Shown here: one piece after another, positions 1 to 64,000 of the stretch
How positions within the stretch are numbered: position 1 is the first letter of the stretch
Layout of the letters: every line of letters begins with the position of its first letter
From: Antedon mediterranea
Lineage: Eukaryota > Animalia > Echinodermata
Length of the DNA: 64,000 nt
Reading direction: 5' to 3'
Assembly (NCBI RefSeq): GCF_964355755.1
Contig: NC_092675.1
Span: 25,950,912 to 26,014,911 of the forward strand
Notes under the pieces: generated by a model
The model's database searches: none
What the model was told of the DNA's origin: nothing
The model's input: only the letters and a program-made list of their open reading frames with translations
Program-made: the position numbers and the translations under genes

Positions 1-1941
1 GAAAGAGGTTCTGATAGTGAATTTGAGTCTGATGTGTCAGAATCTGAAGGAGGTTCTGATAGTGAATTTGTGTCAGAATCTGAAGGAGGTTCTGATAGTG
101 AATTTGAGTCTGATGTGTCTGAATCTGAAGGAGGTTCTGATAGTGAATTTGAATCTGATGTGTCAGAATCTGAAGGAGCTTCTGATAGTGAATTTGAATC
201 TGAATCTGAAAGAGGTTCTGATAGTGAATTTGAGTCTGATGTGTCAGAATCTGAAGGAGGTTCTGATAGTGAATTTGTGTCAGAATCTGAAGGAGGTTCT
301 GATAGTGAATTTGAGTCTGATGTGTCTGAATCTGAAGGAGGTTCTGTTAGTGAATTTGAATCTGATGTTTCAGAATCGGAAGGAGGTTCTGTTAGTGAAT
401 TTGAATCTGATGTGTCAGAATCGAAGGTAGGTTCTGATAGTTACTTTGAGTCTGATGTGTCTGAGTCTGAAAGAGGTTCTGATAGTGAATTTGTGTCTGA
501 TGTTTCAGAATCAGAAAGAGCTTCTGATAGTGAATTTGAGTCTGATGTGTCTGTATCTGAGAGAGGTTCTGATAGTGAAGTTGAGTCTGATGTGTCTGAA
601 TCTGAAGATGGTTCTGATAGTGAATTTGAATCTGATGTGTCAGAATCGGAAGGAGGTTCTGTTAGTGAATTTAAATCTGATGTGTCAGAATCGAAGGTAG
701 GTTCTGATAGTTACTTTGAGTCTGATGTGTCTGAGTCTGAAAGAGGTTCTGATAGTGAATTTGTGTCTGATGTTTCAGAATCTGAAAGAGGTTCTGATAG
801 TGAAATTGAGTCCGATGTGTCTGTATCTGAGAGAGGTTCTGATAGTGAATTTGAGTCTGATGTGTCTGAGTCTGAAAGAGGTTCTGATAGTGAATTTGAG
901 TCTGATGTTTCTGAATCTGAAGATGGTTCTGATAGTGAATTTGAGTCTGATGTGTCTGAGTCTGAAAGAGGTTCTGATAGTGAATTTGAGTCTGATGTTT
1001 CAGAATCTGAAAGAGGTTCTGATAGTGAATTTGAGTCTGATGTGTCTGTATCTGAGAGAGGTTCTGATAGTGAAGTTGAGTCTGATGTGTCCGAATCTGA
1101 AGATGGTTCTGATAGTGAATTTGAATCTGATGTGTCAGAATCGGAAGGAGGTTCTGTTAGTGAATTTGAATCTGATGTGTCAGAATCAAAGGTAGGTTCT
1201 GATAGTGACTTTGAGTCTGATGTGTCTGAAAGTGGTTCTGATAGTGAATTTGTGTCTGATGTTTCAGAATCAGAAAGAGGTTCTGATAGTGAATTTGAGT
1301 CTGATGTGTCTGTATCTGAGAGAGGTTCCGATAGTGAAGTTGAGTCTGATGTGTCTGAATCTGAAGATGGTTCTGATAGTGAATTTGAATCTGATGTGTC
1401 AGAATCGGAAGGAGGTTCTGTTAGTGAATTTGAATCCGATGTGTCAGAATCAAAGGTAGGTTCTGATAGTGAAATTGAGTCTGATGTGTCTGTATCTGAG
1501 AGAGGTTCTGATAGTGAATTTGAGTCTGATGTGTCTGAATCTGAAGATGGTTCTGATAGTGAATTTGAGTCCGATGTTTCTGAATCTGATGTAAGGTCTG
1601 ATAGTGAATTTGAATCTGATGTGTCAGAATCTGAAGGAGGTTTTGATAGTGAATTTGAGTCAGATGTGTCTGGATCTGAAGGAGGTTCTGATAGTGAATT
1701 TGAGTCTGAATCTGAAGGAGGTTCTGATGTGTCAGATAGTGATTTAGAATCAGAAAACTCTGAAGGATTGGAATCAATTGATGTCACAGACATAATGCAT
1801 GATGTGTCCATGGTAACATACACAAATGGCATGTCTAGCACAAGTAGCTCTAGAACAAAGTTTGATGAACCAACACTTGCTCCGATCACTGGCATGAGTA
1901 ACATAGCAACCTTTTCCATGGCTTCTCACACTTCATTAATG
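1..1941 (+). CDS. Large exon encoding a Ser/Glu/Asp-rich extracellular repeat (consensus SESERGSDSEFESDV)
   Basis: ORF 34-1977 is also open back to position 1. It has a 45-nt/15-aa unit up to ~1740, then a unique Thr/Ser/Met segment and a phase-0 donor at 1942. Confidence 0.8.
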
Positions 1942-4900
1942 GTAATTTTCGTAAAACTTCATAACATGGTATTGTAAAATTATTTTAGCATATGTGAATA
2001 TTTGCAATAGCATAATACTGTATGTGTTTGTTGTCATTGAATACAGTAGTGTATAATTTGGATGTATGTATAGAAATTGATTTAAACAAAATATGCAATT
2101 GTAATACCATGTCATAAGGTTTTATTTCTTTTTATAATATAAAATCATCTAATCTTTTTCTATGTATATTCTTTAAATGCAGGAGGAATCGTTATTCATA
2201 TTGTATGGTACTATGGTATTAACCTTTGAGTAGTTATGGAAATTTGTTTTTAAAATTTAAAATTTGATTGCAAAGCTAACAATCATACAACATGGTGATA
2301 AAAGTATACAGAAATTAATAATAATTCAAATCATTCTGAGAAATTTAAAGTTTAAGATCATATACTGAATTGGATATTACAATTGGAATATAAATTTTGC
2401 TCTGTTATTATATAAATTGGAAAATGGGTTAAAGAAATAGGCTAAAAAAGAATTAATTTTAATTTGCAAAAAACAAGCTAACAGCATGATAATATAACAA
2501 TATACAGAAATACTATTTTCGGTTGTTTTAAGTTTTACTGATTTGGATATACCCATTGGAACATTAAATTATAATAATCTGATATTATGAATAACATGGT
2601 TAAAGGCAGCTAGTCCAACCCAGAAAGTGCATGTTTTTTTTTGCTGTTAGGTCAGCATGATAGTTATTCTCTAATTCTAGCACCTCAATTTAGATACACT
2701 ATGTGCATGGACATTGCAGAATAAGGCTATTGACATTGTTAACCATAAGTGTAATTCAAAGTTTTCTATAGGCATTGTTGACTGGAAGGAAAAGTGTGTG
2801 TGTAATCCCTTGTTTTTAATGGGTATGGTCGACCATGCTTCTTATTTCTGTTGTCTATTATTAGCACAATTGAAGTAGACACACGATTGACTTAATTGCT
2901 GGTTGATAGAAAACACGCTAGAGTGTCACTCAACTATGCCGATACAAAATGATAAATTGCACTCACAGTTGTCCATGCCACACAGTCACTTCAAAAGCTG
3001 CATGGCATATTGCATGCTATTTTCTATGAATGGTAGTATTTCAATGCAGTGCAGTGAACAATTTCATTCATGTATAGTCTTATTATTCAACAAACTCTAA
3101 ATGGCCAAAAGCCTAGTATTCACTATTATCAGAACCTTTTAAATTTTACTTTGCATCATCTCATTTTGGTTTGACTATGATTTTAAATCATTTCATTGAA
3201 TTTTCTTGTTTGATGTGCCTTTCAATTTTATTTTTTAAGTTCCATTCTTGTTATAATTCACAATAATTGCATGTCACAATTGCACAATCTTCTCTCTAAA
3301 GCACGTTTGCCCTTGAAACAGAAAATCAACATCAACACATATTTCAGTAAAAACTGTAGCTTAAATTTAAATTTAATTGTTTGAAAGTTTTTAGTATAAA
3401 GTAGAACCTCTATCTAGATTACACCTATTCAGGTAGCACACCTACTTAAGAGACACTTTGTTGGGAACCAAAGTTTTACCCCTTATGCGTTCAACTGTAA
3501 TTCAGAAATATTATTTACATGCAATGTTATATTTAATGAAAGTTCAACTGTATTCCAAAATCATACATTTGCAATAAAAACAATGTAAGGGTTAAACCTC
3601 CCAAAGATAATTCTGCGATGAATAATATCTATTTATAAAATTTTCTAAATAAATGACTGTATTTATAGACTGAAGGAGTAACTGAAATTGTAGAGGTGAC
3701 AGAAATAGAAGAAGTCACAACGCAGTCACTTGTCACTGTAAGTAATAATAAGTAACAAAGAGATTACAATCTACTGCGTTTGTATGGATTACATCAGTTC
3801 ATCTAATATGTAATTGTCAAAAGTATGCAGCATGTTACTTGATAAAATTTGGAAAACAATCAAATAAACTAAAATTTAACACTGATTTTTAATTATTTTC
3901 AAAATAGGATACACCTAAACCTTATACTCTAAGAACTCCTCCACCTCCGCCGCCATCTATTCCTCCTCCTCCACCATTTACTACACCCAGAGTGGATCAG
4001 AATGAAACTGAGGAAGTAGTAACGGAATATGAAGAAGTAACTGAGTTTATACCAACTGTGAGTATTGTTTATTTACACCTGTATACATCTAAATATTCAC
4101 TATTAGCTTTCTGTATTGTTGATTTTTACAACTTTTTATCACTGTTTTTTAGGAAATTCCATGTATTCACAGACTTTCAGTAAAATGATTGATCTTTCCA
4201 ACTTTTTATTACTGTTTTTCAGGAAATTCCAACTTCTGAGACCGTGAGAACTCCTCCACCTCCGCCACCATCTATCCCTCCTCCACCACCATTTACAACA
4301 CCCAGAGTGGATCAGAATGAAACTGAGGAAGTAGTAACTGAATATGAAGATGTAACTGAGTTTATGACAACTGTGAGTATAGTTTATTTACACCTGTATA
4401 CATCTAGCTTGTCACAATTTAGCTTTTTGTAAAATTGTTTATTTATCCAACTTGTTATCAATGCTTTTCAGGAAATTCCAACTTCTGAGACCGTGAGAAC
4501 TCCTCCACCTCCGCCACCATCTATCCCTCCTCCACCACCATTTACAACACCCAGAGTGGATCAGAATGAAACTGAGGAAGTAGTAACGGAATATGAAGAA
4601 GTAACTGAGTTTATGACAACTGTGAGTATAGTTTATTTACACCTGTATACATCTATGTCACAATTTACCTCTTTGTAAAATTTTTTATTTATCAAACTTG
4701 TTATCACTGCTTTTCAGGAAATTCCAACTTCTGAGACTGTGAGAACTCCTCCACCTCCGCCACCATCTATCCCTCCTCCACCACCATTTACTACACCCAG
4801 AGTGGATCAGAATGAGACTGAAGAAGTAGTAACTGAATATGAAGAAGTAACTGAGTTTATGACAACTGTGAGTATAGTTTATTTACACCTGTATACATCT

Positions 4901-7900
4901 AGATTGTCACAATTTAGCTTTTTGTAAAATTGTTTATTTATCCAACTTGTTATCAATGCTTTTCAGGAAATTCCAACTTCTGAAACCGTGAGAACTCCTC
5001 CACCTCCGCCACCATCTATCCCTCCTCCACCACCATTTACAACACCCAGAGTGGATCAGAATGAGACTGAGGTAGTAGTAACGAAATATGAAGAAGTAAC
5101 TGAGTTTATGACAACTGTGAGTATAGTTTATTTACACCTGTATACATCTAGCTTGTCACAATTTAGCTTTTTGTAAAATTGTTTATTTATCCAACTTGTT
5201 ATCAATGCTTTTCAGGAAATTCCAACTTCTGAGACCGTGAGAACTCCTCCACCTCCGCCACCATCTATCCCTCCTCCACCACCATTTACTACACCCAGAG
5301 GGGATCAAAATGAGACTGAGGTTATGCCTACTGTGAGTGTGGGTTATTTAAACAGATTCACAAGCTTTATAAAAACTATTAATTTATCCAACTTGTTATC
5401 ATTGCTTATCAGGAAACCTCAACTTCTGAGACTCCACCTCCACCATAGCAACCAGCCTAGAAATACTGTCAATAACATTTCCATTACAATTTTTCAGACT
5501 ATGCCTAGTTTTACTAGAACACCGCCACCTCCACCACCTTCTATTCCTCCTCCACCAATAACAACATCTGGAATGGAGACCAATGGAACTGAAGAAGTTG
5601 TTACAGAGTTTGAGGATGTTACTAATGTTAATCCAACTGTAAGATTTTTGTTTTTAAAACTAATTTTAGAATTGTCTCAAAATTGTCACGTTAGTTTGTT
5701 TTACAGCATACACTATGTCTCACCACCAACACTTTGTGTGATTAACAATGTCACTGACAAAGATAAATTTAAGTAGCCTCTATCAATAATTTAACAGAAA
5801 CTATGAAAATCTGACATCATCGACAATTGACAATGTTTTTTCTTTTTGGTAGGATCTACCTCAATCTGAGACTCCAAGAACTCCTCCACCTCCACCACCA
5901 TCTATCCCACCTCCATTATTGACAACATCTGGTAATTCAGAAGTTTTGACGGAAATGATAACTCCATCCTTGCGTCCTTCACTAGCACCAATAAGAGCAA
6001 CAACATCATCATTTGATCCGTGTCAGAGCAACCCTTGCTTAAATGAGGCTACTTGTCAGTCCGACGATGGACAGTTTAACTGCATTTGTGCTGAGGGGTA
6101 TACTGGAGCCTTATGTGAAAGAAGTATGTATACACTATAACATAACCATTCATATATGTATTGAAAGAGAAAACAATGGACCGAGTCATCGGCTTTCCTC
6201 AGCTTTACCCAGTTAGAGTCAGTCAGGTAGAAGAATGATTATACAAGAATAATAATCATAGAAGAATTACACTTTTTAGTTTTAACAGCAAAAATCCCGA
6301 AAGTTATTTTTAACAACTTAACAAATTTAATACCAAAAACCCTCCAGTCAAACAAATTGCAAAAGTTGATTTTGTTAATGCTGTGCACTAACAAATGCAT
6401 TTTATAGAATAAAACAAATTTCCAATATTTTTTAGTTATTACAGTTATAACGCCATGTGATAGTGATCCTTGTCTGAATGGTGCAGTATGTACAGATGGA
6501 CTCTCAGTGTTTAGTTGTGTATGTTCTGTCGGTTGGATGGGACCTACTTGTGCAATACGTAAGTTTACTTTTAAGTGTCGGATCCAGAGGTTGATTTTTT
6601 GTTCGAATCCAATTTTTGGTCAAAGTAAATAACTATTATCACATTAAAATATTTATATTCAATAATTTTTTCTAAAGTTTTAGGAGGACAATATATCTTT
6701 TCATAAGCAAAATATTAAACATTATTTTTTCTTCGACAGCGGTTAATGCATGTAATGAATCTATATGTTTAAATGGTGGTGTTTGTGTTGACAGGCAGTA
6801 TTTTGCACTGTGCACATGCCCAGCTGGTTACTCAGGTGTCCAATGTGAAATTAGTGAGTATTAGTTATTACTACCTAATCACCATACAGTTGAGCCTCTA
6901 TATGGGGACAGCTTTGGATGTGTCAGTGTCACCTGAATAGGGTTGGCCATAGTTTTAAAGCTTGTATTGCTTTGTTCCTCTTAAGCATGGTTCCTGTGAT
7001 TCTTGTGATTGCTACTTTTCTTGTCATTGGTTAAAACGCTTGCATTGCGTTTACGTCCTTGCGTTACATTCTAGTGGAAACCAAGCTTTAGTAGGGGTTG
7101 GCCATACAAGTATCCCCTGAATGGGCATTATCCCAAAATAGAGGTTATACGTACTGAATCTCTTTTATTTGATTGTATGTATAAAGTCTTCAGTCCTTTA
7201 TTTGATGTAGTATGAGTTGCAACTTAATTTGGCATAATATCACACTTAAGTTATACTGGTACAAACATACATGTTGTATTTCAAATATTTTTCTTGCAAA
7301 ATGATCTATACATGTAATGACATACAAATTCACAATGTAAATGACTATCTATCCTAATACACAACTTGTTATCTTATTGTAGATATAGTATTGCACTGTA
7401 ATTCATTTTTGTTATCTTATTTCTGTATAGTGGCCATGCCATGTGCTAGTGCTCCCTGTTTTAATGATGCAACATGCGTAGAAGAAGGAGACCAGTTCCG
7501 ATGCGACTGTACTGATGGATTTAAAGGATCTCTATGTGCTCAGAGTAAGAGGATTCATTTTATACAACTGTTTTATATTATTGCAACTTTAATAAATAAG
7601 TAATGTTGTTTATTACTGTGAAGGAGCTTTGTGTCAGGGGGTAAGTTTATTGGTTAGATGTTTTGTCTTCTCTGACATAAATTGTACTTTTGTGGAGATG
7701 TGTAAACAAGTAATTCTTGGACAGGTGAACAAGTAATTCTTTTTCCTCCAGATCAGTAGCCTGGCATTCATGCCTCTAGATCACCAAGCTCAATTTAGGA
7801 TTTTAACCCAGTCACCAACAATTCACACTAAGGAAACACATTTAAAAATTCTCTTATCTAAGTAAATACTACATATGGATAAATCCTAAATATTTATTGT

Positions 7901-10900
7901 GAGAAATTAAATATTTAGCATCTAAGAGGAAACAGTAATACAAAAAAGACATTGGAAAAGTTTTCATACTAGATCTTTATTTGGCCTTAATGGAAGTCTC
8001 CCTGGTCCTTTTGTATATTTTTTGCTTTGTATTTTTTTTCTTTATGGATCAAATAAACTGACTTGTGACTTGTGTAACTTATTACTATCTGATGAAAAAA
8101 AATCCAATAAAATGATGTCATTGTCAAAAAGAACAATACACTTATTGTGAAAATATTATTTTTATCAAAGCCATGAAGTATAAGTGATTTACTGTAGTTG
8201 TACTTTTATCTTTTTGTTGCAGTTGCTGCTTGCTTTAGCAATCCCTGTATGAACGGAGGTGAATGTACAGAAACTGGGAATGAGTACTCTTGTAATTGTC
8301 CTCTGCCATTTAGTGGACAAGACTGCTCAATGGGTGCGTATTGGAGTATTATTGTGTTGTGTTTCAATTGATGTTTAGTTGCTATATATATTGTTTTGCT
8401 TTATCCGTTTGTTATAGTACCGTTTTATCTTGTCCTCACTTTACTGTCTCAAGGCAAGGTTACATTTTAACTGGTGTTTATTTAATCCTCTTTTTATCAA
8501 CATTCCGTAGAAGCTAAATTACACTGTTTTATTTGTGTGTGTTTCAAATCTGTGAAAATACTGTGGTTTAACTGCATGACACCACACTTGGTTGGTGGTG
8601 AGAATTTGCAGGATCGAATCTCACCTTTCTTTTTATTTTTAAAAGTTTTAACTTCGAACTAACTTTTTGACATCTTGTTCCAAATTAAGCACTGTTTTTA
8701 TATATTTTTTTGTTTATACATGTTTCGACTGTGTGTGCATTACTAATACTAATTTTAAAATTTTTTACTAAATAGCAATGTATCTCGTTTTTCCACTGAA
8801 CTGAAAATATAGTAGTAATAACAAAGATACTAATATTGCATGTTTTTCCAGAGAATGATCTTTGTTCATTCGTGCCTTGTCTAAATGGAGGCCAATGCTT
8901 CAATGGTGGCACTTTCACGTTTTGTGTCTGCACTCCCGAGTTTGAGGGAGTTGATTGTGCAACTAGAAGTAAGTAGCATTCATGTAGATAGCGCCCTCAT
9001 ACATAATGCATATGAATGCTCATTTTAGACTTAAATGTACAGACGTTGATATGTACATTAACACTTATAGTGACTTATATATAGTATAGTAGCCTATTAA
9101 CACTGCTGTAGTCAACTACGTAGCAATATAACGTACACTGTACAAGAATTCTTTAGCAGCCACATAACAGTAGTATGCTCATCTCTGAGATATGACATTA
9201 ATTTGTAGAGATGTACAAAATGTCCATGTAAGTTGCACTGTATGACATTCACTTGATAACACTGTCACAAACACCACATTTAGATACAATTCTTTAAGAA
9301 AACAAACATTTATGTTTAAAATGCTATTAAAGGCAAACACAACAGCACAAGTGTCACGTGTATGTGGTTTGTATATACAAATGCATTGTTCATATAGCAC
9401 TCAAACCAAACAGCAATAGCACCCAATGTTGGTACATGTTTGTTTTTACCTTGGTGTATTTGTAATGTTAGAAACTCGTGAAAAGTAGATTTTACTACAG
9501 GTATGTAATAATGTTGAACATTTGACGTTGCGATCATTTTCAAGGATCTGATGAGCTTAATTAAGTTTTTTTCCATTATAGTATACAAAAGTGCCAATGA
9601 AATTGATCAATAGTGGTTAATGATATCAAAGGAGTAATAATAAAATAATAATATAAACAGTTAATCGTTAAAAAACTAATTATGAAATAGCTGAAGTACC
9701 ATCTTTGGAATTTCATTAGAATTACATGGTTTAAATATTCGGACTACTTTATATTAAATCATTTGTGGTGAGTTTTAAATAACATGTCTATTATGTCAAA
9801 TATTTTGTTATTATTCTCCAAATTTTTATTAGAAGGTACAACAGAAGTTCCCCAACAGACAACTACTCCATCATCAGTAACCACCCTATCAGTAGAGCTG
9901 CAAACCAACAGCAGAGGAAATGCCAATACCCTTACTCAGAAGGCTACACCAACTGGTTCTGGATCAACACAGACTTCATCTGATGGTAGGTTTTCTTATT
10001 AGGATTGATGCCTTTATACAGAATGTTCTTTGTATCATACAATCTTTATTTATTATAATATCCAAGTTCACCTGTGAATCTAATCATATTCACTATTATC
10101 ATATATGTAATTTTTTTTCCTTACTTTAGTAATGTTGGCAAAAACACACTGCTTTTCTCTAAAAATGATACTATTAGACTTTATTATTTGAATTATAACT
10201 TTATATTTGTACAGGTTATATTAGATTTATCTAAATGTTTGTTCGGGTTGTCTAAGGTGGATCAGCAAGTCTGAGAGCTTCAGCTTCATTTTATTGCTTT
10301 TTCTAAATCTCTGTCTACACTAAAACTTTATGGAACAAAAAAATGTGATGTGCCCATATATGGACATGATGATGTCATATCAATACCATATCTGGGCATC
10401 ACATCACACTTTTTGTTTAAACTTAGTTTGATAGTGTAGACAGCTTTAGATTCTCATTTTGTTTTTCTGTTTGCTTTTTTTAATAATGAATAATAAATGA
10501 AATACTAAATAGTAGTATTATATGTCTGTATATTATTTGCAATACAGCTCAACCAAGCAATTTTACTGTAACCGGGGAAGCTAGTAGTGATACCGCCACC
10601 ATGACATGGTCATCTGAAGCAAACGCTACATTTTTCCAAGTTGACATTCGTGAAGTGGATTCACGTCGTAAGAGGCAGGCTGATGGTAATTGGATAAGCT
10701 CGCCGATTTTGCCTGCTAATGAAACTGAATATAGCTTTAATAACTTAAAATCAAACACAGTGTATATTACGCGACTTGTTACATATGATATGAAGATGAA
10801 TAAACACTTTAGTAAACAAGTACCATTCAAAACTGCAGGTATGAATAAAATTGAATCTTTAAAAAACATTATATTATCCAATTTTTTAAATCTATAATTA

Positions 10901-13900
10901 GACCATAAAAATAAATTTAATTACTACTTTCAAGCAAATAAAAAAATAAAGATTATCCAGATATTTACTTGTCAGATTATTTTTAAGAGCAGCTACAAAA
11001 AGCAATGACTGCAAACAAATTTATTTCGGTTTCTGAATGAAAAAGTGAAAATTAAGAAAATGAATGTTTCTAAATTATAGAATGGGTGTCCCCTACCATC
11101 TCCACTCACCACAACATCTATAAATCTGAATTCTGTTTCCAGTAAAGTTAAAAAAAATTGTTAATTTTCTCAACAGTTGCATCTGATGGCAATTTCGCTG
11201 CGTCAGATGATACTACGGACTCAAGCACAACGTCCAGCAACGCTATGCTGTTTGTCATGTTGGCTCTGGTACTGGTCATCTTAATAATTTTTGTTGTCAC
11301 TGTAATGTACATGACTGGCCGAACACAAAACAGTTCTTCATCATATTACCCAACGCGGCAGAAATCTGGAAAAATGGTATGTATTTATATGATACTAGTG
11401 GTGTAGGCTGTATAGCCAGCCTATAGATAAGTACAGGTTCCAATCAAGATAATTTTGTTTATTAAGACTTAATTCATTATCTATATATTTTACATCCATT
11501 AGGTACAATTAGCCTTCCATACACATTACAAAATATGAATGTTTAAAATATTAAAATTATATTGTTAATATTAAACTTTGAAACTGTTGTTTAAATACAT
11601 TTACTTGGATTGAAAATAAATAATAATAATTTTTCATTAATAGTCATGCATACATTGCCATAAAAAAAGCATAGGTACAATATAACATTATCACATGTTG
11701 CATATAACAAAATATAATGTTTAAACATTTTTAATCTAGGTTGATATCTCATATGATATTGAAGCAAACGTTGAGACAGTGGAGGTACAACAGGTGACCA
11801 TTGAAGTAGACGTATGGGAAATTCCCAGTGGAAAACTTGCAGTGGAAAATGTAAAAGAGTATGGATCATATACGGAATTATGTTATGGAACGCTGGACAC
11901 CAGAGGCACTGTTAAGCCAGTTTTTGTTAAGAAACTTAGAGGTATGTATGCTAAACCTTAATAGGTAGTTTTGATAGTTTCAAGAAGGTTTAACAAACGT
12001 GATCATAAACACTTTATATTTTGTATTGTGTACTTTTTGTAGATTAAATGTCTGTGTATTACTATTTTATTTACTTTTTTTGGTAAATTAGATATCTCCT
12101 CAGATGTTGACCAAAGGAAGTTGAAAGCTGAACTGGAGATAGTGTGTCAAGTTAGTCACCATCAGAATATTGTCAATTTAATTGGTGCTATTACTCAAGG
12201 TAATTCTTTTTATTATAAAAAAATGTAATTCGATGTAAAAAAGAATCCCTCCACTGTGATAGCTTAAAACTCCATGATTCAGATGTACTCAATGTTGTCT
12301 GTTTATATTTTTTTTAATAAAGTTCTTGTGATTGCTCAAACATTTATTAAGATTGCATGTGTATACTTTTTAATTAAAGATATTAATTGTATATGCAATT
12401 AGAGTTGTTGACACATTAAATCACAGTGAATTAAAATATTCAGACATGAATATGAAGATAAAGAGCACTTTACAAAGTAGTTTAATACTAATTATCTTTA
12501 GAATGTCATAATTCATGCAAATTACAGTAACTGTTGCTTGTGTTTTTTCTTTCTTGTGGCTTTATTAAATTTTACATTTTGCTTATTGTATTTATTTACA
12601 GATCAGATGACGCTTGTGTTTGAGTATTGCGAGCTAGGACGACTGAACGAATGGCTGACATCTTTACAAGAGATACATCAGCTCCTTATACATGACAACC
12701 CAGAGTTTGACATGCTATCACCCTTGATGCCTCATGCCCTGCACATTGCTTCTGATATATCCAAAGGCCTGGCTCATTTGGCCATCATGGGGGTTTGTAG
12801 ATTTTTAATTGTTCATTTATTCATCGTTTACTCTATTTGTTCCAGCTCACTAGCTCTTTGAGTAACATAATCTTGTGTATCACTGGCTTTGCTGCAGAAA
12901 AACTGTAGTACATTTCAATAAAAAGTACACCATTACATTCCTGTTTAAAAATGTTAACCTTTTAGGACACTGTCTGGTGGTATTTCATTCTATATGACAT
13001 TGTTAGAAAATTGTCTAGAAATTCTTTTTCAAAGAAATCTTCTCATAAAAAATCCTCTCAATCAAAATTTAAAACAGCTGGATTTAGATCTATATCGAGG
13101 TGTTCAAAATGTACTGGATTAAGATCTATCTATCAAGGTGTTCAAAATGTTAGGCATTTTTGTTTTATTATTTAGTTTTAACTGTAACAATATTCATCTT
13201 AAAATAGTTTGTATTATATTGTTTTATTTTTCTGTTTGTTTACTGTAATATGGAGTGAATGCAGAATCAGTTTAGGTTTTGCTTATTCTCACTCCTTGTT
13301 GTTTTGCATTGGGGACCAAAAATAATAATATTATTACTTATTATTATTATTAGTGCACAAAACATTGTTTAGGATCACACAACATAATGTTGACGAGTCA
13401 CCTGACAGCCAAGGTGTGTGATTATGGCATGAGTGCTTATTCAGATTTAGACATCTTTGCAGGTGCTAAAGTTGTACATGTAAGTTTTATTTATTTTTCT
13501 TTTAATTTTGAAACCTAGACACAATTGGCTCAATATTAAATTAGTTAAAGCTTGTATTGTTACTGAATAAACTTGTGTAAAGCCTTGTCTACACTATCAA
13601 ACTTTATGTGACAAAACAATTTGATGTGCCCATATATGGACATGATGATGTCACTACCCTATTTAGACATACCGCTACCATATTTGGTCAAATCACGCTT
13701 TTGTTTGTCAAACTAGTTTGATAGTGTAGACATAGCTTAAGGCCTTCAACTTCAACAAACATTTATTTCATTAAATGCCATACAAATAATTCAGATTATA
13801 AAAATGAGGACCAACCTAGAAGTAAATATGTCTCAGTTGGCCCTTTAACACTAGTAATGTTACTTTGCAAACTCTTGAGTTTTGCAAAACAGTTTCAGTT

Positions 13901-16900
13901 CAAAAACCACAGAAAACTAGTTAGCTCTGCATTTTACATATTTTTTCCTGTATGATAACAGACAGCATCAGATAGTTGGACAATACAATACCAGTCAGAG
14001 GTTCGATGTTTAAGAGTGGATGTCTTTATTTTCTGTTTGAAGTTATACATTAATAATTGCATTCTATAAATCTCTCTATCTACTATCAAACCAGTTTGAC
14101 AAAACTGTGGTAGTTATATAATTTGATATGGTAGTAATATGACATCATCATGTCCATATATGGGCACATCACATTTTGTTGTCACCTAAAGTTTGATAGT
14201 GTACACAGAGATTTAGACCTGCATTTCTACAGAAATAAAAAGTTAATTTGTTAGGGATCTTTTGTTTATATTATGTTGTTGTTGTTGTCACATACAATTT
14301 GATAGACGTGTAGAATGAGGTTAAAGAAAGTTTAGCAGAAATCAGTTTTGTTTCTTTATTTTACAGAGTTCTCCACATACAAGATGGATGGCATATGAGA
14401 CGTTATTGTATAATTCTTTCTCTGAGAAGAGTAATATGCAAGTGCTACATTTTGTTCAGAATAATTATTTGTAAAGCTGTATTATAAATATTGATCAAAT
14501 TAGTAGAGAAATATGTGAAGAAACTATACTGTTACATAACTATTGTAATGGCAACATAATCATTCTAATATAGGGATTAAGGATGTAATTTTGATGATAG
14601 TTATTATATGAATATGATTTTGATTTGATGATTATGACAATGTGATAGTGTTTATAAGGATAAATATTAATATATATAAATATTTATATTAACAGGATAA
14701 CAGAATAGGATTGGTAAATATTAATTATTAATCTTTTTTTTTTTCAAATAGCTGGTCATTTGGAATTATCTTGTGGGAAATTTTAACATTTGGTAAGTAT
14801 TGAGAATTATGCATTATTCATCTGTTTTCAACAATAATTATTTTGTGAAAAAAAAGTACAATAAAATAAATATATATTATTAATTACTAATTTCTGTTTT
14901 AATTTTAAATTGTAACCTGTCATTATTGTATGTTTCTTAGGAAATAAACCCTACAAGAATATTCAGTTGGACAAGTTACGAGGTCATCATAAGGAAGGAC
15001 TTCGACTTCCTAAACCTTCCACCATTCCTTCTGACCTGTAAGTACTGTATTTAACATAGCAATAAATAACTCTCAATTAAAGACCAAACTAGGAAATATA
15101 TAACAGTAGTCCAGAAGAACATTATGTGGTTTAAAACCTTATCAATAACAATGGAAACATCCTGCCAAAGCTTCATCTAGATTGGTTGTCAAATGGCAGC
15201 ATTCAGCAAAGAGGATATTATACAGTTTTATATTTGAGTTTTCATGAAGTAAAACGTTTTCTTTGGAACTTTAGTATTTTTCATAGTTTTGTTCGTTTCT
15301 GAATTTAGATCGACATTGTTGTCACAGTGTTGGAAGCTACAACCTAAAGACAGACCAAACTTCGAATACATCAATAATCTACTAGATAAACGGTGTGCTA
15401 ATATGGAATTACAGGTTGGTTTCAAATTTCGAAACTTTTGAATAATAATATATATTCAGATAATATTCAGATAATATTTATTTAGATAATAATGAATGAA
15501 TATATACAAAATAGAAAAAAGATATTAAAGTGAACATAGATAAAGCAGTAATTGGTAGTCATTATTATCATGGATCCCTTCTAGAAGTTAAAAACTTGTC
15601 TCGTAGGGACCCATAACAAAACACATTACTAAAAAAATAAAAATAACCTAGAATATATAATTATATAATTTAGGATAAAAAATTACAGTATAATAACATA
15701 ACTAACATCTTCTTTATAAAAATTATTTAAATTATATTTCAATAGTTTCATGATAATTATAAATGAAATAACTACCGATATTGGTAAATGAAAAAAAAAT
15801 ATGTATACATAAATTATAATTCCAGTATATATATAGTATATACTATATATACATTATATATAGTATAGATTAAAGATTGCAATAATAAACAACAACTAAT
15901 ATTTTGTGTAAGACATAAATAGTATATGAGTATAAATAATGATAATAATAAATTGACAAGTTATCAGTTACACTTACTGCTATGTTGTTCAGTAGCTGTA
16001 TTATGAATGAGTTTTTTTTATAGTAGAAGAGATACCTTCAGATCCCTTTCCTATGGGTTTCCGGCATCATTTGTTGAAAATGTCCCCTAATATGAGTGTT
16101 CCAAAGGAGCAGTCATATTGTAGTATACTCATAATTACCAGCATGACTCGATCTTTAAGAAAATAATTAGTTGTAAGTTGTTAAAGGTTTTATTTATTAG
16201 TTCTATATTTTAATCAATTTTCTCTTCATTTGTTTTTTTAGAATGTTAGTAAAAGAAAGGAGGTGTTTGCTTCCCTCACTAGGATTGGTTCAGCAAGTGA
16301 TCACATGACTGCTTCTCACATCAAACAACTCGAACACCTAACAAATACCAGTATTCAAAATGTAATTGTTAGTTGTTAGTTATAGATTGTAATGTTGTGA
16401 TGGTGGTAAAAAACATGATGATGATAATGATGATGGGGTTGATTGTCAACGGTTGTCACTGTAATTAAGCGCCTAAAGATGATTATACAAATATGATTGA
16501 TATTACAATGAAAATGATAGAGGTGATAGAAAACATTTTTGTCCAGTGTTCATAATGGTGATTTTGATGTTGTTTGAAAATGTCAGTGTTGATTGAATTT
16601 CAGCTGTGAGAAGGAAGAGGTGATTTCAGTTCACAATGTTGTTTGTCAATAATAATTATACTGGTTACATTGTCAATGTTACAATGATTTCTTGATGATT
16701 AGATTAAAGATTCAATACCTGTTCTTTCATGTAATTGTGATTATATTTTTCAGTCTTCTCCTGCTAGTCGCCTGATGGCAGTGCAGTATGCTGGTACAGT
16801 CTTCCCAGGGAATCATGTTCCATCTAAGTTTGTACTTCTTCTTGCCTGTGGTGATGAGTAAGTATACTTTTCTCTTTTACACTTTCTTTTCTCTTCTATT

Positions 16901-19900
16901 CATTTCCCTCTATTTGACATCTTTTTCCTCTTCTTTTCTTTTCTTTTTCCTTGTTTCTTTCAATTTTTTCTACTTTTTGCTCTTCCATTGCACTCTGTCT
17001 TTCCTTTTCATTTTTTTTAGCTTTCTTTTTTTCTCATCCTTTAGTTTGTCTTAGTTCTATTTTCTTCCTTTTCTTTTCCTTTAATCTTTCTTTTCTTTAC
17101 TATCTACTAAAATTTAATTGTTTTTTTTAATTTTTAAACTTTTTTTTATTAGGAATGATACAATACGTAGTGAAGCCGTAAACATTCTCCGTGCTCACAC
17201 AAAGGTCAGTGAAGCTGACATAACATCCCATCAGCCAGCTGGAACTTACATGCCATCATTTCCTGAAATGGCATTGCATCTGAGGTCAAAGGTAACAGTA
17301 AGTGGGAAATGTGGTGACTTTCAGAACAGAAATTGGAAAACACATTTCAACTGTTTTAATTTACAATTAACTTTAAAACAATTTAAACTGTTAAACATTC
17401 AATAATTGGTTGGCATGTGTTTGTTTATCTGTCCTGTCGGTTTTGTTTTTAGTGTTAATGACTGCATTATGAGGATGATTTGTTTAATTGTACGTAATTT
17501 TAATTCTTTTTGAATATTTTTCTAGGCTGCAGAAGCCATGAATGCTCCAAAGCTGAAGTCACAAGGCCCTCTTGGCACCTTTACAATCCCATTCCATCCT
17601 GGGTCTTTTGAGAAGGTAACGCATTATTGCTTGCGCTTTTGTAATCATCATTCATTATTATATTCTAAATTATGAAATTAGGTTAATTAATAGTTAAAAA
17701 TAAATAACACTTTATATTTTAAAATCTCAACTTTATTTTCAGAGGGTAACCCTCTGGCATCCAGAATGACAAACGTACTTAATTAAATTAAACTATTTAT
17801 GTGCTTTCTATAAATTTAATTTATCTTTTCTAGATATCGGTTTACTTACGAATGTGCTTAGCTTATTCTGCCGGTGTTACGCCAAATGTAAGCACCATCG
17901 AACAAAGGCAGAAACAAGGCCCTGCTCTTTATACATACATTCAAGGCCTTCTACAGAACTATAGTGGTAGTCGACACAATCCTCTCATGACATACCTAGG
18001 CCTACTGAGACAGTATGTATCAGCTATAGGAGGTGGGGCGGCTATGCTGCGTCTACTAGAACTAGCATCTATTGCACCGAGTAAAGTAGGGCCTGAGTTT
18101 GCTACCAAAACTGAGCATTTAAAGGTAGGTTTTTGATGTAGTACAAGAGTAAGTTGAGTGGCCGTGCGGTTAAGACAGTGGAACCGTAATTACATAGCCA
18201 TAACATCGGCAGGGGTTCGAGGCTCACTCACTCCATGGTTCTGGTGGTAGAACGAGTCTTCTCGGATAAGGACTATCAACCGTAGGTCCAGTGTACACAA
18301 CTAGCTCGTGTGCACTTTAAAAGAACCTAGTACATCTTTCGAGACGAGTAGGGGGTTACCCCGGTGTATTAGTACATCACAGCCACTGATCACCAACTGG
18401 GCCCTCTGGGAGACCAGTCTTTGACTGAAGAGGTCGCCCAGTATAAATATAAAACAAAACAAAACAAAAACTAGAGCAGCACCAGTATTTTCTAATTTTG
18501 TAAAGAGTAATTAACATTCATAATGCTGTTTTGTTTATATTTCTAGGCCCTAGTGGAGTCTACTGATGATAAAATGAGGGAATATGCAGCACAGATGTAT
18601 GGTATTGTTGCTTGCTATATGGAGAGGCCTAGCCTCAAGCAAGACCTTAAACATTTGATACACTCCATTGATCATGACGTAAGGGAATTGGTTATAACTA
18701 TTGCTGAAAGTTTACTTTACACCTCACTCAATAGGTTATTGGTTGGTTTGTGCATATTGATTTGTTAGTGAATTTTTGTTTTGTTTTATTTTGTTTCAGA
18801 ACTATGCTACTCAACATGGAGCCATATTGGCTCTTGGCTACATGATAAGTAAGCTGATCGAGAAAGAGAATAAGGATGGCAAAAGCTACATCCAACGTGA
18901 CAGAGACAGTCTTGATTCCTCAGAAGATGATGTTTATAACGATGCAATGAAAGCCATTGGTAAAACATGTTTTATTTTAAGAGATTGATTCTGTCAAAGT
19001 GGTGTTCAAATAGAGGAAAACCTGTAAAAATAAATGTTAAAAGTGTATAAAATTATTACAAACATTCTTTGGTTTTGTTATAGGGGCTATGCTTGAATCC
19101 ACCAATAAAGATTTAGTTTCTGCAGCCTGTGATGCCATTGCTGCTGTTGCCTCTCAAGGGGCACTGCCACTCAGTGGTGGTGGTAATGGTAGCTTCAAGG
19201 GCAAGAATAAGGGCAGTACATCAGTTACTAAGCATTATGTTGTGAAACAACTGACACAGTTGATCAGTAATGAGGGCTTTGCAGAACAGGTAAGAGCATT
19301 TAGGATTACTTCAACATTTTGTTTAAATGCCCCTCCTTTTGGATACCACTATTTAGGGTATATATGTTTTAACACTACCCCTATTATATTATTATTATCC
19401 CGAAGATATCCCCAAAATTGGGCATTCATTTTAACTGTACTTAAAACTGACCATAAGTTGTACTAGTATTAAAAAACTATCTTGGTTTTGATGATACCGC
19501 TAATTGTTTACTTTAGTTTCAAATACATTAAAATTATTATTATGTCTTAATATGTTTAGGTAAAAATAAAAGCTGCTAGAACACTTGGCAATCTTATTGT
19601 CGGTGAAGCAGATTTCCCATACAAAGAAATTGTAATGGAAGTATTAACTAATACAATTGAGGTGAGTAAATGTATTTGATCAAAGAGTCACAATAGTACT
19701 GTGATACTGTTATAATATTTTTACATTGTACATAGATGAGACAATTTAATTTGGTCATTATAGAACTATAATTGTAATGGATATCTCTTCCATCTTTCAT
19801 CAGAATTCAGCTGCCAAAAAATCAAACCACATTGAGCTTCACTTTGGCTTAGGAGATGCTTTGGGTACTGCCATGCAGGGAAGAAGTGCCCCAGAGGGGC

Positions 19901-21320
19901 GTGACCAGTGGCTTGAGGTGACAGCTTATGATGGTTTAGGAGACATAGTTAATGGAAACCTCAGTGAATGTATTGAAACATTGTTGATGGGTTTCAAGAA
20001 CAGTGACAATGAGAAGTACAAAGAGGTGAGTACAGCTCTGTCTACACTATCAAACTAGTTTGAAAAAAAGTGTGATATGCTTAAATATGATAGTGATATG
20101 ACATCATTATGTCCATGGGCACATCACATTTTTTTGTTTGATAGTGTGGACAGAGCTTTAGATGACCACGAGTAAAATGTTCATTTTATGGTTTTTGGTT
20201 AATAGCAGCTTTTCAAAATAGTGAACGAACTACTGTATTGTTTTTGATACTATCTTAAATATCAATTTGTTTTTTAGGCTGTATGTATCAGGCTTTTGAT
20301 TCTTGTAGAAATCTTTTATCAACGTGAGGAAATTCAGGTAAACAAAATTTAATTTTGATTTATAATTTTTAATACAAATATGCTATTACTATATTATTGG
20401 CTGTTTATATATAAATAAATCGAGTTTATTATCAATATTTACTAATGTTTAAAGCCATTAATTATATTTTGAGTGTCATTGAACCTTTTATTATAATTAT
20501 AATATTATTTCATATTTAAACTTTGTTTTAATTTAATTAACAGAGCCAGCTACCAGATCTTAAGAATATTATCACTCAAAAAGTTCGAGAGTGGGATGGT
20601 ATGTTCAACCGATTTATAAAAATATCTTCTTTGTACAGAAATTAAGTTCTTGATACAAAAGCAGATTTAGCCTTAAATTGTTGCTATTTGAACTCCTATA
20701 TGCAGTAGCGTACACAGGGGAAATGGTCCCTAGTTTAACACTTCTTGGGGCTGGAGAATTGCATTAGGGTTGTTTATGCTCTGGGGCACCTTAAGCTATG
20801 GTGCCCCTGGGTTTAGCCTTTTAGTGCTCATAGTTGATACGCCACTGCCCAATGTGAATTAAGTTATATTTTTTCATATTTTTTTTTCTCTTTTGGTTTT
20901 TGTTTGTTATTCATAACATATGTATGTTGAATCGACTATTATGTATTTTATCCGTTTATTTTATATTGACACTGTTGATTCGTCTATTTGTTTTTTAAAT
21001 ATTTTTATATAGTTTATTTTATATCATTGTTGTTACTTTGGGAGTACGGAACCTGAACTCTTGTTATAGTGATTAGGTTCACTTTTAGGTTCCTGCCTAC
21101 TCCCTTAGTTTCTGTGTTTTGTTTGTTTGTAACTGGTTTTTGGCAATAAATAATAATAATAATAATAATGTATAATTTTTGAAATGAACAATAATATAAT
21201 ATAGCTTATTTATTTATTTATATTCCAGGTTCTCAGCAGATACAGTATCTTCCTGAAGAGACCCAGTCTAGGTTACTTATAGCATTAAAGGCATTAAAGG
21301 CTGCTGAGGAGATTAACTAA
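1..21320 (+). CDS. Putative chimeric receptor tyrosine pseudokinase: acidic repeat / Pro-Thr stalk / 6xEGF / FN3 / TM / dead TK domain / ECM29-derived HEAT region. Multi-exon; 5' end lies outside the window.
   Basis: The hand-assembled exon chain has compatible splice phases and no in-frame stop from the acidic exon (ends 1941, ATG|gtaatt) to TAA at 21318-21320. Components are listed as separate features below. The kinase-to-HEAT junction (15414/16242, phase 0) is inferred. Confidence 0.7.
3908..5638 (+). repeat. Tandem exon+intron duplications encoding Pro/Thr/Glu mucin-like stalk units (EIPTSETVRTPPPPPPSIPPPPPFTTPRVDQNETEEVVTEYEEVTEFMTT)
   Basis: Phase-0 exons at 3908-4057, 4223-4372, 4472-4621, 4718-4867, 4967-5116, 5216-5332 and 5498-5638, each bounded by ag/gt. 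The period is ~246-249 bp and the introns are near-identical. Confidence 0.9.
5853..8968 (+). CDS. Six EGF-like domain exons
   Basis: Exons 5853-6123 (CQSNPCLNEATC), 6445-6558 (CDSDPCLNGAVC), 6740-6853 (CNESICLNGGVC), 7431-7544 (CASAPCFNDATC), 8223-8333 (CFSNPCMNGGEC) and 8852-8968 (CSFVPCLNGGQC). All show the 6-Cys pattern with phase-1 boundaries. Confidence 0.92.
6983..7089. mobile_element. Degenerate MITE family (ends CTAGTGGAAACCAAGCTT)
   Basis: Related decayed copies at ~22957-23098, ~34820-34890 and ~54436-54538 share ATTGGT...TTGCGTT...CTAGTGG..ACCAAGCT-like sequence. Confidence 0.5.
10306..10447. mobile_element. Short (~130-160 bp) MITE family, representative copy; ~10 copies in the window
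   Basis: TIR AGCTCTGTCTACACTATCAAACT and internal GTGCCCATATATGGACATGATGATGTCA. Other copies lie at ~13580-13737, 14070-14213, 20034-20158, 22564-22678, 27406-27540, 28650-28783, 29265-29350, 36045-36184 and 52990-53118. Confidence 0.85.
10548..10838 (+). CDS. Fibronectin type III domain exon
   Basis: The exon translates as QPSNFTVT...ATMTW...YSFNNLKSNTVY...FKT, which carries FN3 hallmarks. It is a phase 1-1 exon, preceded by a Ser/Thr-rich exon at 9833-9985. Confidence 0.8.
11177..11376 (+). CDS. Transmembrane exon
   Basis: Hydrophobic stretch MLFVMLALVLVILIIFVVTVMYM followed by the juxtamembrane segment TGRTQNSSSSYYPTRQK. Confidence 0.88.
11740..15414 (+). CDS. Tyrosine-kinase-like (pseudokinase) domain, 8 exons
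   Basis: Exons 11740-11941 (WEIP...VFVKKLR), 12092-12199 (AELE...HQNIVNLIGA), 12602-12792 (FEYCELGRL...ISKGLAHL), 13354-13479 (KHCLGSHNI...KVCDYG), 14367-14437 (RWMAYE), 14752-14792 (WSFGIILWEI), 14941-15037 (PY...GLRLPKP) and 15309-15414 (CWKLQPKDRPNF). Confidence 0.92.
16242..21320 (+). CDS. Diverged partial duplicate of ECM29/ECPAS (central HEAT repeats), 13 exons, ~590 aa, open frame
   Basis: Exons 16242-16361, 16754-16857, 17153-17291, 17526-17615, 17834-18124, 18547-18678, 18800-18959, 19084-19289, 19560-19661, 19804-20025, 20278-20337, 20544-20598 and 21229-21320. They are colinear with the ECM29 exons at ~39012-32909 (-). Examples: VFPGNHVPSKFVLLL vs [25 protein letters not shown] vs [18 protein letters not shown] vs MPSFQEMA. 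Confidence 0.9.
18150..18470 (+). mobile_element. tRNA-derived SINE with a Deu/Nin-like central domain
   Basis: A box (TGGCCGTGCGG), B box (GGTTCGAGGC), core GGATAAGGACTATCAACCGTAGGTCC...TTAAAAGAACC...GAGTAGGGGGTTACCCCGGTGT and an (AAAAC)n tail. The domain assignment is from recalled consensus. Confidence 0.75.
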
Positions 21321-23329
21321 AACAAGACCAAAGTTATCGCCCATTTAATGATGAAAACCCCACCAAAGCAAGAGTATCTAACTTATAAACATTTTATTTT
21401 TATATGTAATTTTAATCATTTTTCCACCAACTTTTCATTTATTTTAGATTGTTAATTATTTACATATATAAATCCAACCTGTTTAGATTTAAATTTAAAG
21501 GTTAAAATATAGTAAAAAATAAGGAAAAAATTGAAACTGTTGGAACTTCAATACCCAGTATAGACACAATTTATTTGAGCATTGTAATGTTTGTAATTAT
21601 ATAAAATTGTATGTAGTTTTTATAACTCCTGACAAAACAATATTAAAGGGAAACCTCGGTCCACAGTGTTTATTTGTATACTGTATATGGGATAAGTGTA
21701 GTTTTTTTTTTAAAGATTTTTTATATTCTCAGGAAAATATTTTAAATACATTTTTATTGGTGTCTTTACAATATTGCAAATTTTACTTCATATTCATATT
21801 TTTGTATTATCAATTATAATATGATTTTTAGCTTTTGAAACATTCCATAGTGTAAATACAATTGGTAGGTTCATTTATTTTGTATTTTTAATTGCAGTAC
21901 TTGTAGAGAAGTAGAGGTTGTGTATTTTGTCAGCTGATTATTTATAATATTGATCTGATACATTTTATGTATGTACATTATAACCAATTTTAATCAAATA
22001 TAATCACCTGGAATCATAATTAGGCCAAGAAACTGGAAAAAGAAGTCGGTTTTACAGCGTCTAAATTGTACTGTGATGTGGTATGCTGTAGGTTTTATAG
22101 AGCAAGTCTTCCCTGATGCTTCGATCAATATACCTTACTTTAACATATTAATTTCGCCACTTTGCACTTTCGCTTGTCTAGATTTAGTCAAAGGAAGTAT
22201 AATATTTAACTAAACAGATGCTAGTACTTAAATAGAGCATAAAATAAATGCAGAAAATGAAATTAACAAATTAATAAGTAAATAACATTAGAACTGATAA
22301 ATAATATAGTACATTGTTTGGTAATGTTTTAGAATTTAAGGAAGGTGAGAAACATTGTTAAAGGGACATATTTTGCTGGCTGACACATGCTGGTCAGAAT
22401 GTTAAGTATACTGTAGTGTAGCATCTCATTTTATGCAAAGTAAATAAACAATTATATATGTTTTGTAATATGTTTTAGTTATGGTTTTATTTTGTAACTG
22501 TTCAAAAAGGGCATTAACCAAAATAATAATTATTAACAGTATCTTGTATCAGACTTTATTTAAAGCTCTGTTTACACTACCAAACTTTATGCGACAACAA
22601 AATGTGATGTACACATACAGTATATGGACAATGATGATGTCACATCACACTTTTTTTTTACTAGTGTGGAGAGAGCTTTACAGTGTATTGTAGTTTTGAA
22701 TACGATGTCCAATGTATGATTGTACTTTGTCTTTCGAGCAAATTAGCACACACTTATGAATTCTATATGAAGACAAAATTTTGGGTCACATCTTGTAACA
22801 AAAAAATATCTATATACATAAATCAAACATTCTTAATTTCTAGTTTGATTGTAGATTCAACAAGAGACACTCAGTTATTAGATGTAATAGAAATGTATCA
22901 ATTTATTATGAAAACATTCTAAAAATCACTTATTGTTAATGTCAATGTTTACAAAAGAATGCAACACGGACGTAAGTAAAACGCAAGTAATTTGACCAAT
23001 CACGACATGATGAATCACTATTCTTTACATTGTGATTGGTCGAATTACCTGTGTTGCGCTGACATGTTTGTGTTGCATCCCAGTGGGAGCCAAACATAAG
23101 TACTTGCCAAAGTACTTCGCCTTATAAGTGTCCATATAAGTATGTCCTAGATGATATTAGTTCAAGTATCTTTCAATAAAAGCCATATCTGTTTTTAGGT
23201 ATAGTTATACTGTATCTAAAATTCATTGAATAATTCCAAAATTAGACTATAATCTGGAAGTGATTGGTGGGAAGTAATGTATTTAAAAATAAATTAATTA
23301 AACTTAGTATTAAATAATAGTAATTTATA

Positions 23330-23670
23330 CACTTTTCAAATCTGCAAAATGTAACAACTTGTAAGAAGTTGTAACCAGGTTTGCATAGTGTGAATACAAT
23401 TTTGCGGAAAATCTCCTATGATTTCACATGGGTCGCTTGTAAAATCTCGGAAGAAAAAAACACCAACAAGACTCCTGTGTTTTTATTCCGAGTTCTTACT
23501 GCGTGCGTGTGTATTGCCCTGGTATTAACTGACCAATCATAGTAATCAAATACATAGCGCGCAACTATTCGATTTCACAAGGCTCGCATGTGCGTGTGTT
23601 AAAACATATAACAAGTCAGGAGATCAAACCTGGTTACAACTTGTAACAATTTATGCAGATGTGAAAAGGT
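23330..23670. mobile_element. MITE with ~45-bp imperfect TIRs
   Basis: CTTTTCAAATCTGC...AAGTTGTAACCAGGTTTG at the left end pairs with CAAACCTGGTTACAACTT...GCAGATGTGAAAAG at the right end. Confidence 0.7.
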
Positions 23671-24054
23671 TATTAGTATTAAAGATACCAAAATAAACAA
23701 ATCCAATGCCATCCACAGCATTTAAAATTGATATAGTCTATTATAGTGATATAAAAACTAATATGATTATTACTATTTTCATTTTTAAATGTTCATTTAA
23801 CAGCAGCTGATATGTTTCATTGGTGATAATTCAATTTGAAAAAAAAATAAAATTTAATAAAATTAATAACATAAATCATATGATAATAGCCTATTATAAA
23901 AATAAATAAACTAATTAATATTTTGTTCTTATCAATTCAACATTGTAGCTGATATACTTAAGTTAAAATAACTGCATCAAAAAAGAATTGTGTAAAAATA
24001 ATATGAATGAAATCATACATCCTCTTATGGGATTTAAATGCTTAGTTTATTATT

Positions 24055-27000
24055 TTACTCTGTAACATCCCCTTGATCCTTCAGTTCTTGTTCAGCCTCT
24101 GCTTCTGTTGCCATTTCCTCCACCTCCTCTTCAGGTATGGCAGGCAAGCTAGAGATGGCCTTCCTGACATCTGCAGCATGGTCTCTCAATGGTCTGTCTG
24201 GATCAGCTCCCATCTTATTCAGAGCATCCAACAATTGACCACGTAAATTATTAGTTAAAAGAACAGTCACATCAGCACCTGGAAGTGACAGAATGAACAG
24301 ATAATTAATGTATACAAATAATTAATGTTTATGAGAAATGTGAAACCAGTTTCATCTGGTTTCAATGTAGTAATAAAAAGATATAGTTAATGAATTACAA
24401 ACTAGTGTAAAACCTATGTATATGAGTTGAAGGAGAAGAATATTTCTATGAGAAGAATAAATCAATTCTATTTAAGAAGGCGGAGACGAGTTGAATAGGA
24501 CAGTCAGAATTAAAAACGAAAATATATCAATGGTATGAAAAAGTCAGCATTAAAGTGTTAAAATACTCACTTGATAATCTAGCAACCATATCATCTATAA
24601 TTTTTACTGCTGATCTTCTAATAGCTACATACTTAATAATAGCTGAAATAAACAAATTGAGAATATATCACATATTTTGGTGTATAAGCTATATTAAAAA
24701 TAAAGTCTGAACTTCTTTATATACAGGTATAATAATAGGTATAGGTATATAATGCTATATTAAAAATGATTAAGCCTGGCATTGTACATAACCTAAAATA
24801 TACAGGAAATAATGCATTATTTTTGGTACCATCCAAACTTACCAAGTCTGCTACATAAAACTGGAACTATTTTGATCAAAATTGAACTAAGAACGACTTC
24901 ATCTTCAGAACTGAGATTACCTTGTAAATATACCAAACTGAATTGAAAAAAAAAAAATTTTAATTAAAAAATCTTTGTTTAGTCACCCCTACTTACAATC
25001 AAACGTATATTTCCAATTGATATATAACTTACCGTTGTAGGAATTGTGACATTGCCTTTAATATATGCACTTGTATCTTGAAGGTACTGATTTCTACACC
25101 AGCACACATTAAACCACAAAACCGTTCATGTTGAATTTCTAATATAGTAAATATAAAACAAAATGTTAGGTAATAAAGATATTAGAAAAATAATTAAACA
25201 ATAATTTAAATGAATTTCCTTCATAAATTTCTCAAATAAAATGTATGTAGATAATTAAGATTACGAATAATGGAATGTACCAATATTTAGTCAACCAGAT
25301 ACTATTGGGTATAGGACTAAACAGTTTTCAGGAAATCTCCATTTCAGAATGAAACTATATACAAGATTTTAGAAAATTAAAACTAGTTTTGTGAATGTTT
25401 GAGTTGAAATTTGAGTTGATAGAAAACTTTGAGTGTGGTTCATATTGAGATCAATAAGCTTACCTTTAATTTTGGTATATTACAGTATAACCACTAAAGT
25501 GTTCCTTGAATTGGGGTTCTTTGGTGTTTCATGTGAAATTGAATGAATAGGGGTTTCCTAAAGAAGAGGTATTATTTTTAACAATTGTATAGCATCATAC
25601 AGTACCTTGAGTGTGCCTTGTTTTGGGCCATGCTTTACCTAGACTTTCATAGGCAAACTCCTCAAGTATCAACTGCTCTTCTTGTGCTTCTCTGTCTTCT
25701 TCTTCCTCTTCTTCTTCATCATCATCTTCCTTTTTTGTCTGTCATTATTTTATTGTTGAAAACACAAATGTTAAACTTTTTGTATAAAAGGTGACTATAA
25801 TAGCATAACAAATTTTCATATATTTATTACAAGTACAAAAAATAAATAATAAATTGTGTAGCAAATAAAACACAATTGTCTTTACTGATGAGTTTATGGC
25901 CACTGGAAAAACAACATCGACTAGAGCCTTTATATATATATAAAACTCCACTCCCAAAGACTTTGTTTATGTAGAGCATCTTGTGTTTATGTTTTTCTTG
26001 TGAATGGGAGTGCCATATAAAGGATAGTGAATGAATTTACTTATGGTTATCCTTGGCAATTTGCCTAAATATAAATAAAAGGATTGGTAAAATCATTCTG
26101 GCAGTAGAGACTAGTAAATATCAACTTCAATATGGTTGTTTATTAAACAAAACAGACATACAATAATAATCATCAATAGTTTTCATTCACAAATGAAACA
26201 TTGCTGGTTTATACAGGACATACATACATACATACAGTATATAATTGAATAAGTAAATAGACACTATCCTACCTTATCTATAACAGGGTAGAGTATCTCT
26301 GCCAAGTCTGCAAACCTATCGATATCATGCGTTAGTAATATAGTGGACATACACTGTAAGGCCTCCACCTTGTAGCTAACTTTCTCTTTTTTACATTCCT
26401 TCAACAATGCTGCTAAGATATCTTCCATGGTTGGCTGATCTGATGATGTATCACCCTCAACTACCAATGAACCTCTAAACAAATATAATACACATTATTG
26501 TGACAACTGAAATCTATCTGAAAAACCACAGTAGTAAAATATACACAGTATATAAAAAGATAAACTAACGTTCCAGTTTAGTACTGTACTCAAATTAAAT
26601 TCAATTATATTGTAGAAGACACTAATGATGTTCACTTACTTTGATTTTGTACATAAGGATGTTAAAGCCTTCAATAACTCTTCCTGTGGATGACATTGTT
26701 AAACATAGCAATCGTAAATTATCAATTGATAAATACCAACTTTAATACAATGTATATCTAATAGTAATATTGCATTTGAAATGACATTTTGAACGTCAAT
26801 TAACTATTGAAAATCTAAACAGATTTTAATAATAGTTCGTTCTTATATAACACAAAGCAAGCTCTCAACGCGTTGCACATTTTAACCTATTTTAATCTAT
26901 ACATTTACAAACATATTACATATTATTCTTATATTATATTATTATTTTGTAAGCTTTGAAATAATAAAGATATCTGCAAATCTAAATTATTTCTGCCTAC

Positions 27001-30000
27001 CTTCCCATCCCATGTTCTACCAGCTAAGCCCTTCACAACCAACTTCAGTAGCTGGCCAAGATGTGGTTGAGTTAGGCTTGACCCTAGCTTACTAGCTATT
27101 GTACTTATTGCTCTTGCGCCCTGTGCTTTCCTGGGCCAGGATTGTGAAGCGAGTGCATCTTGGGTAATTGTGACAAGTTCTGGTAGATAAAGGCGAATGC
27201 CTCCCTCGGTGCCTGGTGTTGAATCAAGCCAAATGTCTTCCCATATAGACTCCACATGATCAGAATTTGCTGTTTGTTTGGAAAAATAAAATGTCATAAA
27301 AAACAACAGTATAATCATGTAGAATAAAATAATAGTACAGTATTGGGTTTTATTTATATTATTTTATTTATGAATACTTTTAAAGAATAACAGGTAACAC
27401 TCTAAAGCTCCGTCTACACTAACTTTATGTGACAACAAATACAATGTGCCCATATGGACATGATGATGTCATATCACCATATTTGGGCCTATTGCTACTA
27501 TATTTTGGCACATCACACTTTGATAGTGTAGACAGAGCTTAATAGTGTAGACAGAGGTTTAGAGTTTGAAATGGAAATACATTCATAACAAAAAATTAAA
27601 AGATTAAAGAAAACATATCAAACCTTTTTGTGGTTTTTCATGCATAGCTAAAAAGGTCAAAGGTAAAGCTACTGATGCATGATTCTTCAAAACATCTGAA
27701 TTGCTCCGTGAAATTGCATGAAGTGTCAAACCACAAGCATCTCTCAGTGAATCATCTATGTAACAAATTTGAAAAAAATGTTATCATAATTATTATTAAC
27801 AGTACATATTTATAGATACATATACACAGCAACAAATATTTGAAAAAAACCATACCATCTTTTTCCAGATACCAGGATTTAATACGGTTAAGAAGTTTTT
27901 CAACACTACTATCCTTTGCTACCTGAAAAAATAAATATTAAAGTTATTTCCGCAGAATGCATTATAAGATCCACTCATTTCTAAAACAATATTTTATGCT
28001 TCAAAGACTTTTTCTTTATATATATAAAACAAAGCAATACCTTAACTAGATGTCCAATTGCGGATGAATTACTCTTCCTGACAGCTGCGCTACGGTCACT
28101 GAAACCAGCTAGGAGACTGCTTAGAATCTTGCCTATATCAACAAACAAAAATGCATATTATGAACAGTTTTGAACCTTTGGTTTAAACTAATGATTATGG
28201 ATGACCATAACTCAAAGCTAAGAAATGGTCAATAATCTGTGTAGGTGCCGTATGTAATGGCAATGACAGTTTTCTGTTTCTTGTTCTCTTCAGCAGCTCC
28301 TGCACTTCCTGATGTTGTACTCCTTTTGTAAAGCCACTCTGTCAGGCTGGACATCCACAGTACACTTTTACTACCTCTTCCAATTGATGTTTCCAGTCAA
28401 AGGCCAAGTTCTTGATGCTGTCTTTTCTGATAATGTACTGTACAAGGGCAATGATGATATTAATGAAATAAGTCTTACTTGCATATTCTTCAAGATCTCT
28501 CGGACAATGGCTGCTAAGCATCACCATAAAATTAGCTGCCCCTACCTAGAAAGAATTCAAAATTAAGTAGAGGGAGGAAACAGACTTTCTTTACTGTACA
28601 GTAAGTCATAGTCAACACGGAGGAGCATCAGTATTAAGCATTTTCATAAAGCTTGACTGTCTACACTATCAAACTTTTATGACAACCAAATGTAATGTGC
28701 CCATATATGGACAACTTGACGTCACATCACTACCATATTTGGGCACATCACACTTCTTGTCAAACTAGTTTGATAGCGTAGCTTAAGAATGTGAAATTTG
28801 ATCATATTCATTTCAGTTTTAAACACTATTTATCACGTTGAAACCACTTACTTTTGTATTCACTCCTACTCCATACTTGATGACGTCAATAAGTCTAGGA
28901 ACAAGCTCTTTTAACACTTCACTATCGACATATTTTGTGCACTATAATAAACAGAATACAGAGTTTTTAGTAACTACATAGTTGCAAAAACAAGCAAAAT
29001 AATGTGAGGTACACATCATACTCTATATTTTTGCTGCATAAATATACGGTATACAAACATATTTAACTCACCAATGTTATGGTTTCCATCATTGATGAAG
29101 ATTTTGCAGCTGCTACTCGGATATCATCAAGCTTTTACAAAGAAAAAGTGTAAAATAGATGACATATTATTGTACATTAAAACATATAAACACCTAATAT
29201 ATAAATACCTAATGTACAGTTTTGTCACCTTGACTCTTTTTCCACTTATCATTATTAACACTTAAGCTCTCTCTACAGGAAACTTTATGTGACAACAGTG
29301 TGATATGGACATGATGATGTCATATCACTACCATACTTGCGCACATCACACAAATCAGTTCATACTTCAATATCAATATTTCTAGTTATTTAATTAGTAT
29401 TTCCTTTCTCTACTAACATAATATACATAATAGTCATCATCATATACTATAAATTACCTTTTCAACAACTCCTTGGTTTGCACTGACTCGTGATGATAAA
29501 TAATTCAAACGGTTATCTTCAAGTCCACTTAAAGATTCAAGCAATGCAATGACCAGTAGTGGGATGTGTGGTGTTAGCATTTTACCAGCATTCTTAGCAA
29601 TCTTTACAATCGTATCCAGGCTAATACATGAAAACATGAATTTATATAATTATAAAAAAAACAAGGCCAACAGCCATTAAGTCGCGTGCTACAATGCATA
29701 GTGATACCGGACCGACAGACAAACAGACCGACAGACCGACAGACAGACGGACCGACCGACATAGTGAACTATACTGACCGAAATTACTGAACATGTTTAA
29801 AAATGTTGAAATGTTTAAAAACATTTATATTTTTTTAATTTACACGTGCGTAGCCTGTCACTTTTGACGTGCTCGTATAACGTAATTTCGAGTTGAAAAG
29901 TAAGTCAAGAAAACAGAAATCGGGCAAGAAGAGTGCGCAATAACATTTAACGCGCAGTGCGCGCGCAAAAATCTGCGCACTCATGGCAATTTTGTAAACG

Positions 30001-33000
30001 CTTAAAATTGCCTGAAACGTACTCTTATTTCATCGAAAATAAATTTTGAAAATTTTAAGCGCGCTTACGCATGCGTTACATGCGCTACGCACGTAATTGT
30101 ATTGCCATATGATGATTTATGCCCTGAAATTTATGAGTACCAAATTTTATTTAATTGTGATTCATGGTTGTGAAGATATGATTACAAACGTGATTTCGTT
30201 AAATCGTGCGTAGACCGCGTAATTTTTTATTGCGCACCGTGAAAACATAACCACATCGATTCCTGGCCATAAGGAATATTCTGTGAAAAATTGACTTAGC
30301 TAGATTAAAATCATAAAGCGATAAAACGCATAGTGATACCGGACCGACAGACAGACAGACCGACAGACAGACCGACAGACAGACCGACAGACAGACCGAC
30401 AGACAGACAGACAGACAGACAGACCGACCGACCGACATAGTGAACTATAGAGTCGCTTCCACGCGACTAAAAACTATGTTACAACTAAATAACAATAAGT
30501 AGTCAAATACACTAAGTTTAACATGAACATTTAATGCACTACAGACGGTTTTATGAGAAGTACCTTAATCTTCAGGAGCTTGGCTATTGATTGTTTATAT
30601 AATATTTTAGAGTGTATACTGTAGAGGTACTGTAATCTTTGTCTGTTCATATGTATTTAAGAGTCAGAGTTTAAACTGGCAAATTAAAAAAATTGAAATA
30701 AATAAATTAAGGACACCAAACCATGGTCGAAAAACTAATATCGACAACAAACTAACTTACCAAATCTGTTTAGCCTTATCAATTCCACTTGAAAGACCCT
30801 TGAGTAAGCACGGTAAAACAGATGCAATGGCTTCCACTCCAAGCTTACCTCTATCAACATCACATAGTTTGATTGACACCTGTCATAAGTAATAGTATAA
30901 AATCAAAAAAAAAAAATACATTTTACTACAGTGTAAAATATATATCAAATGTTCCTTCTAATAATAAATGATTATCTAACTTTATTGTGGAAAACTCAAT
31001 GATATTATTTTTATTTATTTAAAATCATTTTTCGGAAAAAAAAAATGCAATGTTTTATTGTACCTTACTAAGTTGTCTACAAGCACCCTCAGCAGCCTCT
31101 CTCACCGTTGCCTAAAAGAAAACAGTATCATCACAAGTTTGGTGAATTCCAGGCCAATGATCTAGATTTCTAGAAGTTGTGGTCGTGGTTCAACCAGAGA
31201 AGTACTTTTTTTGCAAGTATTCTCAAATGTTATTATATACTCCTTAAATTAAAAAGTATGCTGAACCTGTTGGGTTTTTGTGTTTACAAATCATATACAT
31301 ACCATACTATAAGCATAATTAAAAAGGAAATTATAATTTTTTTAGAGAATTTTCCAAAGATTACAGAAATAATAAAGTGAAAATCATGTACCTTAATATC
31401 ATCAATGACTCTTAAACATGTACTCCATAATTCTGGAAGTTCACCAACCAAACTATCCAAATCTCGATTCCTCAAAAGATCCACCATTGCTCTGCAGCTA
31501 GATTCACGATTCCTCCACTGAGGGTTAGTCAAGTTTGCCTGAACATCCTTCAGTATCTCCAGTAAATACTGGTCTGTCACCTTCTTCTCGTCGGTTACAA
31601 GAGCAGACCAGATACTGGTCATAGCTTGCTGGATCTGTCTGTTAGGGTCGTACTGGTATCGGTACAGCCTGGGCACTATCTTTGGTAAATGCACCGCTAG
31701 TTGCTCACTGGCTTGCTTGGCAATTGTTCCAAATCCAAATGCAGCCCCCTAGATAGTAATACGATCGAATATCAATTATAAATCGACAATAGTTACCATT
31801 GTAAATGAACACTATTAATTATTTGAAAGAAATTAAAAGTATAGACACTTCTCAGTTTATTAATTACTGTATATCTACATGAAGCAATTTCAGAATTGCA
31901 ATTTTAACAATTTTATGCTTAATGGGGGAGATACGAGGTAAAATAATGCTAAATATATTTAAAATACCTTTCTAGAATTCCACATGGCATTGTGACTGGC
32001 CAGATGCATAAATTTGTACACCAAATCCGGTTGGTTGAGATCACTAGCCAATGAACAAAGCTCTTTATAGGTTGAAAGGCCACCTCTGAAATACATAATG
32101 AAACATTTGAGTTGGTCAAGCTATTTATTTATTATTTATTTTTTATTTATTAAATTTTCTGCCATTTACAATACAAAGAAGACAACAAAAATATAAAAGG
32201 CAAGGAAAGACCACCTATGCTAGTTGGTGGCAGCACAATATTTGTTAGGCTTAAGTATAAGTGAATGTTAACCTACCCTGTGGGGTTTTTACCAAGAGTT
32301 CCCTCATCGAACAGCTTGGTATCATCTGTCACGGTCTGCTTAGCTCTGGAATAAATTTAAAAAAATGCAAATTCAAGTTGTAACCGAGTGAATTTGCACT
32401 GGATATTGAATTTAACTAGTTTTGGTGTAAAGAAATAAACAGGTAATGTGATTTACACCTTTTCAAGGCTAAATCCAAAAATAACATTTTTTCTCCATTT
32501 TACCTTTTACCAGTCATAAGTCGATCCACTAATGCAGTAACCAATTCTTTGCGGCCCTCTTCACTGCTCTGCTCATAAACAAGACTTAGGCCTTTGGAAG
32601 CCACATCCTGTGTAAACTCTGTAAAAAGATATCCATCATTACTGTTAGTTTATACCACATTCAATATTTTGTTAACAGTGGCTGCTGTAAATGATAACTT
32701 ATTTTGTATATTTGTCATCTGTCTTCACTGCCATTATCTTTCTGATTATTGTTTCCCTTAATTAATAATTAATTTGTTTATCACTACATTTAACACAAAC
32801 AATCATAATTTATGAACATATTACCATCACCCTATTCTTATCATCAACATAATTTTCAACATTGTTATCATATTTGTTACCTTAATGTAATCCTTGTAAA
32901 ATACTCACCACTGTTTTCGCTCAGCAAGTCCATAAAGGCCTGTTGTAGTTCCTTAAATCTGCACTTTAATGCAGGATGGGCACCACACCTCTTTACCATT

Positions 33001-36000
33001 GACAACAGCCAAATACAAGCAGCCTATTAAATACACAAGAAACAGACGTCATTAATACTTGAAGAGAGATTAACAGTGGTGTAACTGCCCTAAAAATAAT
33101 GCGAGTGATATTCGTTATTCAAGTCCAACACCCAAGGTGCTCCTTTATTCCTGTTTCTTGAATGTGAACCAGATTACTAAAACAAAACATAACAATGACC
33201 TATAAATGCATGTCTAGCAATATATGTGGCTCCTTAAGCGTCAAACTGAAAAGTTTTGTATTTAAGTTAAAACAAACAATATAAAAGACGATCCCTTAAA
33301 CTAATTAAAAATGCAAAACCGTGTCGTCATAGCAACGGATAACAAAATCCTTGCGGTAAACTCCTCCTCCTACAACGACGCGACATGCCATTGACATTGT
33401 ACAGCTATACGTAAATCAATTAAAATGATCACATGAGCTATAAAGTTTTGCGAAGATTATCATAACTATAGTATCCAGGTGCTTAATGCAATGCAGTAAC
33501 TTTAACAATGAATTATTAATACTAATACTTAGTAAATAATTAAATTAAGGTACAACAGGTCAAAGCCATATCTCATCAATATATATAGGCCTAGGCCTAG
33601 CTAGGTAACATAACCGAAATTAATGGCGTCTCAATAGAACTTGGCCTAATAACATTAAATCTGTATGAGTTATTGATCAATAAATGTAGCGGAATGCAGC
33701 TTACCGAAAATAGCAAAGTCACCCGCTATCTGCAGTACATAAACAATTCAGGTAAATATCAAAAATTAAACAATATATGTCAATATCCTATAATTAAAGT
33801 CACTAGCTGTGATCATACATCCTCTCCTCCCTAATGCAAGATACCTCCTCACATGGTCCTAAAATGACGTCATTTTCTTAATAATGCGCCCTCTCTAAAT
33901 ATAAACTAGTTTGGGACCAAACAAGTGGTTTTTCAAAAAAGGTAAAAACTTTGTGGAATTTCCAAATCAACTGCACCGACTATCTTTTATCTACCTGTTT
34001 CTTATGTGGATTCTCGCATGTGACATATTCTTTCAAGATTTTTACTAAGGTCCACTCCACTTCATCTTTTGCTGCTTCTTCCACAGTAAGGTCAAGGGTC
34101 AGTTCTTCCTGTCTCCAGACATCTCTCCTGGCAGGACAATGGACTGCTAATGCTGCCTGGCTAATAGCTTCTCCGACAGTAAACTGTAGTTCTATCTGCT
34201 TGGTCTAGGAAAACAAATTCGAAGAGTACAGTAATTCAGTGTTTTTAATCATGGTAACATTTGCAGGACACTGTCTTCGCAATAAAAGAAGAAATCATTT
34301 CAGATGTTCTGCTGTGGTAGTCAAAACATGGGCTTGAAAAACAAGGAAGACCAGCACCGCATACATTGATGTACTAGAGATGGATACTGGTATGCAGAGA
34401 AATTAACTGGCTGTCACAATGGCTTATAGGAAGTTATAGAGGAATCTAGTCATAGTTAGAGTAGCAGGGCTCTTAATATCAAATAAGAAACTTTCTTAAA
34501 ACCAGAAGTTTATTAGTATACGTAAATTATTTTCCAAAGCTTACATTTGCAGTTTTCATCAGTAACATCAAAGCCTCTTGTGTATGAGGAAAATCAGGAT
34601 CTCCGATTGGTATAAAGCCAAGGTTCTTGCAAGCTCTCTCCTTTAACTACAAGACAAAAATTGTTACATTAATTTAGTATTAGTTAAATACATTTTGAAC
34701 AATTGTATCCAAATATTACACCACTGGTGCAATATCATTAAATTAATTGCATTTTTATTAAAATATTACTTTTAAGTAAGACAAAATTAATTATCAGCAG
34801 TCACATTACATAATGATTAAGCTTTAGTCATTAGGATGCAACAGAACAATGCAAACATTATAATCATCTAAACTGTCATTTGTGATTGGTCAATACTTCG
34901 CATGAAGTGGGGTTCTAGATGTAATATTTTATTACCTACCATACATTAGCATACTAATTAAAGTGTTGTGTTAATAAATTTACATTGGGGCAGATTTAAC
35001 ATTTTTTTTATCTATGCAGCTACTGTATTTTATTTATACTAATTAAAGTACCTTATGTGGGATTTTGATGGAGTAAAGTTTAGAACTAAGTTTCTTGACA
35101 ATAGAAAACAGATTTATTTCATCATCTTCATTCCCCTCTACTTTCATATCTTCTACTGCCTCATCTGTATCAATGATTTTATCTTTGTTGATATCATCTT
35201 TCTTGCTATTACTCTTTTTGGCTAATTGAGTTTTGCTTGCTCTTGGAACTGGGAGCGTTCCGTTGCGGCCAATTTCACCAATGGCTGTACAGGCACCTAG
35301 ACATAATATTTCTTGGTCTTTATCTAAAGTTTTTGCTGCAAAATGAAATAAATAGATTGAATGATTATTGCTTCTACAAGTATATGAAAACAATGGGACT
35401 GACACACCCAATGGTTACTATGTCTCAACAGTTCCCTTAATGGCCACATAATCATTTTTATTTGTCATTGATGATTGGCTGTACTTATAAATCATCACAA
35501 TTTTATTATTATTTATTACCATTACTGTAAATAGTCACTGTATATATTTTATAATCAATATTATTTTGTACAAATCAATGTACCAACACGTTATTTATGG
35601 TTATCATTAATATGAAAATATATTACGATTGATTGAATAAAGTCCACAAGAAACTTTAATTTTATATGCTCCTTATATTTCATTTTTCAAAGGTGGGACC
35701 TCTGTCATATATTAAAAAAAACTTCAATTTAAAGAAGTCAAACCTATAAAGACTACAGCTTGTTGTATAACTTCAGCTAGACTCTGTGAAGTAGCAGGCT
35801 CATCATCAACTTCCATATTTTCCACAACGATATCTTGCTTTCTGTCTAGTAGATATCGCCTACCAATGGTGTAGCCTAAGCCTAAAATGGCTCCATGCTG
35901 TACTTCAAGACTCTAAATTTAACGAAAATGATATTGCAAACACTATATAAATGTTACATTATACAGAGATAAATAGATACTATAACGGTATAGCCATTGT

Positions 36001-39000
36001 GAAATGCATTGAGCAATTTTTTTTGTACATACTGTATATAAAAACTAGTGGAGAAAAAAAAATGTGATGCGCCCAAATATGGTAGTGGATGCTTAAGTAT
36101 GGTAATGATATGACATCATCATGTCCATATATAGGCACATCACATTTTGTTGTCACAAAAAGTTTGATAGTGTAGACAGAGCTTTAGACCTGCATTTCTA
36201 TAGAAATAAAAATTTGATTTGTTAGGGATCTTTTGTTTATATTATTTGTATGGATGATAATAGGACTGAAATAAACAAATGTAATTGATTAATGCTTTGT
36301 ACATAGCTATGTTTTTCTGTGGGTTATAAATTCCAGAATGAAGTGTTTGCATTATTAAGTGAATTACTATTAAAAATTTACCTTTGTTTTTGCCAGACTG
36401 AGCATATCAGTAATGATGGCAGTTAGTTGTCTCTCATCAGATGCATTAGCCACGATTGACATCAACTGAGCTGAAAGATCACGAATGGCCTCGCGTCCAG
36501 ATTTCATAAGGTTCTGAATCACGAAAAAGATATCATGAATTTAATATTTACATTCAGGAAATAAAAACTGGTCGTAAGGGTCACAATACAGTAGTCTTTA
36601 TTTATTTATTTATTTACTTAACTTTTTTCAAAGGGTAGTTCTAAAATATAAGTAAAGTACCTGAAATGGGGGTTGTTTTTGCAATATATGGATACAGAAA
36701 AATAAAGATAATTTTTTAATTTTTATTTTATTTTTTCACTATTTTTTTTTTTTTTTTTAGAATGCTGAAAATATTGTTTTCGTTTACAACATAAGAAAAA
36801 TGGTTTTCAATACTTGGAACGCACAATATAAAAATTAATTGAAAATTAATTAATTAAAAATGAAAAATTAAATAAAAAAATGCAATAAAAATGAATAAAA
36901 AGGTAAAAACCGCTAATACCTTGATCCAGTCAAGCTTCTTTAAAAACATATCAGCAAACAGATCTGTAGCAATTGAAACGATCTCTACAAGACAGTACAT
37001 TGCTTGAGGTTCCGCAGACACCTTTAAAAGCTCCATGATGAGGTCGACATAATTAATTAAGGTCCCTCGTCCAGGCCCTTTGAGCATCTCCTGAACATGG
37101 CAGTACAGACCAGGGGCTTGATCTTGCATTTCCAGAGCATCCATTACAGGGGTCACACCTGTCTCATAAACTAGCGTTGACCTCAGGTAAAAGATGATCT
37201 CGTTAAAGACAATTGGTGTAAATGGAATAACCATTGTTCCAATGGTGACTCTAGACTTTCCTTTAAGTCGTAATTTAGCCTGTGAAATAATGTATAAGAT
37301 TTTATACAACTACCTACATTGATAATTCAATATTAAAAAAAGAAAGACAATCTGTTACATTTATTGATTCTACAAGATGATTAACCAATCATTTTTTAAA
37401 GTAAATGAAACCAAAAAGAACTCTTAAACGTGTTTAAAACATTGACATATTTTATTCCATTATAACAACTCAATTCGGTTATTAATTTTTGTCAGTATAC
37501 AATACAAGAACAGATTTCACAGGGCAAATGTGGAGATATTCTAGTCAACATAGGAAAGTGCTGGTTTTTGTGAGAAATATGCCTGAAACTTATGTTATTA
37601 TCTTATTTTAAGACACATTGCCAAAGATTATCGTGAGTGAATTTGTTCACGGTCCTAATACACAGGAGATAATCTCTTCACAAGACAAACACACAAAATG
37701 CTCTACAATTGTTGTTTTGTCATAAGAACAAATCCTGACATCCAACAGGGAGTGGCAGTCGAACATGTTAATCATTAATCCACCCCGATAAGATTTGTAG
37801 GCAAGTATCTCACCACCAGGCCCATGCATTCACTTACTTGTTGGTATGTATAATGAGCCATCTCCTGAAAACTAGGCATTAAATCAGAACCTTTTGGTGA
37901 GTCACTCGGTAAGGACAAATCATGTTTAATCCCAACATGCACTGCTTTCAAACACATCTGACGAATATCTTCTTTGCTGAAATAGATTATCAACATAATA
38001 AATAACTATAAAATATATATTTTGATATCTCATTTATGCATGCTATAAGTATAGAGTTATATAAACTAGACCTGAACATGTTTTAATTGAATCTTGACTC
38101 CTGGACTCACCTATCAGCGGTGTTGAGAAGTAGTACATATCTAGATGGGATATGATTAGAGGGAAACACTTGAGCTGCATACTGGGCAGCAGCTAGTCTG
38201 GCTTGTGGCTCAGCCTGAAAATACAAAATGATGGTTATCCTTGCATTTTGATATTCTTTAGTGCTGCCCATTTGAAATTAAAAATGGAACTCGATAAATC
38301 AGAGAAATAAATACATTGTTTGGACACTTAGCACTTAACATAGTTTTAAATCATTTGTCAGATTTGCTTCAGTATGGGAAAAACGATACAAGAAGTGCAA
38401 TGGTGGAAAAAAAACCAGAAATAGAACATATACTTGCCATTTATGTACCGCTAAGAAGGAATGCAGAGAGCAGACTAGGCCTAGGCCTCACAGTACAGTA
38501 GGTGGGTTTAATGTATATAACATATAATTCATTCATGTTTTGTATTTGTTGAATGGAGACAATATTTCATGAGTTGAAATACTGCTCTATTTATCTTGGC
38601 TTCACCTCGTTGAATAGAGCAGTCAATTTTTCAACTCATAAAAAAATCTCACCTCAACTAATAAACATATATATATTAAAAGTAAAAGGCCACTTTGACA
38701 CTTATGTTTAAAAAATCAGAACCTTTCAAACACAATAATACAATGGAGATAATCAAAACCAGACAAAAAAATTTAATCGAAAAAGAATTTAAAAAATATG
38801 TATCTGAAATAATATCTTCTTAATAAACTCATTTAATCACATTAGTAGAAATCTCATTCATTCTCAAATTCAATACAAATATTCTTTACCTTTTCTGCAT
38901 TAGTCATAATAATCGCTTCCATCGCCATGAGATTAGCTTTTGCCATGTTTTTAAAAGAATCGGCCATCATGGACAAAGACTCTTGGATATGCATACGCAT

Positions 39001-42000
39001 CTCTGGGTCTTCCTATAAAACAAAAAACATACACAACTATAAAAATATAAAAGTATCTCGTTTAATAAAAATAATCGGTGTTTAAACGGTCTGATGCAGG
39101 TACTGTATCTTGTTAGTACAAATATTAATTGCTTCGTAGGAACTATTTATATTCTGGACAGCAATTTGACCTCCTGCTATGCTTCATTGCTTGTCAGATC
39201 TGAAAGGTCATGGTTTGTCTGGCCTAAGATGACCTAGGCAAAGTTTACAGCTTTTGCTTTCTGCAGAAGAAATCAATTATTTCAGGTGACGAATGATTGT
39301 ACACTGCATAGTTCATGAGAGGTCTTTTGTCATCCAATGAGAAGCATTCTAATATCGGTTTGAGTCTTCAGGAGGGTCCTGCGTAATCAAAACCATCGTT
39401 ATGCTATAGATACTACTCGCAGCAATCACTTGCAATTTGACATTTCTAGTGTAAAAAAACGAATTGAGTACCTTGCACAGTGAATCAAAGAAGCTCTGTA
39501 TTATTGAGATGTCATTTGTAACTAGTTCTGGCAGCCTCCTGAAATTATAGAAAATGATAGGTAAACTTTTAACTCAAATAGGTGTAATTTACTCTCTATT
39601 AATATTAAAACATATTTTCACATTTGACACTGCAAAGGCCAATTTACAGTAAACGGTAATTGTAAGCGGAAAGCCGCATGACTTGTCCCATTTACACAGT
39701 GCGCGGAGTTCATGAGCGGTGTGACGGAAAGTAGGTGCTTGTAGACCTTGAGACTACTGCATGTTGCAAGCACGGCGCTGGCTTGAACTAGTCTAATATG
39801 ACTGACTGTCAGTAGGCCTAGCATAGTAGCCTACCACATACAGGCCTACGTTTAGAAGGACTTGTTGTCTAATAACAGGTAACATAGAATTATTTCCTAA
39901 AATTATCTCCTAGAATTACCTTCTAGATTATCTTTCGAGACTTAACCTTTTATTATGGGTTGCTTTTAAACAGGAAAAACATATCACAAAATAGATTTAA
40001 TTATAAGAATTTCATTTTAATTACTTTTGCTTACTTTGATAATTTAGCTACTGCTGTGTAGGCCAGTCCTTTCTGTTTGCTTTTCTGTGGGAAATAAAGT
40101 ATTTTGTATGCATGTTAGTAATGTGAAATTATTTGTTTGTAACAAAAGCTGGATATAGATATAAACAATATTCTATATGTTTTTAATAGTTGTATATACT
40201 GTATATACTCACTGTGATAGTTTGTGTACCTTCTATCATCATTGGCATTAGTACTGGTCCCACAGTGTTCAAGCTCGCCTCACTGCTGTACGTGAACACA
40301 TGGTGTACAAACTGGAGGCCCATAAGTTTTAGTTTATCATGACTAGTTTCTCCACTAACACATTCAGAAATCACCTGTTTACAGTATCCAGTAAATACAA
40401 GATAAAAATTAAAAACTATAAACCCATTTTATATCTTTTCATATAAAAGGAAGATCAAAACAACATGGATGGCAAAAATCTAAAAGGAAACAGAACTTTT
40501 CACATGCGGACATATACACATGCTTGCTCAAAAATGTTCACAAATACTTGGCAAATGTCATTTATAATTTTTTGTGTGTAATTTTTGAATTGTAAATTAT
40601 TTTTAAAATGTTTACAGCGCTTTGGTCTTTGGAAAAAGTGCTATATAAATCACTATAATAATAATAATCTTCTTTATTCTGTATTTCAACTGAACAGTCA
40701 CTGACGGCCTGGTGTCCTCAATCATGAGGACGGTTAACATAACAAGTAAGTATCTAGCCTTTAGTAACTGATGAGTATGGTTGGTTGCTTCCCTTGACTT
40801 GAGTAGGTATGGGAACAACTTTAACTTGATTCTTGTTGCCACTGCTGGTCGTTTGTCATCAGCTGGCATGTTTTCCTGAAATAAAAGAAAATCCTTGAAA
40901 CATTAATCCTAATAAATACTGTAGTATATTATTACTGAAAAAAGATATAAATAGATTCAGATTCGAAACAGATAAATAAACAAATAGAATAAACAAATAA
41001 GAGTGTATTTACCACTTTTGTTGTAACTTCATTGCCAAGAAATAAAGTGTAAAGCTGATCTATCACTTCAGAATCATTCCAGTCTACCTCACTAAAAATA
41101 AATAATAATATGATAAAAATTGGTGTCAAAATATAAATAAAAATTGAATTGAAAATTCAAAAGAAGTAGAACATTTTGTACCATTTATGTTCCAGTCTTC
41201 CGTAACAGAAAAAAGATAAAAAGAAATTTAAAAACAAGTTGAACATTTTTGATATTGTATTCCTATTTTCATGCTTACCTCTGAAATCGTTTAATTAAAA
41301 TTTCTGCCCCTGTTACTACTCTGAAAACAAAATTAGAGAGCATAAATCAAATTATGAAAAAAACCAATTTAATAAATTTACCATTGCAATCTACCAAATT
41401 AAAAAAATAGTTATTAATTGTTTTTAAAACAGAGAAATGGTTATGGTAATCTGGCAACTGAGGAGTAAAAGTATTAAAAGCTAACAAATATTTTTAAAAT
41501 CCACTCAGAACATAGAGATAATGTTATAAATACTAGAGGGACAACTAAGTGGCAATGAAGCTAGGTGGTAATTAGGAGGTCTAACATGGCTGTCATCTGG
41601 CACATCTAAGTGCCCATTAACTGCATGGTAGCATATACATTGTGGCTCACGTTTTGAGCTTTGCTTATTATAAGTTGTAGGTCTATACCAAGGTCTCTGT
41701 GAATTTACTCACTTGTAACGAGTGTCTGCTGTAGCCACAATCAAATGGCAAATCACATCTTTCTCTGGCAGGATATCTGCACTTAAAAATTTGACAATAC
41801 CAACTTTCCGCTAGAAAAGCAAATTGATTATAGTTGTTTTAGTATATGGAAGTAAAGGTACCGTAGGAAAATGTGAAAATAAAGCAATGTCTAACATTTT
41901 TCTGGGCCCCATTGATGTTTTCAAGTCTGATATTGTCATAAGTAGAGAAAAACTAGTTTTTGATGCATTTTGAACATTTGTATGCAAAGTTCCTAAAAGC

Positions 42001-45000
42001 ATAAATTAAAAAGTTTGGATTTCTAAAGATTTCCAGCAAATGGTGTCAGCCAAAAAAGTATTATTAAAACAAACTACCAATTCAATATCCTGACCATCTG
42101 GAATACGATCTCCAATCACTTTCTTGAGTGAATTGACACTTAGGCCTGGTGGGACATTCAGTTTTACAGTGTTGGTAGCCTCTCCAGCAGTAGCTGAGGC
42201 AGGTCTTACTGGTTCAACCACACCACCTGTAGATGTTACTGGTACTAAACTGTAAAGTAACCAAATGATTAATGGTTATACACACATAATGTTTTAAAGT
42301 AAACTGAACTGTTGCTGCTGGTAAAGTCTTTTAACTCTCAGGTTAAACAAATAACAATTATTTTTTGTTGAAGTGACAAATCGCAACTAACAACATGGTT
42401 CTCATCAGCACATTAATTATGAACCACTTCTAGGGATGATGGCCAAATTGTGACAGAAAACTACATAATTTTTATAGAACAATAAACATAATAAATTAGA
42501 TTAAACAATGGCATAAAAACAAAAAAAATAAAATGTTACCAGTCATCTTACCTGAATGTGTATGGCAATAAAAGATAGTCAAACATGAAATCCAGCATTA
42601 GTTTGGAAACCTCTGGTTTTCCCGATACCGGAAATAGAGCCTTCTTCTTGTCAACGTCTCTAGGCATCTCAATATTTGGCAATGCTGATACAATCATTTG
42701 CATAAGGCTGGAAAAATAATTTAAACAATAATTAATCAAAATCTAGTATTCAACTTTAAATACCAAAATCGGATTTGGGCTGGGGTTGTGTCTGGAAGTT
42801 AGAATGTGTTTAGTGTCTCATATCCACCTGTAGTATATTCAATTAATAAATTATGGTTGGTTGAAATAAATTGTGTACTTACAGATGTTGCTGGTGAGTT
42901 GGTTTATTATCTAAGCACTGGATAAGAGAGCTCACAAGAGCACCTTTTTTCTCATTTTGTAAACGACTGTAACCATCTTTTAAATACATAATTGTAAAAT
43001 TCTGTAAACAAAAATCAACTTAATTAAATACAGTATTTGTATTATATATGGTTAAAACTAATTTGTAATACTAATAATATTAAATTATTTCAGGATATAA
43101 ATTGCGGTGTACCACAGGGTTCAATTCTGGGGCCTCTACTTTTTATTTTGTACATTAACGATGTATTTAATTGCTCAAACTCGTTATCTTTTGTTTTATT
43201 TGCTGACGACACAAACATATCTGCATCTCACGAAAACTTGGATACGCTCATAGAACTAGTTAATGGTGAACTAAAAAATGTTTCGGATTGGTTCATGTGC
43301 AATAAACTATCAATTAACGTTAAAAAAACTAATTACATAATTTTCCGCAATCAGCGAAATCCAAGTAATTTAGAGAATGTAAATATTTATGTCAACAATA
43401 AAAGAATAGATAGAGTTAAATCGACTAAATTCCTTGGAGTACATATTGATGAATTTCTCACATATAAAAACCACATCAATGTTACAGCTAGGAAAAAAAA
43501 AAAAAAAAATATCTCGATATGTAGGCATACTATATAAAGTAAGACATTTTTTACCAACCTATGCTCTCTGGACAATATACAAATCACTCATTGAACCAGT
43601 ATTAAATTATTGCAACATAATATGGTGTAGCACATTTCCAAGTTATTTAGATGAGTTATTTAAACTCCAGAAAATGGCATTACGAGCTATAACATGGTCA
43701 AAGTTTAATGATTCAATGACTGAATGTTTCTATAAATTTAAACTTCTTAAAATTGCGGATATCAATAAGTACCAAATTGGGCTTTTCATGTATAATGTTA
43801 CTACTAATCAGGATGTGCGTTTTTCATCGCTCTTTATTAAAAATGGTTCTTACCATAATTATAATACAAGATCTAAAGACAAAATGAGACTCAGAAAACG
43901 TAATCGTACTTCTACTAGTTTTACTGTGTCATGTGTGGGACCCAAATTGTGGAATGACTTGAATTACGAACTACAAAGTACCAAATCAATATATATATTT
44001 AAATCATTGTTTAAAGAACATTTATTATCATTTTACAAATAATTTTAAAAATAATACTTGTTGCAGGATTTAGCTTTTTTTATTATTTATGTTTTAGTTT
44101 TTAGGCTAGTTTTTAGGGACATAGGGGGACACAACTAATCAAGCTCTTTTGAGTTTTTATGTGTTTCCTTTTCATCTTTTTTATGTTCTCATATATTGTT
44201 GTTGTATATTTTCATGATTGAGGATGAATAAAGAATATTTGAATTTGAATATATATCAATAATATTACTAAAGACAATTCTAGAGTCATATCTTTTGAGG
44301 CTTTATTCATTCAATAAGATTATGTTATTACATTATTAATAAATAAAATAATTAAGAAAATAATTCAAATTGAATTTATTAACCATTAATGGGATCATTT
44401 CTAGAAATAACTCTTTGCCATCTACCCAACACTGCACTTCGTAAACAAACAGTAAAATAAATGGTCACAACTGATTATTGTTATTGCTATACAAGAAGGC
44501 ATCTTTTAAAAAACGATTGAGTAATTATTGATTTACTTAAAAACAGAAACACTTACTGTCACAAAAGAGGTGTTAGCTGGATCCTTATACTGATTAAGTA
44601 ATGACTCCATTGGTAACTGAACCTGTGGCCTGCTCTTTAACCGTTTATTGATATGTGCCAATAACTGTATAACCTGTGGAAATACATATAAAAAAAGATT
44701 GACTTTTATTGAATAGATTTTTATGTAAAGATATAAAGATATAATAACAATGTTGGTGTTCAGAATTTGTTTTGTTTTAATGTGGATGGATGTATAGTTG
44801 AATATTTTTTTGAGTATTAATCTTCAATTACATTATACATTTTCTAAAATACTTTCTTTCAGAATATGTAATCTATGGTTATTGTTATTAAACACGACAT
44901 TTGACTTCGTTTTACACAGCACCAAATATTTATTTACCTTCTTGCGGACTCCAGCATGCTTACTTGCTAGTTTAAGTAAAACCGGTGGTAAAAATCTGTT

Positions 45001-45659
45001 AATAAACTTCTCCAATTCTTCATCCGATGTAACAGACCCAACACGTAGAAACACACGCTCTAATAATGCTATAAAAATAAATCATAATGTATTATTTTTT
45101 ATTTAATATATGAAAACACTATATAGTACTCAGACATTGTATTTTCTGAATATGTATTCCATTATATGTATTGTATCAGGATTTGTTTGTGCAATTTAAA
45201 TTTGTACACGGGTTCATTACCTTTTGCAATTATAATTGTGCATGTTTTGTTAATTAATCAAATTCAAATCGCACTGCACAATTTGAATACAAAGAGCTAT
45301 AATGTTAAATTGTTCGTCCAGCAGGCAGGGCAGGCGTAGCGAGTACACAATAGTAGTAGGCCGGTCTAACCTCTAGCCTAGCCCCTAGTTACTAGGGCCT
45401 AGTTAGGCCTACAGGTCTACTACTACTCTGAGGCATAGGCCTACTGTGTACTAGGCCCTACTAGCTAGCTAGCCTAGTAGTTAAGTTAGGCCTAGGCTAG
45501 GGCCTAGCTAGCTAGGCCTAGGAGTTATGTAGGCCCAGCCAGAGAGAGGCTATAGCTAGAGTAACAAGTAAGGTCTCCAAACTAGGCCTAAGCCTAATTA
45601 ATGCATTTCATAAACGTACAAAAATACTCCTACTTACCTAATTCATCTTGCGCGTTCAT
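24055..45659 (-). CDS. ECPAS: Proteasome adapter and scaffold protein ECM29 (HEAT-repeat), full-length multi-exon gene
   Basis: Start exon MNAQDEL (45659-45638), then LERVFLR...[11 protein letters not shown]...VRKK. Further motifs: [47 protein letters not shown]...[32 protein letters not shown]. Stop at 24055. Confidence 0.96.
29655..30473 (-). mobile_element. Non-autonomous Helentron/DINE-like (HINE) element with GTCT/GTCG microsatellites
   Basis: T-run termini and subterminal inverted repeats AGTCGCGTG / CACGCGACT. It carries two copies of CATAGTGATACCGGACC(GACA/GACC)n CATAGTGAACTATA and is CpG-rich relative to its flanks. Confidence 0.7.
43085..44250 (+). mobile_element. 5'-truncated non-LTR retrotransposon (CR1/L2-like RT C-terminus) in an ECM29 intron, antisense to the host
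   Basis: RT motifs [43 protein letters not shown] and GPKLWNDL. There is a frameshift at the A-run ~43493-43509. The 3' UTR ends AATAAA...(TTTGAA)2. Confidence 0.9.
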
Positions 45660-46128
45660 ATTATTATTTTTTGTCTTTCTTTCCAAAAAAGAAATGAGGA
45701 GTTTTAAAAGTGTGACATAGCAGAAAAAACGTCTGCTCTAATTCTAAGGCAACATATTGGAAAAGTGTATGTAAATAAATCTATAATATGTTTTAGTAAA
45801 TAAATTAATAGCATCAATTACTTACAAAATATTTATACATTATAAAATAATAAATTTGTTATATTTTGTATTTTTATTTATCATTTAAAACATAATTTTA
45901 TAATTTAAAATATATAGTTTTATGTATGAAAAGAACTTAAGTCATGCTTGAACAAGCATGACACATAACAAAGAAAAAGGGTCACAAGACACAAGACAGT
46001 AGTCCGAGACGACATTTTTACGCCAACGTAAAATTACTACGGAAATTATCAAATTATTTAAGGAAGACACATGAGTAGATACAGTCGTATTTGTGTATCT
46101 GTTCGCGATCATTACAATACAGACGACG
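45660..46128. promoter_or_regulatory. Probable bidirectional promoter of ECM29 and mucolipin, including a non-coding first mucolipin exon
   Basis: The ECM29 ATG is at 45659 (-). A strong + strand donor acg|gtgagt at 46128/46129 follows a locally CpG-richer stretch. The first coding mucolipin exon starts at an acceptor (49364). Confidence 0.55.
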
Positions 46129-48255
46129 GTGAGTCTTTGTTTATTATCAAATGTTTTTAGCCTAAATTATTAGGTCCTATTCAGGCTAGCTTGGCTAGCC
46201 TACTAGCTAGGACTAGCTAGGTAGGCCTAGGCCTAGAGGCCTAGCTAGGCCATCTTCTACTTACACTTACAGTAACTCCGTGTTTAAACGTCATCTTTCG
46301 TAGAAGGCTAGGCCTAGCGGCATTGATTGGTATGTAGCTATACCATCGTCCATATGGAATGGGAAAATTGTTCCCTATAGGCCTAGGCCTAGTAATAATG
46401 TAATTTTTAGCTGTAATTTTTTTATAACAATCTGAATTTTATGCCTGCCGATAATGATATGTTTTTTTCTACCCTTTACCTATTTGTTGTCTTGTTTTGC
46501 CCTGCATATGCTTGGTCCCCCATGCTGTGACCCAGGATGCTTGTTACATTTTTTGTTTTTATTTGAAATGAAAGATGATTTTATATTCTGTATAAACAAT
46601 ATTTTCATACATTTCTTGGATTCTGATGATAATTAATAATCCTTTCTTTGTACTAATATTTCACTGACATTGTTTGTACAGTGTATTACAGTACATGCTT
46701 TGCCCAGGTGAAAATAAAATCCCATTGTTTAAAGTTTGACACATGACTGTTAATCAATCTTTTGTCAGCCAGGTCAGACCTCTTATCATTTATGAATGGT
46801 TACCCTATCTTGTTTATCTAATCTTGTACTTTGTACTAATTGCATGTACACCATTTTTGATAAACTAAAATAGAAAAAAACAGATTTTAAATGATAATAG
46901 AAATAGAAACAAAATATAACTTTCTATTGACTTATAAATATAAAGAATATTAGGAGTATTGAGGATACTACTGTAGTACTTAACTGTAGAAATGAAACAG
47001 GTTTATTCAACTTTTATTTTTAGACAATCTGTCTGATACATATTACAAAAATAAAAACATGTTGGTTTCTGTAACAACCATCGACAAATAGCACGAAGTA
47101 GAGAGGACCGTTGACAGTAAATGCCTCTCTCTATAATACATGCTGGAATCCATCAAGATACATATTATATTTAAAAAATTTTATCATTTTGTTTTTTACT
47201 ATTCTGTCAAGAAAACCAAAGATAGAAACCATGTATGACTAATAGGTAAAAAATTTAGGGATTTTTTTGTGTCTTATTTTTGACATTTTTAACTTTAGTT
47301 TTTTGTTTTTTTTATTAAACATCAAATCTAATTTAAGAAAAATTGTTATGCTATGTATATTTATAGTGAACATCTTTCTTTAATTTGTGTTGATGCTGTA
47401 TAGAAATAAAAGTCCTTTAGACACATTTTAAATTACATTTTTTTTACTGTGTACTGTACATAATTATTTTGGACAAAACTGGTTATTTTTTTCATTGTTA
47501 AACATCATCTAATATTAGGAATAAATTTTATTCTATGTTTTTTTATATATTGTAATTTTATCTTTAATAGGTTTGCACACTTTAGTAGAAATATTAAACA
47601 ATCTAATATAGTTTGTTTTGTTTTACTGTAGTAACACTAAAAGGCTCAACTTTCCTTCCCTTCGCAAATTTGATATTAGCGAATATGCTAAAAATAGAAA
47701 GAAATGAAATGTTGGTAGAAATAGGATACCTCTTAATGTTAAAATATCCAAAATAGAAACAATTTTATACAGTACAAGGAAATTGCTTCACATTTGGACA
47801 TTATAAGTATCTACTTTGGCTTTCGAGAATTGTAGGAGTTTGATTGAACAATTTGATAACATTTCCTGTAGCTTCAAATAACACTTAATTTGTGGGTTTA
47901 ATGTTTAGAAAGCAAAAACAAACAACACCATGCATTGTGCCCTTGTGTTGACATACAGTTCAGATTGGTAGTGTGCTGTATGTCATTCTGTCATGTATTT
48001 TAAGTGTATTAAAAAGCTATATTTACTATACAATTTCTACAGTACTGTACAGAGTAGTACTGTACAGTGGTACTGATCGTAACAGTGTAACCATTGTTTG
48101 ATATCCCTATAGTATCGCCCACACTATGTGGGAACAATTACTGAAGATTTTGTAATAACTTAATGTGCACTGAACAGATACTTTTACATAATTTTTTATT
48201 TTTGGATGCAGAAGGCTACAAAACAGCTTTTGCAAAACTAGCCTACCTCCTGTAC

Positions 48256-49135
48256 CAGGGCTCGAAATTCACGCTAGCAAACTAGCATTTTGCTAGTAGA
48301 TTCTTGATAATTGCTAGTTGAAAATTTCAAAACTAGCAAATGTTTGCTAGTGTAATTTTTGAAAAAATACGTACTTTTTAGCTTAGCCACGCTAGCCGCA
48401 AATCGCTATGTCGACAACGGCTAATAGGAACCAATTTGGTGAAAACAATTGTTTCATTTACACGCCGCCAATTTACGTCAAGGAAACGCGAATAGCACCG
48501 TGAATCATGTGGTAGCATAGTTGTTAACGATGTGCATTATAAACAGCAAGCTTTTCCCCAACACAAAAGCATGTGCATTTAGTACGTCGCTAAGGATTAC
48601 ATCATCAGTCACGTGATTACAGAATACTCGATTATCAATTTAAGGATTTAACAAAATAAATATTTTGCCTACACAGTGGTCGAAGCGCGTATTTAATAGA
48701 TTCGTAAATAGTAAACACCCCCCCACAGTTTTGTCATCGGCAATAATATTTTATACATAGGCCTAGTCAATTTTATTCCGCTTCAAATTAAAAGTTTGAT
48801 GTTTCGACCTAAAAAAAAGTGGGCCGAAACATCTCGGGACGAATCGTCCATAGGCCGAAACGCCCTTGATTTGGCTAGCATGAAAGCATGTCTTGATCTT
48901 TTTTTAATTTGGCTAAAAAGGGTACTACTACTACTACAGCTTTGCCTAGCTAGCTAGGCCTACACCTAAAAGCTAGGCCTAGGTCTACACCTAACTAAAT
49001 TCAGATTTGTGTAGAATTTAACTATTTTACCGAAAAAAAATTGTGATTGCTAGTTATGCTGCTGATTTTGCTAGTTAATTTTTTTACAACTAGCAAACTT
49101 TGCTAGTCGAAAAAAAAAGTAAATTTCGAGCCCTG
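48256..49135. mobile_element. Non-autonomous hAT-like DNA transposon with a 5-bp TSD
   Basis: Perfect 14-bp TIRs CAGGGCTCGAAATT / AATTTCGAGCCCTG, TGTAC on both flanks, and repeated subterminal TTTGCTAG/CTAGCAAA motifs. Confidence 0.85.
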
Positions 49136-49378
49136 TGTACTGAAGTGGTTATAGGATTTGTACCAGTAACTTTAAACAAATTAATATATACCATCTTCTC
49201 TACTGTAAATGATACCTTTAATAGTAATTCTCTAAAATTACAAGGTCTTTTGAGGAGCGGAGAAAGAGCACCATCTAGAGTGGTTTGTCAAGTTGTTGAG
49301 TTGAGGATTCTTTTAAAGGGTTTTAAAGAAGTTTATACATTATGTGTTTTATATTTTCATACAGAACTACCAGATATT

Positions 49379-52300
49379 ATGGATACCAGCAGAAGCGTCA
49401 CTGCGACAACCCGCTCAAGGGCAAACACTTATGAAAACCCACCTCAAAACGGCACTTTAAATTGTACTTATTTTGAGGGACATTCAAATGAGGTGGAATG
49501 CTTTCGACGCATGTTAAAGTACTTTTTTATGAACACATGGCAAAAGTATAAAGCAAAAGGAAGGAAACCATGGAAACTCGGTGTTCAATTATTAAAGATA
49601 ATATTTGTGACAGTTCAAGTAGGTTTTAACAATTTATATGTTTTTCTTACAGTACATACAGTATTCATATTTCTTTTCTTAGTTGTAATAATATATTGCA
49701 ATCATATGTTTAAGTGGTTATCATCTCTTCATAAAATGAGTTTCATTTTACAGAAGTACATTTTCTTAAAATGTTCATATTAATAAAGGGGATTCTGTTA
49801 CAAGATCATGTGATTACTTTTATACAGTACAAAACAGTACTTTGGATGATGCTTTCTGTCACTGTTTATTGACCTAGCTGTGAGGTTAACACCTACAGTA
49901 AATGTATTATTCATTCTGGTGATGGATACCAATATCGGATTAAATTCATTGTCACGTTTGTCACTTATTGTCACATGTTCAGTACAGTAAACATGCAATG
50001 AATCATTTGTCCACTGTCTCTCTGAAAACTCTCCTAAAATCAGATTTTTTTTTAGTTCCAAATCTTCCCATTTTCTTTTTTACCATTAAAAATATTCAGA
50101 ATAGAATTGACTTTTCCAAAGCCCTGCCATATTAGGTTAGCATAACAGTGTCTGGTATAGGGAAAGTTGACTGTAAATAGTTTTATTTACCTGTATTTGC
50201 TGTGTTAGCCTATTATCTAAAATTATATTGATTGAGGCAGGCAGCAGTCTGTACAAAGAGTTCAAAAGGATACCAAATTGAAAAAAAAACTGGTTTGCAT
50301 TCTTCAAACGTCTATTCTCAGTTTTTTTTTTTCAGCTATGCTTGTTTGGCTACAATCAATTCTCTCTTGTGACGTTCTTGGAAGGAAACCAATGGGCGTT
50401 TGAACACATGTTTATGTTGAAGTGGGACAATGCATATGATTCTTTTGCCTATCCGAATACTCGTAATCTTTATGCTATATACGAGAAAAAAGAATTTTAT
50501 GATCACGTGGATCATGCAGTGAATCAGGTATAGTAATGAATCCAAATGAACAAAAAAATAATATATTCACTAGAGGGCGATCTATTTGAAACTTACTGTG
50601 TAGAAAATAAATGAATACAAATTTTGGTAAATTAATCAAAACTAACTTTTTTAAAGAACTAACTGTACCACACTTTATACCATACGTTTTTAAATGGAAT
50701 AAACTTTGTATACTTTGTCAGAAAAGAAAGTGCCACTGTCTGATATAAATCTGTTGCAACCATTTTTTTTCTGCTATTACATTAAGAAAAACACTGAAAT
50801 ACCAGGGGCGGATCCAGCATTATAGATTCATAAATAATTATTTTAAAAAGCATGGTTAGCCCCCACCTTAATCTGCGCCTGAATTTGAAACAATCTCCTT
50901 TTCACATATCACAAAGCTGTGAAAATGAATGAAACATACAGTATGAAAAATAAAATAATATTTGTGAATAGTTTGTAAACTCTGGCTTCCTGCTACTAAA
51001 ACACATTTCTAGTACAAATTTCAATTGTCCTTTCTCGGGTATCATCGCAGGAAATGTCTAGATTAAGCTTAGTAACCACAGCATAATGTACAGTACTCTA
51101 CACTTTATAGTAACAGGTCAAAGTACATGCACTCGTCAGGCATTAAACTGCAGTATAATGATCTCTTTATTTAAATACAATAACATTACAACCTGGTTAT
51201 TCTTGATGATGTATGTATGGTAATTTCATCAAGGGATGCATAAGGACAGTAGTATGGACATTAGTATATACACGTTATAGTACTGATACTGAGCCATAGT
51301 ACAACCTCTCTTTGCTGAATATAATCATTGTATTTAACAGTTATTAATTCATTAATTAATTCTCTTTTAAAACTCTAGTTTGCCAAGCTAGAAGATCTTG
51401 CTATAGGATCGTATGAGTATGTGGATAATTCCACTGAACACCATCAGGTAGACATTTGCCAGACATATTATGCCAACATTACTGCATCTGAAAATACATA
51501 TTCTGTAGACCTAACAAAAAAAACAGGTAAGTAAAATTGCATTTTTATTGTATTTTACCGTAATAATAGAAATATTTTTGTGTTTTTTTTATCTAAAAAA
51601 TGTAAATAAAATTTCTTAATTATAAAATGATTGAAGAAACTTATCTATATATGTATTTCAATATTTATAAAAATTAAACAAATTATAACTGTATTGGTAA
51701 TATTCTTTGTACAATGAAATAAAGTTCAAATGATAAACTTAAACTGGAATAAATCACTGTGCTCTAATTTTATTTATTTTTTAATTTCAGAGTGTTGGCA
51801 AATTAAGGTTGATACTGCATCAAACTTCTCTTTTTTAGAATATCTGAGAAATCATAATGAACCAGAAATTAACTTTGACAGGTACTGTATAAGAATTTCA
51901 AAAGATTTATAAACTTTAGTAAAAATGTGAAAAAGAAAAAAGAAACTCACAATAATTTAATTAAAGTAGGACTATTTATAGGTACTGTATTATATAATAA
52001 AAATGTTTATGCATTGAGAATGCATTTCACCATGTGCATCTAGCCTAAAAATGAAAACTCCTCATTTAACCCTCATGCATGGGCCTTTATTTTGTACCTG
52101 AATTGGAAAATTCCTAGCAGAGTACTATAATCTAGCTCATGTGCACTTTAAAGAACCTAATACATTATTCAAAACGAGTAAGGGTTTACCCTGGTGTATT
52201 ACATTACAAGATACAACCAAACTACACATTATTAACAAATCACACCTTAGGAGTTATTTATCTTCAATACTTTTTTATAATTTAAAAAAATGTATTGTGC

Positions 52301-55300
52301 CTTGAATATGAACACTTAATAAGAAGTGGCTATTTTATTTATTTGTTAATCCCAGCAACAGGCAACTACCACTTATGGTTGACTTTATTAAAAAAAGTCT
52401 TCTTTGATGTTATTGCATTTCCTGTTTTGTCTTACTTAGTTTGGTAGAAGCAAAGGTAAATTTCTCTGTGAAAACTTTTCTTCTCAAGTTAGAGAAACAC
52501 CTATCCTCTCCAGATTGTGTATTATTCCATATACAAGTAAGTTGGAAGAAGAAGTAGGTAAACTAAAAGATGGATAAACATTTTAAACTAAGGATTACAT
52601 TTTATGTTATAAAAACAAAATCTAGTAGTAGTTAGATAATTCATGAAATATAAAATTAATTTGATGTCTTTGGTACAGACATTCCCTGGCATACCTCATC
52701 AGCATGAGTTCAATTTAAAGAGATGAGCTCTGTCAATAATATTTATTTATTTACAATAATATTTTGTTTATAAACACATTAGCTTGTACTGTTGATAACA
52801 TGTAATTTGAGATGAGCTGTTTCAATAATATTTAGTTTTGTTTCTTGTTGTTTTTTTTTTCAGATTTTATATTCCAATAGTGAACATAATGGCAGATTGA
52901 GGCCAGAAATTAGTCAAACACATGACTTCCAGCTCCAATGTAAAGGTAGCATTAAAGGAGGTAAGATTTATTAACTAGTTTTCCATGTTAAGCTATGTCT
53001 AAACTGTGACTGTGTTTAAAAGTGTGACGTGCCTAAATATGGTAGTGATATACCCAAATATGGTAGTGATTTGACATCATCACGTCCATATATAGCCATA
53101 CCACACTTTATTGTCACAAATTATAAATATTTAGAAAGATTTGCCACATAGTTTTAAAGATCTCTACAATGTTCAAAATCTCTGCTTAAGTATTCTGATG
53201 AGAATTCCTTTAATTTAAAGATTTACTTTTTAAACCATTTTTACATTGCTTATGGTAACTGGATTTGTCAAGACGAGTATAATCATAGATATTGTATATT
53301 ATTTATACTACAGTAGGTGAACTGTTGTGGTCACTTTGATTGGTGGTGGTCGCTATTAAAGTAGAGGGTAATTTTCCCCGCATCCCCACAAGGGAGTGCC
53401 TCACTGTAGGTGCTGACCAGTCGTGGGCGACCAATGCTTTTACCTTTTTGTACATAATTGTTGTTGTTGTATGTTGTATGTATGTACATGTAGATGTATT
53501 TAAATAATAGTTACCGAACTGAAAAGCACTTGCTTCTTTTTGGTGTACTGTTGGGTGGTGTTGTAAATGTAATTGTAATTGTGTATAAACATAAACTATA
53601 TGAACTCTTCAGTACAATACTTTTCACCCAGAGTAACTCTGATATTTGAGACAATCCCTCAAAAACTCTTTTTCAAATAGTGTCAATGTTGTTTCATAGG
53701 TACTGCGATAGGAGCTTGCTCTGCCAAGCAGGCAATTGAAGACTTGGTTATGTATACACATTTCCCATTGTTCATAATTGCTTATTTTGTATTCTTCATA
53801 GGCAAATTGAATTTCAGTACAACCAGAAACTTAATGATTATGTTTGACGTTGTTGTAACCTTGTTGTCCATCCTATCGCTGTTACTGTGCTTAAGGTCAC
53901 TGTGTAATGCTCACAAGATGAAAAAGGTATACTCATTTTGAAAAGTTTTAAATACAAAATTGAATATTATATTGTATTGTGCAATATTTCATTTATTGAC
54001 CTCCTTCAAATCAAAGCTTAAGACATTTATCATCAGCTCGGAATTTGACTTTAATACATGATTCATTCATTGCATTGTTGTGTCAATGCACCATGATCAT
54101 TCAAATTTGGGATGGAAACCGGTGCAATATAAGATTTCCTTATTAGTATTTATTTAAATAATTATTTGATTTTATTAGATAAGAACAACTCCAAGTCCAC
54201 TTAGCTGTAAATAAGGAAACTGGCCTACCACATAATGCCACAGCTTAGTACAATGAGCTCAGAATAAATATGGGACTTTACCTATTTTATTCAACTGCCT
54301 GTGTTTGTTTATTCATTTTAGTAATAAATTGAAGGAAAACTTTATTTGAATGTATTTTTTATTGTATTGGCATTTCAGGCTCCCCCTTTTTATGGCAACT
54401 CAACAAATTGAAACTACTATACAGTACTAAAAAAACCAATCACAAGCGATAGATTATTCGAACTGTCGGTTGTCATTGGTCAACACACTTGTGTTGCTTT
54501 TATGTCATTACGTTGTGTCCTAGTGGTAACCAAGCTTTACAATCAATCAAACAATCACTTTTATTTGTAATTTGCAGAAAACACTCAAGTTCTTTGAGAA
54601 ACATTTTGAGAAGTCTTTAACTTCAAGTGATCGACTGAAGTTTTATGATTTTTGGCTTATTGAGATTTTAATCAGTGATGTGTTGGTTATTTTTGGTTCA
54701 ATGTGGAAGCTACAAATTGAAGAGAAGGTGAGATTAAGTTTAAATCAAATGTGTAAGATAAACATTTTTCATGATCTGTTCCCATCATCAAATCTGCTGT
54801 TATACTGTATCAGATATGCAAGTTTGAACCTTAACTCATTATACAGTCACGCATCACTAGATATTGGTAAATGCGCAAGTTAATCATATCAACTCATTTT
54901 TTTTATTTTATATTGATGATCTTCATCATTTTATTACCATAATATATCCTATCATAAAAACTATACTTTATTAAACAAATGTTTTTGATTGTATATACTG
55001 TACTATTAAATAATATTTTGAACACATACGACAGCCATTTTGAGGATTCCCCGCCCTGCTAAAATCACTTCACTCTCTCCTTATTGACTCTCCATTTGTC
55101 ATATAACTCCATGGCATTTTTGTATCTAGTCTAAATCTAAAGCTGCGTTTCTATCTATTTTAATTCCCAGCTGATACTAATACGTAGAATGTTGGTAAGA
55201 TTCAATTACTGTATTGACTTGGGTATAATAATTATACTACTGCAAAATCCAACCCCCAAATTGACTATGAGTATGAGCTTATACCTTAGTCAGTATGGTA

Positions 55301-58300
55301 GTTCACATTTTTTAAAGTATAATTAGCATTGAGCTTAAATGATCCGCCTTCAGTGGTGGAGTAAATCACATCTTTTTTTTTGTAGAGAATAGTTAGTTTT
55401 CTGCTTTTTTGCTTTGTTCTTCTGCAGGATCTTTTAACATAAAAATGTCCATGATCATTTTCCTTCATCCTATAACAATAATGCAATTCAACTGTTTTGT
55501 GTATCACATGCAACATCGTCTATGTACAATGTTTGTAATTGTTTTACTGTACAATACTGTATCATCATCCTCACCAATCGTTTTTAACTTCATATTCAGT
55601 GATAATACACTTTTTTTTAAATGCAATGTGTTTTTGTATGCAGTGACAATATTTGATTATACGTTTCTAGAGGAATTAAAACAATTGCCATGAGCTGTTA
55701 AAATGAAAATGGCCACCAATATTCCTTTCGAATGGGATTATGAAGCCAATAATGTGTAGCACCATCTATGCACAGTTTCACTTTTTTAATCATTAAAATT
55801 ATCATCTAAACCAATTGTCTTTATAAATTATTTTCATTAAACTAATACTTAATAGAAGCGTAAGGTAAGTTGTAGCAGCTGCAAACCCCACCACCTCCAA
55901 AAAAATCCAAAAAGGTTTAGGCCTTAGCCTGCCAGTACTATCCTAGGCCTACATGAAAAATATGCAATATAACAGTAGAACTTAGTAAGTTCATAAAATT
56001 ACTTGCTCTTTTTATGAATAAACACTCCACTGTATTAAAAATAGACTGCTAAACTCTAAAATTCATTAGTATAGTTAAATATTTACAGGTGTTTAAAAAT
56101 AAATAACCTTAAATATAAATAAATAAAGTAGAAATTGCTACTATAAAAATGTTATGCTTTAAATGCATTATTTTAATTTCTTTTTGTTTCCTATTATTGA
56201 AGGCTTATCATAAATAGAAGGCTTATAAAGTAAAATCAACTGTCAGTCTAGTAGACAAAAACATTGTTTTGCATTGGATTTTTGCTATGCTACACTGGTT
56301 AAATTATACCCAGAATGAAGTCAAAACCATAATTTCATGTTTAAAATGTTTGCATACATTCAACCCACATAACAACCAGCATATGCCTTTAAAAACTAAC
56401 CAACATTATAGAAATATATAATGTAGAATATTTTTAATGAGTTAAAAGATTGACGGTTTTAATTAACCAAGATGAAGCCGAAACTATTAGGGCATTCAGG
56501 CCCTTAACTCATGATAATTTTCTGGCTTTTCAATGAACACAAAACATTATTTAATTAATCTCTAAAGAGTTTAACTGCACAATTCAAACAGGGACCAGTG
56601 GCCGTATTAAGTTAACTTAACTGAGATAGTTCCCTTACATAAATTTATATTTCACTTATAACTCAATAAAGTATTTCCCTTAAAATTGATTATCACTTTA
56701 GATAGGAGAGTGTTAGTGTTTTCCAAGTATGCTAAGTGTGAATGGTTAATACGGCCATTAAAGATTTGGTTATCTAACCATATTTAGTTGTATATATTCC
56801 AAGATGGATAACATTAACAGGGTTTATGTCATGGTTAAATTTTATAGGTGTAATAACTTTAAATCATAATTGCTAATATTTCTATATCATATCGGTATCA
56901 TTTCAATATTTTAACTAATATAAATAATGATTAATAATATTAATGATCATTTTAACTCATTCACATTCTCTAACTTATAGCATTTTGATTAATTTGATTG
57001 GTGGTGGAGAGAATTTAGAAGTTTGTTCCGTGAAACATGGATTTGATTCCTTTTTGCTCAACGCCAAAAGATTTGCTGTTGTGTCCAGTACCACCAGATC
57101 ATCTATGTTGTTGTCATGTACAGCATTGTAAATCCACTCATGTGCAACAGAAAGTCATGCTCCACATTTTATACCCCATTATATAACTTAAATTAAATAT
57201 ACACATAAGGTTTTATCTTTTGTCCACTCCCGACATAAAAAAATGGTTACAGACTGCATCAAAATCACCATCAAGTTTTTTACAGGAGTTATCTGTTATT
57301 TTATTTTTGTCTTATATTTATTTAACGCAAGCCAAGATTATGAGCTCTGTAATTTCCATTATATCGGATAATAATAGGAATCCGTATCTGTGTTTCGATG
57401 ACATGTCGCGCAAAAACTGTTTTTTTAATAGGAATTGACCCATAGAGTCCTGATGGGATCACCATTTCAAGAGAATCAAATGTTTGAGCTCATCCTTTAT
57501 TTTATTTTCAGCCCTTTTGAGTGAGTTATATTGTCTCTTTACATTTCTTTCTTTTGTATTTAAAAAGAATTCTTCAAGTTACGATTTATGCAGTATATTA
57601 CTTGGTATTGGGTGCCTACTTGTCTGGTGCGGAATCTTAAGATATTTAGGTTTCTCTTCTAAATACAATGTAAGTAGTAAACAATATTGTCCATTGAATT
57701 AATATAACATTTTTCTTATTCAAACTGTGTTTTTTAATCAAGTTATTTTTATTCAAATTATTGAATTATAAAAATACAATAAATATTGTGAATAAATTCA
57801 ATAACACTAAAATTGCACTCTTGATGACATAAGCGTTCAATGGAATAGTTATTGCATGACACACAATCCTCCAATCAAATGTAATGATCTACTGTACTCA
57901 GTTGTGTTGTATTTTTTGTATATTTGATTCTTGCAGATTTTGATCTTGACAATGAAGAATGCGATGCCTAATATGTTGAGGTTCTTGCTTTGTGCTGGCG
58001 CAATATACATGGGTTACGCATTCTGTGGTTGGATAGTTTTAGGTCCTTATCATTACAAAGTAAGTTATTGGTTGTAGATTTAGCATGGTTGCAGATTTAG
58101 AGTGGTTGCAGATTTAGAGAGATTTAGAGTGGTTGCAGATTTAGAGAGATGTAGAGTGGTTGCAGATTTAGCATTGTTGCAGATTTAGAGAGATTTAGAG
58201 AGATGTAGAGTGGTTACAGATTTAGCATGGTTGCAGATTTAGAGAGATGTAGAGTGGTTACAGATTTAGCATGGTTGCAGATTTAGAGAGATTTAGAGAG

Positions 58301-59787
58301 ATGTAGAATGGTTGCACATTTGGCATGGTTGCAGATTTAGCATGGTTGCAGATTTAGCATGGTTGCAGATTTAGCATGGTTGCAGATTTAGAGATATTTA
58401 GAGTGGTTGCAGATTTAGCATGGTTGCAGATTTAGCATGGTTGCAGATTTAGCATGGTTGCAGATTTAGAGATATTTAGAGTGGTTGCAGATTTAGCATA
58501 GTTGCAGATTTAGAGATATTTAGAGTGGTTGCAGATTTAGCATGGTTGCAGATTTAGAGTTTAGTGATCTTTGTTATAGCATCTCTCAACTTCATTAATA
58601 ATAATGGTATACTGTATGAAATGTTTAGCTAATTTTTTTTAAGAGATGAGAGAGCTAATAAGTTTGTATAATCATTATATTATATGCTTTTAATAATCAT
58701 GTTAATAACAATTTTTGTAACATTTTTTCCCTTTAGTTTCGAACCTTAATTCGGTCAGTGGAGTGTATGTATTCTCTTGTGAATGGAGATGATATGTTTG
58801 CTACATTCGCTGAAATGTCTGAAAAGAGTGTTATGGTTTGGTACTTCAGTAAGGCATATCTCTACTCCTTCATTAGTCTTTTCATATACGTTGTTCTCAG
58901 TTTGTTTATCGCAGTCATCATGGATACCTATGAAACACTGAAAGTAAGTACATAATTATAACACACATAAGTGTATCCTTGCCATTTGATTGGTTGATTT
59001 CAATTCACATTCATTATTTCCTATCATTTCAAAAATACTAATTGTACCATCACCTTTTTATAAATATCATTTTGTACAACACTGTAGGCTGGTGAAAATA
59101 ATCAATAACTAACCTGTAGTGTGCGCCGTACTCCCCAATATTTCCAATTGTTGAAAACCTGACTATCCTACTCGCTTAATATTTGTACCATTCAATGGAT
59201 AAAAATCATTATTTGAGCATGAAAATGGAATTTATTCAAGGACGTTTTCAAGAAATTCAGGAAATCAGATATTTTTTAATGTCATAAAAGATTTTGGTAG
59301 ATTTTCCAGTTTTTATAGAGTCTGATATTGTGAAAGTTGGCTGAATAGAACTAAATACAATATAATGTTGCATAAAGTTCCTGAATAAGATTCTGACATA
59401 TGCTTTTCTAGGATTACCAACAAAATGGATGGCCAACCAGTGAGTTGACATCATTCGTGGAAATGTGTACGGATCTTCCAGAATCTGGTACATTCAGAGT
59501 ACAGTCAGATGAATCAAGTTTATTTTCGTGTTGTCCTTTAAGGTCAGTTAAAATGATTTTCTTTTCATTTCTTTCAAATTTATCTAAATTAATTAACTTG
59601 CTAATTGCAATTGGCAGTTTGGAGTCTTTAATACTTCAACTATTTTCATAATAAAGGTTTAAATAAATAATAAACATCATTGAGAAACTTTATTTATTTA
59701 CTACCAAAACCTCTAAATTGATATCCTATTTATTCTTTTTATTTCAGGAGAGACAATGATACGCAACATGATAACCTTATACGGTGA
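49379..59787 (+). CDS. MCOLN: Mucolipin (TRPML) lysosomal cation channel, multi-exon
   Basis: Motifs [57 protein letters not shown], pore [42 protein letters not shown] and a C-terminal CC. Exons include 49365-49618, 50336-50527, 51379-51526, 53801-53926, 54578-54727, 57568-57669, 57937-58059, 58737-58943, 59412-59542 and 59748-59787. Confidence 0.95.
52130..52200 (+). mobile_element. Fragment of the same SINE family
   Basis: CTAGCTCATGTGCACTTTAAAGAACCTAATACAT...GAGTAAGGGTTTACCCTGGTGTATT matches 18301-18370. Confidence 0.7.
58068..58560 (+). repeat. Intronic minisatellite with a ~17-bp unit GGTTGCAGATTTAGCAT / GGTTGCAGATTTAGAGT and ~10-bp AGATTTAGAG inserts
   Basis: Directly visible tandem array beginning ~10 bp after a mucolipin splice donor. 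Confidence 0.95.
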
Positions 59788-59929
59788 TATCAATTATTTT
59801 TCACAAATATATTTTAGTATGAACTTAAGTAATGTATCATACCGTATGACTTTGATATTTGATAACTCTTTGCCACTAAGTTGTTAAATAATAAGCAATA
59901 ATTCCATAGCTTACTGTACAATACAATTA

Positions 59930-60265
59930 TTGGTAAGGAAACTGGTGTTCCGTGTACATTGTACAAATACAGCATAGACGCCAGTTTAAAAAATGTTGAA
60001 CATTAAAAAACTGAACATTTTTTCTTTCAATTCATATTTCAATGTATGATATATTGTAAAAATTATAAATTTTGAACAAATAGTATGTAGTCAGATAATT
60101 AATTATAGGTAAGGAGGAGACTGGTGTTCCACGTACACTGTACAATTACAGTATAGACGCCAGTTTAAAAAATAAAATGTTGAACATTAAAAAAAGAAAA
60201 AAACTTAAAATTATTTTCAATGTATGATATATTGTACAAATTATATATTTTGAACAAATAGCATG
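59930..60265 (+). repeat. ~175-bp tandem duplication downstream of the mucolipin stop
   Basis: GGTAAGGA..ACTGGTGTTCC..GTACA...ATAGACGCCAGTTTAAAAAA...TTTTGAACAAATAG occurs at ~59932 and ~60108. Confidence 0.85.
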
Positions 60266-61816
60266 TTCAACTATTAAAATTAAATTGCCATATTTGCCTT
60301 ATTAGATAAAGCAATATAATTCCATATTATATTATGTTTATGATAGATAGGATGGTGGACAATGTTTATATTTATGAATCTGCTTTAATATTCTGTACAG
60401 AAAAATATGTTTGTCTTCAATGTTTAACATGTTTGCATTCTTAAAACCTTGTTTCCAAATTAATGCTAAAATTGTTGATATTGTTGCCATTTTTCATTGC
60501 TTAAAAAAAACAGCATGAAAATTGAACCTGCCAAATTATCCTGTCCCTTGTTCTTTGATTTGTGTACTCATCAGCAACATATTTTATAAGAGCCTGGGCA
60601 GGTTAAATTATTTACCCGATTGTTTGCACATGAGTTTAGCAAATTGCCTTGTAACCTTATGAAATAAAAACTATTGGCCCAGTTAACCATGCATCATATA
60701 AATTCCTTATTTTCTATCAACATGGTCCATGTCCATCTAATGCTTTGTTTTGTAGTTTTTTTATCAGCAAATAACCTACTGTAATGCTCAGTAATGCAAA
60801 TAGAAAACATTATGTTAGATGGAAGGTCAACTGAGGTCAAAGGTCAACTGTGCTGATAGAAAATAATAGTTTACATGATAGTCAGTTGCTGTACACTTTG
60901 TACAAATGCCTTTAACTTGAAAAATTGTATAAGTTAAAGTTTGTGTTCAAATTCAAATTGTATAATTTAGGAGGTGTCCAATGTGATAATATGGTGCTAG
61001 AATAATAGTTTTGTACTGAATTGGAAGCAGGAATTCCAATATACATTTTAGAATAGAATATATCCATTTTTGGATATTCAGTATTAATCAGTTAGTTATT
61101 ACTAATACAACTAGAGAGTCAACTCCAACACAATCATTACTGAAAAAACAAACCACCATTGAGATGGACCATTAAATATTGGCAAATCAGATACTGTACA
61201 GTATGCCCACTAATTCATATACCACTACATCTGATTGTTGAGCTTTGGGTGCTACAGTATATTTGGTTTTCATACAATTTTCATCAAAATAATATTTTTG
61301 AACAGATACTATTTTTTAGGATTCTATGAAGCCATTACTTTGCTGTCACTTGGTTGACTCTCTAGTTTTATAAAATGTACACTATATGATAGATGCATCC
61401 AGATATTCCAAGGGAACAAATGTGTAAATCATATTGATTTTGTTACCATTTATATCTGCCCAAAGAGATTTAAAGAATAATCTTTACATTTATTTTGTGT
61501 TATGCATATTAAAATCTAAAATCTTTTATTGTATCTTTAGAACCTTATAAATGTCTTTTTATTTTCATTTTATCTGAAATAAATGTTAGGTATTAAAGTA
61601 AACACAACTTTATTGTAGTTATCATACCGTAATTGTAGTTAAACATGATATACTGTATTCTGCAATCTGTTTTAATGTAAACAACATACTGTAGGTTCCA
61701 TAAAAAACATAAGAATCATTTATTTTTGTTATGGCTCTTGTTTGTCTGATGTTGAGTTCTAGTTTGATAATTATAATTGATTCAGGGACAAATTTTTGTT
61801 TTGGAATTATACCTTA

Positions 61817-62110
61817 GGCTGTGTTCGGACGTAAAATCAGTTACATGTGTAATCGGTGATCGATCGGACGATGAACATATTTATACACGTGTAAACTAAC
61901 AAAAAAATACCCAGCAGGGTCATATTTCATGCATCTCTTTATACTATTAAGGTCAAATTGCTCCTTATCTTGCTGTTAATCAGCTTGCGGTTTAAGGTGG
62001 AATTGAAAAATCCACCTCATGAGGTGGATTTTTGAAACAGCAAGTTTATCTCAAAATTTACACCACACGCGGCCATTACACGTGTAAATTTGTTCCATCC
62101 GAACGGGCTC
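61817..62110. mobile_element. PIF/Harbinger-like MITE
   Basis: Imperfect TIRs GGCTGTGTTCGGACG / CATCCGAACGGGCTC, with TTA on both flanks. Confidence 0.6.
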
Positions 62111-64000
62111 TTAGTCTTCCATTCCTCTGTGTGAAATCAGTCCCAGCCTCTTGGAGCAGAGGCTATTGTGTATGCTTTGACTGTAATTTCAAACACTAAT
62201 GTCTCTGAAATGTATTTGTGTTTGGGCCCATGTTGCGACCCTGATGTTATTGCATTTATATAATGCTATTTTTGTAATTTAAATAACTTTTCATCAATAA
62301 AAAAGTAAGTAAAACTCTTGTCTCTTGTAATCTTGTACTAACAATTTAAGATCACTTTAGATAGATTTTGATGTATTGAAATTATTCCTACAAAATTGAA
62401 TTGAAAATGTACATAAACTCCTGTAAAATCAGACCCTTTAGCAATTTAGCAATCGAGTCGAAAGAATTACTGTAATAGACAACATTTTGGTTTTGGAAGT
62501 TCAGAGAATCAGGGAGTAGGGATTTGATGTTTATTTAATGAAGTGCCCACTGTATGTACCGGTATATGAAACTTGGACATTAAACAACTTTTTTTTAAAT
62601 GGTGACGCTAGACTCTAAAATCAAATTCCAAAACGCAATATATATTTAAAAATACAAAAATGCATATGATTTATTTTCATCTAGCCAATAAAATTGATTT
62701 TAATACAATTTAAAAAATAAACACATTTCAGTAATACTCAATTTTAATCATTATACCAAAATACCTGTCATGAATACAGTACTCTTATTTATAATGAATA
62801 AGACCATACCACAAGGTACTAGTCAGTTTCTTTAAGTTTAATTTACTTAATTAAAATGTTTTCAAATACAAATCTATAATATTGCATTATAAATAAGTAC
62901 TTGTGTATCAAAGAGTTTGCTTTACTCTACTATAAATTTCAAAACATAGACTTTGTCAATTACTGGAATGTGTTCAATGGGTGTTGCACAAAATTGTACA
63001 AAGGATTTAGTTAAATAATATAATTTACATCTTTTACTTTTAGATTATTTATCTATTTATTATACACAATACAATTTTCATAAGTTAAATACTACAGTAT
63101 TAATGTCCTTAGTAACGAAAAATCATGTTGGATTATTGAATACACACTTTACATTGAACATATTGTTTTAAACGTGATAGCCTCTTAAAATCAATAAAAT
63201 TAAACTTCTAGCCTAACAAAATTTAGGGTGAATATTTTAAAAATCCTGTGTCCAGAACTGAATAATAAAACTGCATTGTTATTTTTTTATTACTAAAAGT
63301 ACTAAAAACATTTACAAAAGTAAAACTAAATTAATAAGTTGGCAGTTATGAATATATTCAAAATTAAATTCAAATGCATTCAAATATGCATTATCACATA
63401 CAATCATATGTTTTATCAATTCATTGCCTAAAATTATAAATTAAAACGTTAAAGTTTACTATGATTTAAATAGCACCTAAGTCGGTGACAAGAAATGTAG
63501 CAAACAATAGTTTCCATGAAAAAATGCAAAATAACAATTAGTTACTACTAATGTAAAGGACTTATAAAATCATGAAGTAAAAAGTTTCAAAGGGAATTAT
63601 ATGTTATTATGGCAAAATGAAAAGCTTAAACAATCAAATAATCTACAAACTGCAGCAAAGTAGTATTTATACAGTATTCCTTATATTAATGAAGTTTCTA
63701 GGAAACTAATGCAAGAGAACAACTTCTATTGTATATAAATACATTAAAGCTTTTAATTCTATTGCTTGTGATTGGTCAAATGTTGTGGGTACATTGTTGC
63801 ACCCTTGAACCAAACTCTAATTGGCAACTTCAAGTTATTAGTACTGGTATATGTTGATTGAATTACCATAGACTACAGCGAGACGCCCATTGGAAGCTGA
63901 AAGTCCAAGTGAGCATTCCTCACTATAAATTGCCTTCACAAATTTAAAATCTTTGTCGTACATTAAAATACGACTTTTCATACCTAAGAAAATATTATAC

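Follow-up and report, generated by a model that had tools for sequence, protein, structure and literature searches.

In the window, the whole stretch of 64,000 nucleotides of Antedon mediterranea DNA analysed here, one gene is found whose product is probably a single-pass receptor with mucin, EGF, and FN3 modules outside the cell and, inside it, a dead kinase to which an arm derived from ECM29 is directly attached, and which likely acts as a non-catalytic membrane signaling scaffold. No earlier description of a receptor-pseudokinase-ECM29 fusion was found in the literature searched, and the protein is apparently an undescribed receptor type. The families of receptor tyrosine kinases (RTKs) are thought to be well catalogued, with their variety lying in the extracellular parts. 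In this case, a scaffold with a housekeeping role appears to have been grafted onto the intracellular side of such a receptor, the kinase having died on the stem where this took place, and the resulting protein has been kept in two phyla.

The spliced model comprises 39 exons and 2405-2406 codons with one stop at 21318-21320, and it encodes, in order, mucin-like repeats, six EGF domains, an FN3 domain, one membrane helix, a tyrosine-kinase fold, and an ECM29-like tail of 590 aa. The 5' end of the gene lies upstream of window base 1, leaving the model open at that end. The features of the locus, including the neighboring ECM29 gene, are as follows.

1..1941, + strand: Ser/Glu/Asp-rich repetitive ectodomain coding exon (open frame 1-1974, phase-0 donor after 1941, in frame with the 39-exon model)
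3669..5638, + strand: eight exons, all phase 0, made up mostly of mucin-like Pro/Thr/Glu-rich units of 150 nt in tandem
5853-6123, 6445-6558, 6740-6853, 7431-7544, 8223-8333, 8852-8968, + strand: six EGF-domain exons (PF00008 above cut-off in all six)
9833..9985, + strand: Ser/Thr-rich stalk exon (joined to the FN3 exon in X1 spliced contig record 4)
10548..10838, + strand: FN3 domain exon (PF00041, E 3e-9; X1 spliced contig)
11177..11376, + strand: transmembrane exon with a single helix (hydropathy; X1 spliced contig)
11740-11941, 12092-12199, 12602-12792, 13354-13479, 14367-14437, 14752-14792, 14941-15037, 15309-15414, + strand: pseudokinase of tyrosine-kinase fold, eight exons
15415..16241, + strand: fusion intron, 827 bp, phase 0 (contains a read-through stop at 15439-15441 and three AATAAA hexamers)
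16242-16361, 16754-16857, 17153-17291, 17526-17615, 17834-18124, 18547-18678, 18800-18959, 19084-19289, 19560-19661, 19804-20025, 20278-20337, 20544-20598, 21229-21320, + strand: ECM29-derived helical-repeat tail, 13 exons, 590 aa
24055..45068, - strand: intact parent-type ECM29 gene, convergent (tail-to-tail) with the fusion gene (modeled open for 1769 aa, last two exons unphased)
32909..39012, - strand: ten ECM29 exons matching the duplicated segment (intron map)

The first exon begins upstream of the window, and the start codon and signal peptide therefore lie outside it. The architecture is that of an RTK, with six EGF domains, FN3, and mucin-like exons on the extracellular side and a single membrane helix ahead of the kinase, as is likewise the case in the relatives' proteins P0189 and P0142. 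The best 21-residue hydropathy of the membrane exon reaches 3.34, against a maximum of 1.33 in the tail. In Antedon mediterranea itself, the X1 spliced contig joins four exons, namely those of the stalk, FN3, membrane helix, and first part of the kinase. Among the coding differences listed, which cover the ectodomain and kinase, 13 of 15 are synonymous, compared with an expected 22%. One kinase intron, after 14437, uses a GC donor.

The sequence-only reading had proposed that the last kinase exon is joined in frame to an ECM29 module by a phase-0 donor and acceptor 827 bp apart, and both sites are present in the DNA. The donor follows 15414 (ACAG/gttggt), while the acceptor before 16242, with pyrimidines at 18 of 20 positions, is the strongest within the intron; nine other acceptors there are all weaker and open short frames only. 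The 12 further in-phase exons that it had read up to 21320 hold as well, the 13 tail exons giving 590 aa with GT-AG borders, matching phases, and a single stop, and the read-through stop it had named lies 24 nt past the donor.

The kinase was claimed to be dead, which is borne out by the loss of the catalytic aspartate of the HRD motif in all four species compared (KHC, EHS, HHS, and NHH), so that none of these proteins has the full set of catalytic residues of an active RTK. The window kinase carries KHC in place of HRD and DYG in place of DFG, and the beta3 lysine, the alphaC glutamate, and the DFG aspartate are retained in all four. PMC13519141 defines a pseudokinase as lacking at least one of the VAIK Lys, HRD Asp, and DFG Asp; with the HRD Asp missing and the other two present in four of four, these domains fall within that definition. 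Membership of the tyrosine-kinase class is indicated by PF07714 matches on P0001 (E 9e-52) and P0189 (E 1e-49), the window kinase being assigned by alignment and tree.

The tail is homologous to ECM29 residues ~440-1040. The ECM29 origin that had been claimed for it is upheld by the intron map, in which all ten ECM29 introns of the duplicated span recur in the tail at the same alignment column and phase, by an alignment with the neighboring ECM29 of 27% identity over 641 columns (E 5e-57), and by a match to PF23702 (ARM_ECM29) on exon 17834-18124 (E 6.8e-21). As had been proposed, the minus-strand ECM29 exon at 39012-38890 (123 nt) aligns with the exon that opens the tail (120 nt), and the second and third tail exons equal their ECM29 counterparts in length (104 and 139 nt). 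About a third of ECM29 is kept: ~440 residues at its start and ~800 at its end are missing, the ECM29 N-terminal domain PF13001 (497 positions) is matched at profile positions ~402-496 only, and the tail stops near ECM29 residue 1040, short of the C-terminal half and the ~1800 aa size. It also differs from ECM29/ECPAS (PF13001, PF23702) in its new capping end and its attachment to a membrane receptor. Tails and ECM29s share 24-34% identity, while ECM29s among themselves share 38-47%. At 82 ECM29-conserved positions, 31 are changed in the tails and 34 are invariant across all four tails, the latter being compatible with a kept ECM29 function. A total of 127 columns are invariant in the four tails, which also have 31 new invariant residues of their own, a tail-specific motif KSxGPLGxFxIPF, and, in three of four species, a PDZ-type C-terminus. 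The window model has no such terminus, and no downstream exon that would provide one was found in 21321-24050. A sequence search of the PDB gave no matches, ECM29 being a protein without a solved relative there; an AlphaFold model of P0001 built on a three-row alignment has a mean pLDDT of 44, and only ~660-1013, which forms helical repeats, exceeds 50.

The suggestion that the receptor is chimeric is corroborated by relatives, whose sequences are NCBI gene models. The same linker-less kinase/ECM29 junction occurs in protein models of two sea urchins, Lytechinus pictus and Diadema antillarum, and of the hemichordate Saccoglossus. The window model and L. pictus P0001 form a single alignment of 893 columns with 38% identity, ungapped at the junction. 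A search of related genomes for proteins combining EGF, FN3, PK_Tyr, and ECM29 had been proposed, and D. antillarum P0189 (3645 aa, a full receptor) has all four, a single chain carrying a mucin-like region, EGF, FN3, a membrane helix, PF07714, and also PF23702. Saccoglossus P0033 opens with the last helices of the kinase and passes into the ECM29 segment at an identical residue position, while P0142 provides FN3s, a membrane helix, and the corresponding dead kinase; we infer that these two partial models on different contigs belong to one gene. P0033 and the Saccoglossus ECM29, P0038, are putatively linked, their contigs being of equal size (145,285). In word-limited searches, the fused form was found in four species, Antedon included.

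Because two sea-urchin proteins and one acorn-worm protein show this very join, the fusion is likely ancient and not a local accident. In quick trees, the four tails form one clade (SH-aLRT 100) that branches in a species-like way, and the four kinases also form one clade (SH-aLRT 99), which places the fusion before the split of echinoderms and hemichordates, a divergence of more than 500 million years. A recent duplication of the tail from Antedon's own ECM29 was rejected (p-AU 1.3e-6). The neighboring ECM29 gene is 42-48% identical to four animal ECM29s over ~1765 aa and has a probable ATG micro-exon near 45660. Presumably, an ancestor of echinoderms and hemichordates duplicated ten middle ECM29 exons beside the parent gene, and these would have been spliced at a phase-0 intron onto the 3' end of an adjoining RTK, from a lineage expanded in amphioxus, which would have lost catalysis on the same stem as the fusion.

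It is very improbable that gene predictors wrongly joined what are really two neighbors, one coding for a receptor pseudokinase and the other for a truncated ECM29 paralogue. Reading through the donor at 15414 does meet a stop after 24 nt, and no Antedon contig reading the 15414/16242 junction was seen in a comparison that reached into the fusion intron. However, the exon that opens the tail lacks a start codon, the linker-less junction is identical in three more species from two phyla, and the sole X1 contig at 15363 ceases matching exactly at the donor. It is improbable, though less so, that what has been conserved is a pseudokinase-HEAT protein of ULK4/SCYL type, soluble or peripheral and made from an internal promoter, with the receptor form, or a kinase-only form arising through intronic polyadenylation, being minor. 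The L. pictus models have neither an ectodomain nor a membrane helix (all three cluster members are of similar length, with one sequence inspected); the cytosolic-looking basic N-terminus of P0001, to which that of P0076 is 59% identical, meets the common sequence at the window's phase-0 intron after the membrane exon. Against this, the spliced exons of the X1 contig and the Diadema and Saccoglossus models place a membrane helix ahead of the same kinase, and the AATAAA hexamers that would favor a kinase-only form lie in an intron of 23% G+C, a composition in which they often arise by chance.

The sequence-only reading had offered the recruitment of proteasomes or trafficking machinery to the membrane as a possible function. 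It is unlikely, but deserves serious consideration, that in this fused receptor the tail keeps the surface by which ECM29 binds proteasomes and, in response to an extracellular cue, holds 26S/19S proteasomes and the motor or ankyrin partners of ECM29 at endosomes or the plasma membrane. What was captured is the distal half of the ECM29 N-terminal arm, ending just before the hinge at 1048-1148, and ECM29s and the four tails have 34 invariant positions in common, core and surface residues taken together, which favors this reading. A small central Ecm29 fragment reportedly stays on the 26S (Gorbea 2010). Docking in silico puts the N-terminal arm on Rpn1 and Rpn10 (10.1101/2022.06.06.495046), and pull-downs with the N-terminal region of Ecm29 recover Rpt1, ankyrin G, KIF5B, and Arp1 (PMC7041676). 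However, contacts between ECM29 and the proteasome are many, comprising Rpt1, Rpt4, Rpt5, Rpn1, Rpn10, and alpha7 (PMC8214149, PMC4908598), and because the tail lacks both ends of ECM29 and has changed 31 of the 82 conserved positions, retained binding is possible but not the default. It is doubtful that this is an ambulacrarian-specific receptor whose ECM29 arm docks 26S proteasomes at the membrane in direct response to a ligand or adhesion cue from outside the cell, with signaling by local degradation instead of phosphorylation and ECM29 ~440-1040 as a self-sufficient proteasome-binding module. As judged from the sequences, a repurposed scaffold is somewhat likelier than a proteasome recruiter, because only a third of ECM29 remains and 31 new invariant residues have appeared.

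As a repurposed scaffold, the receptor would build on its dead kinase, which probably retains ATP binding and would serve as a stiff base that can be switched, in the manner of HER3 or ULK4. The solenoid would be uncovered or shifted when an extracellular ligand clusters the receptor or when the receptor pairs with an active receptor kinase. It would bind partners in the cytoplasm, for which adaptors of membrane sorting or of the cortical cytoskeleton are the likeliest candidates, through surfaces that are partly new and may include the KSxGPLGxFxIPF motif and the PDZ-type C-terminus. If this is true, the receptor signals through a borrowed scaffold rather than through phosphorylation.

The receptor resembles receptor tyrosine pseudokinases (HER3/ErbB3, PTK7/CCK4, ROR1/2, EphA10, EphB6) in that it crosses the membrane once and has a tyrosine-kinase fold from which a catalytic residue is missing; we know of no such pseudokinase or RTK with a helical-repeat solenoid after the kinase. 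HER3 likewise has lost the HRD aspartate and kept the lysine and DFG aspartate (PMC13519141). In a tree that leaves out the HER3, PTK7/CCK4, ROR1/2, EphA10, and EphB6 families, the kinase groups with active SAM-bearing receptor kinases of amphioxus (SH-aLRT 91), which we take to be possibly the 'EXTK' expansion. These (P0045, P0046, P0048, P0050, P0054, P0057, P0081) have the nearest kinase domains (37-39% identity) and variable EGF/FN3/Ig ectodomains, but differ in that HRD is intact in seven of seven, a SAM domain is juxtamembrane, and the protein ends right after the kinase.

The fusion receptor is a candidate molecular marker of Ambulacraria and a new family for knock-down in standard embryo models (Lytechinus, Saccoglossus), and its tail is a natural ECM29 fragment for asking what the middle third of ECM29 binds. 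It would also represent an independent origin of the pseudokinase-plus-solenoid design, of which Vps15 and STK36/TIO are further cytosolic scaffold examples. In ULK4, for which PMC13727655 gives the scaffold precedent, and in SCYL1-3/Cex1, described as pseudokinase-HEAT scaffolds, a dead kinase is directly followed by HEAT repeats; these proteins are soluble, are not of the tyrosine-kinase class, and have repeats that are not ECM29-derived, whereas the present protein combines a kinase of receptor-tyrosine class, ECM29-derived repeats, and a membrane helix. On domain layout, the receptor is to be regarded as convergent with the ULK4/SCYL architecture, and a feature search returned pseudokinase-HEAT clusters as leads (0.80-0.85).

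In the AT-rich window, which contains no N, exon boundaries were placed by coordinate, and the AG/GT borders and phase of each were then tested. Counted from the FN3 exon through to its stop, the model comprises 23 exons coding 1068 aa with a single stop, and the addition of 16 further 5' exons extends it to 39 exons, which total 7218 nt and code 2405 aa, again with one stop and with the frame open at base 1. Position 15414 closes the last kinase exon, in phase 0; reading through the intron leads to a stop at 15439-15441, and of the ten acceptor candidates listed in this 827-bp intron the one before 16242 is strongest. The sequence-only reading had proposed a receptor tyrosine pseudokinase joined in frame to an ECM29-like module through this phase-0 donor and strong acceptor, with no stop before the end of the tail; all of its coordinates held when exon borders, phases and frame were rechecked.

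3908-5332 (+): six almost identical tandem exon-intron units, period ~247 bp, coding polyproline/Thr/Glu repeats, a recent expansion of the ectodomain stalk
~10665-10680 (+): RRKR, a furin-type site by its consensus, within an FN3-domain loop; absent from the Diadema FN3
14437/14438 (+): GC splice donor in the kinase, demanded by frame and alignment
16242-21320 (+): ECM29-like tail, 13 exons coding 590 aa
18150-18420 (+): G+C-richer insertion inside a tail intron, resembling a tRNA-derived SINE; no tRNA in it by ARAGORN
10330-10450, 13580-13740, 14090-14220, 20040-20160 and others: short interspersed repeat of very high copy number, bearing inverted ends and recurring across numerous introns, at extreme depth in all four runs compared
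45068 to 24055 (-): intact ECM29 gene, convergent with the fusion gene
40759/40758 (-): GC splice donor in the ECM29 gene, demanded by frame and alignment
43028-43534 (+): LINE-type remnant lying within an intron of ECM29, a reverse-transcriptase fragment (PF00078, E 2e-14)
~49400-57700 (+): Mucolipin-like (TRPML) channel gene in divergent orientation to ECM29, with a weak PF21381 match (E 2e-4) on 50282-50530

Five sequencing runs cover the stretch, none recorded as RNA, and four were compared over 5800-15800. In one of them, X1, record 4 (852 letters) joins exons 9833-9984, 10547-10835, 11174-11375 and 11739-11945 back to back, and is thus a spliced molecule in which ectodomain, membrane helix and kinase are connected. 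A single X1 contig at 15363 ceases to match 52 letters on, at 15414, as matches do at other exons, and donor 15414 is therefore used, the X1 evidence covering the donor side of the join only; low-depth intronic pieces also occur in this run. Among 40 of 116 differences listed, 15 fall in modelled exons, 13 being synonymous (expected share 22%) and two conservative, a count covering only ectodomain and kinase.

The ECM29 model of the window (1769 aa, open) shares 42-48% identity with four animal ECM29s, its last two exons requiring an additional small exon. The tail aligns with its residues ~438-1046 at 27% identity, and the largest tail exon matches PF23702. All ten ECM29 introns within the aligned span recur in the tail in alignment column and phase, two tail introns (after 17615 and after 20337) having no counterpart, and the fusion intron corresponds, to within one codon, to the ECM29 phase-0 intron before exon 39012-38890. 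The proposed derivation from ECM29 is thereby supported, and the shared introns point to duplication of a ten-exon genomic block rather than retroposition.

The same fusion was identified in other species. A one-tail-exon query picked out a single protein from 200 candidates, Lytechinus pictus LOC129272132 (P0001, 1097 aa; PF07714 and PF23702), which aligns with the window model over 893 columns in a single alignment at 38% identity, gap-free at the junction (NMELQ|NVSK versus SIKLQ|DKAT). Instead of ectodomain and membrane helix, P0001 (residues 1-95) and P0076 carry a conserved basic N-terminus of cytosolic type, possibly an internal-promoter isoform. When long proteins were searched with a profile, six of 7545 candidates matched: five were ECM29s and the sixth was Diadema antillarum XP_071510669 (P0189, 3645 aa). 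This chain contains, in order, a long region rich in Ser and Thr, an EGF, an FN3, a membrane helix and the kinase, which leads through junction CIKLQ|DNNT into the ECM29 segment; it is the single-chain combination that the earlier reading had suggested seeking. Before its EGF domain, residues ~2320-2425 form a SEA-like stretch with a GSII motif, with no Pfam match there at E 0.01. Ectodomains differ greatly among species (window, six EGF and one FN3; Diadema, one of each; Saccoglossus, seven FN3).

Two partial Saccoglossus kowalevskii proteins came from a search of cluster representatives. XP_006820085 (P0033) starts in the last kinase helices and passes into the ECM29 segment at the residue used in the other species (NLELQ|VERA). 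XP_002730645 (P0142/P0200) has seven FN3, a membrane helix and the matching dead kinase, of which it covers the first two thirds. Since the end of P0142 and the start of P0033 coincide with intron positions of the window gene, they are probably halves of one gene split between contigs. The longest contig reported is 145,285 bases for both P0033 and the Saccoglossus ECM29 (P0038), a hint that adjacency to ECM29 is also old. A P0001-tail query among 603-1920-aa proteins recovered only P0001 and 28 ECM29s of 7991 candidates, missing P0033, so these searches under-count; that they returned no fused form beyond echinoderms and hemichordates speaks only weakly for its absence there.

The four tails form one clade (SH-aLRT 100, 25-row quick tree), branching in the order Saccoglossus, window, two urchins, and the four kinases another (99, 48-row tree), nearest to seven amphioxus SAM-bearing active receptor kinases (91, not starred); both trees argue for one origin of the fusion. 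Topology tests used a 16-row tree, nine rows being left out for speed; grouping the tails with ambulacrarian ECM29s was not rejected (p-AU 0.49). Grouping the window tail with the window ECM29 was rejected (p-AU 1.3e-6).

The HRD motif is replaced in all four species (KHC, EHS, HHS, NHH), as expected of the dead kinase first proposed. All four retain the beta3 lysine, the alphaC glutamate and the DFG aspartate, and three the catalytic-loop asparagine; asparagine replaces the subdomain IX aspartate throughout, a derived change common to these kinases. On the sequence criteria of PMC13519141, the domain classifies as a pseudokinase. Its residue pattern probably places it close to ATP-binding pseudokinases such as HER3.

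Four tails and 19 ECM29s were compared. Of 82 columns at least 90% conserved in ECM29, 34 are invariant in the tails and 31 have mostly disappeared from them. The tails all agree at 127 columns; 31 of these carry residues that are rare in ECM29, and nine of the 31 cluster at tail residues 132-151, around KS(Q/K)GPLG(T/V)F(T/H)IPF. Across classes and phyla the tails share 35-39% identity, near the 38-47% of ECM29 orthologues, and 24-34% with ECM29 itself, which argues for lasting constraint together with divergence from the parent. An AlphaFold model of P0001 from a three-row alignment is confident only for its residues ~660-1013 (helical repeats) and uninformative at the junction. Three relatives end in EVTSF, EVTAL and KTTHF, class I PDZ-type ends by the consensus; the window model ends in EEIN, and a search for a further 3' exon found none.

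The best reading, held with modest confidence, is a receptor pseudokinase that would signal through a repurposed solenoid scaffold. Continued proteasome binding by the ECM29-derived arm is unlikely. In its favour, the segment stops just short of the hinge that ECM29 has at 1048-1148 and is part of the arm that in silico docking places on Rpn1 and Rpn10 (10.1101/2022.06.06.495046), and Rpt1, ankyrin G, KIF5B and Arp1 are bound by the N-terminal region of ECM29 (PMC7041676); against it, ECM29 grips the proteasome multivalently (PMC8214149, PMC4908598, PMC12663562). A receptor that docks proteasomes is graded as rather unlikely. A soluble isoform, to which the L. pictus model points, is quite improbable as the main product, and two separate genes are hardly credible.

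Among papers outside the subscription literature (to which the 2006 sea-urchin kinome belongs), no title or opening of an abstract pointed to a published account of the fusion protein, and the words HEAT, echinoderm and hemichordate are absent from PMC8662651. NCBI labels these proteins 'uncharacterized' or 'ECM29-like'. The fusion protein would work like receptor pseudokinases and is similar in build to ULK4/SCYL, yet it belongs neither to the ULK4/SCYL families nor to ECM29.

Follow-up and report, generated by a model that had tools for sequence, protein, structure and literature searches.

The block of ECM29-like exons found next to the ECM29 gene of Antedon mediterranea is probably the cytoplasmic end of a receptor that crosses the membrane once, where it would serve as a non-catalytic docking scaffold of an origin older than the echinoderm-hemichordate split. 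Within the window, a stretch of 64,000 nucleotides of contig NC_092675.1, this copy lacks both a start codon and a first exon; it opens with an internal exon and extends, without a change of frame, a + strand gene encoding mucin-like, EGF, FN3, transmembrane and tyrosine-kinase parts (Table 1). The original prediction had regarded the copy as a functional module, which is true in that it is intact, but it does not stand alone and is predicted to form the C-terminus of a receptor tyrosine pseudokinase. The receptor model counts 39 exons and at least 2,405 aa in one open frame, a lower bound as the first exon is open to the window edge and the N-terminus lies beyond it, and a 30-exon version encodes 1,399 aa. 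All exon ends of the model are AG/GT except for one GC donor, that of a GC-AG intron within the kinase exons, after position 14437. With an ectodomain, one transmembrane helix and a cytoplasmic tyrosine-kinase domain (Pfam PK_Tyr_Ser-Thr), the protein has the layout of a receptor tyrosine kinase, and one hydrophobic 21-mer (3.3) is present between FN3 and kinase in both the Antedon and Diadema proteins.

Table 1. Features of the receptor gene and of the neighboring ECM29 gene (positions within the window)
Feature	Position	Strand	Basis
Ser/Glu/Asp-rich tandem-repeat ectodomain exon	1..1941	+	647 open codons, phase-0 GT donor at 1942; link to receptor deduced from its phase and strand
Eight phase-0 mucin-like Pro/Thr/Glu-rich exons, five being 150-nt tandem copies	3669..5638	+	AG/GT ends, open frame
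Six exons with six EGF-like repeats	5853..8968	+	Model; Pfam EGF on the first; resemble the EGFs at the N-terminus of Diadema P0165
Ser/Thr linker exon, FN3 exon (10548-10838), transmembrane exon (11177-11376)	9833..11376	+	Pfam fn3; 21-residue hydropathy 3.3; X1 contig
Eight exons, tyrosine-kinase-fold domain without catalytic Asp	11740..15414	+	Model, alignment; X1 pieces stop where the modelled exons stop
Fusion intron, phase 0 on both sides, from last kinase exon to copy of ECM29 exon 14	15415..16241	+	Model; junction shared by the Lytechinus, Diadema and Saccoglossus models
12 ECM29-derived exons (parent exons 14-23), ~560 aa: end of ECM29_N, ARM_ECM29, following HEAT repeats	16242..20598	+	Model, Pfam, alignment
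New terminal exon with stop codon, in place of ECM29 exon 24 onward	21229..21320	+	Model; similar C-terminal helix in Lytechinus alignment
Spacer with converging 3' ends of receptor gene and ECM29	21321..24053	.	Stop spacing; each strand has candidate poly(A) signals
Parent ECM29 exons 14-23, source block of the copy (parent aa 445-1023)	39012..32909	-	Exon models, protein alignment
Parent full-length ECM29 gene, 44 exons, 1,903 aa	45659..24054	-	Exon model and protein alignment

The parent protein is 41-43% identical to named ECM29 proteins along its length. As originally predicted, its central block (exons 14-23) is copied onto the opposite, + strand, and the expected distance of about 2.7 kb between copy and parent stop amounts to 2,734 bp between the two stops. 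The proteins are indeed strongly diverged, with 157 of 565 residues identical (28%), but their alignment is still significant (E 3e-55), with a local score of 529 versus 45 +/- 5 and a maximum of 70 in 200 shuffles. The exon previously counted by hand has exactly 19/34 identical residues, and one exon of the copy is recognized by Pfam ARM_ECM29 (E 7e-21). As tblastx of both regions was dominated by repeats, they were compared by exon models. The exon lengths said to be kept are right (104/104, 132/132 and 102/102 in copy/parent), as is a fourth pair (139/139), whereas the remaining exons differ (120/123, 90+291/360, 160/169, 206/284, 222/210 and 60+55/115). Nine of the ten parent introns that follow exons 14-23 occur at the same alignment column and phase in the copy, and the tenth shares its phase with an offset of 6 columns, beside an indel; two introns of the copy are absent from the parent block, and the fusion intron matches parent intron 13 in position and phase. 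No other part of ECM29 was found in positions 1..24000, where a single match was at chance level (E 7). The copy represents ~30% of ECM29, without the full-length solenoid of ~1,800 aa (N-terminal, HEAT_ECM29 and C-terminal regions).

Because introns are retained, the copy would have arisen at the DNA level, and this part of the original prediction stands. The local origin that it also assumed is plausible, since the Saccoglossus fusion and canonical ECM29 models are apparently on one scaffold, as inferred only from the equal size (145,285 bp) of the contig on which each is found. The introns had been described as lacking visible similarity, and what copy and parent introns share is one dispersed repeat element only. 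Synonymous sites between the two are saturated (pS 0.75; 45 of 71 four-fold sites differ), which makes the copy-versus-parent dN/dS unusable. A pseudogene or a recent segmental duplicate is ruled out by this saturation, by the single repeat and by a frame that is open in the exon model, free of stops and frameshifts as first claimed. Similarly, the copy was rightly held to be ancient and no assembly artefact, since orthologous fusions exist in three other species.

Indeed, the kinase-to-ECM29 junction is also present in NCBI models of Lytechinus pictus, Diadema antillarum and Saccoglossus kowalevskii, all of them automated and the last one partial, and the junction falls at the same residue in all four species, belonging to two phyla. 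The Lytechinus pictus gene is LOC129272132, and the Saccoglossus protein is XP_006820085. The Antedon protein is colinear with Lytechinus P0001 through kinase and tail (343/887 identical) and with Diadema P0163 from FN3 to tail (34% over 1,096 columns); its alignment with Saccoglossus P0007 (34% over 642 columns) begins in the last kinase exon. Kinase and ARM_ECM29 are found by Pfam within one chain in P0001, P0163 and P0165, and P0007 exhibits ARM_ECM29 with a weak hit (E 0.008) on the final 24 positions of the kinase. The ortholog models seem incomplete at the N-terminus, and those of Lytechinus lack a transmembrane segment. Three homolog searches returned 1, 3 and 2 matches among 200, 7,994 and 7,980 scored candidates, respectively, and 150 of the 21,180 matches of a profile search were listed; no sea star, sea cucumber or brittle star ortholog was among the matches listed in these word-limited searches.

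In a phylogeny including canonical ECM29, all four tails group together as a clade (100/100), with Saccoglossus branching first, then Antedon, then the two urchins. A lineage-private duplication, with the Antedon copy and its parent as a clade, was rejected (p-AU 0.0007), and the grouping of the fusion clade with ambulacrarian ECM29 was not rejected (p-AU 0.31). Since the tails form a single clade and a private duplication is rejected, the fusion likely predates the split between echinoderms and hemichordates, in agreement with the ancient age initially proposed. Between phyla, tail identity is 35-40% across ~580 residues, and 18 residues, scattered along the whole ECM29 block, are fixed in 4/4 fusions and absent from 9/9 canonical ECM29 rows.

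Receptor tyrosine pseudokinases have been described, by sequence, as lacking at least one of the beta3 Lys, HRD Asp and DFG Asp (PMC13519141). The HRD motif reads KHC, EHS and HHS in the three complete fusion kinase domains, the catalytic Asp being replaced by Cys or Ser, and the alphaF Asp is an Asn in all three; of the 54 other kinases compared, 53 have HRD intact and one has a gap. With one of the three catalytic residues missing, the fusion kinase falls under this sequence definition, and the domain is likely inactive. However, since it retains beta3 Lys, alphaC Glu and DFG Asp, it may still bind ATP or exhibit weak activity, as has been reported for HER3. The fusion kinases form a clade (SH-aLRT 100) that is separate from Diadema Tie in a quick tree where its branch is long, and amphioxus RTKs come closest to them in both identity (35-38%) and path length. 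In a fold search whose matches were taken up by the kinase, and which hence compares the kinase fold, the best solved match was FGFR1 (Z 30.6, rmsd 2.8, 276 aligned).

Run X1, which contains a spliced contig and was therefore treated as RNA, provides transcript evidence for the receptor part of the gene; its word share (0.34) is inflated by repeats and was left out of the evidence. The contig joins four modelled exons (linker, FN3, transmembrane and the next exon), which confirms that the receptor part is spliced as modelled. The read comparison covered positions 5950-15800, on the kinase side of the junction, and the junction splice from 15414 to 16242 is predicted for Antedon. Among the coding variants listed for X1, 11/13 are synonymous versus 22% expected; run X2 has a haplotype with four amino-acid changes within a 40-bp part of the alphaC exon, and counting these the tally is 11/17 synonymous among the variants listed.

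AlphaFold2 predicted for Lytechinus P0001 a kinase fold and an all-helical solenoid, mostly with pLDDT 75-96, and a single helix (405-443) spanning the junction; pLDDT was 58-69 directly after the junction and pTM 0.55, with 9 rows of the input alignment misplaced over kinase columns. The ESM Atlas feature neighbors of kinase and tail together are kinase-HEAT/ARM proteins including ULK4 and STKLD1 (scores 0.94-0.98), and the tail alone gave leads below 0.9 only. No PDB sequence relative of the tail was found at E <= 1, three weak matches beginning in the kinase end of the query. A complex prediction of kinase and tail, run without alignment, scored 0.00 and gave no verdict on their contact.

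We propose that a DNA-level copy of ECM29 exons 14-23 was inserted 3' of a receptor tyrosine kinase gene, probably a neighbor, and that the phase-0 donor of the kinase became spliced to the phase-0 acceptor of the copy. A new last exon would have closed the frame, and two introns would have been gained afterwards. The ectodomain may function in surface sensing or adhesion, the kinase domain would transfer no phosphate, and kinase and ~580-residue HEAT solenoid could form one pseudokinase-HEAT unit. This unit may recruit trafficking or cytoskeletal partners, as thought for SCYL- and ULK4-type proteins, by a docking surface presumably diverged from that of canonical ECM29. The tail is likely a built-in docking scaffold.

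The block falls in the N-terminal arm of ECM29 (aa 444-990 of lungfish ECM29) and 51 of its fusion-fixed columns are common to at least 75% of canonical rows, which would also suit a tail that keeps the job of ECM29, tethering 26S proteasomes, or the motor and ankyrin partners of ECM29, to the receptor for local membrane proteolysis, a reading that we consider rather unlikely. It is similarly doubtful that an ambulacrarian receptor family swapped kinase catalysis for a captured proteasome-adaptor arm that positions proteasomes or ECM29 transport partners at the membrane. According to pull-downs from rat cortex, maximal association with Rpt1, AnkG, Arp1 and KIF5B required the N-terminal region of Ecm29 (PMC7041676), and a docking model is described in which the N-terminal shank of ECM29 sits on Rpn1 and Rpn10 (10.1101/2022.06.06.495046). 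Against such a tether, the fusion leaves out the regions of ECM29 that are best conserved (aa 1-100, 60%; aa 1001-1200, 58-66%) and keeps the middle (22-40%). Gorbea et al. are said to have found in 2010 that the N-terminal half of ECM29 is not retained on 26S proteasomes. Moreover, yeast Ecm29 is described as requiring two sites on different subcomplexes (PMC4908598).

There is very little chance that kinase receptor and truncated ECM29 copy are two adjacent genes joined by read-through or by a shared gene-prediction error. An in-frame stop codon is encountered 9 codons into the fusion intron, and the ortholog fusions come from automated models as the Antedon junction splice comes from prediction, but a block that opens with an internal exon and a residue-exact junction common to four species of two phyla argue against separate genes, as does, indirectly, the X1 exon-17 piece, which ends at the donor (15414) rather than entering the intron, an end point read in a way that was checked on other exon ends. 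Since a retained fusion intron would end the kinase after 8 more codons, a kinase-only isoform is possible. The slimmest chance goes to a purely structural tail, which would stabilize the degenerate kinase fold or set receptor spacing with no partner of its own; the predicted continuity of the helix from kinase into first repeat and a junction length constant in 4/4 species would fit it, but ~580 residues at 35-40% between phyla and dispersed fusion-specific residues exceed the needs of a stabilizing cap.

The docking-scaffold receptor that we favor belongs to a family common to echinoderms and hemichordates and apparently undescribed. To our knowledge, an ECM29-type intracellular domain on a receptor tyrosine kinase has no known description, and a literature search found no published description of a receptor-ECM29 fusion. 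The birth of this gene is still legible next to its donor, with exons, phases and junction visible. It also dissects ECM29 naturally, singling out aa 445-1023 as a unit able to fold and be selected alone, and is relevant to the assignment of binding partners to the parts of ECM29. As Lytechinus pictus carries the fusion, expression, knock-out and pull-down work is within reach. Should the tail tether proteasomes after all, the receptor would signal via local proteolysis or trafficking in place of phosphorylation.

Among known systems, ECM29/ECPAS is homologous to the tail over parent aa 445-1023, with ARM_ECM29, shared introns and a predicted HEAT solenoid, whereas the tail lacks two conserved regions, the N-terminus and the core from ~aa 1024, is attached to a membrane receptor and stands in a separate clade. 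HER3/ErbB3, PTK7, ROR1/2 and STYK1 are likewise single-pass receptors with a tyrosine-kinase fold missing a catalytic residue, and HER3, like the fusion kinase, has lost the HRD Asp and kept beta3 Lys and DFG Asp; unlike these receptor tyrosine pseudokinases, the fusion presents a mucin/EGF/FN3 ectodomain and a large HEAT tail from another gene. Tie-like and amphioxus EGF/FN3 RTKs share the EGF and FN3 ectodomain, but keep HRD where the loop is aligned, and none has an ECM29 tail. SCYL1-3 and Vps15 are pseudokinase-HEAT scaffolds. In these and in ULK4, which is described as having HEAT repeats (PMC13727655), the kinase fold is directly followed by HEAT repeats; the resemblance would be convergent, since they are cytosolic, outside the tyrosine-kinase group and carry repeats not derived from ECM29, whereas the fusion has a transmembrane helix. 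Finally, the Venus kinase receptor (VKR) is described as a family of invertebrate RTKs whose domains are combined in an unusual manner (PMC3703292), but its oddity lies in the ectodomain, whereas that of the fusion lies in the cytoplasmic tail, with a degenerate kinase.

The copied ECM29 block is predicted to be the tail of a receptor gene, and this fusion gene is very probably real. The copy opens with an internal phase-0 exon without a start codon of its own, and the exon located 827 bp upstream on the + strand is the last tyrosine-kinase exon, with a phase-0 donor and no stop before it. Once joined, 30 exons from position 5853 form a single frame of 1,399 amino acids that encodes, in order, six EGF-like repeats, a linker, a FN3 domain, one transmembrane helix, a kinase domain and the ECM29 block. 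Nine more phase-0 exons, which encode mucin units rich in Pro/Thr as well as a Ser/Glu/Asp repeat, bring it to at least 2,405 amino acids, the frame being open at the window edge; this mucin part is the product of recent tandem duplications. By sequence the gene encodes a receptor tyrosine pseudokinase, which probably formed by capturing exons of ECM29.

The original prediction held that only the central block of ECM29 was copied, on the opposite strand, and the exon models agree. Its hand count for one exon was exact (19/34 identical residues, in the 104-nt exon), exon lengths of 104, 132 and 102 nt are equal in copy and parent, and the two stops, placed about 2.7 kb apart, are separated by 2,734 bp. 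The two proteins align significantly, with 157/565 identical residues (E 3e-55) and a local score of 529, where 200 shuffles reached no more than 70. The parent itself shows 41-43% identity to named ECM29 proteins over their full length. For nine of the ten parent introns the copy has a counterpart at an identical column and phase; the tenth keeps its phase and is offset by 6 columns next to an indel, and the copy has two introns beyond those of the parent. The intron joining kinase and copy corresponds to parent intron 13 in both position and phase. Introns were said to lack visible similarity, and the only DNA sequence common to those of copy and parent is indeed a dispersed repeat.

Coordinates of the features in the window
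Feature	Position	Strand	Description
Mucin part of ectodomain	1-5638	+	Ser/Glu/Asp repeat of 647 codons; units of exon plus intron, ~245 bp each, at 84-89% identity
X2 haplotype	12105-12145	+	4 amino-acid changes, 0 silent, within 40 bp of the pseudokinase alphaC exon
GC-AG intron in kinase	14438	+	agrees with X1 contig ends (14367/14437)
Fusion intron	15415..16241	+	between last kinase exon and first copy exon
ECM29 copy	16242..20598, new last exon 21229-21320	+	counterpart of parent exons 14-23
Parent ECM29	45659..24054	-	44 exons, 1,903 aa, exon-by-exon model
GC-AG intron in parent ECM29	40758	-	after exon 10; from protein alignment only
LINE-type reverse-transcriptase fragment	43028-44039	+	in parent intron between exons 3 and 4; Pfam RVT_1 E 2e-14
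Dispersed repeat, ~150 bp	~10300, 13580, 14120, 20030, 22560, 27400-27540, 28650, 29300, 36050-36240, 53000	both	very high depth in X1 and X2
Open frame	49094-49780	+	229 codons, upstream of ECM29 on opposite strand; no Pfam match
Ion-channel gene exons	57454-59648	+	presumably mucolipin-like; Pfam Ion_trans and PKD_channel on 58737-58952, both below curated cut-off

The same fusion is found in other species. With one copy exon as query, Lytechinus pictus LOC129272132 was the single match among 200 candidates; its single chain contains both kinase and ARM_ECM29 and aligns with the window model through the junction (343/887 identical). Diadema antillarum XP_071510669.1 (3,645 aa) presents a Ser/Thr-rich ectodomain, unlike the mucin ectodomain of the window, followed by EGF, FN3, transmembrane helix, kinase and tail, and its cluster mate has additional N-terminal EGF repeats. 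Saccoglossus kowalevskii XP_006820085.1, named 'ECM29-like, partial', begins with the end of the kinase domain and continues into the same block. The junction falls at an identical residue in all four fusions. By blastp, 5/172 proteins match both kinase and tail, all of them urchin fusion models, the Saccoglossus protein holding too little kinase for this test. In Saccoglossus, the model of the fusion and that of canonical ECM29 each lie on a contig 145,285 bp long, which suggests that the two genes may adjoin there too. Three Lytechinus models (P0001, P0004 and P0005) have another N-terminus of ~100 aa in place of ectodomain and transmembrane helix, and a 163-aa fragment (P0050) has this N-terminus (49% over 112 columns) and stops at the end of the first kinase exon. 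Urchins may use an internal start to produce a form that is cytosolic; the window has no such extension because an in-frame stop lies directly 5' of exon 11740-11941.

In a tree of the ECM29 block with 12 rows (no isoforms, and without P0046, a partial unnamed row), the four tails form one clade (100/100), with Saccoglossus branching first, then the window, then the two urchins, an order that would fit the species tree if the window belongs to a non-urchin echinoderm. A clade of copy and parent was rejected (p-AU 0.0007), and a grouping of the fusions with ambulacrarian ECM29 was not (p-AU 0.31). The single clade and the rejected grouping place the fusion event, as far as sequences tell, before the echinoderm-hemichordate split, which is Cambrian or earlier; the origin may be older still, with later losses. 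The proposed ancient duplication was upheld, and the accompanying interpretation as a functional module partly so: the block is ancient and conserved, but it is the tail of a kinase receptor frame, without a start of its own.

Splicing and constraint were approached with two sequencing runs, X1 (taken as RNA) and X2, compared over 5950-15800, the receptor part. One X1 contig runs across four joined exons of the model, between 9833 and 11945, and the from_end values of X1 variants coincide with modelled exon ends at 12792, 14367/14437 and 15414, the fusion donor. A stop lies 9 codons into the fusion intron, and the end at 15414 indirectly favours splicing at this donor over read-through to that stop. 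In the receptor part, synonymous changes make up 11/13 of the listed X1 coding variants, where 22% would be expected (p 3e-6), or 11/17 with the 4 amino-acid changes of X2 (p 2e-4, among the variants listed, eight more rows aside). Copy-parent dN/dS is uninformative because synonymous sites are saturated (pS 0.75). Constraint on the tail rests on its 35-40% identity between phyla and on 122 columns that do not vary among the four fusions; at 18 of these the fusion residue is absent from 9 canonical rows.

All three complete fusion kinase domains have KHC, EHS or HHS in place of HRD, Asn for the alphaF Asp and no first Gly in the Gly-rich loop, and keep the beta3 Lys, alphaC Glu and DFG Asp. 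Among the 54 other kinases of the tree, HRD is present in 53 (a gap in one) and the alphaF Asp in all; the three fusion kinases form a separate long-branched clade, with amphioxus RTKs nearest by path. An AlphaFold2 model of the Lytechinus protein (mean pLDDT 68.6, pTM 0.55; 50-row alignment with 9 ECM29 rows misplaced over kinase columns) predicts a kinase fold and a helical solenoid, the latter mostly at 75-96, with a putative helix 405-443 spanning the junction (422/423), where confidence falls to 58-69. Fold searches retrieved FGFR-type kinases for the kinase part only (Z 30.6, rmsd 2.8, 276 aligned).

The receptor would signal or anchor by way of protein-protein contacts, for which the HEAT tail would be the adaptor; the full explanation, scaffold role included, is in our opinion probable. 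Gorbea et al. reportedly found in 2010 that the N-terminal half of ECM29 binds endosomal proteins and is not retained on 26S proteasomes. That the tail tethers proteasome or motor is unlikely: the N-terminal region of Ecm29 is required for maximal association with Rpt1, AnkG, Arp1 and KIF5B (PMC7041676), but the yeast proteasome clamp requires two sites (PMC4908598) and the block retained in the fusion is the stretch of ECM29 with the lowest conservation (22-40% for aa 501-1000), stopping where the conserved core starts (58-66% for aa 1001-1200), just before a low-confidence bend at human aa 1,048-1,148 (10.1101/2022.06.06.495046). This weak conservation, the end before the core and the fusion-specific residues favour a re-purposed surface over a full proteasome clamp.

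Databases name the fusion proteins 'uncharacterized' or 'ECM29-like'. A full-text search of the literature other than subscription papers (among them the 2006 sea-urchin kinome and RTK surveys) and bioRxiv supplements turned up no description of a kinase-ECM29 fusion, a search by accession gave no paper, and 'HEAT' is absent from the main text of a holozoan tyrosine-kinome paper (PMC8662651); an ECM29 tail on a receptor tyrosine pseudokinase is undescribed in the searchable literature. In the Atlas, kinase plus tail has kinase-HEAT/ARM proteins as its neighbours, including ULK4 and STKLD1, whose likeness to the fusion is an analogy of architecture only. The fusion kinases fit the sequence definition of a pseudokinase given in PMC13519141, and their kinase domain resembles that of HER3 as described there.
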